Shown piece by piece: positions 1 through 44,317 of a stretch of 44,317 nucleotides of DNA. A program made the position numbers and the translations under genes. Origin of the DNA: a phage. The stretch lies in sequence record PX907402.1. One strand, 5' to 3'. Positions within the stretch are counted from its first letter, which is position 1; the number at the start of each line of letters is the position of its first letter. Below the pieces are notes generated by a model. The model had not been told where the DNA came from and ran no database searches. It saw nothing but the letters and a program-made list of their open reading frames with translations.

Positions 1-110
1 CACCCCTGTCCCGCTTTTAATTTATGCAATGTTGGTGGGTAAATATGCAGTTTTTATAGGTGCGGTATAGAACGGGACAAAACGGGACGTCCCGCCTGTC
101 CCGCTCCGTT
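1..110. repeat. Right half of composite element copy A: GTCCCGC/GCGGGAC iterons (including palindromic cgggacgtcccgcctgtcccgc) and AT-rich tract ttttaatttatgcaatg; continues from window end
   Basis: Direct reading; shares tgtcccgcctgtcccg, tgtcccgcttt and ttatgca blocks with 16376-16500. Confidence 0.6.
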
Positions 111-432
111 ATGCTGGGTTCTGCCGCGCCATTTCATCCAGCGCAACGCGCTCCATTAGCTTAATATCTTTAAACGCACGCTGCGCGTTTTCGATGCCGT
201 GCATCTTAAATAACCATTCCAGTACGCCGTAGTCGATGCCGTATGCGCCGCCGAATCCGGTGCGCCATTGCGTGGAGCAATCTGTGAAGACTGCGACTAC
301 CTTCGCGTTGTCGGGCCACAGCGCAACGGGCGGACACACGTCTTCAGGTGTCGCGCCCCATAAACTCGCGGCTAAATCTTCGGAGGGTGGCGGCGGGCCA
401 TAAAAGCGCCGCGCCGCCTCAATTAGTTTTTT
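109..432 (-). CDS. Tail assembly chaperone T-like segment, probably expressed only as a fusion to the upstream G-like ORF by -1 frameshift
   Basis: Frame is open from 432 to stop at 109 with no good start; overlaps end of ORF 423..785 at a slippery A AAA AAC; sits between major tail and tape measure genes in circular order. Confidence 0.55.
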   Translation of the reverse strand, partial: KKLIEAARRFYGPPPPSEDLAASLWGATPEDVCPPVALWPDNAKVVAVFTDCSTQWRTGFGGAYGIDYGVLEWLFKMHGIENAQRAFKDIKLMERVALDEMARQNPA

Positions 433-785
433 TCACGCAATCCCATCAGTTCGAGATAGTACGACGTATGGAACACGCCGAACGCGCGCGGGTAGTTGAC
501 CACCAGGCGGCGGACGTTCTCCGCGTTAAATTCGTCCGGCAAATTCCAGCCTTCAGCGACGTGCATGATGGCCTCGACCATAACGTTAAATCCTTCCGGG
601 TCATTGTCGTCATACTCCGACAATTTGCGCTCAGTGTCCTGCATGGTCTGCGAAAATTCGTCGATAGGGCGGTGGCGCACGGTAAACGTCATTTTGCCCG
701 GTTCGTTCTCACCAGGGCGCGGGATCTCAATCGGCAGCTTAAAGGTCGGTTTAGGGTCAAGTGTGAAGAGTGGTGATTTAGCCAT
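423..785 (-). CDS. Tail assembly chaperone (lambda G-like)
   Basis: ATG at 785 after GGAG; acidic ~120 aa protein directly downstream of major tail protein gene; ends REKN* on run of 7 A. Confidence 0.6.
   Translation of the reverse strand: MAKSPLFTLDPKPTFKLPIEIPRPGENEPGKMTFTVRHRPIDEFSQTMQDTERKLSEYDDNDPEGFNVMVEAIMHVAEGWNLPDEFNAENVRRLVVNYPRAFGVFHTSYYLELMGLREKN
426..432 (-). other. Putative -1 programmed ribosomal frameshift slippery heptamer A AAA AAC
   Basis: Minus-strand sequence cgt gAA AAA AAC taa at end of G-like ORF; -1 frame continues open for ~105 codons. Confidence 0.5.
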
Positions 786-801
786 TATATAATTCTCCAA
801 T

Positions 802-824
802 AAAAAAGGGGCCGTACTGGCCCC
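802..824 (-). terminator. Intrinsic terminator after major tail protein gene
   Basis: ggggcc-gtact-ggcccc hairpin followed by T6 on minus strand. Confidence 0.5.
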
Positions 825-854
825 ATATTAACACCCGCTATTTAAGCGACCAAA

Positions 855-1580
855 TTACGACAGCGCCTCGACCAAGTCCTTACGGTAAATAACCATATCG
901 GACTGCATAGTGAGGGTGGACTCCACCGTCTCCACGTTGTTTACTTCAGCCGACGGAATCTTGCGGAAAGACACCTTAGCCGGGTAAATGCGGATTTCAC
1001 CTTTGCCGCTTGCCGCTGCCGGGTTAGTGAACTTAATCACAGTGGTTTTCTGTGTGTCGTCCAGGTCTTCCAGAATCGGGCGGATCGGGTCTTCTTCGTC
1101 GTGGGTGAAAGTGTAGGTCTGGACCAACGGGTTTTTCGTGGTGTTCAGACTGATCGCGGTATTCACCTGCAACGGCTGGAAGGTGGTGGTCTGCTGGTCG
1201 CCACCCGACACGGCAACGTTAGTGATAAACGGGAAGTCGATAAAGCTCGACACCTTCACGACCTCACCCGGTGTGCCTACGCCGAAAGCACCGGTCGGGT
1301 ATTTGGTGGCGTCTTGAGTATCGAAGCGCGCCAGCGTCACGTCGTTCCCGGACACTTTACCCACGATGAACGCGCGGTTCAGCGCACGGACCCACGGGGT
1401 TTTAGTGAACATAACAACGTCGCCAACAACCAGACCGTGAGACTCCGCGCAGGTAATTACGCAACCTTTCGTAAGGTCGGAGATTGACGCCGCGGCGTTG
1501 GTAGCTGCCGTAACCGCGATGCCGCTGCCTAATACGGACCCGATCTGGACGCTGGACCCGTTGGGAAGTTGATAACCCAT
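855..1580 (-). CDS. Major tail (tube) protein
   Basis: 241 aa ORF upstream of chaperone pair, RBS aggag before ATG; position in synteny. Confidence 0.6.
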   Translation of the reverse strand: MGYQLPNGSSVQIGSVLGSGIAVTAATNAAASISDLTKGCVITCAESHGLVVGDVVMFTKTPWVRALNRAFIVGKVSGNDVTLARFDTQDATKYPTGAFGVGTPGEVVKVSSFIDFPFITNVAVSGGDQQTTTFQPLQVNTAISLNTTKNPLVQTYTFTHDEEDPIRPILEDLDDTQKTTVIKFTNPAAASGKGEIRIYPAKVSFRKIPSAEVNNVETVESTLTMQSDMVIYRKDLVEALS

Positions 1581-1640
1581 AATAAAGCTCCTGTTTAGAT
1601 ATACGGTTTAATGATACAGCACGCGCAGAATTGCGCCAAA

Positions 1641-2063
1641 TCAGGCGCAACAGGTGTAGGGTACTGTAACCACGATGCGGGCGCGATCAACATCCTCAAT
1701 CACCGAACTGGTGTATGGCGCGTCTTGAAGCTGGAACGCCGCGCCGGTAAGCCTTACGGCCTGCCACTTGTCAGACGTCGCGATGGCGTCCGCCAGTTCG
1801 CTCGCATACTGTGTGCCAGTGCCCGCAGGAAATACCACGGCAATCTGATACACGCCTGCATAGATCCGGCCCTTCTGCTGGAAGCCAACAAACTGGGTCG
1901 GGGCCGGAAGCAGATATGGTTCCAGGTAGACACCGCTGCCGTTTGCGTGGTCGCCGCTCACGTTCTCCCAGTTAACCTTTATCGGGCGCGCGCTAGTGCT
2001 CAGGCTAACCGATAGCTCTTCGACAACGCTGTTAAGCGCCTTGCGGATTAGAGTATTGCTCAT
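1641..2063 (-). CDS. Tail terminator / neck protein (putative)
   Basis: 140 aa ORF between head completion genes and major tail gene; ATG overlaps upstream stop (TAATG). Confidence 0.4.
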   Translation of the reverse strand: MSNTLIRKALNSVVEELSVSLSTSARPIKVNWENVSGDHANGSGVYLEPYLLPAPTQFVGFQQKGRIYAGVYQIAVVFPAGTGTQYASELADAIATSDKWQAVRLTGAAFQLQDAPYTSSVIEDVDRARIVVTVPYTCCA

Positions 2064-2656
2064 TATTTCACCTTCGAATTGATTTCTGCCGCTACGACGC
2101 GAACAATCCCCGCGGGCGCTTGTTTACTCCAGCCATACTCAAGTCGCTGCGCATACGGCACATTGTTAGTAAACCAGATCGACCCGTATTCACCGGAATC
2201 ATAATGCGCCAGCACTTCACGCCCCGCGGCTAATGTTGCCGTTCCGGCCTTGTCCACGCGGTCAATAGCGCCGACAGCCGGGCGGTCGAACGTAACCTGC
2301 CAGTTTCCCCGGAAGCGTCCTCCGGTGTAATTCTTCGCCGCCCAGCCACGCTGGCGGAACGTGACGTTGCCGTTTTTAGTTTTGAATGAGATGAGCACAC
2401 TGGCGTGCTTCTTCTGCCCACGCTTCAGTTTGCCGCCATTCTTGCGGCGCTGTGCGGCGTTCACCTTGTTCGCGTGCTGGAGGGCCATCGCATAAGCCTT
2501 GTTAATCTTCCACCGGCGAGGGTCGCCAACCGGGGAGATCTCGATCAGTCGTCCGAGTATTTGCATCCCGTACGCCCGTACCGCCTTGTCGTTGTTCTCC
2601 TTCGTCTTATCCACCCACGTAGCAATAGTGGCGGCGAATGAGTAGACTTCAGCCAC
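2063..2656 (-). CDS. Head-tail joining protein, HK97 gp10-like (putative)
   Basis: 197 aa; C-terminal ...FTNNVPYAQRLEYGWS... resembles HK97 gp10-family signature; synteny. Confidence 0.45.
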   Translation of the reverse strand: MAEVYSFAATIATWVDKTKENNDKAVRAYGMQILGRLIEISPVGDPRRWKINKAYAMALQHANKVNAAQRRKNGGKLKRGQKKHASVLISFKTKNGNVTFRQRGWAAKNYTGGRFRGNWQVTFDRPAVGAIDRVDKAGTATLAAGREVLAHYDSGEYGSIWFTNNVPYAQRLEYGWSKQAPAGIVRVVAAEINSKVK

Positions 2657-2657
2657 G

Positions 2658-3011
2658 TTAGCCCCTTAGCTGTAGTTGAAACAGCATGGTTGTGCCAGCC
2701 GGTTGCATGGGGTTTGGGTTGATGACCCTGTAGTCTGTATTGTTCAGGCTAATCAAATCCCCGACCTGCACCGGCTTTACTGCCTGACACAAAAACTTCA
2801 CATCTCCGGCAACGATACGCGTCCCGTCGATCTCGCTTGGCTTGTACTCCTCACGAAGTCCGATGACGTCAAACGAGGTCGGAGGGATGACCACTTCGTC
2901 GCCGTCTACGCGGTCGACTGTACCAGGACGCGTCACCGTAGCCGTCATGCCGAATTTTTTAATCAGCGGATTCACTTTCCGCTTTAATCCTGCGTAATTA
3001 AAGCCCGCCAT
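2658..3011 (-). CDS. Head-tail adaptor / head closure protein (putative)
   Basis: 117 aa ORF in connector gene block. Confidence 0.4.
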   Translation of the reverse strand: MAGFNYAGLKRKVNPLIKKFGMTATVTRPGTVDRVDGDEVVIPPTSFDVIGLREEYKPSEIDGTRIVAGDVKFLCQAVKPVQVGDLISLNNTDYRVINPNPMQPAGTTMLFQLQLRG

Positions 3012-3118
3012 CTTCTTCGCTCTCCTGTGACGGTGGTACTGGTTCTGGCTCCGGTTCTTGTTCTGGTTGCCGTTTAGCGTTGGCGGCGATTATCGCCGCG
3101 AGTAATGCAGGATTCATA

Positions 3119-3619
3119 TCACCCCCGGAATACGTCAAAATTACCCGCTGCGTTGCCGTCTGTGTCAATCCAGTGGCCCAGCAAGCCATCCCACCACGGG
3201 AACGAGACACCACTACCAATCGTCGCAGGGTCATATTCCATCGTGATCGGGCCAACAGTTTCGCGGATAGTCTCCTTACCACTGCCAACAGGAGAAATAT
3301 CAACATCGTCCGCCACCAACATTGCCAGCCGGTAAACGGCTTGCTCAACGGCAACAGGGATTGATGCGAAGTCTACAATCTGCCCAGCGGGAACTACTGC
3401 CAAATCTTCAGTAAGCGTGTTTTGCACCGGCTTCCCGTCCGATGGGTAGTTGATGCGGGGCCATGCGTCAATTCCTGTCGGGTCCGCCTGTTCGCCGATC
3501 CAGTTGAGGCCGTTAAGGAAGTCGTTAACGATGGTAATGTGTCGCGTTGCATCGCCTAGCGTAATTTCAACGCCTCGCGCAGCGGCATAATCGACAAAGG
3601 TTTGCGGGTCGCCATACAT
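3119..3619 (-). CDS. Head completion / connector protein (putative)
   Basis: ATG at 3619 preceded by AGGAG; directly downstream of major capsid terminator. Confidence 0.4.
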   Translation of the reverse strand: MYGDPQTFVDYAAARGVEITLGDATRHITIVNDFLNGLNWIGEQADPTGIDAWPRINYPSDGKPVQNTLTEDLAVVPAGQIVDFASIPVAVEQAVYRLAMLVADDVDISPVGSGKETIRETVGPITMEYDPATIGSGVSFPWWDGLLGHWIDTDGNAAGNFDVFRG

Positions 3620-3634
3620 TGTATTCACTCCTAT

Positions 3635-3658
3635 AAAAAAGGCGGGCATAAGCCCGCC
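3635..3658 (-). terminator. Intrinsic terminator after major capsid gene
   Basis: ggcgggc-ataa-gcccgcc hairpin followed by T-run on minus strand. Confidence 0.5.
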
Positions 3659-3677
3659 CATTTGGGATTTGCGCCCG

Positions 3678-4778
3678 TTAAGACGCGGTAGTCGCCGTCA
3701 GCGTAACCAGTACGCCAGCGGTTTCCTTGATGTGACGGGTAGGCACTGCCTGCGCAGCCTGGATTTTACGACGGCCTTTAGTATCGCCGTCACCAACCGC
3801 GCCAACATCCTGCACGGTTGCCGGTGCGTTGTCTACCTGGCCATGGTCCAGTTCCCAGTTATCCTTAGTGGTGATATCGTCCAGTTTGAACGAGCGTACA
3901 CCTTCGATCGGGGTGCGAGCGGACGCCTTCAGTCGATAGCCTTTAACAGCCACGTTAAAGTCGAACTCGCCCTGCCACCAGCGCTCAATGTTCTCGTTAC
4001 CGCCTTTTTCCTGCGCCAGCATATCAAGGCCGTTGGTGGTAACTGCAACCGCGCCAGGGACCAGGCCCAGCATTTTACCCGCGCCCATCGCGTCAGCCGC
4101 GGCATCGGAGATAATGAAACGGCGACCCAGGCCGTCGCCCATTACCTGCAGATCGCCGATCGCGAATACCTGCTCGGCAGATGGGAGCGCCTGGTATGCG
4201 ATGAAGTTTGCCCAGGTAACGCCGTCCATAAACCAGGATTTAATCAAAGACGCCTGATCGCCGAACTTGGAAGCTGCCAGCGGGAAGTCTGCCAGGGTCG
4301 GGAAGGTACGACCACCAACGCCGTCAACGCGCGCCGGTTGGGTGTATTTTGCCGCTTCGTTGCTTTCGATCGCTGCTTTACTTGCGCCAATACCAGCCTT
4401 CAGGTAATGCAGCATAATCGCTTGAGTAGCCTGTGCCGCAATCTCCGCCGCAACGCTGTTAACGTTGGTTTCAATCTTAGCCATCATGGCCTTAGTGATT
4501 GCTACCGGACCCACTTTCGCGGAAAGGTTAACCGAGTTGGTCAGCATACGCGCCAGCACTTTTGCTGTCGCCGGAGTACCGACGGGGGCATAGGCGTTAC
4601 GGTCGGTAACGAGGTTGGCGATCAAGCCTACGGACATTTTTTCTACAACGTCCTTCAGCACTTCACCCGTGCCGAGAACAACAGCGCCGTTAGCGGCAGC
4701 GTTGAACACGTTCAGGTTGTCGGGGATCATTTGCGTAACCGCGGTGACGAGTTTACGCTGGAACACTGTTAAAGACAT
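3678..4778 (-). CDS. Major capsid protein
   Basis: 366 aa ORF after scaffold gene, RBS aaagga, followed by terminator; size and synteny. Confidence 0.75.
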   Translation of the reverse strand: MSLTVFQRKLVTAVTQMIPDNLNVFNAAANGAVVLGTGEVLKDVVEKMSVGLIANLVTDRNAYAPVGTPATAKVLARMLTNSVNLSAKVGPVAITKAMMAKIETNVNSVAAEIAAQATQAIMLHYLKAGIGASKAAIESNEAAKYTQPARVDGVGGRTFPTLADFPLAASKFGDQASLIKSWFMDGVTWANFIAYQALPSAEQVFAIGDLQVMGDGLGRRFIISDAAADAMGAGKMLGLVPGAVAVTTNGLDMLAQEKGGNENIERWWQGEFDFNVAVKGYRLKASARTPIEGVRSFKLDDITTKDNWELDHGQVDNAPATVQDVGAVGDGDTKGRRKIQAAQAVPTRHIKETAGVLVTLTATTAS

Positions 4779-4875
4779 ATCGAAATCCTTTGAGTTGTGA
4801 GCATTCGCCCAGTACCGTTAATGTTACCTTAGATTTACGCGCTCGCAAAATCGCCCGCTTTCGCGGGCGATCTGC

Positions 4876-5580
4876 TTACTCGTCGTCGCCCATTTTAGCG
4901 ATGATATCCCCTGCCTGTTTCGTCAAGTCAGCGATACCGAAGCTGTGGCCCATAGTGATTTTCGACTTCACATCTTCGACAACCTGCGTCGGTTTGCTAG
5001 GAGCGCCGCCTGCTGGCGTGCCAGCCAGGACGGATGCAAAATCGGCGTTATTACGGAACTCTTTTTCCAGATCTTCCATAGTCAGCGCGGACGGTTTGCC
5101 ATCCTGCAAGACACGCACTTTCAAGCTGCCGTCTTCGCCGTCTTCCAGCGTCAGGCGGTCCATTACGTGGCGTTGCATGATGCCCGCATTCTTACCGAAT
5201 AGCTTCGATGCCAGGTCTTTGGCAGCGCTGCCGATGGTTAGATCGTGGATCTGCTTGCGGTAGGCTTCGATTTTTCCCGCTGTGTCTGCTTCGTGTTTCG
5301 CAAACTTATCTTTCCAGGACTTGTCGATCGCTTCGAGGTCGCCATTTTTGCGCGCGGCGGCTTCCTCTTTCTCTTTCGCAAGGCGCTCAGCTTCGGCGCG
5401 GCGTTCAGCTTCTGCTTTCTTCTCGCTCACCAGCTTCGCGTTGTTGTCTTTCAGACCCTTGATTTCCGCCTGTACTTCTTCTGCGGTCATGAAAGTTGAT
5501 TTATACCCGTCGCCATCGGCAACAAAAAGCGCCTTCATACCTTCCGGCAACGCGTCATATTCTGCTTTAGTAAGTTTCAT
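4876..5580 (-). CDS. Scaffolding protein
   Basis: ATG at 5580 after aggggga RBS; A/E/K-rich coiled-coil-like 234 aa protein immediately upstream of major capsid. Confidence 0.7.
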   Translation of the reverse strand: MKLTKAEYDALPEGMKALFVADGDGYKSTFMTAEEVQAEIKGLKDNNAKLVSEKKAEAERRAEAERLAKEKEEAAARKNGDLEAIDKSWKDKFAKHEADTAGKIEAYRKQIHDLTIGSAAKDLASKLFGKNAGIMQRHVMDRLTLEDGEDGSLKVRVLQDGKPSALTMEDLEKEFRNNADFASVLAGTPAGGAPSKPTQVVEDVKSKITMGHSFGIADLTKQAGDIIAKMGDDE

Positions 5581-5635
5581 GCTATCCCCCTGGGATTGTG
5601 GCAGAGCAGGCCACCCGCTCGACTTCACGCTTCTA

Positions 5636-5663
5636 ATATTATCAGCGATAAAAATAATCGCAA
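5636..5663 (-). promoter_or_regulatory. Candidate sigma70-like promoter for scaffold/capsid genes
   Basis: Minus strand TTGCGA-16 bp-TAATAT upstream of scaffold start. Confidence 0.3.
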
Positions 5664-5670
5664 AATTCGC

Positions 5671-5709
5671 TTGCAATCCTCGTATTGGTTGCACTATATT
5701 GGTTGCACT
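5671..5709 (+). promoter_or_regulatory. Candidate promoter for DnaN-like gene with two ATTGGTTGCAC direct repeats
   Basis: TTGCAA (5671-5676), 18 bp spacer, TATATT (5695-5700); motif copies at 5684-5694 and 5698-5708. Confidence 0.45.
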
Positions 5710-5729
5710 CCAACAACGAGGAAATGACA

Positions 5730-6242
5730 ATGATTAAAGTTAACTATGCTGATCTTAAAGCCGCTATGATGTGCGCCGCAACTAATGACGTGCGATACTA
5801 TCTGAACGGTGTATTTTTCGACGAGAAAGGATTCATTGTGGCCACCGACGGTCATCGCTTGTTCTGCGGGTCAGCGGTTGTTCCCGAAGGTGAAAGTAAA
5901 ATAGTAGCAATTAAAGGCCGCTTACCTACTAAATTCGAATACTGCAACATAGACGGCACATCCGCTGCGTTCTTTGATAGTAAAGACGTATTAATCGGTA
6001 CCATACCCGTAGAGATCGTAGACGGCCGATTCCCTGACTGGCGTAGATTTACGTCTTTTGACCGCGCTAAAGTGGAGGCTATAGGGTTTGCCGGGGCATA
6101 CCTGTCCGACGCCTGCAAAATTGCTAAATTGTTCGACCGTAAGTTTGATAGCTTAAAACTGGAATTTCAAGGAGTAGACAAGGCGACACGTGTGCTGTTC
6201 AAAGGCGGTGCCTTCCTTGTTATCATGCCGATGCGTTTGTAG
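5730..6242 (+). CDS. Truncated beta sliding clamp (DnaN) homologue, about 170 aa
   Basis: Contains DVRYYLNG, ATDGHRL, VDGRFPDWRR and C-terminal VIMPMRL, which I recall as hallmark segments of bacterial DnaN domain II and C-terminus; own promoter, RBS gagga, flanked by terminator; opposite strand to surrounding head genes. Confidence 0.7.
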   Translation: MIKVNYADLKAAMMCAATNDVRYYLNGVFFDEKGFIVATDGHRLFCGSAVVPEGESKIVAIKGRLPTKFEYCNIDGTSAAFFDSKDVLIGTIPVEIVDGRFPDWRRFTSFDRAKVEAIGFAGAYLSDACKIAKLFDRKFDSLKLEFQGVDKATRVLFKGGAFLVIMPMRL

Positions 6243-6246
6243 CTAA

Positions 6247-6283
6247 CAAAAAGGGGGCCATCACGGCCCTCGAATTATTTTTT
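6247..6283. terminator. Bidirectional intrinsic terminator
   Basis: gggcc-atcac-ggccc hairpin with A-run upstream and T-run downstream; overlaps stop of lipoprotein ORF. Confidence 0.5.
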
Positions 6284-6491
6284 GCAACTCCAGCACTTGC
6301 GCCCTTAGCTTAGCACCACACTCCATATTTTTAACATCAACCAGCAAGTCTTCGTCTGGATCTGCCGAGGCATTCTCAAATGTGCAAGGAGGTCTATAGA
6401 CCGACTCGGTTAGCGGCGTCGATGGCACGTTGCTTGATCCGCACGCGCTCATCATCAAAACGGCAATCAGTACGGTTAGGACGCGTAACAT
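6261..6491 (-). CDS. Outer-membrane lipoprotein, putative o-spanin (Rz1-like)
   Basis: Signal peptide with lipobox LMMSAC-G, 76 aa, ATG after aagagg RBS, embedded in alternate frame of overlapping TM/coiled-coil ORF. Confidence 0.45.
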   Translation of the reverse strand: MLRVLTVLIAVLMMSACGSSNVPSTPLTESVYRPPCTFENASADPDEDLLVDVKNMECGAKLRAQVLELQKIIRGP

Positions 6492-6702
6492 ATTTCACAA
6501 CCTCTTTCGTGATAGTCCTGTATTCCACATCGCGGGCCTGTTCTGCCTGCACCGACCCCTCGACGACCTTAGTTTGCTGCCGTTGGGCTTTCGCTTGCGC
6601 TTCTTGCGCCGCTCTCGCCTCAACGCCAGCGCGGTAGGAATCACCCAGCCAGAAGCCAACCGCCAGGCCGATAACCAACCCGATCGCTGCGTATTTAATC
6701 AC
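6394..6702 (-). CDS. Putative i-spanin (Rz-like); start uncertain (GTG 6702 or TTG 6732)
   Basis: N-terminal TM segment IKYAAIGLVIGLAVGFWLG followed by A/Q/E-rich coiled coil; overlaps lipoprotein ORF. Confidence 0.4.
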   Translation of the reverse strand: MIKYAAIGLVIGLAVGFWLGDSYRAGVEARAAQEAQAKAQRQQTKVVEGSVQAEQARDVEYRTITKEVVKYVTRPNRTDCRFDDERVRIKQRAIDAANRVGL

Positions 6703-7798
6703 GCCATAACCCCCGGTTTTTAAGCTGTGCAATAGTCATTAGCTCACCAGCATCGGTAAACATTTTCGGCACCTTCACGCCGCGCATAATCTGGTCCGCG
6801 CGCTGCACCCCGTATAATTCTTCCAGGATATGGCGCGGCTGGCGCTGCACCCATGAGAAGAAATCAGTTTGCGCGTCGACCTGCTCACTTAGCAATCGGC
6901 CCGCGTCAGCCTTCAGTGCCGGACGCTTACCACTGGGCCAATCTCCCATACCTTTGACTTTCCACGTCTCCGTCGAACGGCAGCAATAATGCAGCTTGCC
7001 CGGACCAGCGCCATATTGTGACCCAGCCACCATTTTCCCGCCGCGCTTTCCTTTGGTGTCGGGAGTAACATCAACCGGATAAAACAGGCGATCGCGTAGC
7101 TGGCACATGGGAGAAGTATGAGTGTCCAATGTAGATAACCATTGGCGACCTTCGAGAATATCGTCATTAGCTTTTACCATTAATTCTCGGGCTGTCGCCG
7201 CATAGTGGTTGACTGCGGACTTAACAACGCTCGAGATAGCTTGCGCACTACGACCACCTAGCGCGCGCCTCACGTCCGCGATAATTTCCATCGTTGGCTT
7301 GCCCTGGATGAATCCCGCTCGCACCTGGTTACCGATCTGCGTCCTGGTCCACTCAGAAAGTGAGTCAGGCCATTGCATCATAGTATTACCCTGGAACGGG
7401 TTTTTCATAGCCGTCGCTGCGATCTGCGCACCGGTCACTACGCCAACCACCTCGATCGCAGGTACGGCGACCACCGGCTGGATCGCTGCCGTTAATGTGT
7501 CGGTGAGATAATCAGCCTCCGTGTCGGCGAACTCCTGAAGGCTTTCAGCCAACGCCTTAAACTCGGTGCGCAATTCTGATTTAACGGTCTTGTCGATTTG
7601 CGTTAGCAGGGTGGAAAGTGCCCTGTTATTCATTGACGATTTGCCATCAAGCAACTCGGTCAGCTTTCCCAGTAATGTGGGCCGGAACTTCTCCCACATG
7701 GACAGCACCCGTCGCGCCTGGTCATTGCTCAGGCGCTGGGTGAAGATGTGACGGCGAATCATTCGATCCGCCATATATTGATTAATTGTCTTCGCCAT
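6695..7798 (-). CDS. Head morphogenesis protein (SPP1 gp7 / Mu F-like)
   Basis: 367 aa directly downstream of portal; segment WLSTLDTHTSPMCQLRDRLFY resembles family signature; synteny. Confidence 0.65.
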   Translation of the reverse strand: MAKTINQYMADRMIRRHIFTQRLSNDQARRVLSMWEKFRPTLLGKLTELLDGKSSMNNRALSTLLTQIDKTVKSELRTEFKALAESLQEFADTEADYLTDTLTAAIQPVVAVPAIEVVGVVTGAQIAATAMKNPFQGNTMMQWPDSLSEWTRTQIGNQVRAGFIQGKPTMEIIADVRRALGGRSAQAISSVVKSAVNHYAATARELMVKANDDILEGRQWLSTLDTHTSPMCQLRDRLFYPVDVTPDTKGKRGGKMVAGSQYGAGPGKLHYCCRSTETWKVKGMGDWPSGKRPALKADAGRLLSEQVDAQTDFFSWVQRQPRHILEELYGVQRADQIMRGVKVPKMFTDAGELMTIAQLKNRGLWRD

Positions 7799-9302
7799 TG
7801 TCCGCTACCTTGTCCGGGTCTTCTTCGGTAGATTCTACCGCATCCGGGGACATTTGAGGCAATGGATTCTGATTTCGCAATTCGTCTTCCACCTGCTCAA
7901 CGGTTTGCGAGTCATCAATGACGCCCTGGGCCATCATCCACTTGATAAAGTCCGCCAGACGGACCGTACCGGTCTGCACACCAGCCATCATTGCGGTCAT
8001 AAGCTGTGCGTCAACCGTGATTTCGGTGTAGAACTTATTCAGCGTTACGCGTTGATCTGCGGTGTCGCCCGTGAACAGCTTGACGATTTGCAGCGCACGG
8101 TTGAAAGCCTTCTCGACGTTACCGGCAATCAGTGACAGGATACTGTTATCAGTCTGCGCATCGTAGGCCGCTTCAGTTGCCGTCTTAGGTGCGGTCCCCT
8201 TCTCGACCAGGGCCGCGCCCAGTTTAGCCATTTGCAACTCGCGTCGCTCACACAGCGCAACCGACAGGTTTCTCTCCTCCGCCTGAAGCAGTTTAGCGTC
8301 CATGTTCTGGCCCAGGATAACGCCCTTAGTTGCCCCGAGCGCGATGCCACCCTTCAGGTTTTTATCCGCCCATGATTGGGTCAGACCGGTCGCAATGAGT
8401 GTAGGTTGGCCCACAATGTGCGCAATCTCGGCGACGTCTGCTTCGGCGTTGTAGTGCTTAATGTTGATGGATGCAATATCCGCCAGCGGTGCGGCGTCCG
8501 GCGTCGCGTTGTTGTCCACAGCACCACACCAGCAAAATGGCAGTTGAGTAAGCGCATTACCGGCGGCATCCACCAGCGGCACTAGGTCGGTGCGGGTGAA
8601 GCCACGCGGCAAGTCCATTTGCACTTCGGACGTGTCCGCGTTGTAAAACCAGCGGCGGGCGTGTGCCGCACCGTTAATCATGCGAAGCTCGGTCCAGATC
8701 GTAACTTCGTGGTTTGCGAAGTCGTCCGGGTCTTCGGTGCTGATTTCGTCCGTTTCCTTCAGCACAATTAGTGTGTCGACGCCGTGGGTCTGCCGCCAGT
8801 TGATGATCTGTTCTGCCGTGTACAGGCGGATAAGCGGGCGGTGTGACGCCATCTCGGCGGCGGTCTGCGGCACTACATTACCCCGTTCATCAAAATGCGC
8901 CTGGCGGTCATAGTCCACCATAAAGCCTGCGCGGCCCGATTGCAGCACTTCCGACATAGCGCCGCGCAGTAGTTGCGCCAGTGGCATCCCGCTGCCGTCT
9001 ACGTCATCAATCAGGTCAGCCATTGCCCCGGAAAGGTCCAGACTCACCGGTTTGGCGAAGGCCACGCCTAAAAGGGCATTCAGTGTGCGGGCGGTGGCGT
9101 TCAGGAAGACAGCACGTTGCTTGTACGCCTTATACCGCGCCCGTGCTTTCGGGTCAGTATTGTCGCCACTGGCGGGATGAGGCAGGTACAAGGGGCCGCA
9201 CGCCTTCACTGCGCGCTCCCCTGCTACGCAGTCACGGATCATTTTCCACTCTGGCGCTATGCGCGCATAGAGCGGGTGCTGGTTGTCAACGTTAACGGTC
9301 AT
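7782..9302 (-). CDS. Portal protein
   Basis: 506 aa ORF immediately downstream of large terminase; acidic C-terminus. Confidence 0.8.
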   Translation of the reverse strand: MTVNVDNQHPLYARIAPEWKMIRDCVAGERAVKACGPLYLPHPASGDNTDPKARARYKAYKQRAVFLNATARTLNALLGVAFAKPVSLDLSGAMADLIDDVDGSGMPLAQLLRGAMSEVLQSGRAGFMVDYDRQAHFDERGNVVPQTAAEMASHRPLIRLYTAEQIINWRQTHGVDTLIVLKETDEISTEDPDDFANHEVTIWTELRMINGAAHARRWFYNADTSEVQMDLPRGFTRTDLVPLVDAAGNALTQLPFCWCGAVDNNATPDAAPLADIASINIKHYNAEADVAEIAHIVGQPTLIATGLTQSWADKNLKGGIALGATKGVILGQNMDAKLLQAEERNLSVALCERRELQMAKLGAALVEKGTAPKTATEAAYDAQTDNSILSLIAGNVEKAFNRALQIVKLFTGDTADQRVTLNKFYTEITVDAQLMTAMMAGVQTGTVRLADFIKWMMAQGVIDDSQTVEQVEDELRNQNPLPQMSPDAVESTEEDPDKVADNGEDN

Positions 9303-9313
9303 GGTCGGTTTCC

Positions 9314-10699
9314 TTAGTAGAAATCTACGGTAGGAACAACGGCGATTGGACGAATCACAGGGAACAAGTGCGCAATAGGGTAGCCCGCGGCATCGTTCAT
9401 GTGGTCCACACCGGCGGTTTTATCCGGCTCGCCTTTCTTCAGGTCGTAAACCTGCTGTTCCAGACATTTCGCTAGTGTAGGGCATTTATCCAGGTTGACA
9501 AAATACTGGCGCACGCCCTTCGAGTTGCACATCATCGTATTCATCGCGATCAATCGGTCTTTCACAGGCGGGTTAACACTGCCATACTCCACCTCGAAGC
9601 CAGCGTCTTCCAGTTGTGCGATATCGGACGACGACGCGTTGACCGTCTTGCGTGATCTGCCGCTGCTATCAGGGTAAACGACAACACGACCGGCAGCACA
9701 ATGATCGGGGTAGCGCTCCTCGATCGCCTCAATCATAGCCGGGGTGTCAAACAGGTCCACAAATTCATCCACCGCGTGAATCTCGTCGCGGAACTCCTTG
9801 TTCTCGGTGACTCGCTGCCGTCTGACGTACACAACCGCCGCCATCTTCGTGACGTTAAAGTCCATACCGATAATCAGCGTGTCGTCCGGCTTCACTTCTT
9901 CGGTGCTGGCGTTCTCCTCGCGGTTGAACATCTTGTACACCGCGCCCGACGTAAGGTTAACAAACAGGCCGTTCAGGTACGCGTCGATCAGGTTAGCCGG
10001 GTACTGACTGCGCAGCGTGTCGATAAAGTCTGCCGGTAAATGGTGGTTGTCCGTGGTCTTCGCCCGGATCAGGCGCTTCTGGCTATCCTTCTCCACCTCG
10101 AAAATTTGGTACATCGCCCGGTAGCCTTCAGGCGTTGACACGATGACGAACTGGCGGACGAAGCCAGCACGCAGACGACCGAGCAATTTGTGATATGCCG
10201 CCAGCGCGACGTCTTGCTTCGTAGTGTCAAACTCGTCGGCAACAATCCACGCGGCGTTGATACCGATCAGGCGGGTATAGTTCTCCATTGACTCACAGAT
10301 AACGCGAGTCCATTTGCCTTTCACCAGCACGTTGTAAATCTTGTCCTGCTTATTGAACTTCCACCGGAAGCCAGCCTCGTCGAATGCCTTCTCCAGTTCC
10401 GGATACATGATTTTAACCAGGAGTGGAATAGTCGGTTCGGTCACGATGCCGTCATAACCAGGGTTAAGTGTCAGAAGCTGGATGACCTTACGTGCGGCAA
10501 CCCATGACTTGCCACCGCCGAAGCCGGAACACAGGCCGAGGATTTTAGTCTTCGTGTCGCGCAGTAGTTCAACCTGGTGCGGCAAGCAATCAGGCTGGTA
10601 AAGGCGGACGGCCTGCGCAACGCGTGTCGGGCGTGGTGGTCGGTTGCGCTTTGCGATCGTGCGCTCCAGTGCGCGGTGTTCTGCCGCATAGTTACGCAT
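9314..10699 (-). CDS. Terminase large subunit
   Basis: Walker A-like GFGGGKSW and Walker B-like IVADEFD; 461 aa; upstream of portal. Confidence 0.85.
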   Translation of the reverse strand: MRNYAAEHRALERTIAKRNRPPRPTRVAQAVRLYQPDCLPHQVELLRDTKTKILGLCSGFGGGKSWVAARKVIQLLTLNPGYDGIVTEPTIPLLVKIMYPELEKAFDEAGFRWKFNKQDKIYNVLVKGKWTRVICESMENYTRLIGINAAWIVADEFDTTKQDVALAAYHKLLGRLRAGFVRQFVIVSTPEGYRAMYQIFEVEKDSQKRLIRAKTTDNHHLPADFIDTLRSQYPANLIDAYLNGLFVNLTSGAVYKMFNREENASTEEVKPDDTLIIGMDFNVTKMAAVVYVRRQRVTENKEFRDEIHAVDEFVDLFDTPAMIEAIEERYPDHCAAGRVVVYPDSSGRSRKTVNASSSDIAQLEDAGFEVEYGSVNPPVKDRLIAMNTMMCNSKGVRQYFVNLDKCPTLAKCLEQQVYDLKKGEPDKTAGVDHMNDAAGYPIAHLFPVIRPIAVVPTVDFY

Positions 10700-11250
10700 T
10701 ATTCACCCTGGCCTTTGCCGGAAGGTTCGACAACTACGTCGCCGTTATCATCTTCGTCGTCATCCAGCGGTACATCGTCGCGGACGCCGTGGTTTGCTTT
10801 AAGCAGGAATGTGGCGAAGCCCGCAGCGATGGTTACGCCGCCAGCTTCCATCAGGAAAGTTTTCTGCAGTTCCATAGCGTCAGCCATCGCCTCGGCGAAC
10901 TCCTCATGCGCACGCGCCCAGCGATACAGGCAAGCTACGCCCACGCCGATTTCAGCGGCAAATCTGCCGAAGGTTGGCATTTTGTTGCGGGGGATTACTT
11001 GCGCAGCGCCTTTATCGGAGTAGTTGACCTGCCAGGCGTCGGCGTCGGCAAAATAGCGGCGAAGCTGGTCGCAGTAGACGGATCGGTAGTCAGTAGGTCG
11101 CCCACATTTGCCGCCTTTACGGCGCTTTCCGTACTCGATTTCAGGTCCTAGATTGGTATGTTCTGTTTGCTCGCCTGGTTTACGGCGCGGGGTTACTGCC
11201 ACTCGTCCGTCCAGTTTGGCGCGTCGGCCCTTAACTTTGATTTCTGCCAT
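10699..11250 (-). CDS. Terminase small subunit (putative)
   Basis: Basic N-terminus, acidic C-terminus, stop overlaps TerL start; start chosen at ATG 11250. Confidence 0.5.
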   Translation of the reverse strand: MAEIKVKGRRAKLDGRVAVTPRRKPGEQTEHTNLGPEIEYGKRRKGGKCGRPTDYRSVYCDQLRRYFADADAWQVNYSDKGAAQVIPRNKMPTFGRFAAEIGVGVACLYRWARAHEEFAEAMADAMELQKTFLMEAGGVTIAAGFATFLLKANHGVRDDVPLDDDEDDNGDVVVEPSGKGQGE

Positions 11251-11367
11251 GATATAAGCCCTTTTGTTCATATGCGCCGACCATCGGCGACATAGGAGAC
11301 GGCCCTGCCATCTAATGGGGATTATAACAGGCACAAAAAAGCCCACCAAATCGGCAGGCTGGGAGGC

Positions 11368-11580
11368 TTAAACGGCGCGCCCGTAGTATCGGGTTAACAT
11401 GCTTTGTACTTCGCTTATCGCGCCTTCTGTGTAGCGTATTTGCGACAGTATTTCGATCCTCTCATCCATCGACATTCCGACTGCCGCTGCCGTTCGTTCG
11501 AATCGGCGCAAGCCTTCGAGTTGTTTGCGTAGTTCTTTCAGGCGGGTGGCCTGCGTGCTCATGAATACTTGTCTGATCAT
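11368..11580 (-). CDS. Hypothetical protein
   Basis: 70 aa ORF, ATGA overlap with upstream gene. Confidence 0.4.
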   Translation of the reverse strand: MIRQVFMSTQATRLKELRKQLEGLRRFERTAAAVGMSMDERIEILSQIRYTEGAISEVQSMLTRYYGRAV

Positions 11581-12719
11581 TTCAACATTTCCGGGCTAAT
11601 GGTTAAGCGCGCTACTTCGCCGTAGTTGGCGCTGTAGGTAATGACGTTGGCACTGCGACCTGACATCCAACCGCCACGACTGGCGTAGGCGTCTTTCGCC
11701 GCGAGCGTCCGGTGCTGTTCAACAATCATGTTGCGAGACTCGACAATCTTCTGGTGGTGCAAGTGGCCTACGTGCGCGTAGCTGTATTCGCTAGACCCGA
11801 ACGCCTGTCTGAATTTAGCGATCATAACCTGCTCGATAGCATCGAATCGCGCTTTGTGCCCGTGGTGGAAGAATAGCGTGGTCTTTCCGTGCTGCACCAT
11901 TTTGTAAACGTCCGGGGACGTATCCACATCGACGCGCGGCTCGTTCTCATACAGGGTATTGAACATCTCAGCAAGCCAAATCATACCCGATTCGTCATGA
12001 TTACCCTGGACGATTAGCAGTTTGACTTTGTGGTGTTTTTGCAACGCCAAGTCTACCACGTTGCGCACCATGCGAATCATATAGCGGACCAACTTCTGGT
12101 ATCGTGTGTCGGCGTCCAGTACGTGACCGCTTGCTGGTGTGACGGCATCAAGGCTATCAAAGTGCGCCATATCGCCGAGGATATTGATCACGGCAGTGCC
12201 TGCGTCTGGAGCGCGTGCGAAGGCTTCGACAAACCAGCGGTAGAACAGGTCTTCGGCGATCGCCATATCCCAGTCTTCGCCAGTCTCCTCCCCCCATGCC
12301 AGCATACCCAGGTGGAAGTCGGACACCGTGTACAGGTTGAGCAAGTCGAGCGCCTGGATCGGTACTGGCGGGGCGCTTACCGGTGCTGCCGGTGTGATTT
12401 CGCTGTTCAAACCCTCGACAACAGCGCGCATAGCTTCGAGTTGGCGCTCCTTGTCCTGCTCAGTGATAACCCACGACATGACCTCTTCGCCATTGCCGCG
12501 CACCAGGGCCGATACGCGCTTAACCCCAAAGCCATCGGCAACGCGCTTGCGGATTACGGCATCGTTGCCGTGTCCAATGCCTTTTTTCGATAGGCGGGCT
12601 TTCCGCATATAAACATTGCGTAGGGCAATCCCGTATTTCTTCGCAATATCTTTAACCGTAGTCCCTGCCTGAATTTCTGCGATCAATTGCTCATCGGTAA
12701 TTTTAGTTTGCGGGTGCAT
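11577..12719 (-). CDS. Calcineurin-like metallophosphoesterase with N-terminal HTH domain
   Basis: Motifs DFHLG, GDMAHF, GNHD, GHLHH typical of the metallophosphatase fold; N-terminal TVKDIAKKYGIALRNVYMRKARL HTH-like. Confidence 0.65.
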   Translation of the reverse strand: MHPQTKITDEQLIAEIQAGTTVKDIAKKYGIALRNVYMRKARLSKKGIGHGNDAVIRKRVADGFGVKRVSALVRGNGEEVMSWVITEQDKERQLEAMRAVVEGLNSEITPAAPVSAPPVPIQALDLLNLYTVSDFHLGMLAWGEETGEDWDMAIAEDLFYRWFVEAFARAPDAGTAVINILGDMAHFDSLDAVTPASGHVLDADTRYQKLVRYMIRMVRNVVDLALQKHHKVKLLIVQGNHDESGMIWLAEMFNTLYENEPRVDVDTSPDVYKMVQHGKTTLFFHHGHKARFDAIEQVMIAKFRQAFGSSEYSYAHVGHLHHQKIVESRNMIVEQHRTLAAKDAYASRGGWMSGRSANVITYSANYGEVARLTISPEMLK

Positions 12720-12784
12720 GTTTAATTAATTCCTGATTAGTGGACCGTGGACAATATATCACGGGACTTATCGAGGCGGGCAAT

Positions 12785-12808
12785 AAAAAGCCCGGTATTA
12801 TCCGGGCT
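12785..12808 (-). terminator. Intrinsic terminator after lysis cassette
   Basis: gcccgg-tattatc-ccgggc hairpin followed by T-run on minus strand. Confidence 0.5.
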
Positions 12809-12815
12809 TGATTGT

Positions 12816-12983
12816 TTACGCTGCGGGACCAGATTCCTCCTGCGGTGGCGGGCTAGGCAGCTTCGCGTCAAAGACGCCTGCATGGCTGATAGTGTCCGCG
12901 ATGATAGCGCGTGCGCCAGGGTCTTCGGTTTTAGCCAGCGCTGCGAGCGCATCAGCGTTATGATCAAGAATGCTTTTTAACAT
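12816..12983 (-). CDS. Small hypothetical protein (55 aa), below ORF-track cutoff
   Basis: ATG at 12983 after gaggaa RBS, stop at 12816 followed by terminator. Confidence 0.35.
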   Translation of the reverse strand: MLKSILDHNADALAALAKTEDPGARAIIADTISHAGVFDAKLPSPPPQEESGPAA

Positions 12984-12998
12984 ACTGTGTTCCTCGTA

Positions 12999-13490
12999 TT
13001 ATGCTGCGTTACGCCCGATTTTCTCGGCAACGTCCCACTGCTTACCATCAAACAACGCCTGTCTGCCGATTGCACGGCGCACCAGACCCTTAAGCACTTC
13101 GCCACCTTGCTTGCGGAACTGCGGCAGAGTAGCACGGACCTTCGCCCAGTCGCCCAGGCGGACCGCGTCATCGAAATCATTCGCGACGTCATCCGGTACG
13201 ATCGGACCCGGACCGGCGTTGATTACCAGGTCCACCAGCGCGTCGAATTGCGCCTGGTTAATGCTCGGATGTGCGTATTTGTTCACCCAGTCCTCAGCAT
13301 ACGCCACATCGCGCTTGAGCAGTTCCAGCGCTTCAGCACGGGTAATGCTTCGAGGCGGGTTAGTTCCGGTGTGACCATAGCCCCAGGTGTACAGGCCGCG
13401 GGCCTGCTCTTTCTTGGTCGCGAAATACGGCACCGGGCTGAAAGCCTCCCATGCTGCCGTAAATCGTAGACCGTTATCACTGAATCGCAT
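12999..13490 (-). CDS. Endolysin, lysozyme (GH24-like)
   Basis: N-terminal EAFSPVPYFATKKEQARGLYTWGYGHTG matches phage lysozyme catalytic region; adjacent to holin genes. Confidence 0.8.
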   Translation of the reverse strand: MRFSDNGLRFTAAWEAFSPVPYFATKKEQARGLYTWGYGHTGTNPPRSITRAEALELLKRDVAYAEDWVNKYAHPSINQAQFDALVDLVINAGPGPIVPDDVANDFDDAVRLGDWAKVRATLPQFRKQGGEVLKGLVRRAIGRQALFDGKQWDVAEKIGRNAA

Positions 13491-13722
13491 GTTTTACCCC
13501 ATTCAAAACAGCATTACGCAGGGTGCGCAATGCAAACAGCCAGATTAACGCGGTCCAGGTGGCATCAGAGACGTCTCCAGTTTGCAACAGCCCGATAATA
13601 CAGATCATTGCCGTTAGCAGATATAACACCCGACCGAAGAAGCCATCCTGAACGGACGGCGCATACACGTTAAACAGGGACGAAGCCCCTATGATAACAA
13701 ACAACAGGACGGAGATAATCAT
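13477..13722 (-). CDS. Holin or antiholin (81 aa membrane protein)
   Basis: ATG 13722 after aggggg RBS, two to three hydrophobic segments, overlaps endolysin start. Confidence 0.5.
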   Translation of the reverse strand: MIISVLLFVIIGASSLFNVYAPSVQDGFFGRVLYLLTAMICIIGLLQTGDVSDATWTALIWLFALRTLRNAVLNGVKHAIQ

Positions 13723-14009
13723 TTTGCACCCCCTGGAAGTCGGAACGACGCAATAGTCTCCCGGATCCGGTCCGCTATTGGCATCCAGAAGATGGCAGTT
13801 GCGAAGCCCAAACCGGCGACAGTGCGCTCGCCAGACAAACCAGACCACTCGGCAATAGCTGGCGCACCAAATATGGCACACAGGAAGCCAACTACGACAT
13901 ATAAAACGAAGTTCAACGGCCCTTTCGTTGCCTCGCCATGAATGCGTGCGCCTACGAAGCCACCAGCAAGACACGCAAGGGCGAATAACCACTCGTTTAG
14001 CTTATCCAT
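13719..14009 (-). CDS. Holin-like membrane protein (96 aa, about three TM segments)
   Basis: Hydrophobic segments; ATGA overlap with downstream holin gene. Confidence 0.5.
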   Translation of the reverse strand: MDKLNEWLFALACLAGGFVGARIHGEATKGPLNFVLYVVVGFLCAIFGAPAIAEWSGLSGERTVAGLGFATAIFWMPIADRIRETIASFRLPGGAK

Positions 14010-14043
14010 AAAAAAGTCCCAGTAAGTTTTAGCTCACTGGGAC
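14010..14043 (-). terminator. Intrinsic terminator immediately upstream of lysis cassette
   Basis: gtcccagt-12 nt loop-actgggac hairpin followed by T6 on minus strand. Confidence 0.4.
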
Positions 14044-14061
14044 TATATCACGCTTGCATAA

Positions 14062-14361
14062 TTAATCGAAAATGGACCACTTGCCGACGCCTTTCCACTC
14101 CCATCCACTAGACCGGACGGCTTCGAATGTGCGCCCGCCTATCATATCCCGATACCACAGCCACCACATGCGCAACATGGTCGGGTGCTCCGTGATTCCA
14201 CGGCGCTTGTATATCTGGAATGTCATCCGGGTAATGCTGGCAGCTTCCACCGCAGGCCATACCAGGAATACCCATATTGCGCCCAGCACTCCCGTAACCA
14301 GGCATAACATGCTGGCCATACCAAACCAATAAATCACATCATGAATCATAATCTGCTCCAT
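14062..14361 (-). CDS. Hypothetical membrane protein
   Basis: 99 aa ORF with hydrophobic N-terminal segment. Confidence 0.4.
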   Translation of the reverse strand: MEQIMIHDVIYWFGMASMLCLVTGVLGAIWVFLVWPAVEAASITRMTFQIYKRRGITEHPTMLRMWWLWYRDMIGGRTFEAVRSSGWEWKGVGKWSIFD

Positions 14362-14425
14362 AGGTATTTAACCAGACTAATAACCGACGCCAACAGCACC
14401 AGGGCCGCCAGACTACCGCAACATA

Positions 14426-14572
14426 CTACCCAGAAGACGTATAGCATCGAATTGCCCCTTCCGGTTTGCCAATATGGCGCGCCCATGCACGCGCCACGAA
14501 GTAATTGCGAAATACCCGACCGCCTATCTCAAAGCGGTTGTGTTGAAGCATATCACGGATCGTCGCACTCAT
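14426..14572 (-). CDS. Small hypothetical ORF (48 aa)
   Basis: ATGA overlap with stop of upstream gene; weak. Confidence 0.2.
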   Translation of the reverse strand: MSATIRDMLQHNRFEIGGRVFRNYFVARAWARHIGKPEGAIRCYTSSG

Positions 14573-15201
14573 TTCAGAATCACCGAGCGCGGGTCGATGG
14601 CCTTCATGCTGCCGTCACGTTCGACCCGGATGAATCCAACGCCGTATTCCTGCGCATGGCGCTGTGCATTCGTCACGGCATCAAAGCGATTGACTGTCTC
14701 TCGCGTGGCCTGGCGGATCGGCTCCATCACTTTGCTCGCGTCGTAGGAGGCATACGCGGGCTGCGACTTGCGGAACTCGACGCGCGTCTTCTGTGCAACC
14801 TCACGCGTTACGCGGTTAACGGCGTCCGCTATGGCGTTCGCTTGCTCATGCGGCTGGCGGCCACGGAGGCTGTATTTGCGCCCAACTCGTTCAAAGTGGA
14901 TTAGCCCAAAGTACGTCATTCCCCTAATCATGTTGCCCGATACGCCACCCTTTCGGGTCTTCATACGCAAGGCGTGCTGTCCGACATACTCCACGACCCA
15001 CAATTGCCCGTCGCGAATGTCACGCAGCACATCGCCGCGCTCAATATCGTGTGTGAGTACGTCGAAGTTTTCCGGCAGCTTGTCTTTCTTCGCCCACCAC
15101 ACCCTATTGCCTGCCGCGTTTTGTAAGCGGACGTAGGAATCCAGGGTCTGGATCGGCTTCAGGATGCGGCCATCGTGCTTACGGCGGAATAGTAATTTCA
15201 T
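14569..15201 (-). CDS. Hypothetical protein
   Basis: 210 aa ORF, ATGA overlap with upstream small ORF. Confidence 0.5.
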   Translation of the reverse strand: MKLLFRRKHDGRILKPIQTLDSYVRLQNAAGNRVWWAKKDKLPENFDVLTHDIERGDVLRDIRDGQLWVVEYVGQHALRMKTRKGGVSGNMIRGMTYFGLIHFERVGRKYSLRGRQPHEQANAIADAVNRVTREVAQKTRVEFRKSQPAYASYDASKVMEPIRQATRETVNRFDAVTNAQRHAQEYGVGFIRVERDGSMKAIDPRSVILK

Positions 15202-15350
15202 TGTTCTGTCTCCTCGATCTCGTAAACAGTTTTCGTATCACCATCGCACACCGTAGCGATGCCGTCCATTTCATAGTCCGCTATGCAAGATAACAGGTCT
15301 ACTAATTGCTGCGAATACCCTGCCATTAGCGTTATTTGCATTGGCGTCAT
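15198..15350 (-). CDS. Small hypothetical protein (50 aa)
   Basis: ATG overlaps stop of upstream gene and its stop overlaps ATG of downstream gene (translational coupling pattern); RBS ggagactgagc. Confidence 0.35.
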   Translation of the reverse strand: MTPMQITLMAGYSQQLVDLLSCIADYEMDGIATVCDGDTKTVYEIEETEQ

Positions 15351-15616
15351 TTGCTCAGTCTCCAGTGTTTGCCTACCCGCTCAACGGCGGGCTTCCGGCG
15401 TAATGTAATACGGATCCCCATTGGTTGCAAGGACGTCCGCACCCTGAAATCGTGTTGTGCCGCGAACTGGTGCAAGTAGCGGGTCTGCGTCAGTGGCTTC
15501 ACGTCATCGCGATAGCACCAGAATACAGAATCGCCCTCAACCGCATTCTCAGCCCATATTCGTATGCAATGCAGTGGAATATGCCACGAAAGCTGTTTCG
15601 CTCGTCTGCGGCTCAT
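15347..15616 (-). CDS. Hypothetical protein
   Basis: 89 aa ORF in early minus-strand cluster. Confidence 0.45.
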   Translation of the reverse strand: MSRRRAKQLSWHIPLHCIRIWAENAVEGDSVFWCYRDDVKPLTQTRYLHQFAAQHDFRVRTSLQPMGIRITLRRKPAVERVGKHWRLSK

Positions 15617-15625
15617 TTTGGCCCC

Positions 15626-15931
15626 TTATTTCGCAAGCTGGGCGAATAGTTCGCGCTGGGCTTTAATCCGGGCAACGTTTGTCACTGCCGTCTCGCCGAT
15701 CCCGAAGCGATACGCCAGGCGTTCACGGGCAAATGCCATCGCATATTCGCAGATTGCCACGCGCAGCGGTTCCAGTTCGTCCAGGCTGGCAAACATATCG
15801 TCGAACGCGTTCATGATTCCCTGCTGGGCCAGGATGACAACCTGGCGCGCGTCGTCTGCGTTGCCGTTTGTGTGTTTTGCTTCGTACAGCTTCGCCACAG
15901 CCATTGTGTAATTCCAGATAATCGCTTTCAT
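15626..15931 (-). CDS. Hypothetical protein
   Basis: 101 aa ORF, ATGA overlap with upstream small gene. Confidence 0.5.
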   Translation of the reverse strand: MKAIIWNYTMAVAKLYEAKHTNGNADDARQVVILAQQGIMNAFDDMFASLDELEPLRVAICEYAMAFARERLAYRFGIGETAVTNVARIKAQRELFAQLAK

Positions 15932-16107
15932 AGTTCCGTAACCCTCTCAACCAGTTTATACCCTAAACGATAGCTGTCGCCCCAAAGTAGCAGGCCCATA
16001 AATTCATCGATGCTAAACGCTCGCTTGCACACAGTGCGAAGCGCCCCGTTGTGGACTACCGTATCGCCGATCTTGATTTCGCGCTTATTAACCATTTCGG
16101 TTTTCAT
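15928..16107 (-). CDS. Small hypothetical protein (59 aa), first gene of minus-strand unit
   Basis: ATG 16107 after aggaggg RBS, ~20 nt downstream of candidate promoter. Confidence 0.45.
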   Translation of the reverse strand: MKTEMVNKREIKIGDTVVHNGALRTVCKRAFSIDEFMGLLLWGDSYRLGYKLVERVTEL

Positions 16108-16134
16108 GTTCCGCCCTCCTGTTGGTGCGCAACC

Positions 16135-16168
16135 AATATATCAAGGTGCCGGGGTGAATGCAACCAAT
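16135..16168 (-). promoter_or_regulatory. Candidate sigma70-like promoter with ATTGGTTGCAT motif
   Basis: Minus strand TTGCAT (16158-16163), 17 bp spacer, TATATT (16135-16140), then ggttgcgc. Confidence 0.45.
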
Positions 16169-16322
16169 ATTAATCACGCGCATGAAAAAGTTGATCGCTA
16201 TCTGCTGTAACTGCAAACCGCATTTTTCACTTCACATAACACAACTCGCATTGGTTGCCTAGTTCATCAACGACCGCGATTCACATCATGCTGCCGTACA
16301 TTATGCAATCCCGGATTTTATG

Positions 16323-16374
16323 CAGTCTCAGACGAGGGGGGCCACTGACCCCCGTCTAGTCTGAAAGACTGGGG
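16323..16374. repeat. Composite element copy B: conserved GC-rich hairpin
   Basis: 51 of 52 nt identical to 44248-44299; imperfect stem gacgaggggg/cccccgtc plus agtct-gaa-agact. Confidence 0.7.
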
Positions 16375-16375
16375 T

Positions 16376-16500
16376 TTGTCCCGCCTGTCCCGCTCCTCGC
16401 CAGGCCGCGTCATCCGGGGCGGGACAGGGGTGCTGTCCCGCTTTGTCCCGCTCCTTGTTTGTCCCGCTTTTTGTCCCGTTTGTTTTATGCAGTTTTATTG
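16376..16500. repeat. Composite element copy B: GTCCCGC iteron array followed by AT-rich tract
   Basis: At least six TGTCCCGC-like repeats at 10-16 bp spacing plus one inverted GCGGGACA; then ttttatgcagttttattgcataac. Confidence 0.65.
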
Positions 16501-16527
16501 CATAACTATTCATAATAATCACGCCAC

Positions 16528-16635
16528 ACGGCAACCAATGCGACCAGATAAAAACACTCAAAATGGCAACCAATGCGCGCACAAATTAATCGTTTAGCGA
16601 TATGTGGATTCCCATATCGGCAACCAATGCGCGCA
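16528..16635. repeat. Three direct repeats GGCAACCAATGCG(C/A) at about 52 bp spacing
   Basis: Direct reading between primase stop and iteron array. Confidence 0.55.
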
Positions 16636-16639
16636 GAAT

Positions 16640-18904
16640 TTAATCTTTTAAGTCGTCATCGGTTGCAGAAAGCGTGATGGGTATATTCGTTTTTATGACG
16701 ATATTCGACGACCCATAGATGGCTCCGGTGTGCGGATCGGTATAAAAACCGAGTACGCCGCGCTCGACCATATCGTCGATTGCCTTCGTCGATGTGCCAC
16801 CTTTTGCCAATCCTGCCTGGCGGACAATTGCCGATTTACTGAATCCGGTATGGTCCGGGTTATCTTCCATCAGTTTTTCCAGGGCCGCGTAAAGTACCTT
16901 TTCTTTTTCGGTGCGCGGTCCGGCGGTGTTCTCTTCCTTAACTGCGGCTTTTCCTGCGGCCTTCGCCTGTTCTATAGCGAACGGTGCCAGGGCGACCGGT
17001 ACGAGGTACAGAGTCTCGTCGCGTGGCGTGGAGGCAATTGGCTTGACGTCCCAACCGGCAACCACATCGCCGAAGTCCGGCCCGGTGCTGGTGGACTGGT
17101 GGGCTTCGAACGCTTCGGACTTGCGGAGATCCACCTTAACCTTGCACTTGAGCAGGACGAAGCCGCGCGGCGCTTGCTTAATGCCGTTACGTGCCTTCTC
17201 ATGATACAGGTTCAATTGTCCGGGCTGGTTGTCGTCCGGTTGCTCCAGGAAGAACGCGGAATCGACAGCACCATGCAGCGCGCCGGACCCGCGGGGGGAT
17301 CTGCTGCCGTTTGCACCTTTCGCCGGGTGGTGAATGACGCCCGCACTGCCGCCGGTATTTTCCGCGATGGCCTTCAGCGCTTTGACCACTTCACCCATAT
17401 CGCTGGCGTTGTTCTCGTCGAACGGTTTAGCATCGGCGGACCGCAACGCAACAGTCTGGTTGAGTGAGTCGAACGCCACCAGGCCAACCGGTTCGCCGTT
17501 AGCGGTGCGGTTGATGAAGCTGATAACTTCGCGCAAGCCTGATTTGCTGGTGATATCCCAGCCGCGTGACTGCAGATCGATAATGTGCAGCTTGTCGAGG
17601 TCGTGCTCGTATTTGATCTGCAATGCTTCTTTGCGCTGGTTAGAGGCTTCACCACCTTCCGCATCGAAATAGAAGCAATGAGACTGGACGACCTTCGCAC
17701 CGCCGAACGGAATACCGGCGGCAACCGCGCCCATCTGCCCCAGCACATAGAAAGACTTACCAATGTTCGACTCGCCCGCCATATACCAGGTCGATTTGAA
17801 GTTAATCAACCCCTCGATAATCGGGTCGTGCTTACTGAACAGCGCAACCGGCTCGTTATCCAGATCCGCATCGGTGCACACGCCGTATTCTTCGCCGTCG
17901 CCAACCGCATCAACAATATGTTCATATAAGGATTCGACTTCTTCGTCGTCCAGCCCCGGAAGGATGGCGGCGATTTGCTTACGGGACATATTGTGTGGCT
18001 CGACGTTCAGGTGGTCCGGGATCCCGATAAGACGTAGCGCCAGGTGCTGGTGCCTATTCAGTTCCGAGCAACACTCGTTGCCTGTGTGCATACACTTGAA
18101 ACGGATCTCGCCATCCTTGACCATGATAGCCGTCGACCCTTCGCCGCTGTGCAGATGTTCGTTCGGGCACGGCACTTCATAACCACGACCGGACGACAGC
18201 GGTTCGAATCCTGCCTGGAAGCACCAATCCAGAATACCGTCCGCCACGCCGTCATCGCCCTGGGTTAGTTCGCGGCGTACTTCCTCTTTCTCCACTCCCA
18301 GCTTATCAGCCAGGCGAAGCAGACGACGGACGCGGGCACGTTTGCCGTAGTGACACTTAACAACCGATTGCTGGTGTGGCAGGTACATAAGGCGGTTTGT
18401 GTCTTTCGTGCAATCATCGAAGTCCACATCTGACAGGCCCAGTTGGTGTAATAGTGCATACTGTACGCGGCCCAGGTCTTCCGCCGGTACAGGATTATCG
18501 GTGAGCACCAGGAAACGAGCGCAACGCGTGCCGCCTTTCAGCGGGTGGCGGTCGCCGGTTGTGGTGTGGAATACATGTTCCAGTCCCGCGTCGATGAATG
18601 CCTTACGGCAGCGGCGTAAGGTGCGGGTGTCGGTACGGTCAATATCGAAGAACAGGATCGAGCGGTCCACCGCACTGGTCTTACGACGCAATCCGTCACA
18701 GGTATACGCCACGATGCCATCGGCCTTACGCTTGCGGCGCGCATACTCGGCTTTATCTTCCGTCCTGTTGATATGCACCGAGGATATTTCTTTCGCATCA
18801 TTGATAAATTCGAAGAACTCTTCGGTAGTCATCTGGAAGTTTTCCGCCCTGGCTTTTTCGCCTTTTTTAGCGGGTCGTGTTACAGCGAATTTAATTAAGC
18901 TCAT
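16640..18904 (-). CDS. Primase-helicase (prim-pol-like N-terminus, Cys-rich finger, RecA/DnaB-like ATPase)
   Basis: ILFFDIDRTD acidic motif, CPNEHLH...CMHTGNEC cysteine cluster, Walker A GESNIGKS and Walker B LVAFDSL. Confidence 0.75.
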   Translation of the reverse strand: MSLIKFAVTRPAKKGEKARAENFQMTTEEFFEFINDAKEISSVHINRTEDKAEYARRKRKADGIVAYTCDGLRRKTSAVDRSILFFDIDRTDTRTLRRCRKAFIDAGLEHVFHTTTGDRHPLKGGTRCARFLVLTDNPVPAEDLGRVQYALLHQLGLSDVDFDDCTKDTNRLMYLPHQQSVVKCHYGKRARVRRLLRLADKLGVEKEEVRRELTQGDDGVADGILDWCFQAGFEPLSSGRGYEVPCPNEHLHSGEGSTAIMVKDGEIRFKCMHTGNECCSELNRHQHLALRLIGIPDHLNVEPHNMSRKQIAAILPGLDDEEVESLYEHIVDAVGDGEEYGVCTDADLDNEPVALFSKHDPIIEGLINFKSTWYMAGESNIGKSFYVLGQMGAVAAGIPFGGAKVVQSHCFYFDAEGGEASNQRKEALQIKYEHDLDKLHIIDLQSRGWDITSKSGLREVISFINRTANGEPVGLVAFDSLNQTVALRSADAKPFDENNASDMGEVVKALKAIAENTGGSAGVIHHPAKGANGSRSPRGSGALHGAVDSAFFLEQPDDNQPGQLNLYHEKARNGIKQAPRGFVLLKCKVKVDLRKSEAFEAHQSTSTGPDFGDVVAGWDVKPIASTPRDETLYLVPVALAPFAIEQAKAAGKAAVKEENTAGPRTEKEKVLYAALEKLMEDNPDHTGFSKSAIVRQAGLAKGGTSTKAIDDMVERGVLGFYTDPHTGAIYGSSNIVIKTNIPITLSATDDDLKD

Positions 18905-18914
18905 TGCCGTTGCC

Positions 18915-19244
18915 TTACTTTGAAGTTTTATTATTGCGTACCCAGGAGCGCACTGTGCTCTGATTAATTCCGGTCAACTCGGCGATCATTGCCCAGGATT
19001 TGCCCTCGGCGCGCAAACGGATAACCTGTTTTTTGTATTCTTCCATTTCTTCATTGTGTTTTTGCAGCTTGCTTGCTGCCGTGCCGTTGAGCAATTCCAG
19101 CTTCGCGGTAAGCTCCTTCTCAGCACGCGATAATCTGGACACTTCAAATAACACAGCCCCCACGGCATCGGTGTATGCCCATGACCGGCTTGTCTCACTG
19201 CAAACAGTCTTCGTTAACATTTCGATTGCGTCGTTTACATTCAT
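18915..19244 (-). CDS. HTH-domain DNA-binding protein (putative transcriptional regulator)
   Basis: C-terminal KSWAMIAELTGINQSTVRSWV helix-turn-helix-like segment; 109 aa. Confidence 0.45.
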   Translation of the reverse strand: MNVNDAIEMLTKTVCSETSRSWAYTDAVGAVLFEVSRLSRAEKELTAKLELLNGTAASKLQKHNEEMEEYKKQVIRLRAEGKSWAMIAELTGINQSTVRSWVRNNKTSK

Positions 19245-19375
19245 TGCTCTGCCCTCAGTTGGTTAATGACCAACGAAACTACACCCAAAACTGCACGGTG
19301 TCAAATCCTTTGGATATTGAAACGGGCGCGCACGCGTGTAATAATAATTCTCGTCTCATTGTCTCTTATTGGTTA

Positions 19376-19409
19376 GCGCCGTCGCATTTTGCCTCGGCGC
19401 TTTTTTTTT
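19376..19409 (+). terminator. Hairpin plus T9 tract (terminator or UP-like A/T element)
   Basis: gcgccg-13 nt loop-cggcgc followed by nine T. Confidence 0.35.
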
Positions 19410-19420
19410 GAAATTAGTTG

Positions 19421-19450
19421 TTGACACCCATCCTGCAACCAATCTATTAT
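19421..19450 (+). promoter_or_regulatory. Strong candidate early promoter
   Basis: TTGACA (19421-19426), 18 bp spacer containing TGCAACCAAT, TATTAT (19445-19450). Confidence 0.55.
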
Positions 19451-19646
19451 TCACCCCGTCGACAGGATGCAGGACGCAAACTGGAGAGGGGCAACGCAGG
19501 GGCCGGATCGAAGTGTCAGGATTCCCAACCGTGATTATATAACCAGGTCCACTACCCGAACGGGAGAACGCGTAACCTGGCAATATGTTAAGGCCACCGA
19601 CGAAGTTAACTGCCGACACCTAAACTTAACCAATCGGAGATATACC

Positions 19647-20075
19647 ATGTTTGAGCAAATCGTAAACCTGATCACTCGCGGCGTAGTAGCACTGGAAACC
19701 ATTGCAAAGCATTATGAAACCGTTGGCGCTGCCGTTGGTAAGCAGGAAGACAAGAAGCCGTCTAAGGCCAAAAAAGAAGTTGTCGAAGATGACGACGACG
19801 ATGCCGAAGACGAAAAACCGGCTAAGGATAAAAAAGCACCGGCGAAAGGCAAAGGTAAGAAAGATGCCGATCCGCTGGCGGAGATGCGCGACGAAATCAA
19901 ACAGTATGCCGCGATTATCGCCGGTGGTGATGACGACGATGCTAACGACGAATTCGACGACCTGCTGGAATCGTTCGAGATCAAATCAATCGCTAAGCTG
20001 GAAGATGACGACGTCGAAGACTTCCACAAAGAGCTAAAAGAAATCGTCGAAACCTATTTCGAACTGGAAGATTAA
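19647..20075 (+). CDS. Highly acidic protein with lysine-rich patch (first early gene)
   Basis: ATG after ggaga RBS; D/E runs (DDDDDAEDE, GGDDDDANDEFDD, EDDDVED). Confidence 0.5.
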   Translation: MFEQIVNLITRGVVALETIAKHYETVGAAVGKQEDKKPSKAKKEVVEDDDDDAEDEKPAKDKKAPAKGKGKKDADPLAEMRDEIKQYAAIIAGGDDDDANDEFDDLLESFEIKSIAKLEDDDVEDFHKELKEIVETYFELED

Positions 20076-20123
20076 TATTATCCGGCCCGCTAATCTGCGG
20101 GCCTATTTTTAGAGGACGAGACA

Positions 20124-20375
20124 ATGGCACGCTTCACGCTAATCGAGGCGGTGGACTCCCGCGACCAGCGCCCGTACTATTGGCTATTCGAACGCATCGG
20201 CAGCTTTCAGTCACGCGTTGCCGTAATAGATAAACGCCGTAACACGCCCGCGCAAATTAAGCGCACCACCTTTACTAACCCCGACTTTTATATTTGGGCG
20301 GATTCCAATCTGGAATATGTTCGCTTCGCAGTTGCATCCGAAGCAAAAACAATTGACCGCTGGGAGACAAAATAA
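20124..20375 (+). CDS. Hypothetical protein
   Basis: 83 aa ORF with gagga RBS. Confidence 0.5.
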   Translation: MARFTLIEAVDSRDQRPYYWLFERIGSFQSRVAVIDKRRNTPAQIKRTTFTNPDFYIWADSNLEYVRFAVASEAKTIDRWETK

Positions 20376-20564
20376 ATGGCTATATTCTTTGTTTTATTTC
20401 GTTGCCGTATTACCGGCGACGAGCAACCAGAAATTGTTATGAATCAAAACTGGAATTGCTGCTGGATGCAAGCTCGAGGACTGGCGGCTACCATGAACAA
20501 TGCCGCGAAGCGGGCCAATGTTGAACACGATTATTACATTGCTCAATTTTCAAGGGTGGAATAA
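20376..20564 (+). CDS. Hypothetical protein
   Basis: 62 aa ORF, gggaga RBS. Confidence 0.3.
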   Translation: MAIFFVLFRCRITGDEQPEIVMNQNWNCCWMQARGLAATMNNAAKRANVEHDYYIAQFSRVE

Positions 20565-21994
20565 TGGCGATTAAACCAAAACGTAAAACGCAATCCGGCA
20601 GCAACACGGAACACTCATTACTCGGCCCATCCGGTGCTAAAAAATGGATGGGTTGCCCCGCCGCCCTGGTGGTGGAAAAAGATATCCCGAACGAATCCGG
20701 GCAGGCCGCGATTAACGGTACGAGTATGCACACCGTATCGGAAGTCGTGCTCAACCGCATTATCGCCGGGGAGAAGATGATAACCGCTAAGACGTACAAA
20801 GGGTGTTACGTCGAGAACGAAGGTAAGGGGCCAGTGAAGGCACACCCGAAAGCGCCGAAAGGCGGCGTGCTGGTCAACGACGACATGGTGAAACAGTGCG
20901 ACGCGTACATCGACCACTGGCGACCGCTCCTAGAAGTGGCGGAGTTTGTTCAGCTTGAGATGCGCGCCGATCTCACCCGCGTCCTACACTCTGGCTTCGA
21001 GATCGACGGCAACCGGGTTAAGACGTTCGGCACTGCGGATATGGTCATGGTCATGAAGAAGACCGACGGCACGTACATGCTGATTGTTGGCGACCTGAAG
21101 ACGGGGCGGCATAAGGTCGAGGCGAAAGAAAACAAACAGCTTATGCTGTATGCGCTCGGCCTGCTGCGCAAGCTGCAATCCATGTACGACATCACGACCG
21201 TGCGCCTGGTCATCTTCCAGCCGTATTGCGGCGGGGCGTCGGAGTGGGATATTTCGGTAGAAGCCCTGGAGATATTCGCGAAGTTTGCGTCCAAGCGTGC
21301 TATCGCCGCCCTGGAAGCGTACGCCCGCGGCAAAAAGGGACTCACCCGTGCCGACTTCCGACCGAGCGTTGATGCGTGTCAGTGGTGCAGATTTGCGGAT
21401 CAGTGTAGCGCCCGCGCTAAGGCTGCAATCGACACGATGACCCCACCAACGGCAACAGACGAAGACCTGGGCGACGACGTGAGTATTGCGACAGAGGAAG
21501 AATGCGCTAATCACGATCGCAATATGGCCCGCGAAGCCCGCAAAGCGGCACGACGTGCGAAGCGTGGCAAGAAAGAAGCGGCCCCCGGCGCTATGACTGC
21601 CGCGGAACTGCGCAAGGCGTATGAAGGTTTAGACGCAATGCGCCAGCACATCAAGGCTATCGAGTCCGCGGTATTCAAGGCGGTTATGGCGGGCGATGGC
21701 GAATCGCTGGGCCTCAAAATGGTTGCCGGTAAGGAAGGGATCCGCAAGTGGGCGGACGAAAGCGAAGTGATTGAAATCTTCACGAAGGCCCGGATCAAGC
21801 GCGATGTTATGTACAAAGAAACATTACTCAGCCCTACTGATGCCGAGAAGGTATTGAAGGACGAGAAGCCGAAAGTGTGGGCAAAGTTGTGTGATAAAAT
21901 CACGCGCGCACCAGCTAAACCGGTATTAGCACCCATCGACGACCCGCGCCCCGCGTGGTCTGTAGCTACTGACGAGGACTTAAGCAATGAATAA
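20564..21994 (+). CDS. PD-(D/E)XK nuclease, RecB/Cas4-like with Cys cluster
   Basis: GTADMVMV...IVGDLKTG...QLMLYALG motif order typical of RecB-family nucleases; one N-terminal Cys and C-terminal CQWCRFADQC. Confidence 0.5.
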   Translation: MAIKPKRKTQSGSNTEHSLLGPSGAKKWMGCPAALVVEKDIPNESGQAAINGTSMHTVSEVVLNRIIAGEKMITAKTYKGCYVENEGKGPVKAHPKAPKGGVLVNDDMVKQCDAYIDHWRPLLEVAEFVQLEMRADLTRVLHSGFEIDGNRVKTFGTADMVMVMKKTDGTYMLIVGDLKTGRHKVEAKENKQLMLYALGLLRKLQSMYDITTVRLVIFQPYCGGASEWDISVEALEIFAKFASKRAIAALEAYARGKKGLTRADFRPSVDACQWCRFADQCSARAKAAIDTMTPPTATDEDLGDDVSIATEEECANHDRNMAREARKAARRAKRGKKEAAPGAMTAAELRKAYEGLDAMRQHIKAIESAVFKAVMAGDGESLGLKMVAGKEGIRKWADESEVIEIFTKARIKRDVMYKETLLSPTDAEKVLKDEKPKVWAKLCDKITRAPAKPVLAPIDDPRPAWSVATDEDLSNE

Positions 21995-22229
21995 AGTATT
22001 CGCAATCTTATTGATGTTTGTTATCGGCGCGCTGGGCTTTATCCTGCATTGTGTGCAAGGCGTGTTAATGGTGGCGTGGATGATTCGACATCCGACCAGC
22101 TGGTTGGATGACGGCTATAGCGAAGCTGCCGTCGATTGGGTGGAGAAGAACATCAACCGCCCGCCGTTAAGCTGGATCGAGAACGCTACCAACTACGTTA
22201 CCAGAAATCTTTTTAATGAAAATGCTTGA
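21987..22229 (+). CDS. Hypothetical small membrane protein
   Basis: 80 aa, hydrophobic N-terminal helix. Confidence 0.45.
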   Translation: MNKVFAILLMFVIGALGFILHCVQGVLMVAWMIRHPTSWLDDGYSEAAVDWVEKNINRPPLSWIENATNYVTRNLFNENA

Positions 22230-22264
22230 CCGCTCAGGCGCAACCAAGTAAATTGGCAACCAAG
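22226..22264 (+). promoter_or_regulatory. Candidate promoter with GCAACCAAG motifs flanking -10
   Basis: TTGACC, 17 bp spacer ending gcgcaaccaag, TAAATT, then ggcaaccaag. Confidence 0.4.
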
Positions 22265-22319
22265 CCGAACGGGGTGGCTTCCAATAACCCCGATACATGT
22301 GAAAATGAGGAATTGGAAA

Positions 22320-23099
22320 ATGGCTAAAGTCAACCTGAAAAATGTGCGCGTATGCTTCCTGAAAATTTGGGAACGTGATACCCCTAAACAGGATGGGCAA
22401 AAACCGGCATACCGTGCCGTGATTCTTCTGGATAAAGAAGATCCGCAGGTGGACAAAGTGGAAGCGGCAGCACGCGCAGTGCTCACCGACAAGCTGAAAT
22501 CCGAGAAGAATGCCGATAAGTGGATGGACCGCCACTACGCCCAGGATTCTAAGGAATGTGCAGTTCGCGACGGCGACGAGCGCGATGAAGTAACCGAAGA
22601 ATTCGAAGGCATGTTGTATATCAACGCCAAATCGTTCAAGCAGCCTATCATTCAAACGTCACTCGGCGAGAAGCAGACTGAACAAGGTCTGACCATCGAC
22701 GGCGACGAGATTGAAGGCCAGGAGATCTACTCCGGTTGTTATTGCAACGTGTCCCTTGATATTTGGGCATGGAACAATACCAACGGCAAGGGTCTCGGTG
22801 CTGGCTTGCTGGGTCTGCGATTCCGTGAAGACGGCGAAGCCTTCGGAGGTGGCGGGTCTTCTTGCTCCGATGAAGACCTGGACAACGACGACGAAGACGA
22901 AGCACCGCGCAAGTCCAAAAAGTCAAAACGTCGTGATGACGATGATGATGACAAGCCGCGCAAGTCCAAGAAATCCAAGCGCCGCGATGACGACGACGAT
23001 GAGGAAGATGAAAAACCTCGCAAACGTCGTAAGCCACGCGATGACGAAGATGAGGACGACGACGAAGACGAAGCGCCACGTAAACGTCGCCGCCGTTAA
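22320..23099 (+). CDS. Putative ssDNA-binding protein (DUF2815-like) with alternating acidic/basic repeat tail
   Basis: N-terminal MAKVNLKNVRVCF and GCYCNVSLDIWAWNNTNGKGLGAGLLGLRF resemble the phage SSB-like family as I recall it; C-terminus of DDDD/KSKKSKRR repeats. Confidence 0.45.
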   Translation: MAKVNLKNVRVCFLKIWERDTPKQDGQKPAYRAVILLDKEDPQVDKVEAAARAVLTDKLKSEKNADKWMDRHYAQDSKECAVRDGDERDEVTEEFEGMLYINAKSFKQPIIQTSLGEKQTEQGLTIDGDEIEGQEIYSGCYCNVSLDIWAWNNTNGKGLGAGLLGLRFREDGEAFGGGGSSCSDEDLDNDDEDEAPRKSKKSKRRDDDDDDKPRKSKKSKRRDDDDDEEDEKPRKRRKPRDDEDEDDDEDEAPRKRRRR

Positions 23100-23118
23100 G
23101 GGCAAAGCCCACTATTCA

Positions 23119-23141
23119 AGCCCGCTTAATGCGGGCTTTTT
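23119..23141 (+). terminator. Intrinsic terminator
   Basis: agcccgc-ttaat-gcgggct followed by TTTTT. Confidence 0.55.
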
Positions 23142-23157
23142 AATAGGACAATGAAAA

Positions 23158-23328
23158 ATGCGTATTAAAGCCAGCGAAGTAAAAGTCGGAATGCAAGTAT
23201 GGTCCAAGCTACTGGGGGAATATTTCACAGTTGCCGAGATTCGCAACAACGGCGAAGAGATCGCCCTGTCAGACGGCATCTTCTCCATGATCGGCAGCGC
23301 TGACGCCGTAGTGAGGATAAAGCAATGA
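23158..23328 (+). CDS. Small hypothetical protein (56 aa)
   Basis: ORF ending in ATGA overlap with DNA polymerase start. Confidence 0.3.
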   Translation: MRIKASEVKVGMQVWSKLLGEYFTVAEIRNNGEEIALSDGIFSMIGSADAVVRIKQ

Positions 23329-25616
23329 AAGACTTCGAACGTCTGTTTCTCGACACCGAGACATTTAGCGGGGTGGACCTGAAGAAAGTAGGGGCGTACG
23401 CCTACGCAGAGCACCCAACCACCGAGATTATGATTTGCACCTACGCCATCGACGAAGGCCGCGTGCAGACATGGGATGCCACTGAATCCCCAACAATGCC
23501 GCGTGAACTGCGCAAGGCGCTCCGTCAGGTATCCCGCAAGAAAGCAAAAATCGTGATGGCTAACGGCCTCCTGTTTGACCGCTTGGTCATCCGCGAGAAG
23601 TGGGGTATTGACCTGCCGGTAGACCAGATCGAAGATACCATGATTATGGCCTTTCGCCACGCGCTGCCCGGTAGCCTCGATATGCAGTGCCAGGTGCTGG
23701 GCGTTGACGCAGAGCACGCGAAAGATAAGGCAGGCAAGGCGCTGATTAAACGATTCTGTAAGCCGACCCCTAAGACTTACAAAATCCGCCGCTACACTCG
23801 CGAGACTCACCCAGAAGAGTGGGCCAAATTTCTGCGCTATGCCGCGCTGGATATTATCGCAATGCGTGAAGTCTACTGGCGCATACCGGACTGGGGCAAT
23901 ACTCCGAAGGAAGATGAAATCCTGCTTATCGACCAGTTGATTAACGACCGCGGCTTCTATGTGGACGTTGACCTGGCGAACGCCGCGATCAAAGCGGTGC
24001 AGGCGCATAAGGAAGAATTGAAGGAAGAAGCCTGGGAGCGATTTGGTGGTAAACTTACAGGCAATGACTTCCTGCCAATCCTGCGTGATATCGCCCCGGC
24101 GTTCACAATCCACAACGCGCAGAAATCCACACTTAACGACCTGCTTGAAGACCCGGACTTCCCCGACGAAGGCAAAGCGCTTATCGAAATGCGCCTCGGA
24201 GCGTCATCAACGGCATCGACTAAGTACAATCCGCTCGTTAACGGCCTATCCGCCGATGGTCGCCGCCGTGGGTGTCTTCAGTATGGCGGCGCAAAGCGCA
24301 CGCTACGCTGGGCTGGTAAAGGCTTCCAGCCTCAAAACCTGGCACGCGGCGAGTATAGCGACGACCACGAAGGGAAGATTAAGCGCCGCGAAGGCGAGAG
24401 CGACGTCTCGTTTTGGGTGCGGTCGCACATGCTCACCAACGGCATCAAATCCCTGTTACGCGGGACAGCGCACTGGGCGTATGACATATCGAAGCTAACC
24501 GCCTCGACCGTTCGCGGGTGCATTATTCCGGCGAAGGGTAAGAAGTTTGTCGTAGCGGACTACTCCAACGTGGAAGGGCGCGGCCTTGCCTGGATCGCTG
24601 GCGAGAAAACCGCGCTAATGGTGTTTAAGGCCGGGCGCGATATCTATTGCGAGACTGCCGGTAAGATGTTCGGCCTTGACCCGGATTACATCAAAGCCAA
24701 CCGCAAAGACTTGCGACAGATCGGTAAGGCGTGTGAGTTGGGACTGGGCTATGGCGGCGGCGTCGCGGCGTTCTTGCAGTTCGCTAAAAACCTGGGACTC
24801 GACCTTTACACTATGGCGGACGTGATGAAAGGCACGTTCCCGGATCACATTTGGGCGGCGGCGAAGCGCGGTTATGAGTACGCCCGCATTAACGAAGCGA
24901 AACGCCCACCGAAGCCGGGCAAGAAGGACGAGCGCCCGACTTACATACTGCCGAAAAACGTATGGCTTACTTGTGACGCGATCAAACGTATGTGGCGTGA
25001 GGCGCACCCGAAGACGGTAGCCTTTTGGGCCGAGCTTGAGGACGCGGTGTTGTGTGCAATCCGCAATCCGGGCAAAGCATACTGGGCTGGTGCGAACGTT
25101 CGCCCGGACGGTAGAAAAGCGCTCAAGATTGTCCGTACGAAGGCGAAGCACGACCCAACCTTTGACGAGGAGCGCGACGACCCGAACGCCGCGGGGTGGT
25201 GGTTGAAAATTGAGTTGCCGTCGGGGCGCATCATGAGCTACCCCGGCATAGCGCTGTCTGTCACTACCGAGATTGACGAAGACACCGGCAAGAAGCGCAC
25301 CAGCACACGCATTAAATATCAGGGCGAGAATCAGACGACGCGCCAGTGGGGATTCCAGTATACCTACGGCGGCAAACTGACGGAGAACATCGTACAGGCG
25401 TTGTGCCGCGATATTCTCGCATGGTCCATGCCTGGCGTTGAAGCTGCGGGGTATAAAATCGTCCTGTCGGTGCATGATGAATTGATCACAGAAGTGCCGG
25501 ACACCGACGACTACACGACAGAGGAGCTTTGCGCGCTGATGTGCGACCTGCCTATTTGGGCGAAAGGCTTCCCACTTGCCGCCGAAGGCGATTGTATGTA
25601 TCGCTACCGCAAGTAG
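23325..25616 (+). CDS. DNA polymerase, family A (T7-like, with 3'-5' exonuclease domain)
   Basis: LFLDTETFSG exo motif; RQIGKACELGLGYGGG (motif B-like) and VLSVHDELITEV (motif C). Confidence 0.9.
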   Translation: MKDFERLFLDTETFSGVDLKKVGAYAYAEHPTTEIMICTYAIDEGRVQTWDATESPTMPRELRKALRQVSRKKAKIVMANGLLFDRLVIREKWGIDLPVDQIEDTMIMAFRHALPGSLDMQCQVLGVDAEHAKDKAGKALIKRFCKPTPKTYKIRRYTRETHPEEWAKFLRYAALDIIAMREVYWRIPDWGNTPKEDEILLIDQLINDRGFYVDVDLANAAIKAVQAHKEELKEEAWERFGGKLTGNDFLPILRDIAPAFTIHNAQKSTLNDLLEDPDFPDEGKALIEMRLGASSTASTKYNPLVNGLSADGRRRGCLQYGGAKRTLRWAGKGFQPQNLARGEYSDDHEGKIKRREGESDVSFWVRSHMLTNGIKSLLRGTAHWAYDISKLTASTVRGCIIPAKGKKFVVADYSNVEGRGLAWIAGEKTALMVFKAGRDIYCETAGKMFGLDPDYIKANRKDLRQIGKACELGLGYGGGVAAFLQFAKNLGLDLYTMADVMKGTFPDHIWAAAKRGYEYARINEAKRPPKPGKKDERPTYILPKNVWLTCDAIKRMWREAHPKTVAFWAELEDAVLCAIRNPGKAYWAGANVRPDGRKALKIVRTKAKHDPTFDEERDDPNAAGWWLKIELPSGRIMSYPGIALSVTTEIDEDTGKKRTSTRIKYQGENQTTRQWGFQYTYGGKLTENIVQALCRDILAWSMPGVEAAGYKIVLSVHDELITEVPDTDDYTTEELCALMCDLPIWAKGFPLAAEGDCMYRYRK

Positions 25617-25682
25617 CGGAAATGTTGCTTTTAGCGGAAACGTCAGGCAATATTGTCTGGCGTTTTCTTTTTCGGGGGGTAT

Positions 25683-26285
25683 ATGAAACATTGTGGGCGT
25701 TGTAATACGGATAAAGATGAGTCCGCTTTCAACAAGGGGCAGTCGTGGTGCGCCAAATGCATGGCGGCGTATAAGAAAGAGAGACGAGATAAGGAAAGAG
25801 GAGCGCCGCCGCGCGAAGTATGGCGAGAGTATACCGGGGAGATCGTAACGTGCCGTCAGTGCGGGGAACGCAAGCCGCTTACGCCGGAAAACTTCCGGCC
25901 CGGAAACCGGGCAAGCCAGTCACACATTCGTAAAGAATGCCGGTCGTGCGCTAATAAGTCCCGCCGTGAGTACAACCACCGGACACCAGAGATCCGAGCT
26001 TACTATAAGCTATTTCAGTACCGTAAGGCGGACGAAAGGAAGGGGCTAAACACCGACCTAACCACCGAGGACATGCTACGCCTTTCCTCTCAGCCATGCG
26101 CATACTGCGGATTCACTGGCGACAATGGCGCGGACCGACTCGACAACGCAGTAGGCCATACGAAAGATAACTGCGTGCCGTGCTGCGTAGAGTGCAACAT
26201 AGCCCGCGGGGACCGGTTTACCCCGGACGAAATGAAGAAGTTTATCGGACCTGCCATCGCTGCCGTAAGGAAAAGCCGACAATGA
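25683..26285 (+). CDS. HNH endonuclease with N-terminal zinc-ribbon repeats
   Basis: C-terminal CAYCGF...DRLDNAVGHTKDNCVPCCVECNIARGD HNH motif; N-terminal repeated CxxC...CxxC modules. Confidence 0.7.
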   Translation: MKHCGRCNTDKDESAFNKGQSWCAKCMAAYKKERRDKERGAPPREVWREYTGEIVTCRQCGERKPLTPENFRPGNRASQSHIRKECRSCANKSRREYNHRTPEIRAYYKLFQYRKADERKGLNTDLTTEDMLRLSSQPCAYCGFTGDNGADRLDNAVGHTKDNCVPCCVECNIARGDRFTPDEMKKFIGPAIAAVRKSRQ

Positions 26286-26560
26286 CACCAGAAGGCAAGA
26301 TTCAAAGCCACCTGATGAGACGGGTGAAAGATGTTGGCGGATTCTGCCGAAAACTGGCATGGGAGGGGCGCGCAGGTGCGCCAGACCTGATTATTATCAT
26401 CAACGGCAAAATAGTGTTCGTCGAAGTGAAGCGCCCCGGAGGAAAACCGAAGCCGCACCAGGTACGTGAACATGAGCGAATGGCCCGCCGCGGTGCTGAC
26501 GTTCGCGTTATCGACAACATATCCGACTGCGATTTATTGGTTGCTGAATTGGTCGCATAG
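26282..26560 (+). CDS. VRR-NUC domain nuclease
   Basis: GAPDLIIIINGKIVFVEVKRPGGKPKPHQ matches VRR-NUC core (PD...EVK). Confidence 0.65.
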   Translation: MTPEGKIQSHLMRRVKDVGGFCRKLAWEGRAGAPDLIIIINGKIVFVEVKRPGGKPKPHQVREHERMARRGADVRVIDNISDCDLLVAELVA

Positions 26561-26600
26561 CGGTATAGTGTGCCGGTTAGCCATATCGAGGATTTTAGAG

Positions 26601-26774
26601 ATGATTGAAGAAAAACGATGTAGTAATTGCGGCTGTGTAAAGCCGCTATCCCAGTTCCACAAATACACCGGTAAGACTGCGCGCAGTCCAGACGGGTATC
26701 GGGCAGAGTGCAAATCGTGCCGCAATAAGAAAGAGCGCGAACGGCAGCGCCGCTACCGTGCAGAACAAAAATAA
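26601..26774 (+). CDS. Small zinc-ribbon protein, paralogous to HNH N-terminal module
   Basis: CSNCGCVKPLSQF...CKSCRNKKERERQRR mirrors CRQCGERKPLTPENF...CRSCANKSRREY in 25683..26285. Confidence 0.4.
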   Translation: MIEEKRCSNCGCVKPLSQFHKYTGKTARSPDGYRAECKSCRNKKERERQRRYRAEQK

Positions 26775-26781
26775 TTAATAC

Positions 26782-26804
26782 GGCGGGCTTGTCCCGCCAT
26801 TTTT
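26782..26804 (+). terminator. Intrinsic terminator
   Basis: ggcggg-cttgt-cccgcc followed by TTTTT; contains a TTGTCCCGCC iteron-like sequence. Confidence 0.5.
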
Positions 26805-26811
26805 GGGAGAC

Positions 26812-27036
26812 ATGACGATGAAAGAACATTACCGACTCACCAAGCTGGGCGAATGTAAACCGGGCGATCGCGTATGGTTTATCGCGGGCATGAATGATCC
26901 GCTGCCGTTGACGGTGTGCTGGCAAAAATTTAAGAGCTTCCGGGCTACCGGTGTGCACATCGGACACGCCACCAACTACGACGCTACAAAAAGGAACTGG
27001 AACAGTGAAACCGAAGTCTGGAAAAAGGCGGAATAA
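26812..27036 (+). CDS. Hypothetical protein
   Basis: 74 aa ORF after terminator. Confidence 0.4.
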   Translation: MTMKEHYRLTKLGECKPGDRVWFIAGMNDPLPLTVCWQKFKSFRATGVHIGHATNYDATKRNWNSETEVWKKAE

Positions 27037-27040
27037 AGAA

Positions 27041-28465
27041 ATGGCACGATTCCGACGCCGCGAATATCAGAAGTTGATAACCGCGTTCATCCTCAAGCAT
27101 AAGCGATGTAATATATGGGCGACAATGGGATCCGGTAAAACCGGCGCGACAATGTGGGCGCTGAATAAAATGTTCCAGACTGGCATCCTGTCGAACCAGG
27201 AGGACCGCGTACTGGTGCTGGCCCCGCTGCGCGTTGCATCCGGCACCTGGCCCCCGGAACAGGAGAAATGGCGGTTCTCATCCCTGCTGGTTGTAGACGG
27301 CACCGGGCCGGAGAAGGACCGTATTGCAGCGCTTGAGAGCGACGCTAACGTGGTTTGTGTTAACTACGATGTGGTTGAGTGGCTGGTCGACTATTACGGC
27401 GATGCGTGGCCCTTTACGGTCGTTGTTGCCGATGAATCCACTAAGCTGAAAGGCTACCGAAGCAAGCAGGGAAGTAAGCGCGCACGCGCACTGGCAGCGA
27501 TTGCACATAAACACGTCAAGCGCTGGATTAACCTGACCGGCACACCAGCGCCAAACGGCTTGAAAGACCTGTGGGGGCAGACGTGGTTTGTCGACGGTGG
27601 CGAACGACTCGGCAGTAGTTATAAGGCATTCACCGATCGCTGGTTCATTAGCAAGCCTGTTAAGCCTGGCAGCTTCACGATGCAGCACGCCCCGCTAAAG
27701 AACTCCGAGAAAGAGATACAACAACGTCTGTCTGATGTGTCCCTAACCGTTGACGCGGCTGAATACTTCGGATGCGACAAGCCAATCTATACGCCGGTTG
27801 TTGTGGACCTGCCGAAGAAAGCCCGCAAGATTTATGACCAGTTTGAAAGCGAGCTATTTGCCGAACTGGAAAGCGGAACAGTGGAAGCGGCGAACGCGGC
27901 ATCGAAGACAATTAAGTGCCTTCAGCTTGCATCCGGGGCCGTGTATAAGGTGGACGAAGACGGCGAACGGACCGACGAGTGGGTGAAAATTCACGACGCG
28001 AAGCTGGACGCGCTGGAAAGTATCGTGGAGGAGTTGAACGGCGCGCCGTTGCTCGTCGCGTATCAGTATAAACATGACCTGGCTCGTCTTAAGAAGAAAT
28101 TTCCGCACGGCGTTGCGTTGGGTAAAGGTAAGCAGGGCAATAAGGATATGGAAGCGTGGAACAGGGGCGAGATCCCCATCATGTTTGCGCACCCGGCATC
28201 GGCAGGCCACGGCCTTAACTTGCAGGACGGCGGTCATCACCTGGCAATCTTCTCCGATACATGGAACTTTGAGCATTTTTCGCAGATCGTTGAACGTATC
28301 GGGCCGGTTCGCCAGATGCAGGCCGGACACCCTCGACCGGTATTCGTCTACATTATCCAGGCGCGCGGCACACTGGATGAACTGGTCGCCGAACGTCGCG
28401 ACAGCAAGCGGGATATCCAGGACGACTTGATGGAATACATGAAAGCTAAAAAGGCGCGCAAATGA
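27041..28465 (+). CDS. SNF2/DEAD-like superfamily 2 helicase
   Basis: Motif I ATMGSGKT, motif II VVADESTK, motif III NLTGTP. Confidence 0.8.
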   Translation: MARFRRREYQKLITAFILKHKRCNIWATMGSGKTGATMWALNKMFQTGILSNQEDRVLVLAPLRVASGTWPPEQEKWRFSSLLVVDGTGPEKDRIAALESDANVVCVNYDVVEWLVDYYGDAWPFTVVVADESTKLKGYRSKQGSKRARALAAIAHKHVKRWINLTGTPAPNGLKDLWGQTWFVDGGERLGSSYKAFTDRWFISKPVKPGSFTMQHAPLKNSEKEIQQRLSDVSLTVDAAEYFGCDKPIYTPVVVDLPKKARKIYDQFESELFAELESGTVEAANAASKTIKCLQLASGAVYKVDEDGERTDEWVKIHDAKLDALESIVEELNGAPLLVAYQYKHDLARLKKKFPHGVALGKGKQGNKDMEAWNRGEIPIMFAHPASAGHGLNLQDGGHHLAIFSDTWNFEHFSQIVERIGPVRQMQAGHPRPVFVYIIQARGTLDELVAERRDSKRDIQDDLMEYMKAKKARK

Positions 28466-29157
28466 TTATCTGGTCATTATTTGACGGCAGCGGCTTGATG
28501 ATTGAGCGTGCTGCCGAGATGGGGCATAAGTGTTATTGCTTCAACTACTCCGAAGCCGATCACGGATCATACCTTGACTACCGGATTTATGGTCGCGGAA
28601 TACGCTATCGCAATGAGTTTATCGATCTGGACTTTGTAGATCGCGCGATGAATGGCGATTTCGGTACGCCAGATATCATCTACGCATTCCCGCCGTGTAC
28701 TGATCTGGCGGTGAGCGGTGCGCCAGCTTTCCCGCGCAAACGCGCCCGCGACCCGGCCTTCCAGCTTAAGGCGGTGCGCACCGCGAAGATCGCAGCTTAC
28801 CTGGGTGACTTCTTCGAAGTGCCATATATGATTGAGAATCCGCGCAGTGTGCTTTCCACCCAGTGGCGCAAGCCAGACCACTCGTTCGACCCGTGGGAGT
28901 ATGGGGGATATCTGCCGGAGGATGACGTACACCCGCTCTTCCCGGAATACATCAACGCCCGCGATTCATATCCGAAGCTGACTTGCTTATGGACCGGCAA
29001 CGGCTTCCGTATGCCAGAGAAGAAACCTGTTTTCGTTGAAAAAGGGTACTCGAAGCAGTATAGTCGCCTCGGAGGCAAATCAGCCCGCACAAAATTAATC
29101 CGGTCGCTCACCCCGCGCGGCTTCGCGATAGCGGTCAATGAGGAAAATTTAAAATGA
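28462..29157 (+). CDS. DNA cytosine-C5 methyltransferase-like protein (short, 231 aa)
   Basis: Motif I-like LFDGSG, motif IV-like FPPCTDLAVSGA (Pro-Cys), motif VI-like ENPRSVL. Confidence 0.55.
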   Translation: MIIWSLFDGSGLMIERAAEMGHKCYCFNYSEADHGSYLDYRIYGRGIRYRNEFIDLDFVDRAMNGDFGTPDIIYAFPPCTDLAVSGAPAFPRKRARDPAFQLKAVRTAKIAAYLGDFFEVPYMIENPRSVLSTQWRKPDHSFDPWEYGGYLPEDDVHPLFPEYINARDSYPKLTCLWTGNGFRMPEKKPVFVEKGYSKQYSRLGGKSARTKLIRSLTPRGFAIAVNEENLK

Positions 29158-29477
29158 ATACTACATTCGAAGCCATTGATTTTTCGGTTGCAATGACTAA
29201 CCAGTTATTCTCCTACGACAGCAAAACCGGCGTCATTCGTCTGAAGTCCACCGGCTGCAAAATTGGCAACCTTAACACTGCCGATGGCGGCACGCGCATC
29301 GAATGCAACGGCAAGACGCTGTCTGGCGCACGCGTGGCGTGGATTATTGAGACGGGCCATACAATCCCTCCAGGCTTCGCCGTTGTGTGCCGCCAGCGCA
29401 CTCCAGGGCACTACGGCAACCGCATGAGCAACCTGTATCTGGTAGACGTTGCGCGCGACCCGAACTTTTATGCGTAA
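29154..29477 (+). CDS. Hypothetical protein, possible degenerate HNH/AP2-like DNA-binding domain
   Basis: 107 aa; weak resemblance only. Confidence 0.3.
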   Translation: MNTTFEAIDFSVAMTNQLFSYDSKTGVIRLKSTGCKIGNLNTADGGTRIECNGKTLSGARVAWIIETGHTIPPGFAVVCRQRTPGHYGNRMSNLYLVDVARDPNFYA

Positions 29478-29511
29478 ATTGGTTGCATAATCATATTGGT
29501 TGCATTATATT
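29478..29511 (+). promoter_or_regulatory. Candidate promoter with two ATTGGTTGCAT direct repeats
   Basis: Motif copies 29478-29488 and 29495-29505; TTGCAT (29483-29488), 17 bp spacer, TATATT (29506-29511). Confidence 0.5.
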
Positions 29512-29559
29512 GAGGGTGTCCGGTTTGGACGCCCTTTTTTAATACCTGGAGACACCACG

Positions 29560-30018
29560 ATGAAAATTTTACAAGAAGAGAAAAATTACTGGGCCGCGCA
29601 ATGCCTCGAAGCCCGCGAACAGGCCGAACGTGCGAACGCGGTGGCGGACACCAACCAGGCGCTATATGAAGGCGAGAAGAAAGTGCTCCAGGAGCTAGAG
29701 GAGCGCTTCGAACTGCTTTTCGAATTGATGGGGATTATGCAGCGCACCGGATACACAACCAGCGTTGCACTAAACCGCATCACCGCCGAAGGTCTGCGCG
29801 AGCATTGCAAACGGGCCGAGGAATACGTGCGCCCGAAGGGAAGCCAGTCTTCGATCCCGCGGAAAGGACTGGTGCATATAGCGTGGCGTGCAAACGGAAG
29901 CTACTATTCCGATAGCCGACCGCTCAGTAGGGAGGAGATGTCCCGAGTCCAACGTGTGCTGTCTAGCGGCAAGAAAACCGCCCTGTATGCGATAGATCCA
30001 GACTATGACGGAGAATGA
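29560..30018 (+). CDS. Hypothetical protein
   Basis: 152 aa ORF downstream of promoter. Confidence 0.5.
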   Translation: MKILQEEKNYWAAQCLEAREQAERANAVADTNQALYEGEKKVLQELEERFELLFELMGIMQRTGYTTSVALNRITAEGLREHCKRAEEYVRPKGSQSSIPRKGLVHIAWRANGSYYSDSRPLSREEMSRVQRVLSSGKKTALYAIDPDYDGE

Positions 30019-30490
30019 GCAAAAAGATAGCTGGCGCACGCCGCCAGCTTTATTTAAACCGCTTCGTCGGAAGTACCGATTCCGTTACGATATGGCGGCA
30101 AGCGATGCAAACCACCTGCTCCCGCGTTACTTCACGGCGGAACACAGCGCGCTTGATGTGGACTGGGCAGAGTTGAAAGGGTGGAAGTGGTGCAATCCGC
30201 CGTATTCCGATCCGCTGCCGTGGGTAGAGTGCGCAGCGCACGGACGCCGGACTGTCATGCTACTGAATCAGGACACGTCGACGAAGTGGGCGAAGCTGGC
30301 CCGGAAGACTGCAAACCTGATAATTCTTCTGGACTGGCGGATTAGATTCATTCACGCCGTCACCGGCGAAGTCGGGCCGAGCAATAACAAGTGCCAGCAA
30401 TTGATAATCTTTGACGAAGCGCCACCCATCGGCAGCGCACAAATTGAAATAATGAGCGAAGGAGAACTCCTTGAATATCTTAATCGTTGA
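30005..30490 (+). CDS. DNA N6-adenine methyltransferase (phage Dam-like)
   Basis: WRTPPALF...DMAASDANHLLPRYFT...WCNPPYS (NPPY catalytic motif). Confidence 0.7.
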   Translation: MTENEQKDSWRTPPALFKPLRRKYRFRYDMAASDANHLLPRYFTAEHSALDVDWAELKGWKWCNPPYSDPLPWVECAAHGRRTVMLLNQDTSTKWAKLARKTANLIILLDWRIRFIHAVTGEVGPSNNKCQQLIIFDEAPPIGSAQIEIMSEGELLEYLNR

Positions 30491-30695
30491 CCGCAGTATG
30501 CGCGTCGTGGACGAAATTGTTAAACGCTACCAAATTAACCCGAGGGAGAACAAAGTACGGCGGGTCAGCCGCCCGGAGCAATTGCTCGGCCTGGACCTTA
30601 CCGGCTGGCTTGTAATGACGGCCCGCTATCATCTTGTGTGTGACACGTTTTCCGCCCGTATTGTTCGTACGAATCTTATCGAGGAGTTGAAATGA
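30471..30695 (+). CDS. Hypothetical protein (start uncertain: TTG 30471 or ATG 30498)
   Basis: Small ORF with gaaggag RBS before TTG. Confidence 0.3.
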   Translation: MNILIVDRSMRVVDEIVKRYQINPRENKVRRVSRPEQLLGLDLTGWLVMTARYHLVCDTFSARIVRTNLIEELK

Positions 30696-31162
30696 AACTA
30701 CTGATTTGTGATCTGGATGGCGTTATTAACGGTTCAAGCGACGCGCGTGCCGACCTGGTGCCGGGGATAAAAACGAAATCAACCTTTTGGGCAAAGTGGC
30801 ACAAAGCGCACGTCCGCGAAGACCTGAACATGGATATGCTGCCGCTGCTGCGCATGTACAAAGAGCAAGGCTTCGAGATAGCGTATCTGACAAACCGGCA
30901 GCGCGAATGTTGGGACACCACCGCCGAGCAACTGAAGGTCTTCCCTGTAGGTCGGTTGTTTATGCGCCACATGTTGGACGACACCCCACCGCCTGAGTTT
31001 AAGGCGTGCGCCGTGTTCAAAATGGTCTGCTACGCGGACGTGTCTGAACTTGTCATCATTGAGGACTGCCCGAAGAACATCGCGGCAATTCGTCGGGCGT
31101 GCAGCGATCTGGTCCCGAAAATTTACGCAATTAACGTTGCAAAATTCACTTGCAACCAATAG
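30692..31162 (+). CDS. HAD-superfamily phosphatase / nucleotidase-like
   Basis: N-terminal LICDLDGVI (DxDG motif I); later YLTNR and IIEDC. Confidence 0.55.
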   Translation: MKLLICDLDGVINGSSDARADLVPGIKTKSTFWAKWHKAHVREDLNMDMLPLLRMYKEQGFEIAYLTNRQRECWDTTAEQLKVFPVGRLFMRHMLDDTPPPEFKACAVFKMVCYADVSELVIIEDCPKNIAAIRRACSDLVPKIYAINVAKFTCNQ

Positions 31163-31179
31163 GTTGGTTGCATTATATT
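31150..31179 (+). promoter_or_regulatory. Candidate promoter containing perfect palindrome TGCAACCAAT-AGG-TTGGTTGCA
   Basis: TTGCAA (31150-31155), 18 bp spacer, TATATT (31174-31179). Confidence 0.5.
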
Positions 31180-31221
31180 TAACTCGTCGGGGCAATACGG
31201 CCCCGCTAAAGGAAAAACATC

Positions 31222-31776
31222 ATGAAAGCATACGAATACTGCAAAAACGCCGCCACCACTATGGAACAGCGCGGGAAAGAGAATGGCTATGACAACGCGA
31301 AAGAAGAACGCAGTGCTAAGCAGATCGCTGCCGTGTTTAACGCTCTTACCGGTCGCGACCTAACCGAGCAAGAAGCCTGGACCTTCCTGATTTGCCTGAA
31401 GCTGGTGCGCCAGCACCGTAAGCACCAGGAAGACAATATCGTCGACCTGGTAGCGTATGCCGCATTGCTGGGCGAGTCTTACATGACCGTGCATGACGAG
31501 ATTCAGGTCGATACAACGGCAGAACAGTTTGAAAGCCTCAAAGGTCTGTCCGTGCGTCTTGATGGCGAGATTAATGCGTATAACAGTGCGATGCGCGTTG
31601 CCGAGGAGACTGTGGCCTCGTTCGGCAAGACGGTGAAGGCCCACGATTTTGGGGTTGTAGCGCAAGACGTCCAGCCTATGGTCGTGCTCACCGGCGAAGA
31701 CGGATCGAAAATCTGCATGACGCAGGAAGATTTCCGTAACATGGAAAAAACACTGGTGACTGGCGCACTTAAATAA
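31222..31776 (+). CDS. Hypothetical protein
   Basis: 184 aa ORF; RBS aaaggaaaaa. Confidence 0.5.
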   Translation: MKAYEYCKNAATTMEQRGKENGYDNAKEERSAKQIAAVFNALTGRDLTEQEAWTFLICLKLVRQHRKHQEDNIVDLVAYAALLGESYMTVHDEIQVDTTAEQFESLKGLSVRLDGEINAYNSAMRVAEETVASFGKTVKAHDFGVVAQDVQPMVVLTGEDGSKICMTQEDFRNMEKTLVTGALK

Positions 31777-31818
31777 TTCTAATAGCGGGCTTCGGCCCGC
31801 ATCAATGAGGGCCACACA

Positions 31819-32394
31819 ATGTACGGCGAATATGAAATAACAGGTAAACAATTCCACCTGGCGGCAATGATCGCAAGCATAGAGTTTGACCAGTGGCGGT
31901 ATAAGTCCGACGCGTGCAAGCAAAGCAGACTCGTCGGTGTGCTGGGCGAAATGTTTGCAGGCATGTACCTCGAAGGGCAGGCGGGCGGGCGTAGCTGTAT
32001 CCCGCAAGGTTTGCTAATGCGTACCGGCCTGTTTAGCGCCAACACCATTGACCGCGGCGATATTATCATGGTCGGCAAACGCAAGGTGAAGTCCGGGCCA
32101 GACTTCCGTGAGCATGTGATCGATGCCGTATGGACATATGAGGTTAAGGCCACAAGCGGCATACGTCGCGGGCTGGTCGATGCACGTTGCGCTCGCGAGT
32201 ATCTCACTCGTCGCGTTGCCGGTGTTATCCTGGTGGGCGTAGATTTCGGGCAGCATAGCGCGCACGGCGTTATTGAAGATATCGCGGAACCGTACGTGAT
32301 TGTGAATGACTGGCCTATTGTTGAAGTAGACGGCAAGGAATATTACGAAAGTCCGCTGGTGCGGCGCAAAATGGATTGGGAAAACTCAAACTAA
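31819..32394 (+). CDS. Hypothetical protein
   Basis: 191 aa ORF; possible D...E-V-K nuclease-like motif, unconfirmed. Confidence 0.45.
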   Translation: MYGEYEITGKQFHLAAMIASIEFDQWRYKSDACKQSRLVGVLGEMFAGMYLEGQAGGRSCIPQGLLMRTGLFSANTIDRGDIIMVGKRKVKSGPDFREHVIDAVWTYEVKATSGIRRGLVDARCAREYLTRRVAGVILVGVDFGQHSAHGVIEDIAEPYVIVNDWPIVEVDGKEYYESPLVRRKMDWENSN

Positions 32395-32414
32395 AAAAGG
32401 GGCCATACGGCCCC
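32393..32414. terminator. Bidirectional terminator between convergent plus and minus units
   Basis: ggggcc-atac-ggcccc with A-run upstream and T-rich downstream. Confidence 0.55.
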
Positions 32415-32420
32415 TTCTCG

Positions 32421-34019
32421 TTATGATTTAGCCTGTGCCGCTACTGCAGCTTTCAGTTCCTCCAGTTCTTTCTGCATATCATCCATCTTATCCATCAGTG
32501 CTAGTATGGCTTCGTGATGTAGCGCGGCGGACACCCCCGCTGTGTCGACGCTCATTACATCTTCAACAACTGTATCATCTTCAAGTGTGACAGGGTTTTT
32601 GTTTACCACTCTAACAGCATCTGGAAAATACTTTTGCACTTCCTGTGCTACAAAACCAAAACCTTTAAGTGGGTTATTTTTGAAGCGCATAGTCCATGAT
32701 ACGCCTCGAATAGAGCGCATCTTAGTTAGCGGGTCCGCTATTCTAACTATATTTTTTTTTACTCTGATGTCGGATGTGTTGACCCAGTTTGCGGCGCTTG
32801 CGGTGCCGTTGTTATTGAATACATAGTCACAATTCATACCCTGACCGCTGTAAACTGACAGTTGGCATGCCGCCATATCCTGACCGGAACCACGTATACC
32901 ACCGATACGCCACGCGCCATCGAACCATCCGCCTTCTAAATAGTTCGCCCAACCTGACGCCGGCGTGTCTGCCGGGTTCCACATCCAGATGTGGTTTCGG
33001 GGAATACCGTCCGGTATTCCAAAAAAGCGTCCGATGTTGCCGAACACATCGAGAGGCCGAACGACAGGCCATAAGTCCGCAACCTTGTTTACGCCAGTAC
33101 CACCAGACTCGACTGCAAGAGGCGTGCTGAAGGTTTGCGCCTGGGACCATGTGTTTGCGCCGTTTAGTGTCGGCACGTTATCCCCAGACGTGCCGACATT
33201 TAGCGTCGCCGCGGACCCCAAGCCTAAGTTACCCCGCGCTGCCGTTGTGTCGGCAACGTCGCTAAGGTTGTTGCCCTTTGCCAGAAATCTAGACGGGTCG
33301 ATCTCATTCTTGAATTGTTCGGCTTCGTTCCGGTATCCCTGCGCGGCAGTGCTGGCGGCTTGCGCGGCAGTGCTGGCGGCTTGCGCGGCAGTGCTGGCGA
33401 CGTTGGCCTCGTCCCTCATAGCGCCGGTGTCAGTCTTGATCTGGTTCGTCTGGTCCTTGATGGTCTGCGTATCCGTCTTAATCTGGTTGGTGGCGTCGCG
33501 AATACTAGCCGTCTCGGTCTTGAAGCCTTCGGCCTCATTGCGAAACCCTTGCGCGGCTGCTTCCGATGCGGCGGTTTGTTGTTGCAGGTTGCGCATTTCA
33601 ACTGGGTCAACTTGCTTCATCAATTGCGACAGGTAACCCCAGGACATACCCTGCATAACTTGCCCGTTCGGTAGCGTTACCGTGATTTCTTCTTCGTCTC
33701 CGAAGATTGCGCGCCAGTTGTTTTCGTCCGCGATCATCAAGCGCAACGCTTTCTGCGCTTGGACGGTTACGCCCATCGTTGCCAGTGACATGGTATCGCG
33801 CTTAACGCCATCCCACGCAAGGCCGGTTGCCGTTGGGCCGTCGAACGGCAGAACCAGAGTGAGCGACGTGTCGCTTTCAACGGACGCGATTGCCACGGTG
33901 TAGGGGACTTGTCCTACAACCAGCGTTAAGAAGTCGCCTGCGTTAAACGCGGTAAACGTCGTGCCGACCCCGACAACCGCCTTGCTGTTATTCGTTACGG
34001 ATAGAGTACCCGCTGCCAT
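32421..34019 (-). CDS. Tail fibre protein with C-terminal intramolecular chaperone (peptidase S74-like) domain
   Basis: C-terminal SDIRVKKNIVRIADP...VDTAGVSAALHHEAILALMDKMDDMQKELEELK resembles the auto-cleaving chaperone of phage fibres/endosialidases; internal (STAAQAA)x3 repeat. Confidence 0.75.
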   Translation of the reverse strand: MAAGTLSVTNNSKAVVGVGTTFTAFNAGDFLTLVVGQVPYTVAIASVESDTSLTLVLPFDGPTATGLAWDGVKRDTMSLATMGVTVQAQKALRLMIADENNWRAIFGDEEEITVTLPNGQVMQGMSWGYLSQLMKQVDPVEMRNLQQQTAASEAAAQGFRNEAEGFKTETASIRDATNQIKTDTQTIKDQTNQIKTDTGAMRDEANVASTAAQAASTAAQAASTAAQGYRNEAEQFKNEIDPSRFLAKGNNLSDVADTTAARGNLGLGSAATLNVGTSGDNVPTLNGANTWSQAQTFSTPLAVESGGTGVNKVADLWPVVRPLDVFGNIGRFFGIPDGIPRNHIWMWNPADTPASGWANYLEGGWFDGAWRIGGIRGSGQDMAACQLSVYSGQGMNCDYVFNNNGTASAANWVNTSDIRVKKNIVRIADPLTKMRSIRGVSWTMRFKNNPLKGFGFVAQEVQKYFPDAVRVVNKNPVTLEDDTVVEDVMSVDTAGVSAALHHEAILALMDKMDDMQKELEELKAAVAAQAKS

Positions 34020-34034
34020 AGCTAAATCCTCATA

Positions 34035-34068
34035 ATTGGTTGCATTCTTGATCGAGCGGTGTAATACT
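34035..34068 (+). promoter_or_regulatory. Candidate promoter for lipoprotein moron
   Basis: ATTGGTTGCAT with TTGCAT (34040-34045), ~17 bp spacer, AATACT. Confidence 0.4.
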
Positions 34069-34098
34069 TAAACTCAACCAAATTTAGGAGATGATACC

Positions 34099-34317
34099 AT
34101 GAAAACTTTAATTATGATTTGTGCGGTTCTTTTGTCCGGTTGTGCCAACATGCCGTCTAAAATCTGCGACGCAACATACATGAATAGTGGTATGGAGTAT
34201 TCCGTCCCTGTGTTTGGGGTTGCGGACGTTAGCGGTCATAAAATGCTCAAGGCCGGGTATCCGTTCAACTTCCAGTATGTGTCGATAGACCACTTCAAAA
34301 GCACCACCTGCGAATAA
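34099..34317 (+). CDS. Lipoprotein, possible Cor-like superinfection exclusion protein
   Basis: Signal peptide with lipobox LLSG-C, 72 aa, RBS aggag, own promoter and terminator, opposite strand to tail genes. Confidence 0.55.
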   Translation: MKTLIMICAVLLSGCANMPSKICDATYMNSGMEYSVPVFGVADVSGHKMLKAGYPFNFQYVSIDHFKSTTCE

Positions 34318-34336
34318 GCCCCGAAAGGGGCTTTTT
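34318..34336 (+). terminator. Intrinsic terminator
   Basis: gcccc-gaaa-ggggc followed by TTTTT. Confidence 0.55.
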
Positions 34337-35006
34337 ATATCCCGTCCACGTTAATTGCGGTCAGCGCAACTCCGGTGTTTTGATACCCAGCGATGCTACC
34401 GGACCCAGCCTGCGTAGCGACTGCGTTAATGCGAGTGCCGCTTCCGTTGTCGTAAGCCCCGGCCCCTGCCGAGATCTGGATAATCTGCGGCTGCCCTTGT
34501 ACAAAGATCTGGATCAGAGTGGCGCCCATTAACATAGGTGATACCGCGTACTTACCCGGCAGCGTCTGGTCTATGTTTATCCCTCCGTTATTGCCGAAGC
34601 TGCCAACTGTGACTAAATCGGTGAGTACCTTGCTCTCGTTGGTGAGTATGCACGTCCCGCTGGCGTCCCAAATCGCGAAGCCCCATTTTGGCAGCGGTTG
34701 CGGGAATCGCGCGAATACGTACGCCGTGACGGTAAAATGCGGGTTATTCTGACCCTGAATACTTCCGCTAAATATAATCCGGTTACCTGATCGTGACGCC
34801 GCCAGGACGCAACGGTTATTGGACCGCATGAACACCATCGCCGGATAGTTCGCGGGGATATCCACGCCACCGCTTGCTGTTTTATAATCAGCACCGGCGT
34901 CCACTGAATTTGCCGACACCTTAGCGTAGAGGACGAACGGCGTTGAGTTTGGCGTGACGAATGGGTTGCCGTTGTTGTTATCGATTAACGCGCCGAAGTT
35001 TGCCAT
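34335..35006 (-). CDS. Tail-associated protein (hypothetical)
   Basis: 223 aa ORF between J-like gene and tail fibre. Confidence 0.45.
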   Translation of the reverse strand: MANFGALIDNNNGNPFVTPNSTPFVLYAKVSANSVDAGADYKTASGGVDIPANYPAMVFMRSNNRCVLAASRSGNRIIFSGSIQGQNNPHFTVTAYVFARFPQPLPKWGFAIWDASGTCILTNESKVLTDLVTVGSFGNNGGINIDQTLPGKYAVSPMLMGATLIQIFVQGQPQIIQISAGAGAYDNGSGTRINAVATQAGSGSIAGYQNTGVALTAINVDGI

Positions 35007-35008
35007 TT

Positions 35009-35312
35009 TTACGCTTTCTCCACAAAAACTACTACTTCACATTCTGACGCCGGGTAGTTTCCAATACCTACGCTGTTTGCGGCAGATACTGTTATCGTGT
35101 TCCCGCTGGCACGGATCGCCCTGCCGACCGTAGTGCCGCCTGCGTCCAGCGTAACCGCAAAACCTACTTTCATACCCGACGGAATATCGAACGACCACGC
35201 CCCCGTTGTTTGACCTTGTGTCAGTTTAATAATTCCGGCAACCGAAACGGGCTTGATCCCGTAGTTGTTTGGTCGCCCTTGCGCGTCCCATGTTGCTACA
35301 CCGAAAGCCATG
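35009..35312 (-). CDS. Hypothetical tail-region protein
   Basis: ATG 35312 after gggagg RBS. Confidence 0.4.
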
Positions 35313-35325
35313 CAATACCTCCCTA

Positions 35326-35344
35326 AGAAAGGGGCCGAAGCCCC
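35326..35344 (-). terminator. Intrinsic terminator after J-like gene
   Basis: ggggc-cgaa-gcccc followed by TTTCTT on minus strand. Confidence 0.4.
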
Positions 35345-35348
35345 TGTG

Positions 35349-38300
35349 CTACCAATAACCCGTGATTTCACCAATCTGCACGCGAAGCACGCCGTTTCCG
35401 TCCCTGACGCTGATTTGCGTGTTTGTCTGTTTCATCGCGCCGCCGTTGCCGGTTCCCAGGTTGATAAACGTTCCGTCTTTCCCTAAGCGCCAACCACGCG
35501 AGTAGCCGTCATAGTTATTCGATTGCAACGTGTCCGTAATCTGCGCGAAGTTGATAGTCGCGTCTTTGATGCGTGCCGTGTCAATATACACCGCGCCGCC
35601 GTCTACAATAAACGCGGACGAAAGCGACCCGTTAGATGGGTGCATGATGTAGAACTGGTCCGCCTTGAACGCGATGCGGGATTTAACCGCGCCACCTTCC
35701 GCAACAACTGAAAGCTGCATACCGGCGTCATAGTACGTCCCGTTATACGTCACGCCAGCCTTAAGGCTGTAAGTCGCGCTACCACCCGCGTGGTTAAACG
35801 AAGACGTCATCTTCTGCTCGATAGCTGCGGATTGCTGACCGAACTGCGCCGCGACCTGGGTCTTATACTCCGCCAGTGCGCCCGCTACGTCCGCCGTTGC
35901 CGTTTGTACCTGTTGGATGGCTGCTTCCTGTTCCGAAAACTTAGCGGCAACCGTTTGCTGGTACTGGGCGAACGCTTGTTCCTGCGTACTCTGCGCGGTC
36001 TGCAACGTGTGGATTGCCGCTTCCGCATCGTCAAGGCGAGTACCGATCAACGTTTCCAGTTGCGCTACCGCCTGGTGGGCATCTGCCGCCACGTTATACG
36101 CGACCGAGATTTCTGCATAAATCCCCTTGTACTCGGCGCGGGCGTTAAACAATTGCTGTGCGTCGGTGAGCATAGCCTCATAAATGCCTTGCGGCATGGT
36201 GTCGATCGCTTCCTGGAAGCGTTTACCGTCCTCAGAAGTCAAGAACTCGTCGTCCAGCCCCTTCATATACTCGTCAACATTGTCACTCACCTGCCCTTCA
36301 AACGGGGCAGACCAGTCCGACAGGTTGCCGATTTTATCCGCTACACGGGCGCGCAACTGCTGATAGATGCCGAACTCCAGCGACGTTTGCGCATACTCAG
36401 ACCCCGGGTATGGGACGTTGGTTAGGAATTTCCATTCCGTTTCACCCGTCTTGCGAACTTCAAGCTCGGTGTACGAAATATCCGTCGCGGCGTTGTTGTG
36501 GTTCCACTTCCACAAAATTTGGTGAAGGCCCGAAATCGCGTTGGTGATGATAGGCGCGTTAAGACCGCCGAGACGACCTTCCACCGGCGTGATAGCGGAC
36601 GACACCCACGGGGATGAAATCTCGCCCATACCGATCGCGCGGACGCGTGCCTGATAGTTACCGGAGAACACGTTAGGGATGTGCGCGCCGTTCGATGCCG
36701 TGCGGGGGATGTTTACCCAGTCGTTTCCCCACTGTACCGCCATATTCTGCAAGCTGGTACGTCGCCACTGGATCTCATAAACAACGGCATCCTTCACCGG
36801 CGGGAACACAATATCCACGTTGGTGATTAGCTGGCCTTGCGATGAAATCTGCGACGGGGTAATGGTCACGGACTCCGGACCCTTCATTACGCCGTCAGGA
36901 ACTTGCGTAAAGATGCCTGGGTCAAGGCGAGCGCCATTATCGACGGCATCATATTTGCTATCGTTGTACTCGATCCCGCGCACTGAAAAAGTGCTGGTAG
37001 AGTCGTCATATTCTAGGTCGGTGATGCGGAACTTCTGCAACTGGATATCGTCGCCATCAACGCAAAACGGCTGGTCTGGAATAGGGTCGGCGTCCAGTTC
37101 GGTTTTTAGCGTAACCTTGTTGCCGTTGACGCTGGCGATCTCGCGAGTCTCCACATTACCGCTATCGGTGCGTACCAGGAATTTATCACCTGGGCGGAAC
37201 GTGATTTCGCTGTCCGTGTTAAGCACGGTACGCGTGCCAGGGTCCGACAACAGGCGACCGCCGCGTGTCTCGAAGCCGCCAGAAATGTTTGTATCGGCGA
37301 TCGCGACTACGCTACCCGGAATAAAGAAAAGTCCCTCCATGCCAACCTTAAAGCTAACTTGCTGGTCAAGCTGGTTGGAGATTAGCGCCCAGTGCCCACG
37401 TCGTTGCGCTTCTGACTCACGCGTACAGCCGATCGCCGTTATATCCAGACGGTTAATCTTATGGCGGCGTACCAGTTCGACACGCTGTCCCGTAGCAATG
37501 GCATCTTCATAGTGGTTCTTCGGGTTGCCGTATGCTACCGCGAATGTGGAATACCGAGTTTTCTGGCTCCCTGACGCGTAGTCGAATCGACCATCAATGA
37601 CCGAGGCGTTGGTGATAGTGTGCGATACCGCTGCGACCGGCTGATCGCTTACAATATTCAACATCTGGTTGCCCCACCAGGTCATACCGGCAAAGATGGC
37701 GGCTAAATCCTTAAGCACGGTCCAGGCGTCGGTCTGCGACTGGATGTACATATCATTCTTAAATCGGATTTCCTGCCCGCCGTTGCCGTCGCTGACCAGT
37801 TGATCGCAGCGCTTCGCAATCTGGTAGAGCGCATATCTGTTTAGCATTTGCGGCTTGATCCGGCGACCGAGGCCGAAGCGCTCAGTAATACAAATATCAT
37901 ACCAGTGCCACGCAGGGTTATCCGTCCATGCGCGTTTAAACGTCCCGTCCCAGTCGCCCGAATAGGTATGGTTGATCGGGTCGTAGTTGTTCGGAACCAG
38001 CACTTTGCGGCCTTTGCACTTAATGGAAACGCGCGGGATGTTCTGGAACGCTTTAGCGTCGAACTCCACGAATAACAGCGCGGTTAGCGGGTAGCGCAGG
38101 CGGGCGTCGATAATCTCAGTAATTGATTGTACCTGAATATCGTTCACCACTTTCGCCGATGTGGAATCTGCCGTTGTGCGGTGAACTTCCACGCGCCAGC
38201 CGGTATTCACGTTCGGCGGTAACTCGATGCGGTGGTCGCGCTCGTACAGCGACATTGTTTTACCAACGGCAGCGAAGGTAAACTCACGCGGATCAGCGTT

Positions 38301-38768
38301 GTCCGTATACACAACGATTTTGTAGTCGATGCGCCCGCCCACCAGGTCGCCGTTGTCTTCGTTGGTGTACAGGGCCGGAATGCCGATTCGAATGCGCACG
38401 GCGTCAAGACTGGTGTCGTTAATCTGGCGCACCCACGGCGTGCCGTTTTCCAGTTTTACGCCTACGGATTGCTCACTTTCCACCGCTGAAAATCCGTGGA
38501 TCACGTCCTGGTGCTGTGTGCCTGGGCGGAACTCCACGCGCGCGCCGGGGAAGTTTTCCGACAGGTCGGCGTTCTGGATCGGAGTGCCGTCCAGATATAC
38601 ACGCTGCCGTAATTCGCTGTCGCTGGTAATACTTTCGAATTCCCCTTCCCCTAGCGCAAGCAAGATGCGAATTTTAGCCAGGGAATGCAGGCTATCCGGC
38701 GTTTCCTGCGGGGTGTGCTGTTTGCCGCCGCCGCCTTTATGCCCAGTGACGTCGTAGATAATCGTCAT
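35349..38768 (-). CDS. Tail tip / host specificity protein (lambda J-like)
   Basis: 1139 aa ORF directly after I-like gene; synteny and size. Confidence 0.8.
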   Translation of the reverse strand: MTIIYDVTGHKGGGGKQHTPQETPDSLHSLAKIRILLALGEGEFESITSDSELRQRVYLDGTPIQNADLSENFPGARVEFRPGTQHQDVIHGFSAVESEQSVGVKLENGTPWVRQINDTSLDAVRIRIGIPALYTNEDNGDLVGGRIDYKIVVYTDNADPREFTFAAVGKTMSLYERDHRIELPPNVNTGWRVEVHRTTADSTSAKVVNDIQVQSITEIIDARLRYPLTALLFVEFDAKAFQNIPRVSIKCKGRKVLVPNNYDPINHTYSGDWDGTFKRAWTDNPAWHWYDICITERFGLGRRIKPQMLNRYALYQIAKRCDQLVSDGNGGQEIRFKNDMYIQSQTDAWTVLKDLAAIFAGMTWWGNQMLNIVSDQPVAAVSHTITNASVIDGRFDYASGSQKTRYSTFAVAYGNPKNHYEDAIATGQRVELVRRHKINRLDITAIGCTRESEAQRRGHWALISNQLDQQVSFKVGMEGLFFIPGSVVAIADTNISGGFETRGGRLLSDPGTRTVLNTDSEITFRPGDKFLVRTDSGNVETREIASVNGNKVTLKTELDADPIPDQPFCVDGDDIQLQKFRITDLEYDDSTSTFSVRGIEYNDSKYDAVDNGARLDPGIFTQVPDGVMKGPESVTITPSQISSQGQLITNVDIVFPPVKDAVVYEIQWRRTSLQNMAVQWGNDWVNIPRTASNGAHIPNVFSGNYQARVRAIGMGEISSPWVSSAITPVEGRLGGLNAPIITNAISGLHQILWKWNHNNAATDISYTELEVRKTGETEWKFLTNVPYPGSEYAQTSLEFGIYQQLRARVADKIGNLSDWSAPFEGQVSDNVDEYMKGLDDEFLTSEDGKRFQEAIDTMPQGIYEAMLTDAQQLFNARAEYKGIYAEISVAYNVAADAHQAVAQLETLIGTRLDDAEAAIHTLQTAQSTQEQAFAQYQQTVAAKFSEQEAAIQQVQTATADVAGALAEYKTQVAAQFGQQSAAIEQKMTSSFNHAGGSATYSLKAGVTYNGTYYDAGMQLSVVAEGGAVKSRIAFKADQFYIMHPSNGSLSSAFIVDGGAVYIDTARIKDATINFAQITDTLQSNNYDGYSRGWRLGKDGTFINLGTGNGGAMKQTNTQISVRDGNGVLRVQIGEITGYW

Positions 38769-39382
38769 TCGTTCAAGTCCTCGGTTACGATTCCGGCTGA
38801 AATAATAGCGCCGCCGATCTCACGCTCGCCCCATAATACACCAAGCGCCGTACCTTGCGCGGTCGTGTTTACCGGGCCGCCGAACGCATACGACGCTTTG
38901 TTATCCACGTCCTGCCGTGTCTGCAATCCTTTCGGTTGTGGCGACAGCAATTGCATAACGCCGCCCAGCGCCATCGACATCCCGAACGAAAACGTCGCTG
39001 CGCCGATAGAGGCCGCGGTCGCCGCTGAAGCTCCAAAAGCGGCAGTCGCAAGCCCGCCGGTATAGAACGACGCCACCACGATTGCTACACCCGCCAGCAA
39101 TTGGCCCAGTCCGCTTTTTGCACCAGTTATAACCGGCGCGATGGTCACTACGCGATTGCCGTGGAACTCTCCTAGCTCATCGTAGCCGGTCAGAGTGTGA
39201 TTGCCCTTGCGCACTTTGAACATCATGTTGTCCAGGTGGGCCGACATTAGAAAGTCCTGTAAGCCGGGTAACTTCACGCACAGGCCGGTGATACCCTCGC
39301 CCGGTGTGAAGCAGTCCAGCTTATGCACTTTACCAAAACGACGTCCTAAGACGCCGTACAATTTAAATGTGGTCATTGCCAT
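38765..39382 (-). CDS. Tail assembly protein (lambda I-like)
   Basis: 205 aa with Gly/Ala-rich hydrophobic C-terminal half; synteny. Confidence 0.65.
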   Translation of the reverse strand: MAMTTFKLYGVLGRRFGKVHKLDCFTPGEGITGLCVKLPGLQDFLMSAHLDNMMFKVRKGNHTLTGYDELGEFHGNRVVTIAPVITGAKSGLGQLLAGVAIVVASFYTGGLATAAFGASAATAASIGAATFSFGMSMALGGVMQLLSPQPKGLQTRQDVDNKASYAFGGPVNTTAQGTALGVLWGEREIGGAIISAGIVTEDLNE

Positions 39383-40113
39383 TCTGTGATATTCCCCGGT
39401 AGGTCTTTATGACGTACCCATTTAACCACATTGTCGCGGAAAAATCCTGCCCGGAAGGGTATCACGCTCGACAGGCTGCCGTAGATATGGTGTAGTAGTT
39501 GGTTGCCAGGAAGGTAGATTCCGGCATGGTTAGGCACTGGCGCGCTAATCTGCATGATGACCATCGCCCCAGGCGTATTCTCCTCGCATTCCCTGAAGCC
39601 TGCACCGTACCAGTTATCCATGTACAGGTTCTCCCCGGTCTCCCACCAGTTGTACGGCACGCGGAAGTCTGGCAAATTTACTCCCTGCTTTTTGTGCCAG
39701 TCCATAACGAGGCCATAACAATCCGTAATTCCGAGAACAAATCGGCGACCCACCAGCGGCGGGTCTTCCGGGTCGATCTCGATAAAGTCGCCATATTCGT
39801 TAGTGATGGTCCAGACGACGCCGCTGCCGTTGCATCCGTTAACGTCGCCCAACGACGGGGTTAACTCGCGCTGACCTGGGTGCGAGTGGACTACGCGCAC
39901 TACGTCACCCATATCCTCGGCATCCATCCAGGCCATATCGCTAATCGTGAAAGCGTCTTTGCGTGAGCGCACGCCGGTAGGGTCTTCAAACACGTTAAGG
40001 CACGGGACGAATACTTGCTTACGGCCCACCATGACGACAAGGCCGCAGGCTTCTTCCGGCAGACATGCCGCGACATGTGCGGCGATATCGCTTTTAACCT
40101 TTTTCGTCAGCAT
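39373..40113 (-). CDS. Tail assembly protein (lambda K-like, JAB/MPN plus NlpC/P60-like)
   Basis: VVHSHP motif and Cys/His segments; synteny. Confidence 0.7.
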   Translation of the reverse strand: MLTKKVKSDIAAHVAACLPEEACGLVVMVGRKQVFVPCLNVFEDPTGVRSRKDAFTISDMAWMDAEDMGDVVRVVHSHPGQRELTPSLGDVNGCNGSGVVWTITNEYGDFIEIDPEDPPLVGRRFVLGITDCYGLVMDWHKKQGVNLPDFRVPYNWWETGENLYMDNWYGAGFRECEENTPGAMVIMQISAPVPNHAGIYLPGNQLLHHIYGSLSSVIPFRAGFFRDNVVKWVRHKDLPGNITEWQ

Positions 40114-40115
40114 GG

Positions 40116-40904
40116 CTACCCCTTAATTAATTTGGACCCAGGAAAACCGCCGAAGTCCAGCACAGCCGCTTTTGGGTCCGCAAGACCTTGACCAAAACGA
40201 AGATAGCAGTCCGACAAGCATCCGCCGCAGCGGTCCATATTCATTGCGATGACTTCGTTTCCGCGCTCATCGTAATATTTGATACCGGGCTTCGCAAGGT
40301 TCCACGTGCAGCCGTCCCCGCTGGCGTACTTCCCATTTAACGCCCATTCGCACATGTTCATGATCTGGCGGCGTGGAACTACTTGCCCCTCCATATCCGC
40401 GGGTGAGGATAATGCGAAGGTTATTTGCTTGCCAGGATTGCGCCCGACCTGTGAGTCGATGTAATACTCCTGGACACGTTTTTGCGTCGGGTCTGGATCC
40501 GACCCGTTATCCAGGAACTTAGCGAACGTGTCGATTATTTCAACCTTCGCGCCCAGTAGCTGGTCGTGATTCAGCGACAACCGGGTGATTATGCCGCCAA
40601 TATCGACAATAGTTAGCTGCGGTTCTGCTGCCGTTGATGTGGAGAAGTTAAGGCCGGAAAGATCGAAGGGCCAAAATTCGAACTCCTGCCCGCCGAAGAA
40701 GATGGATTTAGGTTTTAGCTTGTCCTCGTCACCGCCTGCGGCGGCAATATCCTCGGCAGTGTGCGGAATAAAGCAATAGTGAAAATAGTGATGACCCGCG
40801 CCGATCGCGCCGTCGCCTGGTTCCACGTCCTGCGCGTCAATGTGAATCAGGCGAACGCGACCCGATGGGTCAAAGCGCGTCGCCTCGCGATAAAGTTTAT
40901 TCAT
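40116..40904 (-). CDS. Minor tail protein (lambda L-like)
   Basis: C-terminal Cys cluster DRCGGCLSDCYLRFG; synteny. Confidence 0.7.
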   Translation of the reverse strand: MNKLYREATRFDPSGRVRLIHIDAQDVEPGDGAIGAGHHYFHYCFIPHTAEDIAAAGGDEDKLKPKSIFFGGQEFEFWPFDLSGLNFSTSTAAEPQLTIVDIGGIITRLSLNHDQLLGAKVEIIDTFAKFLDNGSDPDPTQKRVQEYYIDSQVGRNPGKQITFALSSPADMEGQVVPRRQIMNMCEWALNGKYASGDGCTWNLAKPGIKYYDERGNEVIAMNMDRCGGCLSDCYLRFGQGLADPKAAVLDFGGFPGSKLIKG

Positions 40905-41500
40905 CTTACAAATCCGATAGCAGTCTTAAGGGTGGCGGATACCGTTGCCGTGTAGTGCCCGTTGTCAGTGTACGACAAGCTCGAACGCTCGACCACGAAT
41001 AAACCTGTTTCGCCATCCGGTGCTGTGACGACAAACGGTTTTACGAAGTGCCCACGGAGGAAGTTGTAAACCAGCTTAGGGTTACACCACTTGTCGGTAG
41101 TAAGTCCGACGAATTGCACGGGGAACTGTTTCGTTTCGGCGTTCGGGCCGTCCGCGATGTTCTGTCCGTAGCCATTACCGAATTGCAATTCCTCCGACCG
41201 GAAAGCCAACTGCACGTCTCCGCCGCCTTGCAATTGCATGTGCCAGTAATAGGGCCATTCGTTTGACCGCGGGTCGTGCGCTTCGATTAACTCATAAGCC
41301 GCACCGGCTTTTGTCGGGCCTGCCCAGTTATCCGCCAGGGTGATGACGGTGTTAGAGTTGAATGCCGCAATTTTGCCGGTGTAGTCGTTGCCGTCGATGC
41401 GGGCGAATACGAGGACCTTCCCGACCTCGCTCAAGAACGCCGTCCCCGCGCCCGTGACGGTCTTACTTCCGTTCGTTAGTGTGATTGTACCTTGTGCCAT
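40901..41500 (-). CDS. Minor tail protein in lambda M position, N-terminus paralogous to tail fibre
   Basis: MAQGTITLTNGSKTVTGAGTAF vs tail fibre MAAGTLSVTNNSKAVVGVGTTF. Confidence 0.5.
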   Translation of the reverse strand: MAQGTITLTNGSKTVTGAGTAFLSEVGKVLVFARIDGNDYTGKIAAFNSNTVITLADNWAGPTKAGAAYELIEAHDPRSNEWPYYWHMQLQGGGDVQLAFRSEELQFGNGYGQNIADGPNAETKQFPVQFVGLTTDKWCNPKLVYNFLRGHFVKPFVVTAPDGETGLFVVERSSLSYTDNGHYTATVSATLKTAIGFVR

Positions 41501-41501
41501 A

Positions 41502-41529
41502 GAAAAGCCCCCACGATGGATGTGGGGGC
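41502..41529 (-). terminator. Hairpin with T-rich tail after tape measure gene
   Basis: gcccccac-gatggat-gtgggggc followed by TTTTCT on minus strand. Confidence 0.35.
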
Positions 41530-41536
41530 CATTTTA

Positions 41537-44179
41537 TCATCGTTTGTAAAGTACACCACCCGGTTTCGTCGCCTTCACGATCTCGGACTTCACCGCCTCG
41601 GTGATTTGCTTGCCGAACGCCTGCGCGGTACGGGGGTCCGGCCCGCTGACACTGGTATCCGTTTTACCGGTCCCCGTGTAAACGTTAGTCGTCACGACCA
41701 TACCACCGCCTGCGCCAGACGCAGCAACGCCCAGTTTACCGTCAGGCCCGCGCTTCAGTGGCATGATGGCCTCGGGGCCAGCCTCGCCCATCAATCCCGC
41801 GCCCTTAGCGAACGCCTGGACGCCATAACTGAAAAAGGTAGGCTGGCTTACCACTTTCCCCGAATAGGCCGCGAGATTGCCTCCTGCGTACGCTCCGCCG
41901 TCCGCATTCTTAGTCAGGCCCGAGAAGATAGCGCCGAACAATCCGTTTTTGCCGCCGTCACCACCGAAAGCGCTAACGATAGACTTGAAAGCCTGCGAGG
42001 TAGCCAGCTTGATTAACTCGCTCAGGATGGACTTAACCATATCCTTTGCGTTCAGCTTGCCCGTCTCGAAAAACTCGTTCATCGTGTCTTGCATAGCGCT
42101 GAACGTGAATTTTGTGAGCGACGTCATCTGCGTATATCCGTTACCCATATCATCCACACTATCCTTAAGCCCGCGGCTGAAGCCATCCCATAGCGAGGCG
42201 TTAGCACCGGTCTGTGCTTCCTGCACTTCACGCAGCTTAGACACCGCCTTGTCTATATCGGTATCGTTAGCGCCAACCCGCTTCAGGCGGTCAATTAGCT
42301 GCAATTCTTCACGCAGGTTTGCCGCTTCGCGAGTGGAAAGCGCATAGCCCGCGGCGGTGGCTTTTAGTTCGGCGTTCTGGTTCTTAACGAAGGCATCGAT
42401 CTGCGCGTGCGCCTTAACCTGCTTCTCTTTCGCGTCCAGTAGTTTGGCTTCTTCGACGATCTGCTCGCGCACTTCCTTCACGCGTCCGAATTCGACCATC
42501 TGCTGCTTCTCTGCTGCCGTTAGCGCCCTTTGTTTGCTCGCGGCGATTAACTGCTCATTGTCGGCAATCAGCTTGTTTAAGGCCGCTTGAGCGCGTTGCG
42601 TGCGGGTCTGCGTAGACGCGTTGGCTTCGATCTGCTTGCCGGATTCTCGAAGCTGGGCCAGTTCGCTCCGTGCGACTTCCAGCATTTTCATACCGGCATC
42701 CACGCGAACAGCCGCGGCCTTCTTCGGGGCGGGGTCTTTGTAGCGCTCGTTTACCTGCTTCACCGCCTCCGCAAGCTCTTTCTCGTCAATAACGCCGCGC
42801 TTATTCAGCAAATTGAGGCGGGCGATCTCGTCTGCACGCTTTTTCGCGTTGGTTGCGTACTCCTTCTCGAACGCAGCGCGGTCGCGGGCGGTGCGGTTAG
42901 CCTCCTCGTTCGCCTTTGCGGATTCGTCTGCGGCGCGGGCGTTGTCTCGCTCCGCACGGTTACGCAGGGTGAGCGACGCCACCACTTTTTCCTGGGCGAC
43001 CAGTTCGCTGTAAAGCATGTTAATACGCGCTTTCTGCGCTTCGGTCATAACTCCACCGGCAGCGTTTACCGCTTTCATCTCGGCATAGTAAGCCGTGGTC
43101 ATGCGCTGCAATGATTCACGCGCTTTCATCTCGGACTCATTCGAGGACTGCGCGCGGCCCACATCCAGGATGGCATCCCACATCGATTTAGCTGCCGATG
43201 TGACGACGTTCATCGACCGCTCAAGCGTGCCCATGTTTGACTTGATCTCATTGGTCATGCTGGTGAACGACGCAGCGGCGGTTTTGTTAGCCAACGCAAC
43301 TGCGTCTGTCTCACGACCCGCATCAACCAGCGACTGCACCTGCTGGATCTGCGCTTCGTTTACGACGTGATACTTATCCGCCAGTGCGCGCAAGCCGCCC
43401 ACGGGGTCAGTGGAGAGCTTCGCCACCGCCGCCACCACATCCTCGATCGGCTGGCTGGACACCTTCGCAAAGTCATTAACTACCTTAGCCAATGCGCCGA
43501 AGTCACCACCCGCTTTCACCCCCGCCGCCGCCAGCGCCTGGATTGTGTCACGCGTCTTGCGAAATGACCCGCCCATGCGCTCGGCGTTCTCGGACAGCAC
43601 CAGGATCTGGTTAGCGGTGAGGCCAGAGATATTACCAGACAGCGCCAGCGTCTTATTAAGCGCTGCGACCTGGTTCTCTGCTCGGGACGTAATTGCCACC
43701 CCTACGCCGAGCGTTGCCGTTAATGCAGCGATGCCGATCCCTAACGGGCCGAGTGTGCCAACGACATAACGCAGCGTGTTTCCCAGTCCGCCAAACGCCC
43801 CAGTAAGCTGCGGTAACTGCTGAAGCATAACGCGGTGCACCGGCATACCCATCTCAAGCGTAACCGCGATATCCTGTAACTGGAATGCGGCGTTCCGCGA
43901 TGCGAATCCCAGGTTTTTGGTCGACATGCCTAATCGGCTGGCGAGTCGCTCCTGTTTCGTCATGCCGTCGGCGGCGCGCTGCGATTCAGTCGCTAACTTT
44001 TCCATTCCGCCAGCAGCGTCGCCAGTAACCTTTTTCGACTTGCCAAGTGTGTCGTTTAATTTTTTTACTTTCTGTTCTGTGTTCTCGGATTTCTGCGCAA
44101 ATGTGTCCAGCACAGTATTAGCCGTTTTAATTTGCGCGACGTCCGCCTTGAGCGTGATGCCCGCTGCTTGATCTGCCAT
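41537..44179 (-). CDS. Tail tape measure protein
   Basis: 880 aa, A/K/E-rich coiled-coil, Gly-rich C-terminal segment; between chaperones and tail tip genes. Confidence 0.85.
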   Translation of the reverse strand: MADQAAGITLKADVAQIKTANTVLDTFAQKSENTEQKVKKLNDTLGKSKKVTGDAAGGMEKLATESQRAADGMTKQERLASRLGMSTKNLGFASRNAAFQLQDIAVTLEMGMPVHRVMLQQLPQLTGAFGGLGNTLRYVVGTLGPLGIGIAALTATLGVGVAITSRAENQVAALNKTLALSGNISGLTANQILVLSENAERMGGSFRKTRDTIQALAAAGVKAGGDFGALAKVVNDFAKVSSQPIEDVVAAVAKLSTDPVGGLRALADKYHVVNEAQIQQVQSLVDAGRETDAVALANKTAAASFTSMTNEIKSNMGTLERSMNVVTSAAKSMWDAILDVGRAQSSNESEMKARESLQRMTTAYYAEMKAVNAAGGVMTEAQKARINMLYSELVAQEKVVASLTLRNRAERDNARAADESAKANEEANRTARDRAAFEKEYATNAKKRADEIARLNLLNKRGVIDEKELAEAVKQVNERYKDPAPKKAAAVRVDAGMKMLEVARSELAQLRESGKQIEANASTQTRTQRAQAALNKLIADNEQLIAASKQRALTAAEKQQMVEFGRVKEVREQIVEEAKLLDAKEKQVKAHAQIDAFVKNQNAELKATAAGYALSTREAANLREELQLIDRLKRVGANDTDIDKAVSKLREVQEAQTGANASLWDGFSRGLKDSVDDMGNGYTQMTSLTKFTFSAMQDTMNEFFETGKLNAKDMVKSILSELIKLATSQAFKSIVSAFGGDGGKNGLFGAIFSGLTKNADGGAYAGGNLAAYSGKVVSQPTFFSYGVQAFAKGAGLMGEAGPEAIMPLKRGPDGKLGVAASGAGGGMVVTTNVYTGTGKTDTSVSGPDPRTAQAFGKQITEAVKSEIVKATKPGGVLYKR

Positions 44180-44247
44180 TATGCAGTCCCCCTTTTTATG
44201 CAGTTGCCGTCGGTCATTGTATCAGCGAATTTAAAACAAACCTTATT

Positions 44248-44299
44248 CAGTCTCAGACGAGGGGGGCCATTGACCCCCGTCTAGTCTGAAAGACTGGGG
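44248..44299. repeat. Composite element copy A: conserved GC-rich hairpin
   Basis: 51 of 52 nt identical to 16323-16374. Confidence 0.7.
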
Positions 44300-44317
44300 A
44301 TTGTCCCGCCTGTCCCG
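44300..44317. repeat. Start of copy A iteron array (ttgtcccgcctgtcccg), continues at window start
   Basis: Identical to 16376-16393. Confidence 0.6.

What the first reader, a model, noticed from the sequence alone, without database searches (positions are those of the whole stretch)
1..110. Window start is the continuation of the junction element (palindromic GCGGGAC/GTCCCGC sites)
Positions 73-107 read cgggacaaaacgggacgtcccgcctgtcccgc, i.e. two direct GCGGGAC-type sites abutting two inverted GTCCCGC sites. That symmetry suggests a dimeric DNA-binding protein. Listed separately because it lies at the opposite end of the window from the hairpin half.
Basis: seen in the sequence. Interest (0 to 1): 0.4.

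Follow-up and report, generated by a model that had tools for sequence, protein, structure and literature searches.

The report
Replication-initiator binding repeats in a coliphage
The palindromic GTCCCGC sites at the window start are real and belong to one of two conserved repeat regions of a Dhillonvirus (HK578/SO-1-like E. coli phage) genome, most likely binding sites (iterons) for the phage's own primase-helicase at a replication origin-like element: a known kind of element, already flagged in one GenBank record but never tested.

Summary
CGGGAC sits at 73 and 83 (- strand) and GTCCCGC at 89 and 98 (+ strand), with another copy at 8.

The window is a near-complete Dhillonvirus genome. It is cut inside the roughly 384-nt intergenic 'region A', between the tail chaperone (DUF1799) and tape-measure genes. 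The two window ends are not truly contiguous: about 148 nt found in all relatives are missing.

A second cluster, 'region B' (16299-16640), shares a 75-nt, 96%-identical core with an invariant double hairpin. It lies directly after the 754-aa primase-helicase gene.

That protein is predicted to combine an AEP primase, a RepA-type helicase and a C-terminal winged helix. Relatives with 44-69% identical proteins keep the same architecture, but the heptamer differs along with the winged-helix recognition region.

In unrelated viral contigs, 36 of 48 GCGGGACA arrays lie in or next to replication-initiator genes.

Best reading (confidence about 0.5): these are iterons of an origin-type element, as in SaPI Rep-ori, P4 ori/crr and RSF1010 oriV. 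Region A would be a Dhillonvirus-specific second copy. A terminator or regulatory role is the main rival.

It is a new member of a known kind, of modest interest.

The parts
1..108 (-). Chaperone-proximal part of 'region A' (the finding). It holds iteron module 1, the AT-rich spacer and one further site.
   Evidence: Homologous to SO-1 repeat_region 'region A'.
73..104 (.). Four heptamer/hexamer sites in a 2+2 head-to-head arrangement: CGGGAC at 73-78 and 83-88, GTCCCGC at 89-95 and 98-104.
   Evidence: Near-invariant in 14 relatives. HK578 and WFI-type records annotate it as a terminator, and phage 'rolling' as a repeat_region.
15..72 (.). AT-rich spacer (31% GC against 54.5% for the genome). 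It carries TTATGCA (22-28) and ATATGCA (43-49) and is flanked by sites of opposite orientation.
8..14 (+). GTCCCGC site. It is the first base-paired half of module 2; the rest of module 2 is missing from the window.
109..426 (-). DUF1799 tail assembly chaperone-like gene, whose stop codon abuts the repeats.
   Evidence: PF08809, E 2.8e-21
44180..44317 (-). Tape-measure-proximal part of region A. It holds two sites (44303-44309, 44312-44317), the double hairpin, an extended -10-like TGATACAAT (44217-44225 on the - strand) and TGCATAA motifs.
   Evidence: (D3, D14)
44248..44296 (.). Conserved double hairpin, copy A. In the RNA sense it reads AGTCT-TTC-AGACT plus AGACGGGGG...CCCCCTCGTCT.
   Evidence: D3, 96% identical to 16318-16392.: -28.4 kcal/mol, z -3.9; 98% column identity, with only loop bases varying.
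41537..44179 (-). Tape measure protein gene. Its ATG lies inside a TGCATAATG motif.
16299..16640 (-). 'Region B', the second repeat locus. Sites lie at 16378, 16387, 16435, 16445, 16461 and 16473 (+) and at 16420 (-). The hairpin is at 16323-16371 and the AT-rich stretch at 16479-16529 (29% GC). Three GCGCGCATTGGTTGCC copies lie at 16531-16627.
   Evidence: SO-1 'region B' annotation.
16640..18904 (-). 754-aa primase-helicase. It has an AEP/Prim-Pol-like N-terminal domain (about 18290-18904), an AAA_25 RepA-type helicase (17312-17836) and a C-terminal winged helix (about 16691-16909). It is the candidate iteron-binding initiator.

Best explanation
Proposal. The GTCCCGC/GCGGGAC(A) sites at 73-104, at 8-14 and at the window end are iterons: reiterated binding sites for the phage's replication initiator. 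The most likely binder is the C-terminal winged-helix domain of the 754-aa protein, which combines an AEP primase, a RepA-type helicase and a winged helix.

The two loci.
- Region B lies directly downstream of the initiator gene and is the primary origin-like element.
- Region A lies between the tail chaperone and tape-measure genes and contains the finding. It is a Dhillonvirus-specific partial duplication of region B plus two extra palindromic modules. It would act as a second origin or as a cis-acting replication enhancer, as crr does in P4.

Inferred sequence of events.
1. Winged-helix domains of several protomers occupy the direct and inverted sites.
2. The helicase ring assembles and opens the adjacent AT-rich stretch (15-72 in region A, 16479-16529 in region B).
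3. The exposed, invariant double hairpin serves as a loading or priming signal for the fused primase, like ssiA/ssiB of RSF1010.
4. The phage Pol I-type polymerase extends the primer.

Shown: the anatomy, the conservation, the synteny, the predicted folds, and the co-variation of motif and protein.

Inferred: who binds the sites, and that replication starts here.
For: 1. There are two clusters only, and they share a 75-nt core that is 96% identical. Both are present in essentially all of 159 Dhillonvirus records (351 places).

2. Region B starts 20 nt after the stop codon of the primase-helicase gene.

3. Predicted protein architecture:
- AAA_25 helicase domain, E 2.5e-19.

4. Relatives whose protein is 44-69% identical keep the order small HTH gene, primase-helicase gene, then a 290-650-nt non-coding gap. 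The gap has the same layout: direct repeats, an inverted repeat, a GC-rich spacer, more repeats, hairpins. The repeated word differs and tracks the winged-helix helix-3 region:
- TSTKAI / TNTTAI goes with GCGGGACA.
- DRYKIL goes with GGGGAGA (7 of 9 genome copies lie there in phage FSL SP-031).
- KRRPA(I/L) goes with GGGAT(C/A)A.
- (N/H)Y(K/G)K goes with TCGCAA.
- ARRRSL goes with GCGGACAA.
- RYSDAL goes with GTGCGGAA.

5. In viral contigs selected only for three GCGGGAC copies, 36 of 48 non-Dhillonvirus GCGGGACA-type arrays lie inside or abut replication-initiator genes. 16 abut AAA_25 primase-helicases, with the 3' end within -490 to +80 nt of the array. 15 lie inside O-like/DnaD-like initiator genes. 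5 abut other primase or primosomal genes.

6. Sites are more conserved than spacers (96% against 88%). Spacers flanking the palindrome vary without keeping complementarity.

7. The 58-nt AT-rich stretch (31% GC) is flanked by sites of opposite orientation. This matches the SaPI ori description in PMC9371898.

8. The iteron-plus-hairpin-plus-RepA/RepB' logic is that of RSF1010, and winged-helix binding to repeats is that of P4 alpha, as summarised in PMC4234260.
Against: - No experiment exists: no binding, origin-mapping or coverage data were found.
- The finding itself lies in region A, 16 kb from the initiator gene and inside the tail operon. FSL SP-031 has no such second cluster, so region A's role is the weakest link.
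- The co-variation is confounded by phylogeny, because everything diverges together. The small upstream HTH protein and the small ORFs downstream also differ between lineages and could be the binder.
- The Dhillonvirus winged helix shows no detectable sequence similarity to the C-terminal domains of the other GCGGGACA-associated helicases (hhalign probability 1.6%). No O-like domain is encoded in the window. The shared heptamer is therefore probably coincidence or convergence.
- More distant relatives (Jerseyvirus, Kagunavirus, Bas71) have a terminator and an antisense HTH gene instead of an array.
- The winged-helix fold match is generic.
Confidence: 0.5

Rival explanations
1. Transcription punctuation. 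On the - strand (the sense strand), the 73-107 palindrome forms an RNA hairpin right after the chaperone gene and acts as a partial terminator or attenuator. The tape-measure and distal tail genes would then be expressed from their own promoter, the conserved TGATACAAT. On this view the repeated heptamers are just the arms of such hairpins.
For: - The HK578 and WFI/WF5505 GenBank records annotate exactly this palindrome as a rho-independent terminator.
- The sense-strand RNA folds at -28.3 kcal/mol, z -4.3.
- GTCCCG is followed by TTTT in nearly all relatives.
- One lineage (L025) carries an additional canonical terminator at the same spot, so termination there is tolerated.
- An invariant extended -10-like TGATACAAT precedes the tape-measure gene.
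Against: - The full hairpin consumes the U run and is followed by GUUCUAUACC. Only a 4-5-bp inner hairpin precedes UUUU.
- The consensus scan does not call it in the window or in PC2. It does call the phage's canonical terminator GGGGCC..GGCCCCTTTTTT at 824-808 (family D8).
- Spacers inside the palindrome change without compensation, while the heptamers stay fixed.
- Most other sites are direct repeats that cannot pair.
- The same heptamers recur at region B, and at replication genes of unrelated phages.
- This reading is not exclusive of the iteron reading.
Confidence: 0.2
2. Operator arrays for a phage transcription regulator. A candidate is the 109-aa HTH protein encoded just upstream of the primase-helicase, or a small early protein. 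It would time middle and late gene expression at two boundaries of the long rightward transcription unit: early to middle at region B, and proximal to distal tail genes at region A.
For: - Both regions lie in the same orientation inside one about 30-kb co-directional gene block, and each is followed by TGCATAA motifs and a start codon.
- The 109-aa ORF has a Sigma70_r4_2/HTH_23-type HTH.
- The phage plainly uses other reiterated operator-like words: TTGGTTGC occurs 20 times against 2 expected, at promoter-like sites.
Against: - The small HTH protein belongs to a different family in the Guernseyvirinae relatives (HTH_3). Those relatives nevertheless keep the array architecture. The winged helix of the primase-helicase is homologous throughout.
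- No GTCCCGC site lies at the divergent early promoter region, 19245-19466.
- No sigma-70-type promoter is called in either region.
- Arrays of the same word in unrelated phages sit at replication genes.
Confidence: 0.15
3. A cis-acting RNA element. The conserved two-stem hairpin next to the arrays would act in the transcript, for example as a put-like processive antiterminator or a processing or stability signal. The heptamers would be accessory.
For: - There are two copies per genome, both in the sense orientation of long operons.
- The predicted fold is strong (-28 kcal/mol, z -3.9).
- The element is more conserved than flanking coding DNA (98%).
- HK022 has two put sites, each with two stem-loops (my own knowledge, not checked here).
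Against: - No Rfam family matches.
- The stems never vary, so there is no co-variation to support RNA pairing.
- This does not explain the heptamer arrays, which occur in both orientations.
- The finding's own coordinates (1-110) do not contain the hairpin.
Confidence: 0.07
4. Packaging (pac) or physical genome-end signals. On this view the window ends here because virion DNA ends here.
For: - Several database assemblies, including this window, break in or near region A.
- P1 pac is built from reiterated hexamers (my own knowledge).
Against: - Dhillonviruses assemble as circles, and PhageTerm predicts headful, permuted packaging (PMC9022532; PMC10059673).
- Most records place region A internally.
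- Assembly breaks are expected at a 75-200-nt repeat present twice.
- The arrays associate with replication genes, not terminase genes, elsewhere.
Confidence: 0.03

Closest known systems
SaPI (Staphylococcus aureus pathogenicity island) Rep / PriRep origins
   Same: - The initiator-helicase, fused to a primase in SaPI5, carries a C-terminal winged-helix domain that binds short iterons.
- Six to twelve iterons lie immediately downstream of the rep ORF.
- An AT-rich centre has iterons on each side pointing in opposite directions (PMC9371898).

Region B matches this layout. The finding has opposite-facing sites flanking a 31%-GC stretch.
   Different: - SaPI Rep helicases are AAA+ (SF3/MCM-like). 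The phage helicase is RecA-type AAA_25 (RepA/DnaB-like).
- The sites here are 7-8 nt, with 13 or more per locus.
- An invariant hairpin element is added.
- There is a second locus 16 kb away, inside the tail operon.
Satellite phage P4 alpha protein with ori and crr
   Same: - One polypeptide combines a primase, a helicase and a C-terminal winged-helix origin-binding domain that binds octamer repeats (PMC4234260).
- From my own knowledge, P4 needs two separated repeat-bearing cis regions, ori and crr. This parallels regions B and A.
   Different: - The P4 primase is Toprim-type and its helicase is SF3.
- No sequence or profile similarity was detected.
- P4's repeat word is different.
IncQ plasmid RSF1010 oriV with RepA, RepB' and RepC
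   Same: - Iterons are bound by an initiator.
- A RepA-family helicase opens the origin.
- Conserved hairpins (ssiA/ssiB) are recognised by the AEP-like primase RepB' (PMC4234260).

   Different: - The three functions are fused in one chain here.
- The iterons are 7-8 nt, not 20 nt.
- The hairpins in the two loci have the same orientation, rather than lying on opposite strands of one origin.
- The similarity to RepA by sequence is marginal (E 0.09-0.44).
'Region A' and 'region B' repeat_regions annotated in Sodalis phage SO-1 (NC_013600 / GQ502199)
   Same: Same element, same position and about 85% identical. The record already notes direct, inverted and palindromic repeats and the similarity between the two regions.
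   Different: The window copy of region A lacks about 148 nt.
Phage lambda ori inside gene O
   Same: Reiterated initiator-binding sites lie next to an AT-rich stretch. 15 unrelated viral contigs carry GCGGGACA arrays inside O-like/DnaD-like initiator genes, exactly in lambda's arrangement.
   Different: The Dhillonvirus has no O-like protein, and its arrays are intergenic.

Membership tests
Iteron-type replication origin served by a self-encoded initiator (SaPI Rep-ori, P4 alpha ori/crr, RSF1010 oriV) | A cluster of short reiterated sites, far denser than chance and conserved relative to the spacers | tested here: met
   - 4 sites in 40 nt and 7 in 120 nt. The maxima in 300 simulations were 3 and 5.
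- Site columns are 96% identical against 88% for other non-coding columns.
Iteron-type replication origin served by a self-encoded initiator (SaPI Rep-ori, P4 alpha ori/crr, RSF1010 oriV) | The array lies inside or immediately next to the initiator gene | tested here: not met
   - Not met for the finding's own locus. Region A lies between the DUF1799 chaperone and tape-measure genes, about 16 kb from the primase-helicase gene.
- Met for the sister locus, region B, which starts 20 nt after the primase-helicase stop codon.
- P4's crr is also remote from the initiator gene (my own knowledge).
Iteron-type replication origin served by a self-encoded initiator (SaPI Rep-ori, P4 alpha ori/crr, RSF1010 oriV) | An AT-rich segment flanked by sites of opposite orientation | tested here: met
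   - Positions 15-72 are 31% GC against 54.5% for the genome. They lie between the site at 8 (+) and the sites at 73/83 (-).
- In region B, 16479-16529 is 29% GC.
Iteron-type replication origin served by a self-encoded initiator (SaPI Rep-ori, P4 alpha ori/crr, RSF1010 oriV) | The initiator carries a sequence-specific DNA-binding (winged-helix) domain | tested here: met
Iteron-type replication origin served by a self-encoded initiator (SaPI Rep-ori, P4 alpha ori/crr, RSF1010 oriV) | The repeat word co-varies with the initiator's DNA-binding domain among relatives | tested here: inconclusive
   Six classes of helix-3 region pair with six repeat words, and three classes were seen in two diverged members each. 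The pattern is confounded by shared ancestry, and other lineage-specific proteins cannot be excluded.
Iteron-type replication origin served by a self-encoded initiator (SaPI Rep-ori, P4 alpha ori/crr, RSF1010 oriV) | The initiator binds the sites, and replication starts there | not testable with these tools
   This needs EMSA or footprinting and origin mapping. No such data are in the searched literature.
Rho-independent (intrinsic) terminator | A GC-rich stem with a 3-8-nt loop, followed directly by a U-rich tail on the sense strand | tested here: not met
   - The consensus scan calls the canonical terminator at 824-808 (-) but not the 73-107 palindrome. It also does not call it in PC2.
- The full -28 kcal/mol hairpin pairs the U run and is followed by GUUCUAUACC.
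- An inner 4-5-bp hairpin followed by UUUU remains possible, so weak termination cannot be excluded.
put-like / structured cis-RNA (Rfam families) | A match to a curated covariance model, or compensatory base changes in the stems | tested here: not met
   There are no Rfam hits in the whole window at gathering threshold. The hairpin stems are invariant in all copies, so there is no co-variation.
pac/cos packaging site or physical genome end | Virion DNA ends or packaging series start at the site; usually next to terminase genes | tested here: not met
   - Headful, permuted packaging is reported for Opt-212 and BF9.
- The region is internal in most of the 159 records.
- The terminase genes are about 10-11 kb away.

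The most novel reading that the evidence does not exclude
Dhillonviruses would start replication with a single-chain version of the RSF1010 machinery: an AEP primase, a RepA-type helicase and a winged helix. This would act at two iteron-plus-hairpin loci.

The second locus, region A, contains the finding and has been planted between the tail-chaperone and tape-measure genes. It would be a genuine second origin, or a P4-crr-like enhancer. Its occupancy by the initiator might also couple replication to expression of the distal tail genes.
Probability: 0.3. Interest if true: 0.5.

Novelty: new member of a known kind. Interest (0 to 1): 0.3.

Why it matters
Dhillonviruses are common, easily isolated E. 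coli phages. They are in the BASEL collection and among phage-therapy candidates, yet nothing is known about how they replicate.

If these arrays are origins, they give defined cis elements and a defined initiator domain for building replicons, engineering these phages, or predicting replication-level exclusion between co-infecting relatives. Different heptamer 'specificities' exist in sister lineages.

A second origin-like element inside a tail operon would be an unusual genome layout worth testing.

Practically, the repeat pair explains why assemblies of these phages often break or lose sequence here, as this window apparently did.

Tried and rejected
- **Rfam scan of the whole window:** no family matched.
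- **Physical end, cos or pac:** rejected. Packaging is headful and the locus is internal in relatives.
- **Simple circular junction:** rejected. No relative has the end-to-start sequence contiguous, and about 148 nt are missing.
- **Canonical terminator:** the scan is negative for the palindrome.
- **Sigma-70 promoters in regions A and B:** none passed the scan.
- **Shared DNA-binding domain.** I asked whether the Dhillonvirus winged helix is homologous to the 'RKAFxRA' C-terminal domain of the other helicases that abut GCGGGACA arrays. hhalign gave probability 1.6%. No window ORF matches that domain or the O-like N-terminal domain.
- **Database search with the C-terminal 149 aa alone:** one fragment hit only. 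Full-length search was needed.
- **PDB sequence searches:** only marginal RepA hits.
- **Literature search for the heptamer and for Dhillonvirus origins or repeats:** nothing relevant.
- **DnaA-box reading of GTGAATAGTTATGCA:** weakened. In Kagunavirus the same word sits in a promoter spacer, like an operator.
- **Sister-group isolates, to date region A:** none are in the phage collection.

Full report
**What the window is.** The first 3 kb match 159 phage records at 80-95% identity. Almost all are Escherichia/Shigella/Sodalis phages of the genus Dhillonvirus, such as HK578, JL1, YD-2008.s and SO-1. At 44,317 nt, the window is essentially one such genome.

Its two ends cut a non-coding stretch.
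- On the - strand, a DUF1799 tail-chaperone-like gene ends at 109 (PF08809; HK578_016).
- The tape-measure gene starts at 44179.

Dhillonviruses assemble as circles and are reported to package by the headful mechanism (PMC9022532; PMC10059673). The ends are therefore not physical termini.

**The observation.** Positions 73-104 read CGGGACaaaaCGGGACGTCCCGCctGTCCCGC, exactly as described. Further copies lie at 8-14, 44303-44309 and 44312-44317.

Genome-wide the word is not enriched. The hexamer occurs 30 times against 26.9 expected. The heptamer occurs 16 times against 9.0 expected, and 2 of 100 shuffles reach 16. However, 14 of the 30 hexamers sit in two short stretches: the window ends, and 16378-16478. 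Local density is 4 in 40 nt and 7 in 120 nt, which exceeded every one of 300 simulations. Outside the clusters the word is at background; inside them it is not.

**The ends are not a true junction.** I joined end to start and searched the phage collection. All full-coverage matches came as two pieces spanning 330-340 nt for a 192-nt query, and about 210 nt for a 65-nt junction probe. In PC2, SO-1, HK578 and twelve IMG/VR contigs, about 148 nt with about 8 more sites lie between the window's last base and its first. A strain-specific deletion between CTGTCCCG repeats is possible. Because the break coincides exactly with the record ends, and the region is a repeat, sequence loss in assembly is more likely. 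This is inference.

**Anatomy.** Read in the sense of the flanking genes (window - strand), a complete region A has three modules.
- Module 1: GCGGGAC-N2-GCGGGAC|GTCCCG-TTTT-GTCCCGC, then an AT-rich stretch with two TGCATA motifs. This is the finding (window 108 to 15).
- Module 2: a similar palindromic module.
- Module 3: four direct GCGGGAC(A), one inverted copy, a GC-rich spacer and two more copies. Then comes an invariant double hairpin, a TGATACAAT extended -10-like box, and TGCATAATG containing the tape-measure start codon.

Module 3 recurs at 16299-16500 as region B. There is a 75-nt repeat at 96% identity (D3; alignment). In region B it is preceded by an AT-rich stretch (29% GC) and three GCGCGCATTGGTTGCC copies. 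Region B begins 20 nt after the stop codon of a 754-aa ORF.

The SO-1 RefSeq record already annotates both loci as repeat_regions 'A' and 'B', with direct, inverted and palindromic repeats and mutual similarity. HK578 and WFI-type records call the module-1 palindrome a terminator, and phage 'rolling' calls it a repeat_region.

Across 14 distinct region A sequences, column identity is:
- site columns, 96%;
- hairpin columns, 98%;
- other non-coding columns, 88%.

The spacers inside the palindrome (AG, AA, AAAA against TTTT) change without keeping complementarity. Selection therefore acts on the words, not on the pairing.

**The neighbouring protein.** The 754-aa ORF has several predicted parts.
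- An AAA_25 (RepA-type) helicase domain, with E 2.5e-19. It matches PHROG 'replicative helicase-primase'.

The protein is thus a one-chain primase, helicase and DNA-binding module.

**Comparative test 1: relatives of the protein.** Full-length homologues at 44-69% identity were traced to their contigs. All keep the order small HTH gene, primase-helicase gene, then a 290-650-nt gap. The gap has the same layout as region B, including the small AGTCT-NNN-AGACT hairpin in L149 and L151. The reiterated word differs and follows the helix-3 region of the winged helix:

| Winged-helix helix-3 region | Source | Repeated word |
|---|---|---|
| GGTSTKAIDDM / GGTNTTAINAL | window, L149 | GCGGGACA |
| GGDRYKILKDL | FSL SP-031 | GGGGAGA (7 of 9 genome copies within 150 nt) |
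| GGKRRPA(I/L) | L147, L153, L150 | GGGAT(C/A)A |
| (N/H)Y(K/G)K(V/T)L | L146, L152 | TCGCAA |
| NARRRSL | L151 | GCGGACAA |
| GGRYSDAL | Serratia phage Otaku | GTGCGGAA |

This is what a co-evolving protein-DNA pair looks like, but shared ancestry confounds it. FSL SP-031 has no second cluster, so region A looks like a Dhillonvirus-specific duplication. More distant relatives (Jerseyvirus, Kagunavirus, Bas71, about 30-35% identity) carry a terminator and an antisense HTH gene at that place, and no array.

**Comparative test 2: what such arrays are elsewhere.** A pattern of three GCGGGAC copies was scanned over IMG/VR. After collagen-like coding repeats were set aside, 48 non-Dhillonvirus loci had GCGGGACA-type arrays. 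They break down as follows.
- In 16, the array abuts the 3' end of an AAA_25 helicase ORF, at -490 to +80 nt. These ORFs carry Prim-Pol or Toprim/Zn-ribbon primase domains.
- In 15, the array lies inside an O-like/DnaD-like initiator gene, as lambda's ori does.
- In 5, it abuts other primase or primosomal genes.

Three quarters of such arrays therefore sit at replication-initiator genes.

The DNA-binding domains of those proteins are not detectably related to the Dhillonvirus winged helix (hhalign probability 1.6%). No such domain is encoded in the window. The shared word is best treated as coincidence or convergence. The result supports the kind of element, not a shared binder.

**Mechanism proposed.** By analogy with three systems:
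- SaPI Rep/PriRep, where a winged helix binds iterons just downstream of rep, with an AT-rich centre and opposite orientations (PMC9371898);
- P4 alpha, where a winged helix binds origin repeats (PMC4234260);
- RSF1010, where iterons are bound, the RepA helicase opens the origin, and ssi hairpins are recognised by RepB' (PMC4234260).

I propose that the heptamers are iterons for the primase-helicase. The AT-rich stretches (31% and 29% GC) would be the opening sites. The invariant hairpin pair (-28 kcal/mol as RNA and -13 to -14 as DNA, z about -3 to -4) would be a loading or priming signal. Region B would be the primary origin. Region A would be a second origin or a crr-like enhancer. Binding and initiation are inferred, not shown.

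**Rivals.**
- Terminator. The terminator reading of the 73-107 palindrome has some support: three database annotations, a strong sense-strand hairpin, a conserved TTTT, and an extra canonical terminator at the same place in one lineage. However, the element fails the consensus scan, which does find the phage's canonical terminator at 824-808. The U run is consumed by the full hairpin. The idea also cannot explain the direct repeats or region B. It may be a secondary function.
- Operator array for the 109-aa HTH. This is disfavoured because that protein is replaced by an unrelated HTH_3 protein in relatives that keep the array architecture.
- put-like RNA. This idea lacks any co-variation or Rfam support.
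- Packaging. This is contradicted by the headful data.

**Novelty and verdict.** The repeat regions were already noticed by the SO-1 annotators. No paper in the searchable library discusses them or the heptamer. An iteron array served by a winged-helix-bearing primase-helicase is a known kind of system. This would be a new, untested member. Its one unusual feature is a second copy inside the tail operon. Interest is modest at 0.3, and confidence in the iteron/origin reading is about 0.5.

Noticed in passing
window 5685/5699, 16129/16160, 16531/16566/16620, 19435, 22240/22256, 29479/29496, 31152/31164, 34036 and others: The 8-mer TTGGTTGC (reverse complement GCAACCAA) occurs 20 times against 2.05 expected; 0 of 100 shuffles reach 20. 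Copies are mostly intergenic and come in pairs 14-31 nt apart. They overlap sigma-70-like promoters, where TTGGTTGCA supplies a TTGCA(T/A) -35 box and a second copy follows a TATATT -10 box. This is probably the operator or promoter word of the phage's early regulator. Relatives carry related words (GCCAACA, GCTGCCAAC, GCGGCCAAC) downstream of their primase-helicase genes.
   Followed up: partly
window 801-823, 6247-6269, 32392-32414: A family of three canonical intrinsic terminators (GGGGCC-loop-GGCCCC followed by a T run). They lie after the major tail protein gene and at two other operon ends (repeat finder family D8). The first was confirmed by the terminator scan at 824-808 on the - strand.
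   Followed up: partly
window 16491-16515; L148 (FSL SP-031) 13781-13816; L150, L151, L156: The 15-mer GTGAATAGTTATGCA is conserved between Dhillonvirus region B and distant Guernseyvirinae, just upstream of the direct iteron array. In Kagunavirus K1ind2 the word GTGAATAGT sits twice in promoter spacers. It may be an operator. Its reverse complement, CTATTCAC(A/T), also resembles a DnaA box. The question is unresolved.
   Followed up: partly
L042, L047, L050, L055, L065, L141, L144, L040, L051, L052, L060, L082, L084, L104, L115 (IMG/VR contigs): Fifteen unrelated viral contigs carry GCGGGACA arrays inside an O-like/DnaD-like replication-initiator gene (N-terminal domain phrog_35955). The array lies right after a winged-helix-like segment and before an A-rich stretch. 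This is a lambda-type ori-in-gene family using the same word.
   Followed up: partly
L029, L031, L036, L038, L063, L083, L090, L123, L131, L133 (IMG/VR contigs): AAA_25 primase-helicases with different primase types (Prim-Pol, Toprim) abut GCGGGACA arrays. They share a conserved C-terminal motif, W..FY...(T/A)(K/R)RKAFxRA...L..G.I. This is a candidate GCGGGACA-recognition domain, unrelated by sequence to the Dhillonvirus one.
   Followed up: partly
window 33340-33402: Three tandem 21-nt units (TGCGCGGCAGTGCTGGCGGCT) lie inside the 532-aa - strand ORF at 32421-34019. This is an in-frame 7-aa repeat in a probable tail fibre gene.
   Followed up: no
window 19781-19952 and 22868-23083: GAC/GAA-rich direct repeats (families D1, D2, D6) encode acidic Asp/Glu runs and a 51-nt tandem duplication. 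They lie in early-region ORFs (202 aa and 266 aa).
   Followed up: no
L025 (IMGVR_UViG_3300045988_003101), region A: The most divergent Dhillonvirus-like contig has an extra canonical terminator (GGCCGGGTAATTCCGGCCTTTTT) inserted between the chaperone stop codon and module 1. It has also lost the fourth site of the palindrome.
   Followed up: no
database records seen: Odd records:
- PQ843332.1 (phage P-GXEC-L2P5) is 88.6 kb with five copies of the element, which suggests a dimeric or concatenated assembly.
- Dhillonvirus-like records are labelled as Acinetobacter and Campylobacter phages.
- A 94-aa fragment 100% identical to the primase-helicase C-terminus is filed under Photobacterium gaetbulicola on a 284-nt contig, probably a contaminant.
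   Followed up: no

What the first reader, a model, noticed from the sequence alone, without database searches (positions are those of the whole stretch)
423..432. Programmed -1 frameshift site (A AAA AAC) joining the G-like and T-like tail chaperone ORFs
The G-like ORF ends ...cgt gAA AAA AAC taa on the minus strand. The -1 frame is open from 432 to 109 but has no credible start codon or RBS. A heptamer of the X XXY YYZ type at the very end of the upstream ORF, in the gene pair between major tail protein and tape measure, is the conserved G/GT arrangement of long-tailed phages. It would yield a ~225-aa fusion at low frequency.
Basis: partly seen in the sequence, partly recalled or inferred. 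Interest (0 to 1): 0.5.

Follow-up and report, generated by a model that had tools for sequence, protein, structure and literature searches.

The report
Phage tail chaperone -1 frameshift site
At the last two codons of a phage tail-assembly chaperone gene, a small share of ribosomes most likely slip back one base and read on to make a longer fusion protein; this is a well-known arrangement of long-tailed phages, but none of the ten database records inspected for this phage genus annotates it.

Summary
On the minus strand the G-like ORF (785..423, Pfam Phage_TAC_4) ends CGT GAA AAA AAC TAA. The heptamer A AAA AAC is 432..426. The -1 frame opens exactly at 432, just after a TGA at 435..433, and runs to 109 (DUF1799).

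The window is a complete, circularly permuted Dhillonvirus (HK578-like) genome. The pair lies between the major tail protein (855..1580) and the tape measure gene (41537..44179, across the window ends).

The frameshift reading is strongly supported by comparison. All 78 related viral loci, plus T1-like phages (25 clusters at 80% T identity in all), keep an in-phase A AAA AAC or G GGA AAC at the same spot. The 0-frame stop follows directly in 23 of 25 clusters. T-frame residues (LIEAAR) directly after the heptamer change only synonymously. No start codon is conserved.

The 225-aa fusion aligns end to end (38% identity, E 7e-41) with the joined 'tape measure chaperone' CDS annotated in T1-like phage Stevie, with the junction in the same column. 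A hairpin (418..389, -22 kcal/mol) begins 7 nt downstream.

Ten Dhillonvirus records were inspected and none annotates the shift. Verdict: an ordinary G/GT programmed -1 frameshift, a new member of a known kind. No experiment confirms it.

The parts
423..785 (-). G-like tail assembly chaperone ORF (ATG 785-783 to TAA 425-423; 120 aa)
   Evidence: The ORF appears. It matches Pfam PF08748 Phage_TAC_4 at E 8.7e-24 over its full length and phrog_569 at 1.2e-40. An SD (GGAG, 798-795) lies 9 nt before the ATG, -6.4 kcal/mol.
426..432 (-). Slippery heptamer A AAA AAC, in phase with the G frame
   Evidence: Read directly from the sequence. It is conserved as A AAA AAC or G GGA AAC at the same position in all 78 related loci and in T1-like phages.
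423..425 (-). 0-frame stop codon TAA directly after the heptamer
   Evidence: Read from the sequence. A stop is adjacent in 23 of 25 clusters: TGA in 19, TAA in 4, TCA in 2.
433..435 (-). TGA in the -1 frame that closes that frame just upstream, so only the heptamer can give access to T
109..426 (-). T-like segment read in the -1 frame (CTA 426-424 to TAA 111-109; 105 aa). The fusion is complement(join(426..785, 109..426)), 225 aa
   Evidence: Translated. It matches Pfam PF08809 DUF1799 at E 3e-21 and phrog_680 at 3e-31. phrog_17368, a 213-position profile, matches G at positions 1-107 and T at 147-212.
389..418 (-). Predicted RNA hairpin 7 nt 3' of the heptamer (GGCGGCG.CGG.C / G.CCCGCCGCC); candidate frameshift stimulator
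   Evidence: Predicted energy is -22.1 kcal/mol, z -2.24, with 4 of 200 dinucleotide shuffles folding as well. Against mononucleotide shuffles z is -3.1, 0 of 300. It is more stable than 98% of other 40-nt windows of the locus. Hairpins lie at 6-8 nt spacing in many other lineages.
855..1580 (-). Major tail (tube) protein gene, upstream neighbour
   Evidence: PF08813 Phage_tail_3 at E 1.4e-32 and phrog_584 at 8e-74.
808..824 (-). Terminator-like hairpin plus T-run between the major tail protein gene and G
   Evidence: Stevie annotates a terminator at the equivalent place.
41537..44179 (-). Tape measure protein gene, the downstream neighbour across the ends of the circularly permuted window
   Evidence: PF06791 TMP_2 at E 9e-43 and Tape_meas_lam_C. 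The gene order is contiguous in HK578. The circular join was checked.

Best explanation
This is the programmed -1 ribosomal frameshift site of a G/GT-type pair of tail assembly chaperones in a Dhillonvirus (HK578-like siphovirus).

Most ribosomes translating the chaperone gene decode ...GAA AAA AAC and stop at the adjacent TAA, giving the 120-aa G-like protein. A minority slip back one base on A AAA AAC, with tRNA-Lys moving AAA to AAA and tRNA-Asn moving AAC to AAA. They then read CUA AUU GAG... in the -1 frame for 105 more codons. The product is a 225-aa fusion of the Phage_TAC_4 and DUF1799 domains.

The hairpin 7 nt downstream (418..389), and possibly the adjacent stop codon, probably raise the slippage rate.

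By analogy with lambda gpG/gpGT, the G part would coat the tape measure protein and the T part would recruit the major tail protein, in a fixed low GT:G ratio.

What is shown: the ORF anatomy, the domain families, the synteny, and the conservation of the heptamer and of T-frame coding. What is inferred: that shifting occurs, its efficiency (expected to be a few percent), the role of the hairpin and the stop, and the protein functions.
For: (1) Anatomy. The heptamer is in phase and occupies the only possible position in a 10-nt overlap.

(2) Families and synteny. The order is major tail protein, Phage_TAC_4, DUF1799, tape measure protein.

(3) Conservation of the heptamer. All 78 IMG/VR loci with a T homologue (31-100% identity) carry A AAA AAC (61 loci) or G GGA AAC (17 loci) in phase at the end of G, with T in the -1 frame. 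With T1-like phages added they form 25 clusters at 80% T identity.

(4) The X base is kept although eight different 0-frame codons supply it: GAA, CGA, GCA, AGA, ACA, CAA and GTA, plus CTG for the G GGA AAC form.

(5) T-frame residues LIEAAR directly after the heptamer are invariant in 21 clusters, with 2-4 synonymous codons at each position.

(6) Within Dhillonvirus, the variable columns between the heptamer and the first GTG number 6, 1 and 15 at T-frame codon positions 1, 2 and 3.

(7) No start codon is conserved. The second T codon is ATH, AAA or AGA in different clades, and GTG339 is an Ile codon in one Dhillonvirus. The SD is weak or misplaced.

(8) The 225-aa fusion aligns end to end with the joined (j2) 'tape measure chaperone' CDS of phage Stevie. 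Identity is 38%, E is 7e-41, and the junction falls in the same column. The Stevie paper states a 'conserved translational frameshift' (PMC4319613).

(9) A hairpin lies at canonical spacing. T1-like phages have a hairpin of different sequence at the same place, with z about -4.

Against: There is no experimental evidence (protein, reporter or ribosome profiling) for this phage or genus.

In E. coli A_AAA_AAC is much less shift-prone than A_AAA_AAG (PMC5009743), so efficiency may be low.

No SD-like upstream stimulator is evident in the window: -4.0 kcal/mol, 33rd percentile.

Hairpin support is uneven across lineages. Only 7 of 25 clusters reach p <= 0.05 after composition-matched shuffling, and part of the stability reflects local GC-richness. 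No compensatory changes were demonstrated.

A GTG at 339 and an ATT at 423 exist, so some independent initiation cannot be excluded.
Confidence: 0.9

Rival explanations
1. T is an independent gene. It would start at ATT 423-421, overlapping the G stop (as in the HK578 record), possibly by termination-reinitiation, or at GTG 339. The heptamer would then be incidental.
For: HK578 gp16 is annotated from that ATT. The ORF listing finds a 76-aa GTG ORF at 109..339. Several records call small ORFs here.
Against: Neither start is conserved. The second T codon is ATC, ATT or ATA, but AAA in T1-like phages and AGA in the G GGA AAC clade. GTG339 is an Ile codon in one Dhillonvirus. The best anti-SD pairing comes from G-runs about 17-20 nt upstream. 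Starting at GTG339 would remove 7 residues of the DUF1799 match (residues 25-101) and the conserved LIEAAR segment, which shows synonymous-only variation. This reading does not explain why the heptamer is kept through eight different preceding codons and two slippery forms.
Confidence: 0.05
2. The fusion is made by transcriptional slippage. RNA polymerase would add one A in the A7 run (433..427), and standard translation of the A8 mRNA would give ...REKK-LIEAAR...
For: There is a homopolymer of 7 A. Slippage at A/T runs is known in bacteria and IS elements (PMC5009743).
Against: The productive bacterial cases described there involve runs of 9 A or T. Across the clusters the run here is 7 in twelve, 6 in twelve, and only 3 in the G GGA AAC cluster. 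What is conserved is therefore the X XXY YYZ pattern in phase, not homopolymer length. A hairpin 7 nt downstream suits ribosomal shifting.
Confidence: 0.04
3. There is no recoding. The -1 ORF is a non-functional remnant or chance open frame, and only G is made.
For: Several Dhillonvirus records leave the region unannotated.
Against: DUF1799 matches at E 3e-21. Variable columns in the T ORF number 21, 8 and 68 by codon position within the genus. Homologues at 31-49% identity exist in many viral contigs and in more than 1000 phage records.
Confidence: 0.01

Closest known systems
Tape measure chaperone pair of T1-like phages (Drexlerviridae), e.g. Citrobacter phage Stevie CPT_Stevie15/16, annotated with a conserved translational frameshift
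   Same: The proteins are homologous: the fusions share 38% identity at E 7e-41, with the junction in the same alignment column. The heptamer plus stop is identical (GTA AAA AAC TAA) and T is in the -1 frame. A hairpin lies 6 nt downstream. The synteny is the same, and a terminator follows the major tail protein gene.
   Different: It is a different genus with about 60% sequence divergence. The hairpin sequence is unrelated. In Dhillonvirus a gap of about 250-400 nt full of repeats separates T from the tape measure gene, against 37 nt in Stevie. None of the 10 Dhillonvirus records inspected annotates the shift.
Bacteriophage lambda gpG/gpGT (Levin, Hendrix & Casjens 1993; Xu, Hendrix & Duda 2004, 2013, 2014), as summarised in PMC5009743
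   Same: The gene position is the same, between the major tail protein and the tape measure protein. Both have a -1 shift near the 3' end of G at an X XXY YYZ heptamer. The expected product is a low-abundance fusion that is absent from virions.
   Different: No lambda-type chaperone family was detected; the only Pfam hits are Phage_TAC_4 and DUF1799. From my own recollection, not checked here, lambda gpT belongs to the Pfam family Phage_tail_T and lambda's heptamer is G GGA AAG. Here the 0-frame stop is directly adjacent to the heptamer.
g-t frameshift of haloarchaeal tailed viruses HCTV-1, -2 and -5
   Same: They use G_GGA_AAC and A_AAA_AAC, the same two heptamers found in this family (PMC5009743).
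   Different: The hosts are archaeal. No sequence relationship was tested.
E. coli dnaX and IS-element -1 frameshift cassettes (A AAA AAG with 5' SD-like and 3' hairpin stimulators; IS1 A AAA AAC from my own recollection)
   Same: An A-rich heptamer is decoded by tRNA-Lys, with a 3' hairpin at 6-8 nt (PMC5009743).
   Different: The last codon is AAC, not AAG, and that form is less shifty in E. coli. No SD-like 5' element is present in the window. The function is unrelated.

Membership tests
G/GT-type tail assembly chaperone frameshift of long-tailed phages (Xu, Hendrix & Duda 2004) | The gene pair lies between the major tail protein gene and the tape measure protein gene | tested here: met
   The major tail protein is at 855..1580 and the tape measure protein at 41537..44179, across the ends of the permuted window. 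The order is contiguous in HK578.
G/GT-type tail assembly chaperone frameshift of long-tailed phages (Xu, Hendrix & Duda 2004) | The downstream ORF overlaps the end of the upstream ORF in another frame and lacks its own conserved initiation signals | tested here: met
   The -1 frame opens at 432. Only ATT423 and GTG339 are available, with a weak or misplaced SD, and neither is conserved.
G/GT-type tail assembly chaperone frameshift of long-tailed phages (Xu, Hendrix & Duda 2004) | An in-phase slippery sequence lies within the overlap | tested here: met
   A AAA AAC at 432..426.
G/GT-type tail assembly chaperone frameshift of long-tailed phages (Xu, Hendrix & Duda 2004) | The arrangement is conserved among divergent relatives | tested here: met
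   It holds in 25 of 25 clusters, with two alternative heptamers. The T frame is under purifying selection from the codon after the heptamer.
G/GT-type tail assembly chaperone frameshift of long-tailed phages (Xu, Hendrix & Duda 2004) | A fusion protein is made at a low fixed ratio to G and is required for tail assembly | not testable with these tools
   This needs mass spectrometry, a western blot, a reporter or genetics.
G/GT-type tail assembly chaperone frameshift of long-tailed phages (Xu, Hendrix & Duda 2004) | G binds the tape measure protein and T binds the major tail protein | not testable with these tools
   Inferred only, by analogy with lambda (PMC5009743).
Pfam Phage_TAC_4 (PF08748) tail assembly chaperones | Full-length match above the gathering score | tested here: met
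   84.5 bits against a cut-off of 21.1; residues 1-120 match profile positions 1-124.
Lambda gpG/gpT sequence families | Detectable sequence similarity to lambda-type chaperone families | tested here: not met
   The Pfam scan returned only Phage_TAC_4 and DUF1799. NCBIfam returned nothing. The site therefore works like lambda G/GT but is not a member of lambda's protein families at the sequence level.
T1-like tape measure chaperone G/GT pair (Stevie) | Homology over both parts, with the same junction and heptamer | tested here: met
   BLASTP gives 38% identity at E 7e-41 over residues 1-223. KN|L falls in the same column, and A AAA AAC TAA is present in both.
dnaX-type stimulated -1 frameshift cassette | An SD-like element about 10 nt 5' of the shift site | tested here: not met
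   In the window the value is -4.0 kcal/mol, the 33rd percentile of control windows. Across lineages there is only a weak trend: 7 of 25 clusters at or below the 10th percentile.
dnaX-type stimulated -1 frameshift cassette | A stable 3' stem-loop 5-9 nt after the shift site | tested here: met
   Hairpin 418..389, spacer 7 nt, -22.1 kcal/mol, z -2.2 to -3.1. Its stimulatory role is inferred; no covariation was shown.

The most novel reading that the evidence does not exclude
In this Phage_TAC_4/DUF1799 family the shift site is a fixed three-part cassette: the heptamer, an immediately adjacent 0-frame stop codon, and a hairpin 6-8 nt on. The stop is kept in 23 of 25 clusters, even where the overlapping T-frame residue changes from Ile to Lys or Arg. 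If that stop is functional (a 'shifty stop'), frameshifting would compete directly with termination. The GT:G ratio, and hence tail assembly, would then depend on release-factor activity or the host's physiological state, not on a fixed constant.
Probability: 0.15. Interest if true: 0.4.

Novelty: new member of a known kind. Interest (0 to 1): 0.15.

Why it matters
The main value is for annotation and engineering.

About 160 Dhillonvirus records match this region in the phage collection. In the ten I inspected, the T part is missing, truncated, given an ATT start or split into small ORFs. The two families are often mislabelled 'tail length tape measure protein' (PHROG and RefSeq names).

Recognising the G/GT frameshift gives the correct 225-aa product. 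It also explains an apparently start-less conserved ORF. And it warns anyone recoding or synthesising these phages, which are used in therapy and defence-system studies, not to disturb the A-run, the adjacent stop or the downstream hairpin.

It adds no new biology beyond the known G/GT paradigm.

Tried and rejected
1. SD-like 5' stimulator, as in dnaX. Anti-SD duplex energies upstream of the heptamer are unremarkable in the window and only weakly enriched across lineages. Rejected for this phage.

2. Rfam gathering scan of the whole window. No hits, so no curated frameshift element or other RNA family.

3. PDB sequence search with the fusion. No hits at E <= 1. NCBIfam gave no hits either.

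4. Motif over-representation. AAAAAAC is, if anything, depleted (3 against 8.4 expected), so a simple count is not evidence.

5. Apparent exceptions L053 and L071. My script anchored on the wrong stop because the T frame happens to stay open further upstream. Both carry CGA AAA AAC TGA or AGG AAA AAA AAC TGA at the expected place (context). They are not in-frame fusions.

6. A tblastn row for SSL-2009a and ZCEC10 showed a single piece covering query 1-178 at 70%, which suggested an in-frame G-T fusion. The SSL-2009a sequence shows the normal heptamer, stop and -1 arrangement. I did not establish why the row reads that way, and ZCEC10 was not checked.

7. Covariation test of the hairpin. Not attempted formally, because the 3' arms sit at different offsets in different lineages. 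Within Dhillonvirus the only changes weaken the upper stem without compensation.

8. Structure prediction and the large protein-database searches. Not run. Pfam, PHROG and homology to Stevie already settle family membership, and the locus translations could not be submitted to the predictor.

Full report
**What the window is.** The first 1600 bases (minus strand) match 159 phage records at 80-99% identity. The best match is Escherichia phage YD-2008.s at 96%, and HK578 matches at 94%. Nearly all are Dhillonvirus siphoviruses of E. coli and Shigella. The window (44,317 nt) is a complete genome opened inside the tail operon. When its two ends are joined, the sequence is collinear with YD-2008.s and HK578, except for about 148 nt missing at the junction.

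On the minus strand the order is: major tail protein (855..1580; Phage_tail_3, E 1.4e-32), G-like ORF (785..423), T-like frame (432..109), a repeat-rich gap, then the tape measure gene (44179..41537; TMP_2, E 9e-43). HK578 shows the same order contiguously, as gp14 to gp17.

**Checking the observation.** The minus strand reads TTG CGT GAA AAA AAC TAA at 440..423.
- The heptamer A AAA AAC is 432..426 and is in phase.
- The stop is 425..423.
- The -1 frame has TGA at 435..433 and is open from 432 to the stop at 111..109.
- The overlap is therefore 10 nt and allows exactly one in-phase heptamer position, which is occupied.
- The fusion would be 120 + 105 = 225 aa, with junction REKN-LIEAAR under tandem slippage.

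The bare motif is not statistically enriched: 3 copies against 8.4 +/- 2.6 expected. By my own phase arithmetic on the ORF coordinates, the other two copies are out of phase with the long ORFs they lie in. Only four in-phase X XXY YYZ heptamers in the genome, in three ORFs, are followed by a -1 frame reaching at least 50 codons beyond the 0-frame stop. I take the other three to be ordinary neighbouring genes; one was checked, and its downstream ORF starts at its own ATG at 29154.

**What the two ORFs are.**
- G-like is a full-length Phage_TAC_4 tail assembly chaperone (PF08748, E 8.7e-24).
- The -1 frame carries DUF1799 (PF08809, E 3e-21, residues 25-101 of the 107 codons).
- In PHROGs they match phrog_569 and phrog_680. 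Both also match phrog_17368, a 213-position profile: G at positions 1-107 and T at 147-212. Fused G-T proteins therefore already exist in phage annotation.
- NCBIfam and the PDB sequence search gave nothing.

**Independent start?** Between 432 and 339 the T frame contains only ATT (423-421) and GTG (339-337) as possible starts. Their best anti-SD pairing (-3.1 and -4.7 kcal/mol) comes from G-runs about 17-20 nt upstream. G, the major tail protein, the tape measure protein and other structural genes score -5.4 to -10.7. Starting at GTG339 would cut into the DUF1799 match.

**Comparative evidence.** A scan of IMG/VR with the T translation gave 78 distinct loci at 31-100% identity.
- In every one, T lies in the -1 frame relative to a G-like ORF.
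- In every one, an in-phase heptamer sits at the end of that ORF: A AAA AAC in 61 loci and G GGA AAC in 17.
- Two loci that my script flagged as exceptions carry the motif at the expected place (context lines).

Adding T1-like phages gives 25 clusters at 80% T identity.
- The 0-frame codon that supplies base X is GAA, CGA, GCA, AGA, ACA, CAA or GTA, or CTG with the G GGA AAC form. The amino acid varies, but the slippery base does not.
- The codon after the heptamer is a stop in 23 of 25 clusters (TGA 19, TAA 4). The other two have TCA, with a stop 3 or 18 nt later.
- The first six T-frame codions after the heptamer encode LIEAAR in 21 clusters, using 2-4 synonymous codons at each position and no replacement.
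- Within Dhillonvirus, the 93 nt between the heptamer and GTG339 vary at 6, 1 and 15 columns by T-frame codon position. One lineage has Ile instead of the GTG Val codon.

This region lies beyond the G stop and before any canonical start. It is nevertheless under protein-coding selection in the -1 frame from the very first codon, which is what a frameshift fusion predicts. The second T codon is ATH, AAA or AGA in different clades, so no near-cognate start is conserved either.

**Link to an annotated case.** tblastn of the 225-aa fusion finds 1154 phage records. They include the T1-like Drexlerviridae at 30-38% identity, matched in two pieces, that is two frames.
- T1-like IME347 and YSP2 end G with CGC GTA AAA AAC TAA, with T in the -1 frame.
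- Citrobacter phage Stevie annotates both the short CDS (10144..10458) and a joined CDS (10144..10775, two pieces) as 'tape measure chaperone'.
- The window's fusion aligns with Stevie's fusion over residues 1-223 (38% identity, E 7e-41). The KN|L junction falls in the same column.

In contrast, I inspected ten Dhillonvirus records feature by feature: HK578, Kenya-K19, Ioannina, EE09, rolling, SSL-2009a, bob, EP23, Opt212 and YD-2008.s by name. None has a joined CDS. The T part is given an ATT start, truncated, fragmented or absent. Full-text searches for Dhillonvirus plus frameshift, and for HK578 plus tail assembly chaperone, found nothing relevant.

[quoted passage not shown] In E. coli A_AAA_AAC is clearly less shifty than A_AAA_AAG (PMC5009743). 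That fits a low-level event such as lambda's roughly 30:1 G:GT ratio, or the 6-7% measured for an HK97-like chaperone cluster (PMC3711429).

A hairpin is predicted 7 nt after the heptamer (418..389, -22.1 kcal/mol).
- Against dinucleotide shuffles z is -2.24, with 4 of 200 folding as well.
- Against mononucleotide shuffles z is -3.1, with 0 of 300.
- It is more stable than 98% of other 40-nt windows of the locus.
- Across the 25 clusters, the equivalent 40 nt fall at or below the 10th percentile in 15.
- After composition-matched shuffling, 7 of 25 reach p <= 0.05, with mean z -1.0 and t-test p 0.003.
- T1-like phages have a hairpin of unrelated sequence at 6-nt spacing, with z about -4.

I regard the hairpin as a probable stimulator in this lineage. 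I did not show compensatory changes, and part of the signal is local GC-richness.

An SD-like 5' element, as in dnaX, is not supported in the window. Rfam has no match.

**Rivals.**
- Independent initiation is disfavoured, as set out above.
- Transcriptional slippage is disfavoured. The bacterial cases described in the review involve runs of 9 A or T (PMC5009743). Here the run is 7 in twelve clusters, 6 in twelve, and only 3 in the G GGA AAC cluster. What is conserved is the phased X XXY YYZ pattern.
- A dead ORF is excluded by the codon-position pattern (21, 8 and 68 variable columns over T) and by the breadth of homologues.

**Verdict.** It is an ordinary G/GT-type programmed -1 frameshift. 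It is homologous to one already annotated in T1-like phages, and the Dhillonvirus records inspected here do not annotate it. Novelty: a new member of a known kind. Interest is low (0.15), and the value is mainly in correcting annotation.

The only mildly new point is the near-invariant cassette of heptamer, adjacent stop and hairpin across this family. It could mean that shifting competes directly with termination. This is untested.

Noticed in passing
window 1..108 and 44180..44317 (minus strand, gap between T and the tape measure gene); window 16340..16480: GCGGGACA(G/A) boxes cluster in two intergenic regions. GCGGGACAGG with up to 1 mismatch occurs 10 times against 3.7 expected. The two regions share a near-identical segment of about 55 nt (gcgggacaggcgggacaa.ccccagtctttcagactagacgggggtca.tggcc) that contains a long imperfect hairpin. 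They could be regulator binding sites combined with terminator or promoter modules. Phage 'rolling' annotates a repeat_region just after T.
   Followed up: partly
window ends (1 and 44317): The window is opened inside this repeat region. When circularly joined, it lacks about 148 nt that YD-2008.s and HK578 have there. Several GenBank Dhillonvirus records also begin or end within about 100 nt of this spot: PNS1, welsh and Sponge. This suggests an assembly break or collapse at the repeats, or a real deletion between boxes.
   Followed up: partly
window 808..824 (-) and about 79..94 (-): A terminator-like hairpin plus T-run lies between the major tail protein gene and G. A palindrome CGGGACGTCCCG followed by TTTT lies just after T, at the place where HK578 annotates a rho-independent terminator. 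Stevie has terminators at both equivalent places. These would step down transcription along the operon from major tail protein to chaperones to tape measure protein.
   Followed up: no
window 32752..32760 (A9 on the minus strand), inside ORF 32421..34019 (-), 532 aa: A run of nine A (GTA AAA AAA AAT...SDIRVKKNIV...) lies inside the 532-aa ORF. I recognise the motif, from recollection and without testing it here, as typical of the start of a C-terminal intramolecular-chaperone (S74-like) domain of tail fibres. Both shifted frames hit a stop within a few codons. Runs of 9 A are the length at which bacterial transcriptional slippage is described (PMC5009743), so truncated forms lacking the C-terminal part might be produced.
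   Followed up: no
window 19401..19409: A second run of nine T on the plus strand lies in the gap between the ORFs 18915..19244 (-) and 19467..20075 (+).
   Followed up: no
window 423..785 and 109..432; RefSeq records of HK578, JL1, EK99P-1, EP23 and others: The chaperone families phrog_569, phrog_680 and phrog_17368 are all labelled 'tail length tape measure protein'. RefSeq records carry that name on the 120-aa G protein. This is a systematic misnaming that hides the chaperone pair.
   Followed up: partly
whole window: AAAAAAC is depleted: 3 copies against 8.4 +/- 2.6 expected, and all 100 shuffles had at least 3. By my own phase arithmetic on the ORF coordinates, the only copy in phase within a long ORF is the G/GT site. 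This is consistent with selection against accidental slippery sites.
   Followed up: partly

Follow-up and report, generated by a model that had tools for sequence, protein, structure and literature searches.

A phage-encoded mini beta clamp that retains the partner-binding cleft of DnaN, in a variable cassette of a Dhillonvirus genome

Results

Gene organization and regulatory elements of the locus

The window analyzed in this study is the whole 44,317-nucleotide stretch of phage DNA (PX907402.1), an essentially complete Dhillonvirus genome that is 97.6% identical to Sodalis phage SO-1 over positions 5400-6700 (1.3 kb searched). On its plus strand, a coding sequence of 170 codons, open throughout (5730..6242), encodes a protein ending in MPMRL that was assigned as a mini beta clamp by homology, AlphaFold2 (AF2) fold and dN/dS. 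The mechanical open reading frame opens at TTG 5685 and has in-frame ATG codons at 5724 and 5730; ATG 5730 appears to be the best start, because a putative ribosome-binding site (RBS), GAGGA at 5718-5722 (+), lies 7 nt upstream. Start codons upstream of ATG 5730 are used in some database records. The four motifs by which a sequence-only reading had recognized the gene, namely DVRYYLNG, ATDGHRL, VDGRFPDWRR and the C-terminal VIMPMRL, are all found in this translation. Every flanking gene is encoded on the minus strand: the major capsid protein (3678-4778) and scaffold (4876-5580) on one side, and the o-spanin (6261-6491), i-spanin (about 6394-6732), head morphogenesis protein (6695-7798), portal (7782-9302) and large terminase (9314-10699) on the other. 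The mini clamp gene thus runs opposite to the late genes, as that reading had described.

A promoter-like element precedes the gene (5671..5700, +), with a -35 TTGCAA at 5671-5676, an 18-nt spacer and a -10 TATATT at 5695-5700. It was detected by a promoter scan in which a single match equals the chance expectation, and its recurrence and conservation were also assessed. In the window, the pattern TTGCAW-N16-18-TATATT has four matches (5671 +, 16135 -, 29483 + and 31150 +) versus 0.00 in 100 shuffles, and the promoter region is conserved in six Dhillonviruses irrespective of the gene downstream. The sister promoters precede a group of small genes, an operon that includes the genes for a Dam-like methyltransferase and a phosphatase, and two genes annotated without a function. 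Two direct copies of TATTGGTTGCAC, also claimed from the sequence earlier, are indeed present (5683..5708, +) and form a candidate operator or promoter-class motif: copy 1 (5683-5694) lies in the spacer and abuts the -10, and copy 2 (5697-5708) overlaps the -10 and the likely start site. Motif counts gave 12 matches to TATTGGTTGCAC-type sites with up to two mismatches versus 3.4 expected in the window, and 20 occurrences of the core TTGGTTGC versus 1.3 expected; the TTGGTTGC sites are mostly paired and clustered in intergenic and promoter regions, including a repeat region downstream of the helicase-primase gene. This suggests that the mini clamp promoter belongs to a phage promoter class with four copies and TTGGTTGC at its core, and thus that the gene is controlled as part of the phage programme rather than driven by an unrelated host-type signal. 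The proposal that the gene has its own promoter therefore holds for the promoter-like TTGCAA-18-TATATT itself, but not for an independent host-type "moron" promoter. The 5' untranslated region folds no better than shuffled sequence (z -0.25).

Downstream of the gene lies a GC-rich hairpin, GGGGGCC-ATCAC-GGCCCTC (6253..6271, both strands), identified by scanning and folding as a candidate bidirectional intrinsic terminator. The terminator scan found it on both strands, in agreement with the earlier proposal. On the plus strand it has an energy of -14.4 kcal/mol (z -3.4) and a T run at 6277-6282; on the minus strand the energy is unremarkable (-11.9 kcal/mol, z -1.0) but the U tract is better, with the tail CCTTTTTGTT. 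The o-spanin gene has its stop codon (6261-6263, minus strand) inside the hairpin.

Homology to DnaN

A phmmer search against the PDB matched the mini clamp to 33 beta-clamp sequences. Residues 10-110 of the query aligned with residues 140-250 of E. coli beta (E~1e-7), and its C-terminal VIMPMRL paired with YVVMPMRL of beta. General domain models were less sensitive: of the three Pfam clamp-domain families (PF00712, PF02767 and PF02768), only the central-domain family PF02767 matched, and weakly (E 5e-5, 23.9 bits, below the Pfam gathering score of 27), and TIGR00663 of NCBIfam gave 24.7 bits against a cut-off of 137.65. However, a profile built from 87 aligned relatives, which also served for column conservation and as AF2 input, matched E. 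coli beta with 114.7 bits over two stretches (beta 139-292 and 312-366). The expectation of a DnaN profile hit was thus borne out with the family profile, and not with PF02767 or TIGR00663 at their cut-offs. The match to phrog_3007 was full-length (E 2.4e-55; residues 1-170 on positions 2-186 of the 190-position profile).

The AF2 model built on the 87-relative alignment had a pLDDT of 95 and a pTM of 0.90 and shows clamp topology, as the idea of a clamp fragment had predicted. When it was compared with the PDB by Foldseek, the best 50 matches were all beta clamps (TMq up to 0.69), with alignments of about 260 columns for 170 residues; 155 residues of the model superpose on a solved clamp at 2.2 A. 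Together, phmmer, the family profile and Foldseek uphold the original identification as a truncated DnaN homologue, and the protein is, by sequence and modelled fold, a true relative of DnaN, with a likeness far exceeding chance. Recent capture of a host dnaN is unlikely, the identity in domain II being only 35%.

phrog_3007 and the RefSeq copies of the gene carry the label "RusA-like Holliday junction resolvase". No RusA match was found in Pfam at E<=1, and the fold is that of a clamp; the label is a propagated misannotation.

Domain architecture and the conserved cleft

In the AF2 model, the protein consists of three beta-alpha-beta-beta-beta half-domain motifs, that is, 1.5 domains; the second motif has a loop in place of the helix. 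Sequence alignment assigns motifs 1 and 2 to domain II (about residues 131-246 of beta) and motif 3 to the C-terminal half of domain III, with IGF(N/A)xxYL pairing with beta 317-324 and MPMRL with beta 362-366. The sequence-only reading had described domain II plus the extreme C-terminus; domain II stands, and the C-terminal part is in fact a whole beta-alpha-beta-beta-beta half of domain III. Missing relative to E. coli beta are all of domain I and about 59 residues forming the first half of domain III. The distance from FPDW to MPxR is 67 aa in the query, 63-78 in all 87 aligned relatives with both motifs, and 120 in E. coli beta. This indicates that the half-length domain III is a feature of the family and no accident of one phage.

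In E. coli beta, the cleft is a hydrophobic, peptide-binding pocket where domains II and III meet, and the C-terminal MPMRL closes it; the sheet of the cleft crosses the boundary of the two domains, joining the first half of domain II to the second half of domain III. To the dimer interface, domain I contributes F106 and L108, and domain III contributes I272, L273 and E298-I305 from its first half. Because of which halves are retained, the mini clamp keeps the cleft-building elements together with the half-domain that completes domain II. A pairwise map showed that 22 of 27 cleft residues are identical to those of E. coli beta, so the earlier claim of a preserved partner-binding cleft is well founded. 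The near-invariant columns among the 87 relatives (R22, Y23, Y24, L25, T39, D40, G41, H42, R43, P102, D103, R106, Y124, M166, P167 and R169) coincide with cleft residues; mean column identity across the family is 21%, and the cleft alone is conserved family-wide. For these comparisons, the cleft and interface residues were those established for E. coli beta structures; the reference sequence of E. coli beta is of the expected length and consistent with the PDB alignments.

In the map, none of the listed interface residues, including beta 272, 273 and 298-305, pairs with any residue of the mini clamp. Judging from the alignments, the protein thus keeps the residues of the partner-binding cleft and has lost both sides of the ring-closing interface, so it should neither close a ring nor join the host ring in the canonical way. 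Being 170 aa long and without domain I or the first half of domain III, the protein cannot build a normal three-domain ring, as had been pointed out before. No clamp-loader gene is annotated in the related genomes. The pI of the mini clamp is 8.6, versus 5.25 for host beta; pI values in the family are mixed, with a median of 6.7.

A cassette with variable cargo in Dhillonviruses

The protein is 98.8% identical to gp07 of SO-1, whose gene lies in the same orientation at the corresponding place between scaffold and spanin genes, and which shows no material difference. Further Dhillonvirus orthologues occur in EP23, rolling, TheodorHerzl/Bas14, AV129 and WF5505; the search for orthologues suggested earlier thus yielded SO-1 and other Dhillonviruses, 16 records in all. 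Pairwise dN/dS among six Dhillonvirus orthologues is 0.05-0.39, which shows purifying selection and marks the mini clamp as a functional gene.

Comparison of these genomes revealed a cassette slot that separates the scaffold from the spanin genes: its ends are constant and its cargo varies. Whichever gene it carries, the promoter, both repeats and the RBS are retained, and cargo-specific sequence starts just 3' of the RBS. The mini clamp alone is found in this window, SO-1, TheodorHerzl and JLBYU27, and AV129 appears to be alike (from one search row). Nmad5 alone (254 aa, PF18757, E 7e-56) is found in SECphi18 and most other genomes. In rolling, read directly, Nmad5 is followed by the mini clamp with a near-identical copy of the hairpin after each gene; matches in two pieces and the feature lists suggest the same order for WF5505 and EP23. 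Both the RBS (ACGAGGAAATGA) and the hairpin are repeated in the two-gene form, and these repeats could have served as deletion substrates that yielded each one-gene form. Nmad5 is present in about 147 and the mini clamp in 16 of about 155 Dhillonvirus records, which fits the view of the gene as a variable, non-core element. The slot was never empty among the genomes inspected: it held Nmad5, the mini clamp, or both. The description of the gene as a moron is accordingly apt for the promoter-like and terminator-like elements around a single gene, and fails in that the slot is filled in all genomes inspected.

Papers on the genus describe lytic isolates. Since these phages are virulent, the logic of lysogenic conversion does not apply to the mini clamp. 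Nmad5 in this slot is non-essential and toxic to clone, and its substitution K296E lets Dhillonviruses escape the Tmn defence system (PMC11846954). This marks the cassette as an accessory locus at the phage-host interface. Neither the mini clamp nor Nmad5 had a match in PADLOC.

Distribution and genomic context of the family

A search with the family profile retrieved at least 1,374 representatives of 50% identity clusters at E<=1e-30, and the best 150 of the 1,374 are all 170-312 aa long. Relatives are encoded on at least 474 IMG/VR contigs. Search results from tblastn comprised 246 phage records with hosts including Salmonella, Escherichia, Klebsiella, Burkholderia, Serratia and Vibrio, and BFVD holds many phage proteins of 163-250 aa with the same fold (TM 0.72-0.87). 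Many relatives carry extra C-terminal tails, and the window protein is tail-less. A terminal Ala-Ala-COOH was found in 96 of 173 tail-bearing relatives.

Neighbouring genes were clustered at 72 loci representing 21 sequence groups, with Pfam checks. On lambdoid contigs, the gene order is CI-Cro-CII, mini clamp, Rep O and DnaB; CII is immediately upstream in 12 loci, and O and DnaB are downstream in 11-12. At 23 loci, for example in Skatevirus LPST10, a ParB-like helix-turn-helix protein is encoded upstream on the same strand, and in Serratia phage Eta the order is ParB-like protein, mini clamp and helicase. A relative with 48% identity directly follows a CI-like repressor in Salmonella prophages and heads an operon encoding a PDDEXK nuclease, an Enc34-type SSB, Nmad5 (SIR2_2 in one variant) and an A-family polymerase. 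The Dhillonvirus replication module is of the same type as that of the Salmonella prophage; the phage has its own PolA, helicases and SSB. Kagunavirus carries the gene as a lone opposite-strand cassette next to a spanin gene in the head module. The family usually sits in early or replication operons, and this placement would point to early or replication functions.

A regex search of the window proteome found no clamp-binding motif at protein termini; the only matches were in the helicase-primase (QLNLY, residue 563) and in an open reading frame that is probably spurious (QVELF). The window's PolA has no clamp-binding-like motif by the same kind of search. Across the 72 loci, clamp-binding-like motifs were not enriched in neighbours of the mini clamp (2.4% of near versus 3.7% of far genes).

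Discussion

We propose that the mini clamp is a functional, selected "cleft-only" phage protein, folded as in a real clamp. Its transcription would start at a promoter of the phage class that also serves three other accessory or early operons, and stop at the hairpin. Its kept pocket would bind clamp-binding motifs, that is, QL[SD]LF-type peptides, of clients such as Pol III alpha, epsilon or delta, Pol II, IV or V, Hda, MutS or MutL, or ligase; as no ring would be formed, a clamp loader would not be needed. As a soluble monovalent competitor of host beta, it could soak up clamp-binding proteins early in infection and blunt host beta-dependent transactions, for example host replication or clamp loading, or alternatively the SOS/translesion polymerases and mismatch repair that would interfere with phage DNA. 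Meanwhile, the phage DNA would be replicated by the phage's own PolA, helicases and SSB.

The data establish the identity and architecture of the protein, the conservation of its cleft, purifying selection and the structure of the cassette; peptide binding, the monomeric state, early timing and competition are what we infer. Since no dedicated partner was found among neighbouring phage proteins, the clients are probably host proteins. Considering these probable host clients and the phage's own polymerase, a competitor that withholds clients from the host clamp is the reading we favour, tentatively. A stoichiometric competitor must be abundant, which counts against this reading. In addition, lambdoid carriers depend on host Pol III and would be harmed by a blunt inhibitor of its contact with beta, so the competitor would have to be selective, or the role differs between lineages. 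A speculative variant is a selective uptake of monovalent clients (SOS polymerases, UmuDC, Hda, the delta "wrench") that largely spares the multivalent contacts of the Pol III holoenzyme; this would suit SOS-induced lambdoid carriers. The pI of 8.6 is also compatible with direct DNA binding. In the tail-bearing relatives, the ssrA-like Ala-Ala ends could make the proteins short-lived; more radically, they could hand bound clients to ClpXP. The broadest form of the idea, in which cleft-only mini clamps are a very large class of soluble sponges or adaptors for the host interactome that reprogramme access to the host clamp, is rather unlikely in our estimate.

Less probable than competition is a role as adaptor or recruiter. 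A client of the host clamp (Pol III core or holoenzyme, Pol I, ligase or the clamp loader) would be held in the cleft and, through another surface specific to each lineage, tied to the phage replisome or origin, so that host enzymes reach phage DNA without the need for a loaded ring. The recurrence of the gene in replication modules, whether with CII, Rep O and DnaB, with helicase and ParB-like genes, or upstream of PDDEXK-SSB-PolA, speaks for such a role, and the need of lambdoid carriers for host Pol III fits recruitment better than inhibition. The C-terminal tails of many relatives could represent the second interaction surface; however, the window protein has no tail, and only the cleft is conserved family-wide in a family whose mean column identity is 21%. 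The gene is also dispensable in Dhillonvirus, where it occurs in about 10% of genomes, and no partner was found to co-vary with it in the neighbourhoods examined.

An unlikely reading is that the protein acts in anti-defence or as an antidote, as a decoy whose cleft absorbs a host toxin or immune effector carrying a clamp-binding motif. Caulobacter SocB provides a precedent for a toxin that targets the clamp. We know of no E. coli defence that works via the clamp cleft, which counts against the decoy. The accessory cassette and its patchy distribution are consistent with such a function, as are the properties of the alternative cargo Nmad5, a non-essential, toxic-to-clone site of Tmn escape (PMC11846954). 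The presence of SIR2_2 at the Nmad5 position in one Salmonella prophage likewise suggests hot spots of host conflict. However, the PADLOC search gave no match, and in other lineages the family is strongly linked to replication genes, which is atypical of anti-defence islands.

A further reading is a loader-independent processivity or accessory subunit of the phage A-family polymerase, similar to UL42/UL44. We consider this quite unlikely, given that the same PolA is present without the mini clamp in about 90% of Dhillonviruses and that the window's PolA lacks a clamp-binding-like motif; moreover, the pI values of the family are mixed (median 6.7), and in the loci examined the lambdoid carriers do not themselves encode a polymerase. 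Poisoning of the host clamp by heterodimers with DnaN that break the ring, which had been raised from the sequence next to a decoy and a recruiter, is the one of these three mechanisms that is now disfavoured, and it is very improbable. Although the clamp fold is shared, and a 1.5-domain fragment exposes free beta-sheet edges and a half-domain face in the AF2 model, both canonical halves of the dimer interface are absent (domain I is missing, and nothing aligns with beta 272/273 or 298-305), and the host dimer is extremely stable, with a dissociation constant of ~10 pM according to a bioRxiv abstract. That the gene is a decaying, functionless remnant of a captured dnaN is scarcely credible: the product is shorter than any cellular clamp and scores below the Pfam and NCBIfam cut-offs, but the dN/dS values, the same architecture in all 87 aligned relatives and the 1,374 diverse clusters at E<=1e-30, together with a confident AF2 model and a conserved promoter, RBS and terminator, effectively refute it through selection and family conservation.

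The beta clamp cleft is a hub of bacterial replication, repair and mutagenesis, and an antibiotic target. A natural, minimal and soluble form of this cleft would be a new type of phage tool for host takeover or counter-defence, and a ready-made reagent to probe or block the clamp interactome. The gene itself is already annotated and its existence will not surprise specialists; the value lies in the question of what a very large family does, and the cleft-only design and the family size give that question its worth.

The gene and its reading as a truncated clamp and moron are already known from the GenBank record of SO-1, which notes [quoted passage not shown], and many other records carry "DNA polymerase III beta subunit" or "beta clamp domain-containing protein". 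No functional study of short phage DnaN homologues was found in the literature searched. To our knowledge, the 1.5-domain architecture, the coincidence of the invariant residues with the cleft, the scale of the family, the cassette logic, the promoter class and the Ala-Ala tails of relatives are new. Shorter phage homologues of polIII-beta were reported by Kazlauskas and Venclovas in 2011 (NAR 39:8291; PMC3201878). The mini clamp belongs with these short homologues and matches phrog_3007 end to end; the difference from the homologues reported there is that half of the third domain is present here across the whole family.

Several known systems resemble the mini clamp in part. The herpesvirus processivity factors UL42, UL44, PF-8 and BMRF1 are non-ring proteins with the clamp fold and two full domains, and they have strongly basic DNA-binding faces and bind the C-terminus of their own polymerase. 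In contrast, the mini clamp has 1.5 domains, and the window's PolA has no matching motif. E. coli beta*, reportedly described by Skaliter, Paz-Elizur, Livneh and co-workers in 1996, is said to be a UV-inducible 26-kDa product of an internal dnaN start that retains domain III in full, and three such two-domain subunits were reportedly proposed to form a ring. Both beta* and the mini clamp are truncated at the N-terminus and start near the beginning of domain II; unlike beta*, the mini clamp is without the half-domain needed for the beta* ring interface. Compared with DnaN itself (E. coli beta, PDB 1MMI/2POL), the mini clamp has 170 aa versus 366, is not a three-domain protein and lacks the dimer interface, but it keeps the residues of the cleft.

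Cargo of the scaffold-spanin slot

The interval between the scaffold and spanin genes, which houses a promoter-to-terminator cassette, was seen in three states: with Nmad5 only, with the mini clamp (the truncated DnaN homolog) only, and with both. This slot spans 5581-6290 in the window, 1830-2600 in the SECphi18 locus (L002) and 1831-3200 in the phage rolling locus (L003). Where both genes are present, the ribosome-binding site and the terminator hairpin each occur twice; these duplications would be ready substrates for deletions that yield either one-gene state. The Nmad5 cargo of the slot is non-essential and toxic to clone, and is where Tmn-escape mutations arise (PMC11846954). A further accessory hot spot lies inside the replication module of Salmonella prophages: two loci carrying a mini-clamp relative, L089 and L090, are collinear except for the position directly 5' of the A-family polymerase, which is occupied by an Nmad5 or a SIR2_2-domain gene (L089 11181-12662 vs. 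L090 11120-11758).

The overlapping i-spanin and o-spanin genes (6261-6732, minus strand) lie within the head-assembly module, distant from the holin and endolysin genes. The candidate terminator hairpin 3' of the mini clamp includes the stop codon of the o-spanin gene. If minus-strand termination at this hairpin is efficient, expression of the scaffold and capsid genes would depend on read-through or on a promoter of their own. TTGCGA-16-TAATAT, at about 5635-5662 on the minus strand of the intergenic region 5581-5729, is a weak candidate for such a promoter.

Putative promoters and repeats

A putative promoter class, TTGCAW-N16-18-TATATT, was matched four times in the window against 0.00 expected from shuffles: at 5671-5700, 29483-29511 and 31150-31179 on the plus strand, and at 16135-16163 on the minus strand. 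In three of the four copies TTGGTTGCA lies in the spacer and abuts the -10 element, and the putative promoters at 5671 and 16135 share TATATTGGTTGC[AG]C[TA]CCAACA..GAGG 5' of the start codon.

The 8-mer TTGGTTGC occurs 20 times in the window (1.3 expected), for the most part as pairs in intergenic or promoter regions: at 5685, 5699, 15421, 16136, 16167, 16251, 16538, 16573, 16627, 19442, 22247, 22263, 26537, 29479, 29496, 31159, 31164, 34036, 39499 and 42849. Several of these sites form GCGCATTGGTTGCC repeats 3' of the helicase-primase gene, the same repeat region as "region B" of Sodalis phage SO-1. TTGGTTGC is probably an operator/promoter motif of a phage regulator, or an origin-associated site.

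Relation to known systems

The label of phrog_3007, "RusA-like Holliday junction resolvase", has spread to many phage records through RefSeq re-annotation (NC_013600.1, NC_016566.1 and NC_054645.1, among others). This identity was rejected; domain and fold evidence show clamp fragments. Most of the longer relatives (P0035-P0250) bear a tail beyond the C-terminal cleft motif MPxR, which the subfamily of the window protein lacks. Among the 173 tails, 96 end in Ala-Ala-COOH (EAA, AAA, KAA, VAA, LAA), an ending that resembles the ssrA/ClpX C-terminal degron in sequence, and in 111 a Trp lies no more than 20 residues from MPxR, frequently as P-x-W.

The A-family polymerase of the window is encoded by an uninterrupted ORF (23325-25616, plus strand, 763 aa), whereas the SO-1 gene (record 30312-33500) is annotated as interrupted by a group I intron with an HNH endonuclease; this intron is probably the main source of the 852 bp by which the two genomes differ in length. 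The helicase-primase (16640-18904, minus strand) contains QLNLY at residue 563, an internal, non-terminal position, and this motif is similar to QLNLF, the clamp-binding motif of UmuC.

What the first reader, a model, noticed from the sequence alone, without database searches (positions are those of the whole stretch)
5684..34045. Recurrent ATTGGTTGCA(Y) motif embedded in at least seven sigma70-like promoters (operator-like)
Candidate promoters at 5671-5709, 16135-16168 (minus), 19421-19450, 22226-22264, 29478-29511, 31150-31179 and 34035-34068 all place a GGTTGC/GCAACC-core 10-mer directly against the -10 hexamer, often with a second copy forming a direct repeat or a perfect palindrome (31151-31172). 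In several cases the -35 TTGCAT is part of the motif itself. Three more copies lie at 16528-16635. Occurrence in both orientations at a fixed position favours a binding site for a phage regulator (repressor or activator of the early/moron promoters) over a simple promoter consensus.
Basis: seen in the sequence. Interest (0 to 1): 0.55.

Follow-up and report, generated by a model that had tools for sequence, protein, structure and literature searches.

The report
Conserved operator-like motif in phage promoters
A 10-base sequence, (A/G)TTGGTTGC(A/C/G), sits inside almost every early, middle and accessory-gene ("moron") promoter of this virulent E. coli phage and flanks its likely replication origin; it is conserved in a second phage genus, so it is very probably the binding site of a still unidentified DNA-binding regulator.

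Summary
The window is a near-complete Dhillonvirus genome (HK578/SO-1-like virulent siphophage). ATTGGTTGCA with at most 1 mismatch occurs 19 times against 3.1 expected. The exact core TTGGTTGC occurs 20 times against about 2.3 expected, and 15 of those 20 lie in the 6.3% of the genome that is non-coding (P about 1e-14).

- **Position:** the motif takes three fixed registers in sigma70-type promoters: A supplies the -35, B fills the spacer next to the -10, and C overlaps the end of the -10 and runs to about +1. Most promoters carry two copies. Two promoters carry it inverted.
- **Other copies:** four more copies (CGCATTGGTTGCC) flank an iteron and hairpin block just downstream of the primase-helicase gene.
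- **Conservation:** motif bases are 92% identical to a relative of about 78% overall identity, against 73% for other intergenic bases, while the spacers between paired copies diverge. Edwardsiella phage eiAU (Eiauvirus) uses the same core in the same registers.
- **Late promoters:** candidate late promoters have an extended -10, no -35 and no motif.

Best reading: an asymmetric operator for a sequence-specific protein, most likely shutting off early/middle promoters. The binder is unresolved. The 109-aa coiled-coil-HTH protein has an invariant HTH but is absent from eiAU. The 380-aa phosphoesterase is rejected. Interest is moderate, and the kind of element is already known.

The parts
5671..5707 (+). 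Promoter P5671 for a variable accessory ('moron') gene (5730-6242). -35 TTGCAA 5671-5676; motif copy 5684-5693 in the spacer (slot B); -10 TATATT 5695-5700; motif copy 5698-5707 overlapping the -10 (slot C), extended to TTGGT-N5-(A/T)CCAA.
16128..16168 (-). Promoter P16168 for the leftward operon of small genes (16107 to 14062, ending at terminator 14044-14015). Motif 16168-16159 supplies the -35 TTGCAT (slot A); 17-nt spacer; extended -10 TGATATATT 16143-16135; motif 16137-16128 in slot C, followed by ACCAAC and the RBS.
16250..16259 (+). Origin-type copy CGCATTGGTTGCC on the left side of the TGTCCCGC iteron and hairpin block. It is an exact inverted repeat of the three copies on the right side.
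16530..16628 (-). Three origin-type copies (16530-16539, 16565-16574, 16619-16628) with spacing 35 and 54, each (T/G)CGCATTGGTTGCC. They lie just downstream of the primase-helicase gene. No convincing -10 is associated with them.
16658..16667 (+). One-mismatch copy ATCGGTTGCA inside the last codons of the primase-helicase gene. Divergent relatives have exact copies at the same place.
19421..19450 (+). Promoter P19421 for the rightward early operon. -35 TTGACA 19421-19426; inverted motif TGCAACCAAT 19434-19443 in the spacer; -10 TATTAT 19445-19450.
22226..22264 (+). Promoter P22226 upstream of the Gp2.5-like SSB and DNA polymerase genes. -35 TTGACC; inverted core GCAACCAA 22240-22247; -10 TAAATT 22249-22254; second inverted core 22256-22263.
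26536..26569 (+). Motif ATTGGTTGCT 26536-26545 supplies the -35 TTGCTG; second copy ATTGGTCGCA 26548-26557 (12-bp spacing); -10 TATAGT 26564-26569. Conserved in relatives; eiAU has the same layout.
29478..29511 (+). Promoter P29478. Motif 29478-29487 (slot A, -35 TTGCAT 29483-29488); motif 29495-29504 (slot B); -10 TATATT 29506-29511. Terminator hairpin 29512-29536 follows immediately.
31150..31179 (+). Promoter P31150. Inverted motif 31151-31160 overlaps the -35 TTGCAA; forward motif 31163-31172 (slot B); -10 TATATT 31174-31179. In relative LM40P1 the upstream copy is forward instead.
34035..34068 (+). Promoter P34035 for the 72-aa gene 34099-34317, whose homologues are annotated as superinfection exclusion protein (UAE_MI-01) and putative phage lipoprotein (SO-1). 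Motif 34035-34044 supplies the -35 TTGCAT; -10 TAATAC/AATACT at 34062-34068. LM40P1 has gained a slot-B copy and a TATATT -10 here.
15420..15429 (+). Exact copy inside gene 15347-15616 (antisense strand), conserved in UAE_MI-01 and LM40P1. Role unknown.
18915..19244 (-). Candidate binder: a 109-aa protein with a long coiled-coil helix (residues 22-79) and a C-terminal three-helix HTH (HTH_23 / Sigma70_r4_2 / LuxR-GerE-like). Residues 49-106 are almost invariant across the family, while the N-terminus is hypervariable.
16640..18904 (-). Alternative candidate binder: the 754-aa primase-helicase with a variable C-terminal ~100 residues. The motif arrays abut its 3' end in three genera.

Best explanation
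The 10-mer (A/G)TTGGTTGC(A/C/G) is an asymmetric operator: the recognition site of one sequence-specific DNA-binding protein, read one copy at a time.

In Dhillonvirus nearly every sigma70-type promoter for early, middle and accessory ('moron') genes carries one or, usually, two copies on top of the RNA-polymerase contact region. The copies sit at about -40..-31 (where the motif's own TTGCAx is the -35), at -23..-14, or at -9..+1.

Inferred mechanism: these promoters can fire with host polymerase alone at the start of infection. Once the binder accumulates it occupies the copies, occludes the polymerase and shuts the whole promoter class off. The late genes are served by motif-free promoters with an extended -10 and no -35.

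Further copies flank the origin-like iteron block next to the primase-helicase gene. There the same protein could couple replication to transcription, or simply be titrated.

Shown here: enrichment, non-coding location, fixed registers, selective conservation, and sharing with a second genus. Inferred only: that a protein binds, that the effect is repression, and which protein it is. The 109-aa coiled-coil-HTH protein is the best Dhillonvirus candidate.
For: - Enrichment: 19 against 3.1; 20 against 2.3, with variants at background.
- Location: 15 of 20 copies in the 6.3% non-coding DNA. It is the top intergenic-enriched 7-mer in the window and in eiAU.
- Registers: across five genomes the -10 starts at +27 (14 cases), +10 (13) and -4/-5 (10) from the core start.
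- Footprint: 92% against 73% identity to LM40P1, Fisher 1e-9. Spacers between paired copies diverge while the copies persist, and copies turn over in orientation or number while staying in the promoter.
- Inverted copies in P19421 and P22226 are conserved. That is hard to explain by polymerase contacts.
- Non-promoter arrays lie beside the origin-like module in Dhillonvirus, eiAU and Tsm2.
- More divergent Dhillon-like contigs (about 72% identity) keep 13 copies per 20 kb, including one in the leader of the HTH/primase operon.
- The HTH of the 109-aa protein is invariant across its family while the rest varies, as expected for a regulator locked to many sites. The model shows a long coiled coil plus an HTH, which could place two HTHs on two flexibly spaced copies.
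- Candidate late promoters lack the motif.
Against: - No binding, transcription-start or expression data exist. No paper on the motif was found.
- eiAU uses the same core in the same registers but has no homologue of the 109-aa protein. It has an unrelated Cro/C1 HTH at that locus, which motif-less phages VSiP and AH01 also share. So no identified DNA-binding protein matches the motif's distribution.
- Spacings between paired copies (9, 12, 13, 14, 16, 17, 31 bp) are not helically phased. This excludes a rigid dimer.
- Part of the motif (TTGCAx) is itself -35-like, and in slot C it provides GG after the -10 and an A near +1. Some of the conservation could therefore come from the polymerase.
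- The early/late class assignment rests on gene content and terminators, not on data.
Confidence: 0.55

Rival explanations
1. The motif is primarily a replication element: the recognition site of the phage primase-helicase or another initiator, in the manner of the octamer iterons bound by the phage P4 alpha protein. On this reading the promoter-embedded copies are a secondary use that ties early transcription to the level of initiator.
For: Arrays of the core abut or enter the 3' end of the primase-helicase gene in three genera: window 16530-16667, eiAU 26870-27635 (11 copies), Tsm2 9373-9487. eiAU has no other obvious iteron there, and it repeats the motif at the second repeat region near the genome ends. 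The protein has a variable C-terminal ~100 residues. VSiP and AH01 have the one-base variant TTGGCTGC at the equivalent place.
Against: Dhillonvirus, VSiP, AH01 and Tsm2 each have a separate, genus-specific GC-rich iteron in the same module (TGTCCCGC, GGGGGAGA, TTGTCCG, GTGCGGAA). These iterons are confined to the origin-like regions and are better initiator-site candidates. In the window 13 of 17 functional-looking copies are in promoters. Orientation of the copies around the block is opposite in eiAU and Dhillonvirus. The C-terminal domain fold was not modelled.
Confidence: 0.15
2. No extra factor exists. The 10-mer is part of an extended, phage-specific promoter consensus read directly by host sigma70 RNA polymerase, comparable to the unusually long consensus of T4 early promoters.
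For: In slot A the motif's TTGCAx lies exactly 17 nt from the -10. In slot C it overlaps the -10 and gives GG at -6/-5 and an A near +1. The copies are found almost only with promoters, and related motif-less phages also use GTTGCAC-type -35 regions.
Against: The same 10-mer in three registers would need three unrelated polymerase contacts. Inverted copies in the spacer are conserved. Four to eleven copies occur in arrays without a -10. The invariant TTGG lies outside the -35 hexamer.
Confidence: 0.12
3. The site belongs to a host transcription factor conserved in Enterobacterales that both phage genera exploit. Possible types are a CytR-like protein that reads GTTGCATT-type octamers in flexible arrangements, or a GntR/FadR-type protein that reads ATTGGT half-sites.
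For: The motif is shared by phages whose neighbouring HTH genes are not orthologous. The copies show flexible spacing and orientation. Several copies contain GTTGCATT, and slot-C copies form TTGGT-N5-ACCAA. The consensus sequences of these host factors come from my own knowledge and were not tested.
Against: The invariant part is TTGGTTGC. The bases after GC are not conserved: A in 46% at +8 and none conserved beyond, so the CytR octamer is not what is conserved. Most copies have no dyad partner. The preferred base at -1 differs between genera (A against G). No other motif-rich phage group was found in viral contigs. The scan of bacterial genomes was swamped by unrelated repeats.
Confidence: 0.1
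4. The repeats are boundary sequences for recombination. They would be mobile promoter cassettes like the promoter-early stem-loops of T4-type phages, kept alike by exchange rather than by binding a factor.
For: P5671 is conserved while the gene behind it differs between relatives. Hairpins follow P22226, P29478 and P31150.
Against: Only the 10-mer is conserved, not the surrounding cassette. The copies are too short for homologous exchange. The core is identical in a genus with little nucleotide similarity.
Confidence: 0.05

Closest known systems
Mycobacteriophage L5 gp71 operators and 'stoperators' (from established knowledge, not tested here)
   Same: A short asymmetric site present in many dispersed copies in short intergenic spaces. 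One class overlaps an early promoter, and each copy is read singly.
   Different: L5 is temperate and gp71 is its immunity repressor. Stoperators are all co-oriented with transcription and act on elongation between genes. Here the phage is virulent, the copies sit in promoter cores (two inverted), and no gp71-like gene or integrase was seen.
Phage P1 C1 repressor operators (from established knowledge)
   Same: An asymmetric operator scattered over the genome as single or paired copies that overlap promoters of many operons, including replication functions.
   Different: The P1 site is 17 bp, the phage is temperate and it has a dedicated immunity system. The sequence is unrelated, and no homologue was looked for specifically.
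Phage P4 alpha (primase-helicase) type I octamer iterons at ori and crr (from established knowledge)
   Same: An asymmetric octamer repeated in both orientations next to a primase-helicase gene. The window has two distant repeat regions (A and B), annotated as repeat regions in the SO-1 record.
   Different: P4 iterons are not promoter elements. In the window, region A lacks TTGGTTGC, and a second iteron (TGTCCCGC) fits the ori/crr pattern better.
T4 MotA boxes of middle promoters (from established knowledge)
   Same: A phage-specific element that replaces or overlaps the -35 of otherwise sigma70-type promoters.
   Different: The MotA box has one fixed position (about -30) and activates transcription. 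Here there are three registers and inverted copies, and the hexamers are already good.
Global regulons of broad-host-range plasmid RK2 (KorA and KorB operators; from established knowledge)
   Same: One small regulator and many operators placed over the -10/-35 of most operons of a mobile genome.
   Different: The KorA/KorB operators are palindromic and belong to plasmid maintenance. There is no sequence relation.

Membership tests
sigma70-type promoter | A -35-like and a -10-like hexamer separated by 16-18 nt, upstream of a gene on the same strand | tested here: met
   Eight sites have 16-18-nt spacers. Several -35 hexamers (TTGCAT) match only 3 of 6 positions.
sigma70-type promoter | A mapped transcription start | not testable with these tools
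   No transcript data are available.
Cro/CI-type palindromic phage operator | Dyad-symmetric site of about 14-20 bp | tested here: not met
   The consensus is asymmetric and the flanks carry no information. Only 31151-31172 is an inverted pair.
Cro/CI-type palindromic phage operator | Overlap with the core promoter | tested here: met
   Registers at +27, +10 and -4/-5 relative to the -10.
L5 gp71-type asymmetric operator / stoperator | Asymmetric site present in many dispersed intergenic copies | tested here: met
L5 gp71-type asymmetric operator / stoperator | All copies co-oriented with transcription | tested here: not met
   P19421 and P22226 carry inverted copies. The origin-type copies occur in both orientations.
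L5 gp71-type asymmetric operator / stoperator | A cognate gp71-like immunity repressor in a temperate genome | not tested
   No search with gp71 was made. The HTH proteins detected by Pfam scans of 33 window and 21 eiAU proteins were the 109-aa protein and eiAU gp29. Published descriptions of relatives report no integrase or repressor.
Replication-origin iterons (P4 alpha type) | At least 3 repeats clustered next to the initiator gene | tested here: met
   Window 16530-16628 plus 16250 and 16658; eiAU 11 copies; Tsm2 4 copies.
Replication-origin iterons (P4 alpha type) | The same repeats at the second cis region (crr-like) | tested here: not met
   Region A of the window (44180-44317 plus 1-130) has TGTCCCGC but no TTGGTTGC. 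The feature is met in eiAU.
Replication-origin iterons (P4 alpha type) | Binding by the initiator | not testable with these tools
   Needs biochemistry.
T4 MotA box | A single fixed position centred near -30 | tested here: not met
   Three registers and both orientations.
CytR operator | GTTGCATT octamer as the conserved unit | tested here: not met
   The conserved unit is TTGGTTGC. Position +8 is A in 32 of 69 copies, and +9 and +10 are not conserved.
GntR/FadR-type box (PdhR/UxuR-like) | ATTGGT-Nx-ACCAAT dyad | tested here: not met
   Only slot-C copies have a partial partner (TTGGT-N5-ACCAA). Most copies have none.
T4-type promoter-early stem-loop cassettes | Conserved promoter plus a downstream stem-loop flanking variable ORFs | tested here: inconclusive
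   Hairpins follow three promoters and the gene behind P5671 varies between relatives. But only the 10-mer is conserved, not a cassette.

The most novel reading that the evidence does not exclude
TTGGTTGC is read by the replication machinery itself: the primase-helicase, or a partner conserved between Dhillonvirus and Eiauvirus such as the degenerate homing-endonuclease-like 107-aa protein (29154-29477). The build-up or redistribution of that protein between origin arrays and promoter cores would then be the clock that turns off early and middle transcription in a virulent siphophage that has no dedicated repressor. This would be an initiator-titration switch acting on a whole genome.
Probability: 0.15. 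Interest if true: 0.7.

Novelty: new member of a known kind. Interest (0 to 1): 0.5.

Why it matters
Dhillonviruses are among the commonest E. coli siphophages in isolate collections, including the BASEL set, and are used in defence-system and phage-therapy work. How they time their gene expression has not been described in the papers I could search. This motif defines a testable regulon: eight promoters and an origin-flanking array. It gives a simple handle for finding the regulator, for example by pull-down on the 10-mer, and for engineering expression of inserted genes. It also splits the promoters into two classes: motif-bearing -35/-10 promoters, and motif-free promoters with an extended -10. 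That split predicts how the early-to-late switch works. Sharing of the site between two genera whose neighbouring HTH genes are not orthologous is the unexplained part and the most interesting one.

Tried and rejected
- **Literature:** I searched for Dhillonvirus plus promoter, for the motif strings, for HK578/SSL-2009a/SO-1/EP23 papers, and for the motif plus phage/promoter/operator. Nothing describes the motif. One search was badly framed and useless.
- **380-aa phosphoesterase as binder:** rejected on its distribution across phages.
- **Other HTH proteins:** Pfam scans of 33 window proteins and 21 eiAU proteins found only the 109-aa protein and eiAU gp29. An HMM of the 109-aa family run against six-frame translations of eiAU, Tsm2, VSiP and AH01 gave only coiled-coil noise.
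- **Proteins shared by motif-using genera:** those shared by Dhillonvirus and eiAU but not by VSiP or AH01 are the 107-aa NUMOD/HNH-like protein, the Dam-like methyltransferase (also in Tsm2) and the structural module. Five genera are too few to decide. Distant relatives of the 107-aa protein in viral contigs share only its N-terminal part and show no motif enrichment.
- **Collection scans:** two scans of viral contigs for paired copies, or a copy plus a -10, returned mostly tandem coding repeats and chance hits, and no new motif-rich phage group.
- **Sigma54 promoter:** rejected because the GG-to-GC spacing is wrong (read from the sequence).
- **Second promoters:** slot-B or slot-C copies acting as the -35 of further promoters was rejected, because no -10 lies 16-18 nt downstream.
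- **Origin-type copies as promoters:** rejected, because there is no conserved -10.
- **RNA families:** Rfam gave no hits.
- **Fold search of the 109-aa model:** it found only generic LuxR/GerE/resolvase-type HTH matches, none with E <= 0.001.

Full report
**What the window is.** The window is about 92% identical over about 90% of a 20-kb query to Escherichia phage SM_S22, Sodalis phage SO-1, SSL-2009a and about 150 other records of the genus Dhillonvirus. Its gene order matches the annotated genome of UAE_MI-01 and SO-1. It is a virulent siphophage genome of 44.3 kb. One long leftward block carries small early genes, lysis, packaging, head and tail genes. A leftward pair encodes a 109-aa HTH protein and a 754-aa primase-helicase. 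A rightward replication and nucleotide-metabolism block spans 19.4-32.4 kb. Two rightward accessory genes ("morons") sit inside the structural region.

**The observation.**
- ATTGGTTGCA with at most one mismatch occurs 19 times against 3.14 +/- 1.72 in dinucleotide shuffles, and no shuffle reaches 19.
- The invariant part is the 8-mer TTGGTTGC: 20 exact copies against 2.3 expected under a second-order Markov model. Every single-base variant stays at background, at most 7 copies.
- With a curated gene map, 15 of the 20 copies lie in the 6.3% of the window that is non-coding (binomial 1e-14). Two more lie in the last codons of the upstream gene but inside a promoter.
- Three copies are inside genes. 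Two of these (39499, 42849) are about what chance predicts.
- Over 69 distinct copies from four Dhillon-like genomes the consensus is A(72%)/G at -1, then TTGGTTGC, then A/C/G but almost never T at +8. Nothing is conserved beyond that. The site is therefore asymmetric and about 10 bp long.

**Anatomy.** Relative to the -10, the motif occupies three registers.
- Slot A: the motif's own TTGCAx is the -35, with a 17-nt spacer (P16168, P26536, P29478, P34035).
- Slot B: the motif ends one base before the -10 (P5671, P29478, P31150).
- Slot C: its ATT is the end of TATATT and it runs to about +1 (P5671, P16168).

In five genomes the -10 (at least 5 of 6 matches) starts at +27 from the core start in 14 cases, at +10 in 13 and at -4/-5 in 10. 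P19421 and P22226 carry the motif inverted in slots B and C. P31150 has an inverted copy over the -35 and a forward one in slot B. Most promoters have two copies.

The promoter of the HTH/primase operon (TTGACA-17-TAGTTT, about 19316-19288, minus strand) has only a degenerate GTTGGT-N5-ACCAAC in the window. More divergent relatives have an exact copy in that leader.

**Copies that are not in promoters.** The 530-bp gap downstream of the primase-helicase gene is annotated in SO-1 as repeat 'region B', similar to 'region A'. It holds a block of TGTCCCGC iterons, a long hairpin and TTATGCA repeats. Four copies of the extended form CGCATTGGTTGCC flank this block, one on the left and three on the right, and they form exact 13-14-nt inverted repeats. 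None has a credible or conserved -10. Region A (the window ends) shares the hairpin and the TGTCCCGC iterons but has no TTGGTTGC.

**Evidence of selection.** Alignments of each promoter with UAE_MI-01, SO-1 and the most divergent record, LM40P1 (about 78% identity), show the copies intact while the bases between paired copies change freely. In P29478 that spacer reads AATCAT, AACCGT, AATTAG or TGCGAG.
- Motif positions are 92% identical to LM40P1 against 73% for other intergenic positions (Fisher 1e-9).
- Copies turn over without leaving the promoter. In LM40P1 the inverted upstream copy of P31150 is replaced by a forward one, and P34035 has gained a slot-B copy.
- Metagenomic Dhillon-like contigs of about 72% identity carry 13 copies per 20 kb at the same places, sometimes as 9-bp tandems.

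**A second genus.** Edwardsiella phage eiAU-183 (Eiauvirus) aligns with the window at the nucleotide level only in part of the helicase gene, at 66%. It has 23 copies, with the consensus GTTGGTTGCA.
- The core is among its most over-represented 8-mers, and its 7-mers are the most intergenic-enriched words.
- It uses the same layouts: slots A+C at 18148/18116, and slot A plus a 12-bp-spaced copy at 42946/42934, like window 26536/26548.
- It has 11 copies in the 900-bp gap after its helicase-primase gene.
- Serratia phage Tsm2 has 12 copies: four inside the 3' end of that gene in different reading frames, and one in the early divergent region.
- Salmonella phage VSiP and Pantoea phage AH01 share the replication module but have 0 and 1 copies. 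They have a few TTGGCTGC near the equivalent module.
- The origin-like module is homologous across these genera but carries genus-specific GC-rich iterons that are confined to the one or two origin-like regions and never occur in promoters. TTGGTTGC is therefore a different class of site from those iterons.

**Promoter classes.** The motif-bearing promoters serve the following genes:
- the small leftward genes that end at a strong terminator (14044-14015);
- the replication genes;
- two accessory genes, one of which is replaced by other genes in relatives while its promoter stays.

The lysis, packaging and head genes are instead preceded by terminators followed by extended -10 elements without a -35 and without the motif: TGTTATAAT 11329-11321, TGATATATT 12761-12753, TGATATAGT near 14048 and TGATAATAT near 5645. 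These are too few for statistics, but the split is consistent. The timing labels are my inference from gene content.

**Who binds?**
- The 380-aa metallophosphoesterase is excluded by its distribution.
- The 109-aa protein has Pfam hits above threshold to HTH_23, Sigma70_r4_2 and HTH_28. Its model (pLDDT 85) is a 58-residue helix followed by a three-helix HTH of the LuxR/GerE/resolvase kind.
- Its family is confined to Dhillon-like contigs. Residues 49-106, including the recognition helix STVRSWVRN, are almost invariant, while the N-terminal 40 residues are replaced several times. That fits a regulator frozen by many operators, and a coiled-coil dimer could reach two flexibly spaced copies.
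- Against it, eiAU, Tsm2, VSiP and AH01 have an unrelated Cro/C1-type HTH at that locus, and eiAU has no homologue anywhere.
- Proteins shared by the motif-using genera but not the others are a degenerate NUMOD/HNH-like 107-aa protein, a Dam-family methyltransferase and the structural module. None can be singled out.
- The primase-helicase is a candidate because of where the arrays lie, but the genus-specific iterons are more likely to be its sites.
- A host factor cannot be excluded.

**Mechanism and confidence.** I put about 0.55 on 'operator of a trans-acting protein that sits on the promoter core and represses this promoter class'. The remaining weight goes to a primarily replicative role (0.15), direct polymerase recognition (0.12), a host factor (0.10) and recombination boundaries (0.05). 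Within the leading explanation, I would give the 109-aa protein roughly one chance in three of being the binder in Dhillonvirus.

**Comparison and novelty.** Dispersed asymmetric operators controlling many promoters are known from my own knowledge, not tested here: the P1 C1 operators, the L5 gp71 operators and stoperators, and the RK2 KorA/KorB regulons. Octamer iterons next to a primase-helicase gene are known from P4. This case shares features with each but fails at least one defining feature of every one (see the membership table). It has not been described in the literature I could search. I rate it a new member of a known kind, of moderate interest. The open question is how two genera with different neighbouring HTH genes share one site.

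Noticed in passing
window 19451-19646; L390 (phage tunus MN850638.1) 1424-1671: P19421 is followed by a leader of about 190 nt. The real start of the first gene is probably ATG 19647, not the ATG at 19467. The leader is homologous to an unannotated intergenic leader in T1-like Drexlerviridae: a 52-nt core at 92% identity, with about 150 nt alignable through indels that are not multiples of three. There is no Rfam hit and the fold is no more stable than shuffles (z = +1.24). It may be a conserved non-coding leader or RNA shared by unrelated coliphage families.
   Followed up: partly
window 11321-11329(-), 12753-12761(-), about 14044-14052(-), about 5636-5650(-): The late leftward genes are preceded by an intrinsic terminator followed by an extended -10 element (TGTTATAAT, TGATATATT, TGATATAGT, TGATAATAT). 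These have no -35 and no TTGGTTGC, which suggests a second, -35-independent promoter class.
   Followed up: partly
window 16260-16520 (region B) and 44180-44317 plus 1-130 (region A): Two distant non-coding regions share a roughly 50-nt hairpin (CAGTCTCAGACGAGGGGGGCC...GACCCCCGTCTAGTCTGAAAGACTG), TGTCCCGC iterons and TTATGCA repeats. Related genera have the same module with their own iteron: GGGGGAGA in VSiP, TTGTCCG in AH01, GTGCGGAA in Tsm2 and GGTGCC in contig L265. It looks like an ori/crr-type pair. The window begins inside region A.
   Followed up: partly
whole window and loci L001, L004, L005, L006, L128: The 8-mers ACGGCAAC, ACGGCAGC and CAACGGCA occur 20-34 times (up to 34 in AH01), about 10-fold over a second-order Markov expectation, in most of these genomes: the four Dhillonvirus/Eiauvirus genomes and AH01 (Guernseyvirinae). 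VSiP shows only the overlapping word CGGCAACA (21 copies), and Tsm2 shows none of them among its top words. They lie mostly on the sense strand of genes. Whether this reflects codon or peptide bias or a polar signal was not resolved.
   Followed up: partly
window 29506-29536 and 14015-14052: A terminator hairpin begins one base after the -10 of a promoter. The predicted start therefore falls inside the 5' arm, so upstream transcripts would stop while transcripts from the new promoter escape. This is a compact terminator/promoter overlap.
   Followed up: no
window 5730-6242 against L001 and L004: The gene behind P5671 is annotated as RusA-like in SO-1. UAE_MI-01 and LM40P1 have unrelated genes there, while the promoter and motif copies are conserved. 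This is a moron slot.
   Followed up: partly
window 18915-19244 (family P0001-P0024): The 109-aa HTH protein family has an almost invariant C-terminal 58 residues but at least four unrelated N-terminal segments. This suggests modular swapping of a partner-binding or sensing domain.
   Followed up: partly

What the first reader, a model, noticed from the sequence alone, without database searches (positions are those of the whole stretch)
6261..6732. Spanin-like overlapped gene pair located in the head module, far from the holin-endolysin cassette
A TM-plus-coiled-coil ORF (6394..6702/6732) has a lipoprotein ORF (6261..6491) embedded out of frame in its 3' half, which is the Rz/Rz1 architecture. 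The holins and GH24 endolysin sit ~6.5 kb away (12999..14009) with no spanin next to them. A split lysis module is uncommon; alternatively the pair could be a second exclusion or envelope-modifying module.
Basis: inference. Interest (0 to 1): 0.4.

Follow-up and report, generated by a model that had tools for sequence, protein, structure and literature searches.

The report
Known spanin pair of a Dhillonvirus
The two overlapping small genes are the phage's outer-membrane-breaking "spanin" pair. Their position among the head genes, away from the other lysis genes, is normal and already annotated for this phage group, so the finding is correct but ordinary.

Summary
On the minus strand, an i-spanin (6394..6702, GTG start, 102 aa, N-terminal membrane helix) overlaps an o-spanin lipoprotein by 98 nt. 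The o-spanin (6261..6491, 76 aa, lipobox MSAC) lies in the +1 frame and runs 133 nt past the i-spanin stop. The architecture is therefore overlapped (P2 LysB/LysC type), not embedded (lambda type).

Both ORFs are real genes:
- They are intact in all 15 related genomes compared.
- Third-codon-position variability switches frame between the i-only and o-only parts.
- Both hit PHROG "Rz-like spanin" families (E 4e-36 and 1e-25).

The window is a Dhillonvirus genome, about 93-95% identical to SO-1 and other members. The same pair is already annotated as spanins in RefSeq SO-1 and in BASEL phages. Kongari et al. 2018 place the Dhillonvirus spanins (EP23, HK578, JL1, SSL-2009a, SO-1) in the overlapped "Jersey" family.

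The split from the holin-holin-endolysin cassette (12999..14009) is real. No other spanin candidate exists in the window. The same head-module location is found in Jerseyvirus, Kagunavirus and Cornellvirus, so it is a lineage trait, with T4 as another precedent. Function rests on homology and architecture; I found no experiment on this family in the papers I searched. Novelty: already known. Interest: low.

The parts
6394..6702 (-). i-spanin (inner-membrane spanin subunit), 102 aa from the GTG start. A TTG at 6732 would add 10 residues but has no support.
   Evidence: Matches phrog_2536 'Rz-like spanin' at E 3.8e-36. N-terminal membrane helix at residues 1-20. 37% identical to the Kagunavirus Schulenburg i-spanin. 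The orthologue is annotated as spanin in SO-1 and TheodorHerzl. Intact in 15/15 genomes.
6261..6491 (-). o-spanin (outer-membrane lipoprotein subunit), 76 aa, in the +1 frame. Lipobox MSAC with Cys17, Gly at +2, and two conserved periplasmic Cys.
   Evidence: Matches phrog_5672 'Rz-like spanin' at E 1.2e-25. 38% identical to the Kagunavirus o-spanin ORF. 76 aa, intact, with a conserved lipobox in 15/15 genomes. Third-position variability follows this frame in the o-only part.
6394..6491 (-). 98-nt region read in two frames: the i-spanin C-terminus and the o-spanin signal peptide.
   Evidence: Coordinates. Variability is damped here: pi at the i-frame third position is 0.12, against 0.22 in the i-only part.
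6253..6271 (.). Bidirectional terminator-like hairpin. On the minus strand it includes the last o-spanin codons (GGG CCG TGA) and is followed by a T-run. It also ends the convergent clamp-like gene.
   Evidence: Consensus scan only.
6695..7798 (-). Head-morphogenesis (minor capsid) gene directly upstream. Its stop overlaps the i-spanin start by 8 nt, which suggests co-transcription and translational coupling.
   Evidence: Matches phrog_241 at E 1.9e-115. Coordinates.
13719..14009 (-). Holin 1 of the distant lysis cassette.
   Evidence: Matches phrog_2359 'holin' at E 3.5e-31.
13477..13722 (-). Holin 2, 81 aa from an internal ATG of the ORF 13477..13992.
   Evidence: Matches phrog_2508 'holin' at E 2.5e-26.
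12999..13490 (-). Endolysin (lysozyme-like).
   Evidence: Matches phrog_7 'endolysin' at E 6.6e-36.

Best explanation
This is the two-component spanin of a Dhillonvirus siphophage, of the overlapped 'Jersey' family.

The i-spanin is anchored in the inner membrane by its N-terminal helix and extends a mostly helical domain into the periplasm. The o-spanin is exported, lipidated on Cys17 and sorted to the outer membrane; the Gly at +2 means there is no inner-membrane retention signal. The C-terminal parts of the two proteins bind each other across the periplasm, and conserved cysteines allow covalent homodimers.

The complexes accumulate harmlessly during late infection because the peptidoglycan mesh holds them in place. 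Once the holins (13477..14009) release the endolysin (12999..13490) and the wall is degraded, the spanins fuse the inner and outer membranes and complete lysis.

The pair is expressed as the last cistrons of the late packaging and head operon (terminase, portal, head-morphogenesis, spanins, terminator) rather than from the holin-endolysin cassette. This works because spanin action is gated by wall degradation, not by when the spanin is made.

Shown here: gene reality, architecture, sorting signals, homology and synteny. Inferred: topology, complex formation, membrane fusion and the operon structure.
For: - Both ORFs are present, and open in 15/15 related genomes.
- Codon-position variability switches frame between the i-only part (23/11/44) and the o-only part (12/6/24).
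- The PHROG spanin families phrog_2536 and phrog_5672 match at E 4e-36 and 1e-25. Jerseyvirus SeF1 has the same two PHROGs for its spanins and the same holin PHROGs 2359 and 2508 (PMC9409062).
- There is an N-terminal membrane helix and a lipobox with a non-Asp +2 residue.
- BLASTP shows homology of both subunits to the Kagunavirus pair.
- RefSeq and BASEL annotate the orthologues as spanins.
- Kongari et al. 2018 list EP23, HK578, JL1, SSL-2009a and SO-1 in the overlapped Jersey family for both i- and o-spanins, with two constant o-spanin Cys (PMC6139136).
- The whole window (genome-length) holds only one other credible lipoprotein, a Cor-family protein without a C-terminal membrane helix.
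- The same head-module position occurs in Cornellvirus, Kagunavirus and Jerseyvirus.
- In Kagunavirus Golestan and Dhillonvirus P78, published gene numbers place the spanin several genes from the holins and endolysin.
- A terminator-like hairpin sits at the o-spanin stop.
Against: - In the papers I searched, I found no member of this spanin family that had been tested experimentally. Function rests on homology and architecture.
- There is no Pfam match for either protein.
- The single-sequence AlphaFold model of the i-spanin has low confidence (mean pLDDT 63.5). Its helix-break-helix pattern is therefore only weak support.
- The operon structure is inferred from gene packing and simple consensus scans.
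Confidence: 0.9

Rival explanations
1. The pair is a superinfection-exclusion or envelope-modifying module, not a lysis function. It would be an inner-membrane protein and a lipoprotein that block entry of competing phages.
For: It lies outside the lysis cassette and next to a convergent, moron-like clamp gene. Small lipoproteins such as Cor or Llp are often exclusion factors.
Against: Both proteins match spanin families, not exclusion families. The window already has a Cor-family lipoprotein at the receptor-binding locus. Without this pair the genome has no spanin at all. The +1 overlapped pairing of a membrane-helix protein with a lipoprotein is the spanin signature (PMC6139136). The gene is co-oriented and coupled with late structural genes rather than expressed like an early moron.
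Confidence: 0.03
2. The lipoprotein ORF is a chance out-of-frame ORF within and after a real membrane-protein gene.
For: Short overlapping ORFs are common by chance. Several other out-of-frame ORFs are listed in the same stretch.
Against: The ORF is 76 aa and intact at the same offset in 15/15 genomes, with a conserved lipobox and cysteines. Third-position variability follows its frame downstream of the i-spanin stop. It matches a PHROG at E 1e-25 and is homologous to Kagunavirus. An AAGAGG ribosome-binding site precedes its ATG.
Confidence: 0.01
3. The pair is a spanin relic, and outer-membrane disruption is carried out by something else. Candidates are an unrecognised small disruptin-like peptide or the 55-aa ORF after the endolysin (12816..12983).
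For: The 55-aa ORF sits where a spanin normally would and has no known function (phrog_11068).
Against: Both spanin genes are under purifying selection with all functional motifs kept. The 55-aa protein has no membrane helix or lipobox, and its sequence is acidic rather than cationic-amphipathic.
Confidence: 0.04

Closest known systems
Jersey-family overlapped two-component spanins (Kongari et al. 2018), short subfamily EP23/HK578/JL1/SSL-2009a/SO-1
   Same: Orthologous, with 72-98% identity among the 14 viral contigs fetched for the i-spanin. It has the same overlapped +1 architecture, the same lengths, the same conserved Cys pattern and the same genome position.
   Different: Nothing of substance. 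The window's i-spanin has the 102-aa C-terminal variant, as in SO-1, rather than the 109-aa variant of most members.
Spanins of Guernseyvirinae (Jerseyvirus, Kagunavirus, Cornellvirus)
   Same: Both subunits are homologous at 37-38% identity and fall in the same PHROGs. The pair also lies in the head module, just upstream of scaffold and major capsid, far from a holin-holin-endolysin cassette of the same PHROG families.
   Different: The i-spanin is longer (about 128 aa). Local gene order differs: in Kagunavirus the opposite-strand clamp gene comes before the spanins, whereas here it comes after them.
Phage lambda Rz/Rz1
   Same: It has the same logic: a type II inner-membrane protein plus an outer-membrane lipoprotein in the +1 frame, with periplasmic cysteines. 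The presumed role is the same, the last step of lysis.
   Different: Rz1 is fully embedded in Rz and lies directly after S and R. Here the genes only overlap by 98 nt and are 6.3 kb from the endolysin. No lambda-type spanin match was reported: the only PHROG spanin hits were phrog_2536, 1152, 8821, 5672 and 1267, and Pfam gave nothing.
Phage P2 LysB/LysC and T4 PseT.3/PseT.2
   Same: P2 is the type example of the overlapped architecture. T4 is the type example of spanin genes located away from the holin and endolysin (PMC6139136).
   Different: These are different sequence families. The T4 genes are separated, not overlapped, and the P2 genes sit in the lysis cassette.

Membership tests
Two-component spanin (Rz/Rz1 type) | The i-spanin has a single N-terminal membrane helix, with the rest of the protein periplasmic (type II topology). 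| tested here: met
   The only hydrophobic 19-mer windows are residues 1-19 and 2-20 (KD 2.0 and 1.8). Lys3 lies on the N side. Topology itself is inferred.
Two-component spanin (Rz/Rz1 type) | The i-spanin periplasmic domain is largely alpha-helical, as helix-linker-helix with coiled-coil character. | tested here: inconclusive
   The single-sequence AlphaFold2 model gives helices 3-72 and 82-100 with a break at 73-81, but mean pLDDT is only 63.5. This agrees with the two-helix description of this subfamily in PMC6139136.
Two-component spanin (Rz/Rz1 type) | The o-spanin has a signal peptidase II signal with a lipobox Cys and no Asp at +2, which directs it to the outer membrane. | tested here: met
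   The signal is MLRVLTVLIAVLMMSAC-GS. The lipobox is conserved as L/M-S/T-A-C in 15/15 genomes. Lipidation itself was not tested.
Two-component spanin (Rz/Rz1 type) | The o-spanin gene lies in the +1 frame, embedded in, overlapping or directly following the i-spanin gene. | tested here: met
   The offset is +211 nt, so the frame is +1. The overlap is 98 nt and the o-spanin extends 133 nt beyond the i-spanin stop. This is the overlapped class.
Two-component spanin (Rz/Rz1 type) | Periplasmic cysteines are present for intermolecular disulfide bonds. | tested here: met
   The i-spanin has one invariant Cys (residue 80) and the mature o-spanin has two, in 15/15 genomes. PMC6139136 notes two constant Cys in Jersey-family o-spanins. 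Disulfide formation was not tested.
Two-component spanin (Rz/Rz1 type) | The pair is required for outer-membrane disruption, complements lambda Rz/Rz1 defects, and its i- and o-subunits bind each other. | not testable with these tools
   I found no experimental test of this family in the literature searched.
Jersey spanin family (Kongari 2018) / PHROG 2536 + 5672 | Both subunits show sequence homology to family members. | tested here: met
   phrog_2536 matches at E 3.8e-36 and phrog_5672 at E 1.2e-25. BLASTP to the Kagunavirus pair gives E 9e-14 and 1e-14. Named Dhillonvirus members are listed in the family.
Canonical contiguous lysis cassette (holin-endolysin-spanin) | The spanin genes are adjacent to the holin and endolysin. 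| tested here: not met
   The i-spanin start at 6702 is 6.3 kb from the endolysin stop at 12999. Seven genes lie between them (a 55-aa ORF, exonuclease, a 70-aa ORF, both terminase subunits, portal and head-morphogenesis). Adjacency is not a defining feature of spanins; T4 is the precedent.
Unimolecular spanin (T1 gp11 type) | A single protein carries both an N-terminal lipobox and a C-terminal membrane helix. | tested here: not met
   Neither credible lipoprotein in the window has a C-terminal hydrophobic segment. The best 19-mer KD after the Cys is 0.48 for the o-spanin and 0.53 for the Cor-like protein.

The most novel reading that the evidence does not exclude
Placing the spanin genes at the end of the packaging and head operon, conserved across Dhillonvirus and Guernseyvirinae, could be functionally meaningful rather than a historical accident. 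For example, it might tie spanin dosage to virion production, or the pair might have a second role in the envelope during assembly or exclusion. The evidence here does not exclude this, and nothing points to it.
Probability: 0.04. Interest if true: 0.45.

Novelty: already known. Interest (0 to 1): 0.08.

Why it matters
It matters little beyond correct annotation. The check confirms that this genome has a complete lysis set: two holins, an endolysin and a two-component spanin. It also shows that the spanin should be looked for in the head module in this phage lineage, where several GenBank records still call these ORFs 'hypothetical protein'. The conserved split arrangement is a reminder that spanin genes need not be linked to the holin and endolysin, because spanin action is gated by wall degradation.

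Tried and rejected
- Pfam scan of both proteins found no family.
- A genome-wide search for a second spanin used strict and relaxed lipobox scans on all six frames. It returned only the o-spanin, a Cor-family lipoprotein (34099..34317), and ORFs that lie antisense to or inside large genes; I rejected those as non-genes.
- I considered the 55-aa ORF after the endolysin (12816..12983) and the 99-aa membrane protein before the holins (14062..14361) as lysis accessories. Both fall in PHROGs of unknown function, and neither has spanin features.
- Single-sequence AlphaFold2 of the i-spanin gave only a low-confidence model. I did not run a fold search on it.
- I did not run the large protein-database searches (search for homologous proteins, the search of protein representatives). 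Phage-collection hits, PHROGs and the literature had already settled the identity.
- Literature searches for an experimental test of this spanin family found none.

Full report
**What is there**

All features are on the minus strand of 6261..6732. An ORF of 112 aa runs from a TTG at 6732; from the GTG at 6702 it is 102 aa. The GTG is the credible start for four reasons:
- It overlaps the TAA stop of the upstream 367-aa head-morphogenesis gene (6695..7798) by 8 nt.
- It is preceded by GGGGG.
- It is the start used in RefSeq for the Sodalis phage SO-1 orthologue.
- The PHROG profile match begins at residue 11 of the TTG version.

The protein begins with a 20-residue hydrophobic segment, VIKYAAIGLVIGLAVGFWLG. 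The rest is charged and rich in Ala, Gln and Glu.

A second ORF runs 6261..6491 (76 aa, ATG preceded by AAGAGG). It starts 211 nt after the GTG, so it is in the +1 frame, and encodes MLRVLTVLIAVLMMSAC|GSS.... This is a signal peptidase II signal with a lipobox and Gly at +2.

The two genes share 98 nt (6394..6491), and the lipoprotein gene continues 133 nt beyond the i-spanin stop. The arrangement is 'overlapped', not 'embedded'.

**Is it more than chance?**

I fetched 14 related viral contigs and compared them with the window.
- The i-spanin ORF is open in all 15 genomes, at 102 or 109 aa.
- The o-spanin ORF is always 76 aa at the same offset.
- The lipobox, two periplasmic Cys in the o-spanin and one Cys in the i-spanin are invariant.

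Variable sites by codon position show which frame is under selection:

| Region | Frame | Variable sites at positions 1/2/3 | Sites per position | Third-position pi |
|---|---|---|---|---|
| i-only part | i-frame | 23/11/44 | about 70 | 0.22 |
| o-only part | o-frame | 12/6/24 | about 37 | 0.229 |
| overlap | i-frame | 9/4/14 | about 32 | 0.12 |

The periodicity switches frame where expected, and third-position diversity is damped in the overlap. Both ORFs are therefore protein-coding and under purifying selection.

**What it is**

The window is a Dhillonvirus genome.
- The region 5600..7900 is 94.8% identical to Sodalis phage SO-1 and 91-93% identical to many Escherichia phages.
- The first 25 kb are about 93% identical over about 95% of their length to several Dhillonvirus genomes of 42.6-44.6 kb.
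- At 44.3 kb, the window is essentially genome-length.

The i-spanin matches phrog_2536 (E 3.8e-36) and the o-spanin matches phrog_5672 (E 1.2e-25). Both PHROGs are labelled 'Rz-like spanin'. Pfam has no family for either protein.

The orthologues are already annotated: 'Rz-like spanin' in RefSeq SO-1 (gp05, gp06), and 'i-spanin' and 'o-spanin' in BASEL phage TheodorHerzl and its relatives. Kongari et al. 2018 (PMC6139136) list the Dhillonvirus phages EP23, HK578, JL1, SSL-2009a and SO-1 in the overlapped 'Jersey' family, in both the i-spanin and the o-spanin tables. They describe these phages as a shorter subfamily with two helices and a linker, and note two constant o-spanin cysteines.

A single-sequence AlphaFold2 model gives helices 3-72 and 82-100 with a break at 73-81. 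Confidence is low (mean pLDDT 63.5), so this is only consistent with the description, not proof of it.

**The 'split lysis module'**

The cassette at 12999..14009 holds holin 1 (phrog_2359), holin 2 (phrog_2508) and an endolysin (phrog_7). It is followed by a 55-aa ORF of unknown function that has no membrane helix or lipobox.

No other spanin exists in the window. Six-frame lipobox scans, strict and relaxed, return only the o-spanin, a 72-aa lipoprotein at 34099..34317, and ORFs antisense to large genes. The 72-aa lipoprotein belongs to the Cor superinfection-exclusion family (phrog_1119, E 2e-27). It has no C-terminal membrane helix, so it is not a unimolecular spanin. The refutation condition 'a different spanin elsewhere' is therefore not met.

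The separation is not special to this genome, however.
- Both subunits are homologous to the spanin pair of Kagunavirus Schulenburg (37% and 38% identity).
- In Kagunavirus, Cornellvirus and Jerseyvirus the pair also lies in the head module, between the head-morphogenesis gene and the scaffold and major-capsid genes.
- Published gene numbering shows the same split in three phages:

| Phage | Genus | Holins | Endolysin | Spanin(s) | Source |
|---|---|---|---|---|---|
| Golestan | Kagunavirus | ORF66, ORF67 | ORF68 | ORF7, ORF8 | PMC7203180, |
| SeF1 | Jerseyvirus | Gp_063, Gp_064 | Gp_065 | Gp_009, Gp_010 | PMC9409062, |
| vB_EcoS_P78 | Dhillonvirus | 0031, 0032 | 0033 | 0040 | PMC12677095, |

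- SeF1 uses the very same PHROGs for its spanins (2536, 5672) and holins (2359, 2508) as this window.

T4 is the classical precedent for spanin genes unlinked to the holin and endolysin (PMC6139136).

**How it most likely works**

The mechanism below is inferred from established spanin biology (the lambda Rz/Rz1 work summarised in PMC6139136).
1. The i-spanin sits in the inner membrane.
2. The o-spanin is lipidated and sorted to the outer membrane.
3. Their C-terminal regions bind across the periplasm, and disulfide-linked homodimers form.
4. The complexes stay caged by the peptidoglycan until the holins trigger and the endolysin degrades it.
5. Lateral movement and conformational change then fuse the two membranes.

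Because spanin activity is gated by wall removal, the genes only need late expression. They get this here as the last cistrons of a tightly packed, co-oriented series: terminase small subunit, terminase large subunit, portal, head-morphogenesis, i-spanin, o-spanin.

A hairpin and T-run at 6269..6255 includes the o-spanin stop codon and ends this series. It also serves the convergent clamp-like gene at 5685..6242. Terminator-like hairpins at 12809..12788 and 11360..11340 suggest that the lysis cassette and the packaging-spanin operon are separate transcription units. These are consensus matches only, so the operon structure is an inference.

**Rivals**

- An exclusion or envelope-modifying role has no positive support. 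It would also leave the phage without any spanin.
- The 'chance ORF' reading is refuted.
- A relic spanin replaced by another outer-membrane disruptor is unlikely, given purifying selection on every functional motif.

**Verdict**

The feature is already known and annotated, and its location is the norm for this lineage. The one open point is that the function of this spanin family is inferred: I found no experimental test of it in the papers I searched.

Noticed in passing
window 34099..34317 (+): A 72-aa lipoprotein (MKTLIMICAVLLSGC...) of the Cor superinfection-exclusion family (phrog_1119, E 2e-27). It lies on the opposite strand between tail-fibre and receptor-binding genes. Cor proteins block FhuA, so this phage probably uses FhuA as its receptor.
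   Followed up: partly
window 5685..6242 (+): A 185-aa gene convergent on the spanins carries conflicting public names. Pfam gives a sub-threshold DNA polymerase III beta (sliding clamp) central-domain hit (23.7 bits against a cutoff of 27). Its PHROG (3007, E 2e-55) is labelled 'RusA-like Holliday junction resolvase', which RefSeq SO-1 repeats. An opposite-strand 'sliding clamp' gene also sits beside the spanins in Kagunavirus Schulenburg. At roughly half the length of a clamp monomer, its real function is unclear.
   Followed up: partly
window 12816..12983 (-): A 55-aa acidic ORF lies directly after the endolysin, where a spanin would usually be. It is conserved (phrog_11068, E 6e-39), of unknown function, and has no membrane helix or lipobox. 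A terminator-like hairpin follows at 12809..12788.
   Followed up: partly
window 14062..14361 (-): A 99-aa membrane protein (phrog_2531, unknown function) lies just upstream of the two holins. A strong 12-bp hairpin plus T-run (14044..14015) separates it from them. It could be a lysis accessory such as an antiholin, or unrelated.
   Followed up: no
window 6394..6414 and loci L005-L018 (about 3286..3327): The i-spanin C-terminus comes in two lengths among Dhillonvirus genomes. It is 102 aa in the window, SO-1 (L005), L006, L012 and L016; four of these end ...ANRVGL, while the divergent L016 ends ...ANGIGN. It is 109 aa, ending in ...ANGVG(T/A)ATAVQVR, in the other ten. The change lies in the region that also encodes the o-spanin just after its lipobox.
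   Followed up: partly
L004 6125..6271 (Escherichia phage Schulenburg, MK931438.1): The GenBank 'o-spanin' CDS (48 aa) starts after the lipobox. The signal and lipobox (...ALSTMLASC) lie upstream in the same ORF (5948..6271). The annotated start is therefore probably wrong.
   Followed up: no
window 6261..6702, compared with public records: Many GenBank Dhillonvirus records still label one or both of these ORFs 'hypothetical protein', or omit the o-spanin. Examples are AV129, WF5505, EP23 (JN984867), BEK2-2 and ZCEC12. RefSeq and BASEL records call them spanins.
   Followed up: no
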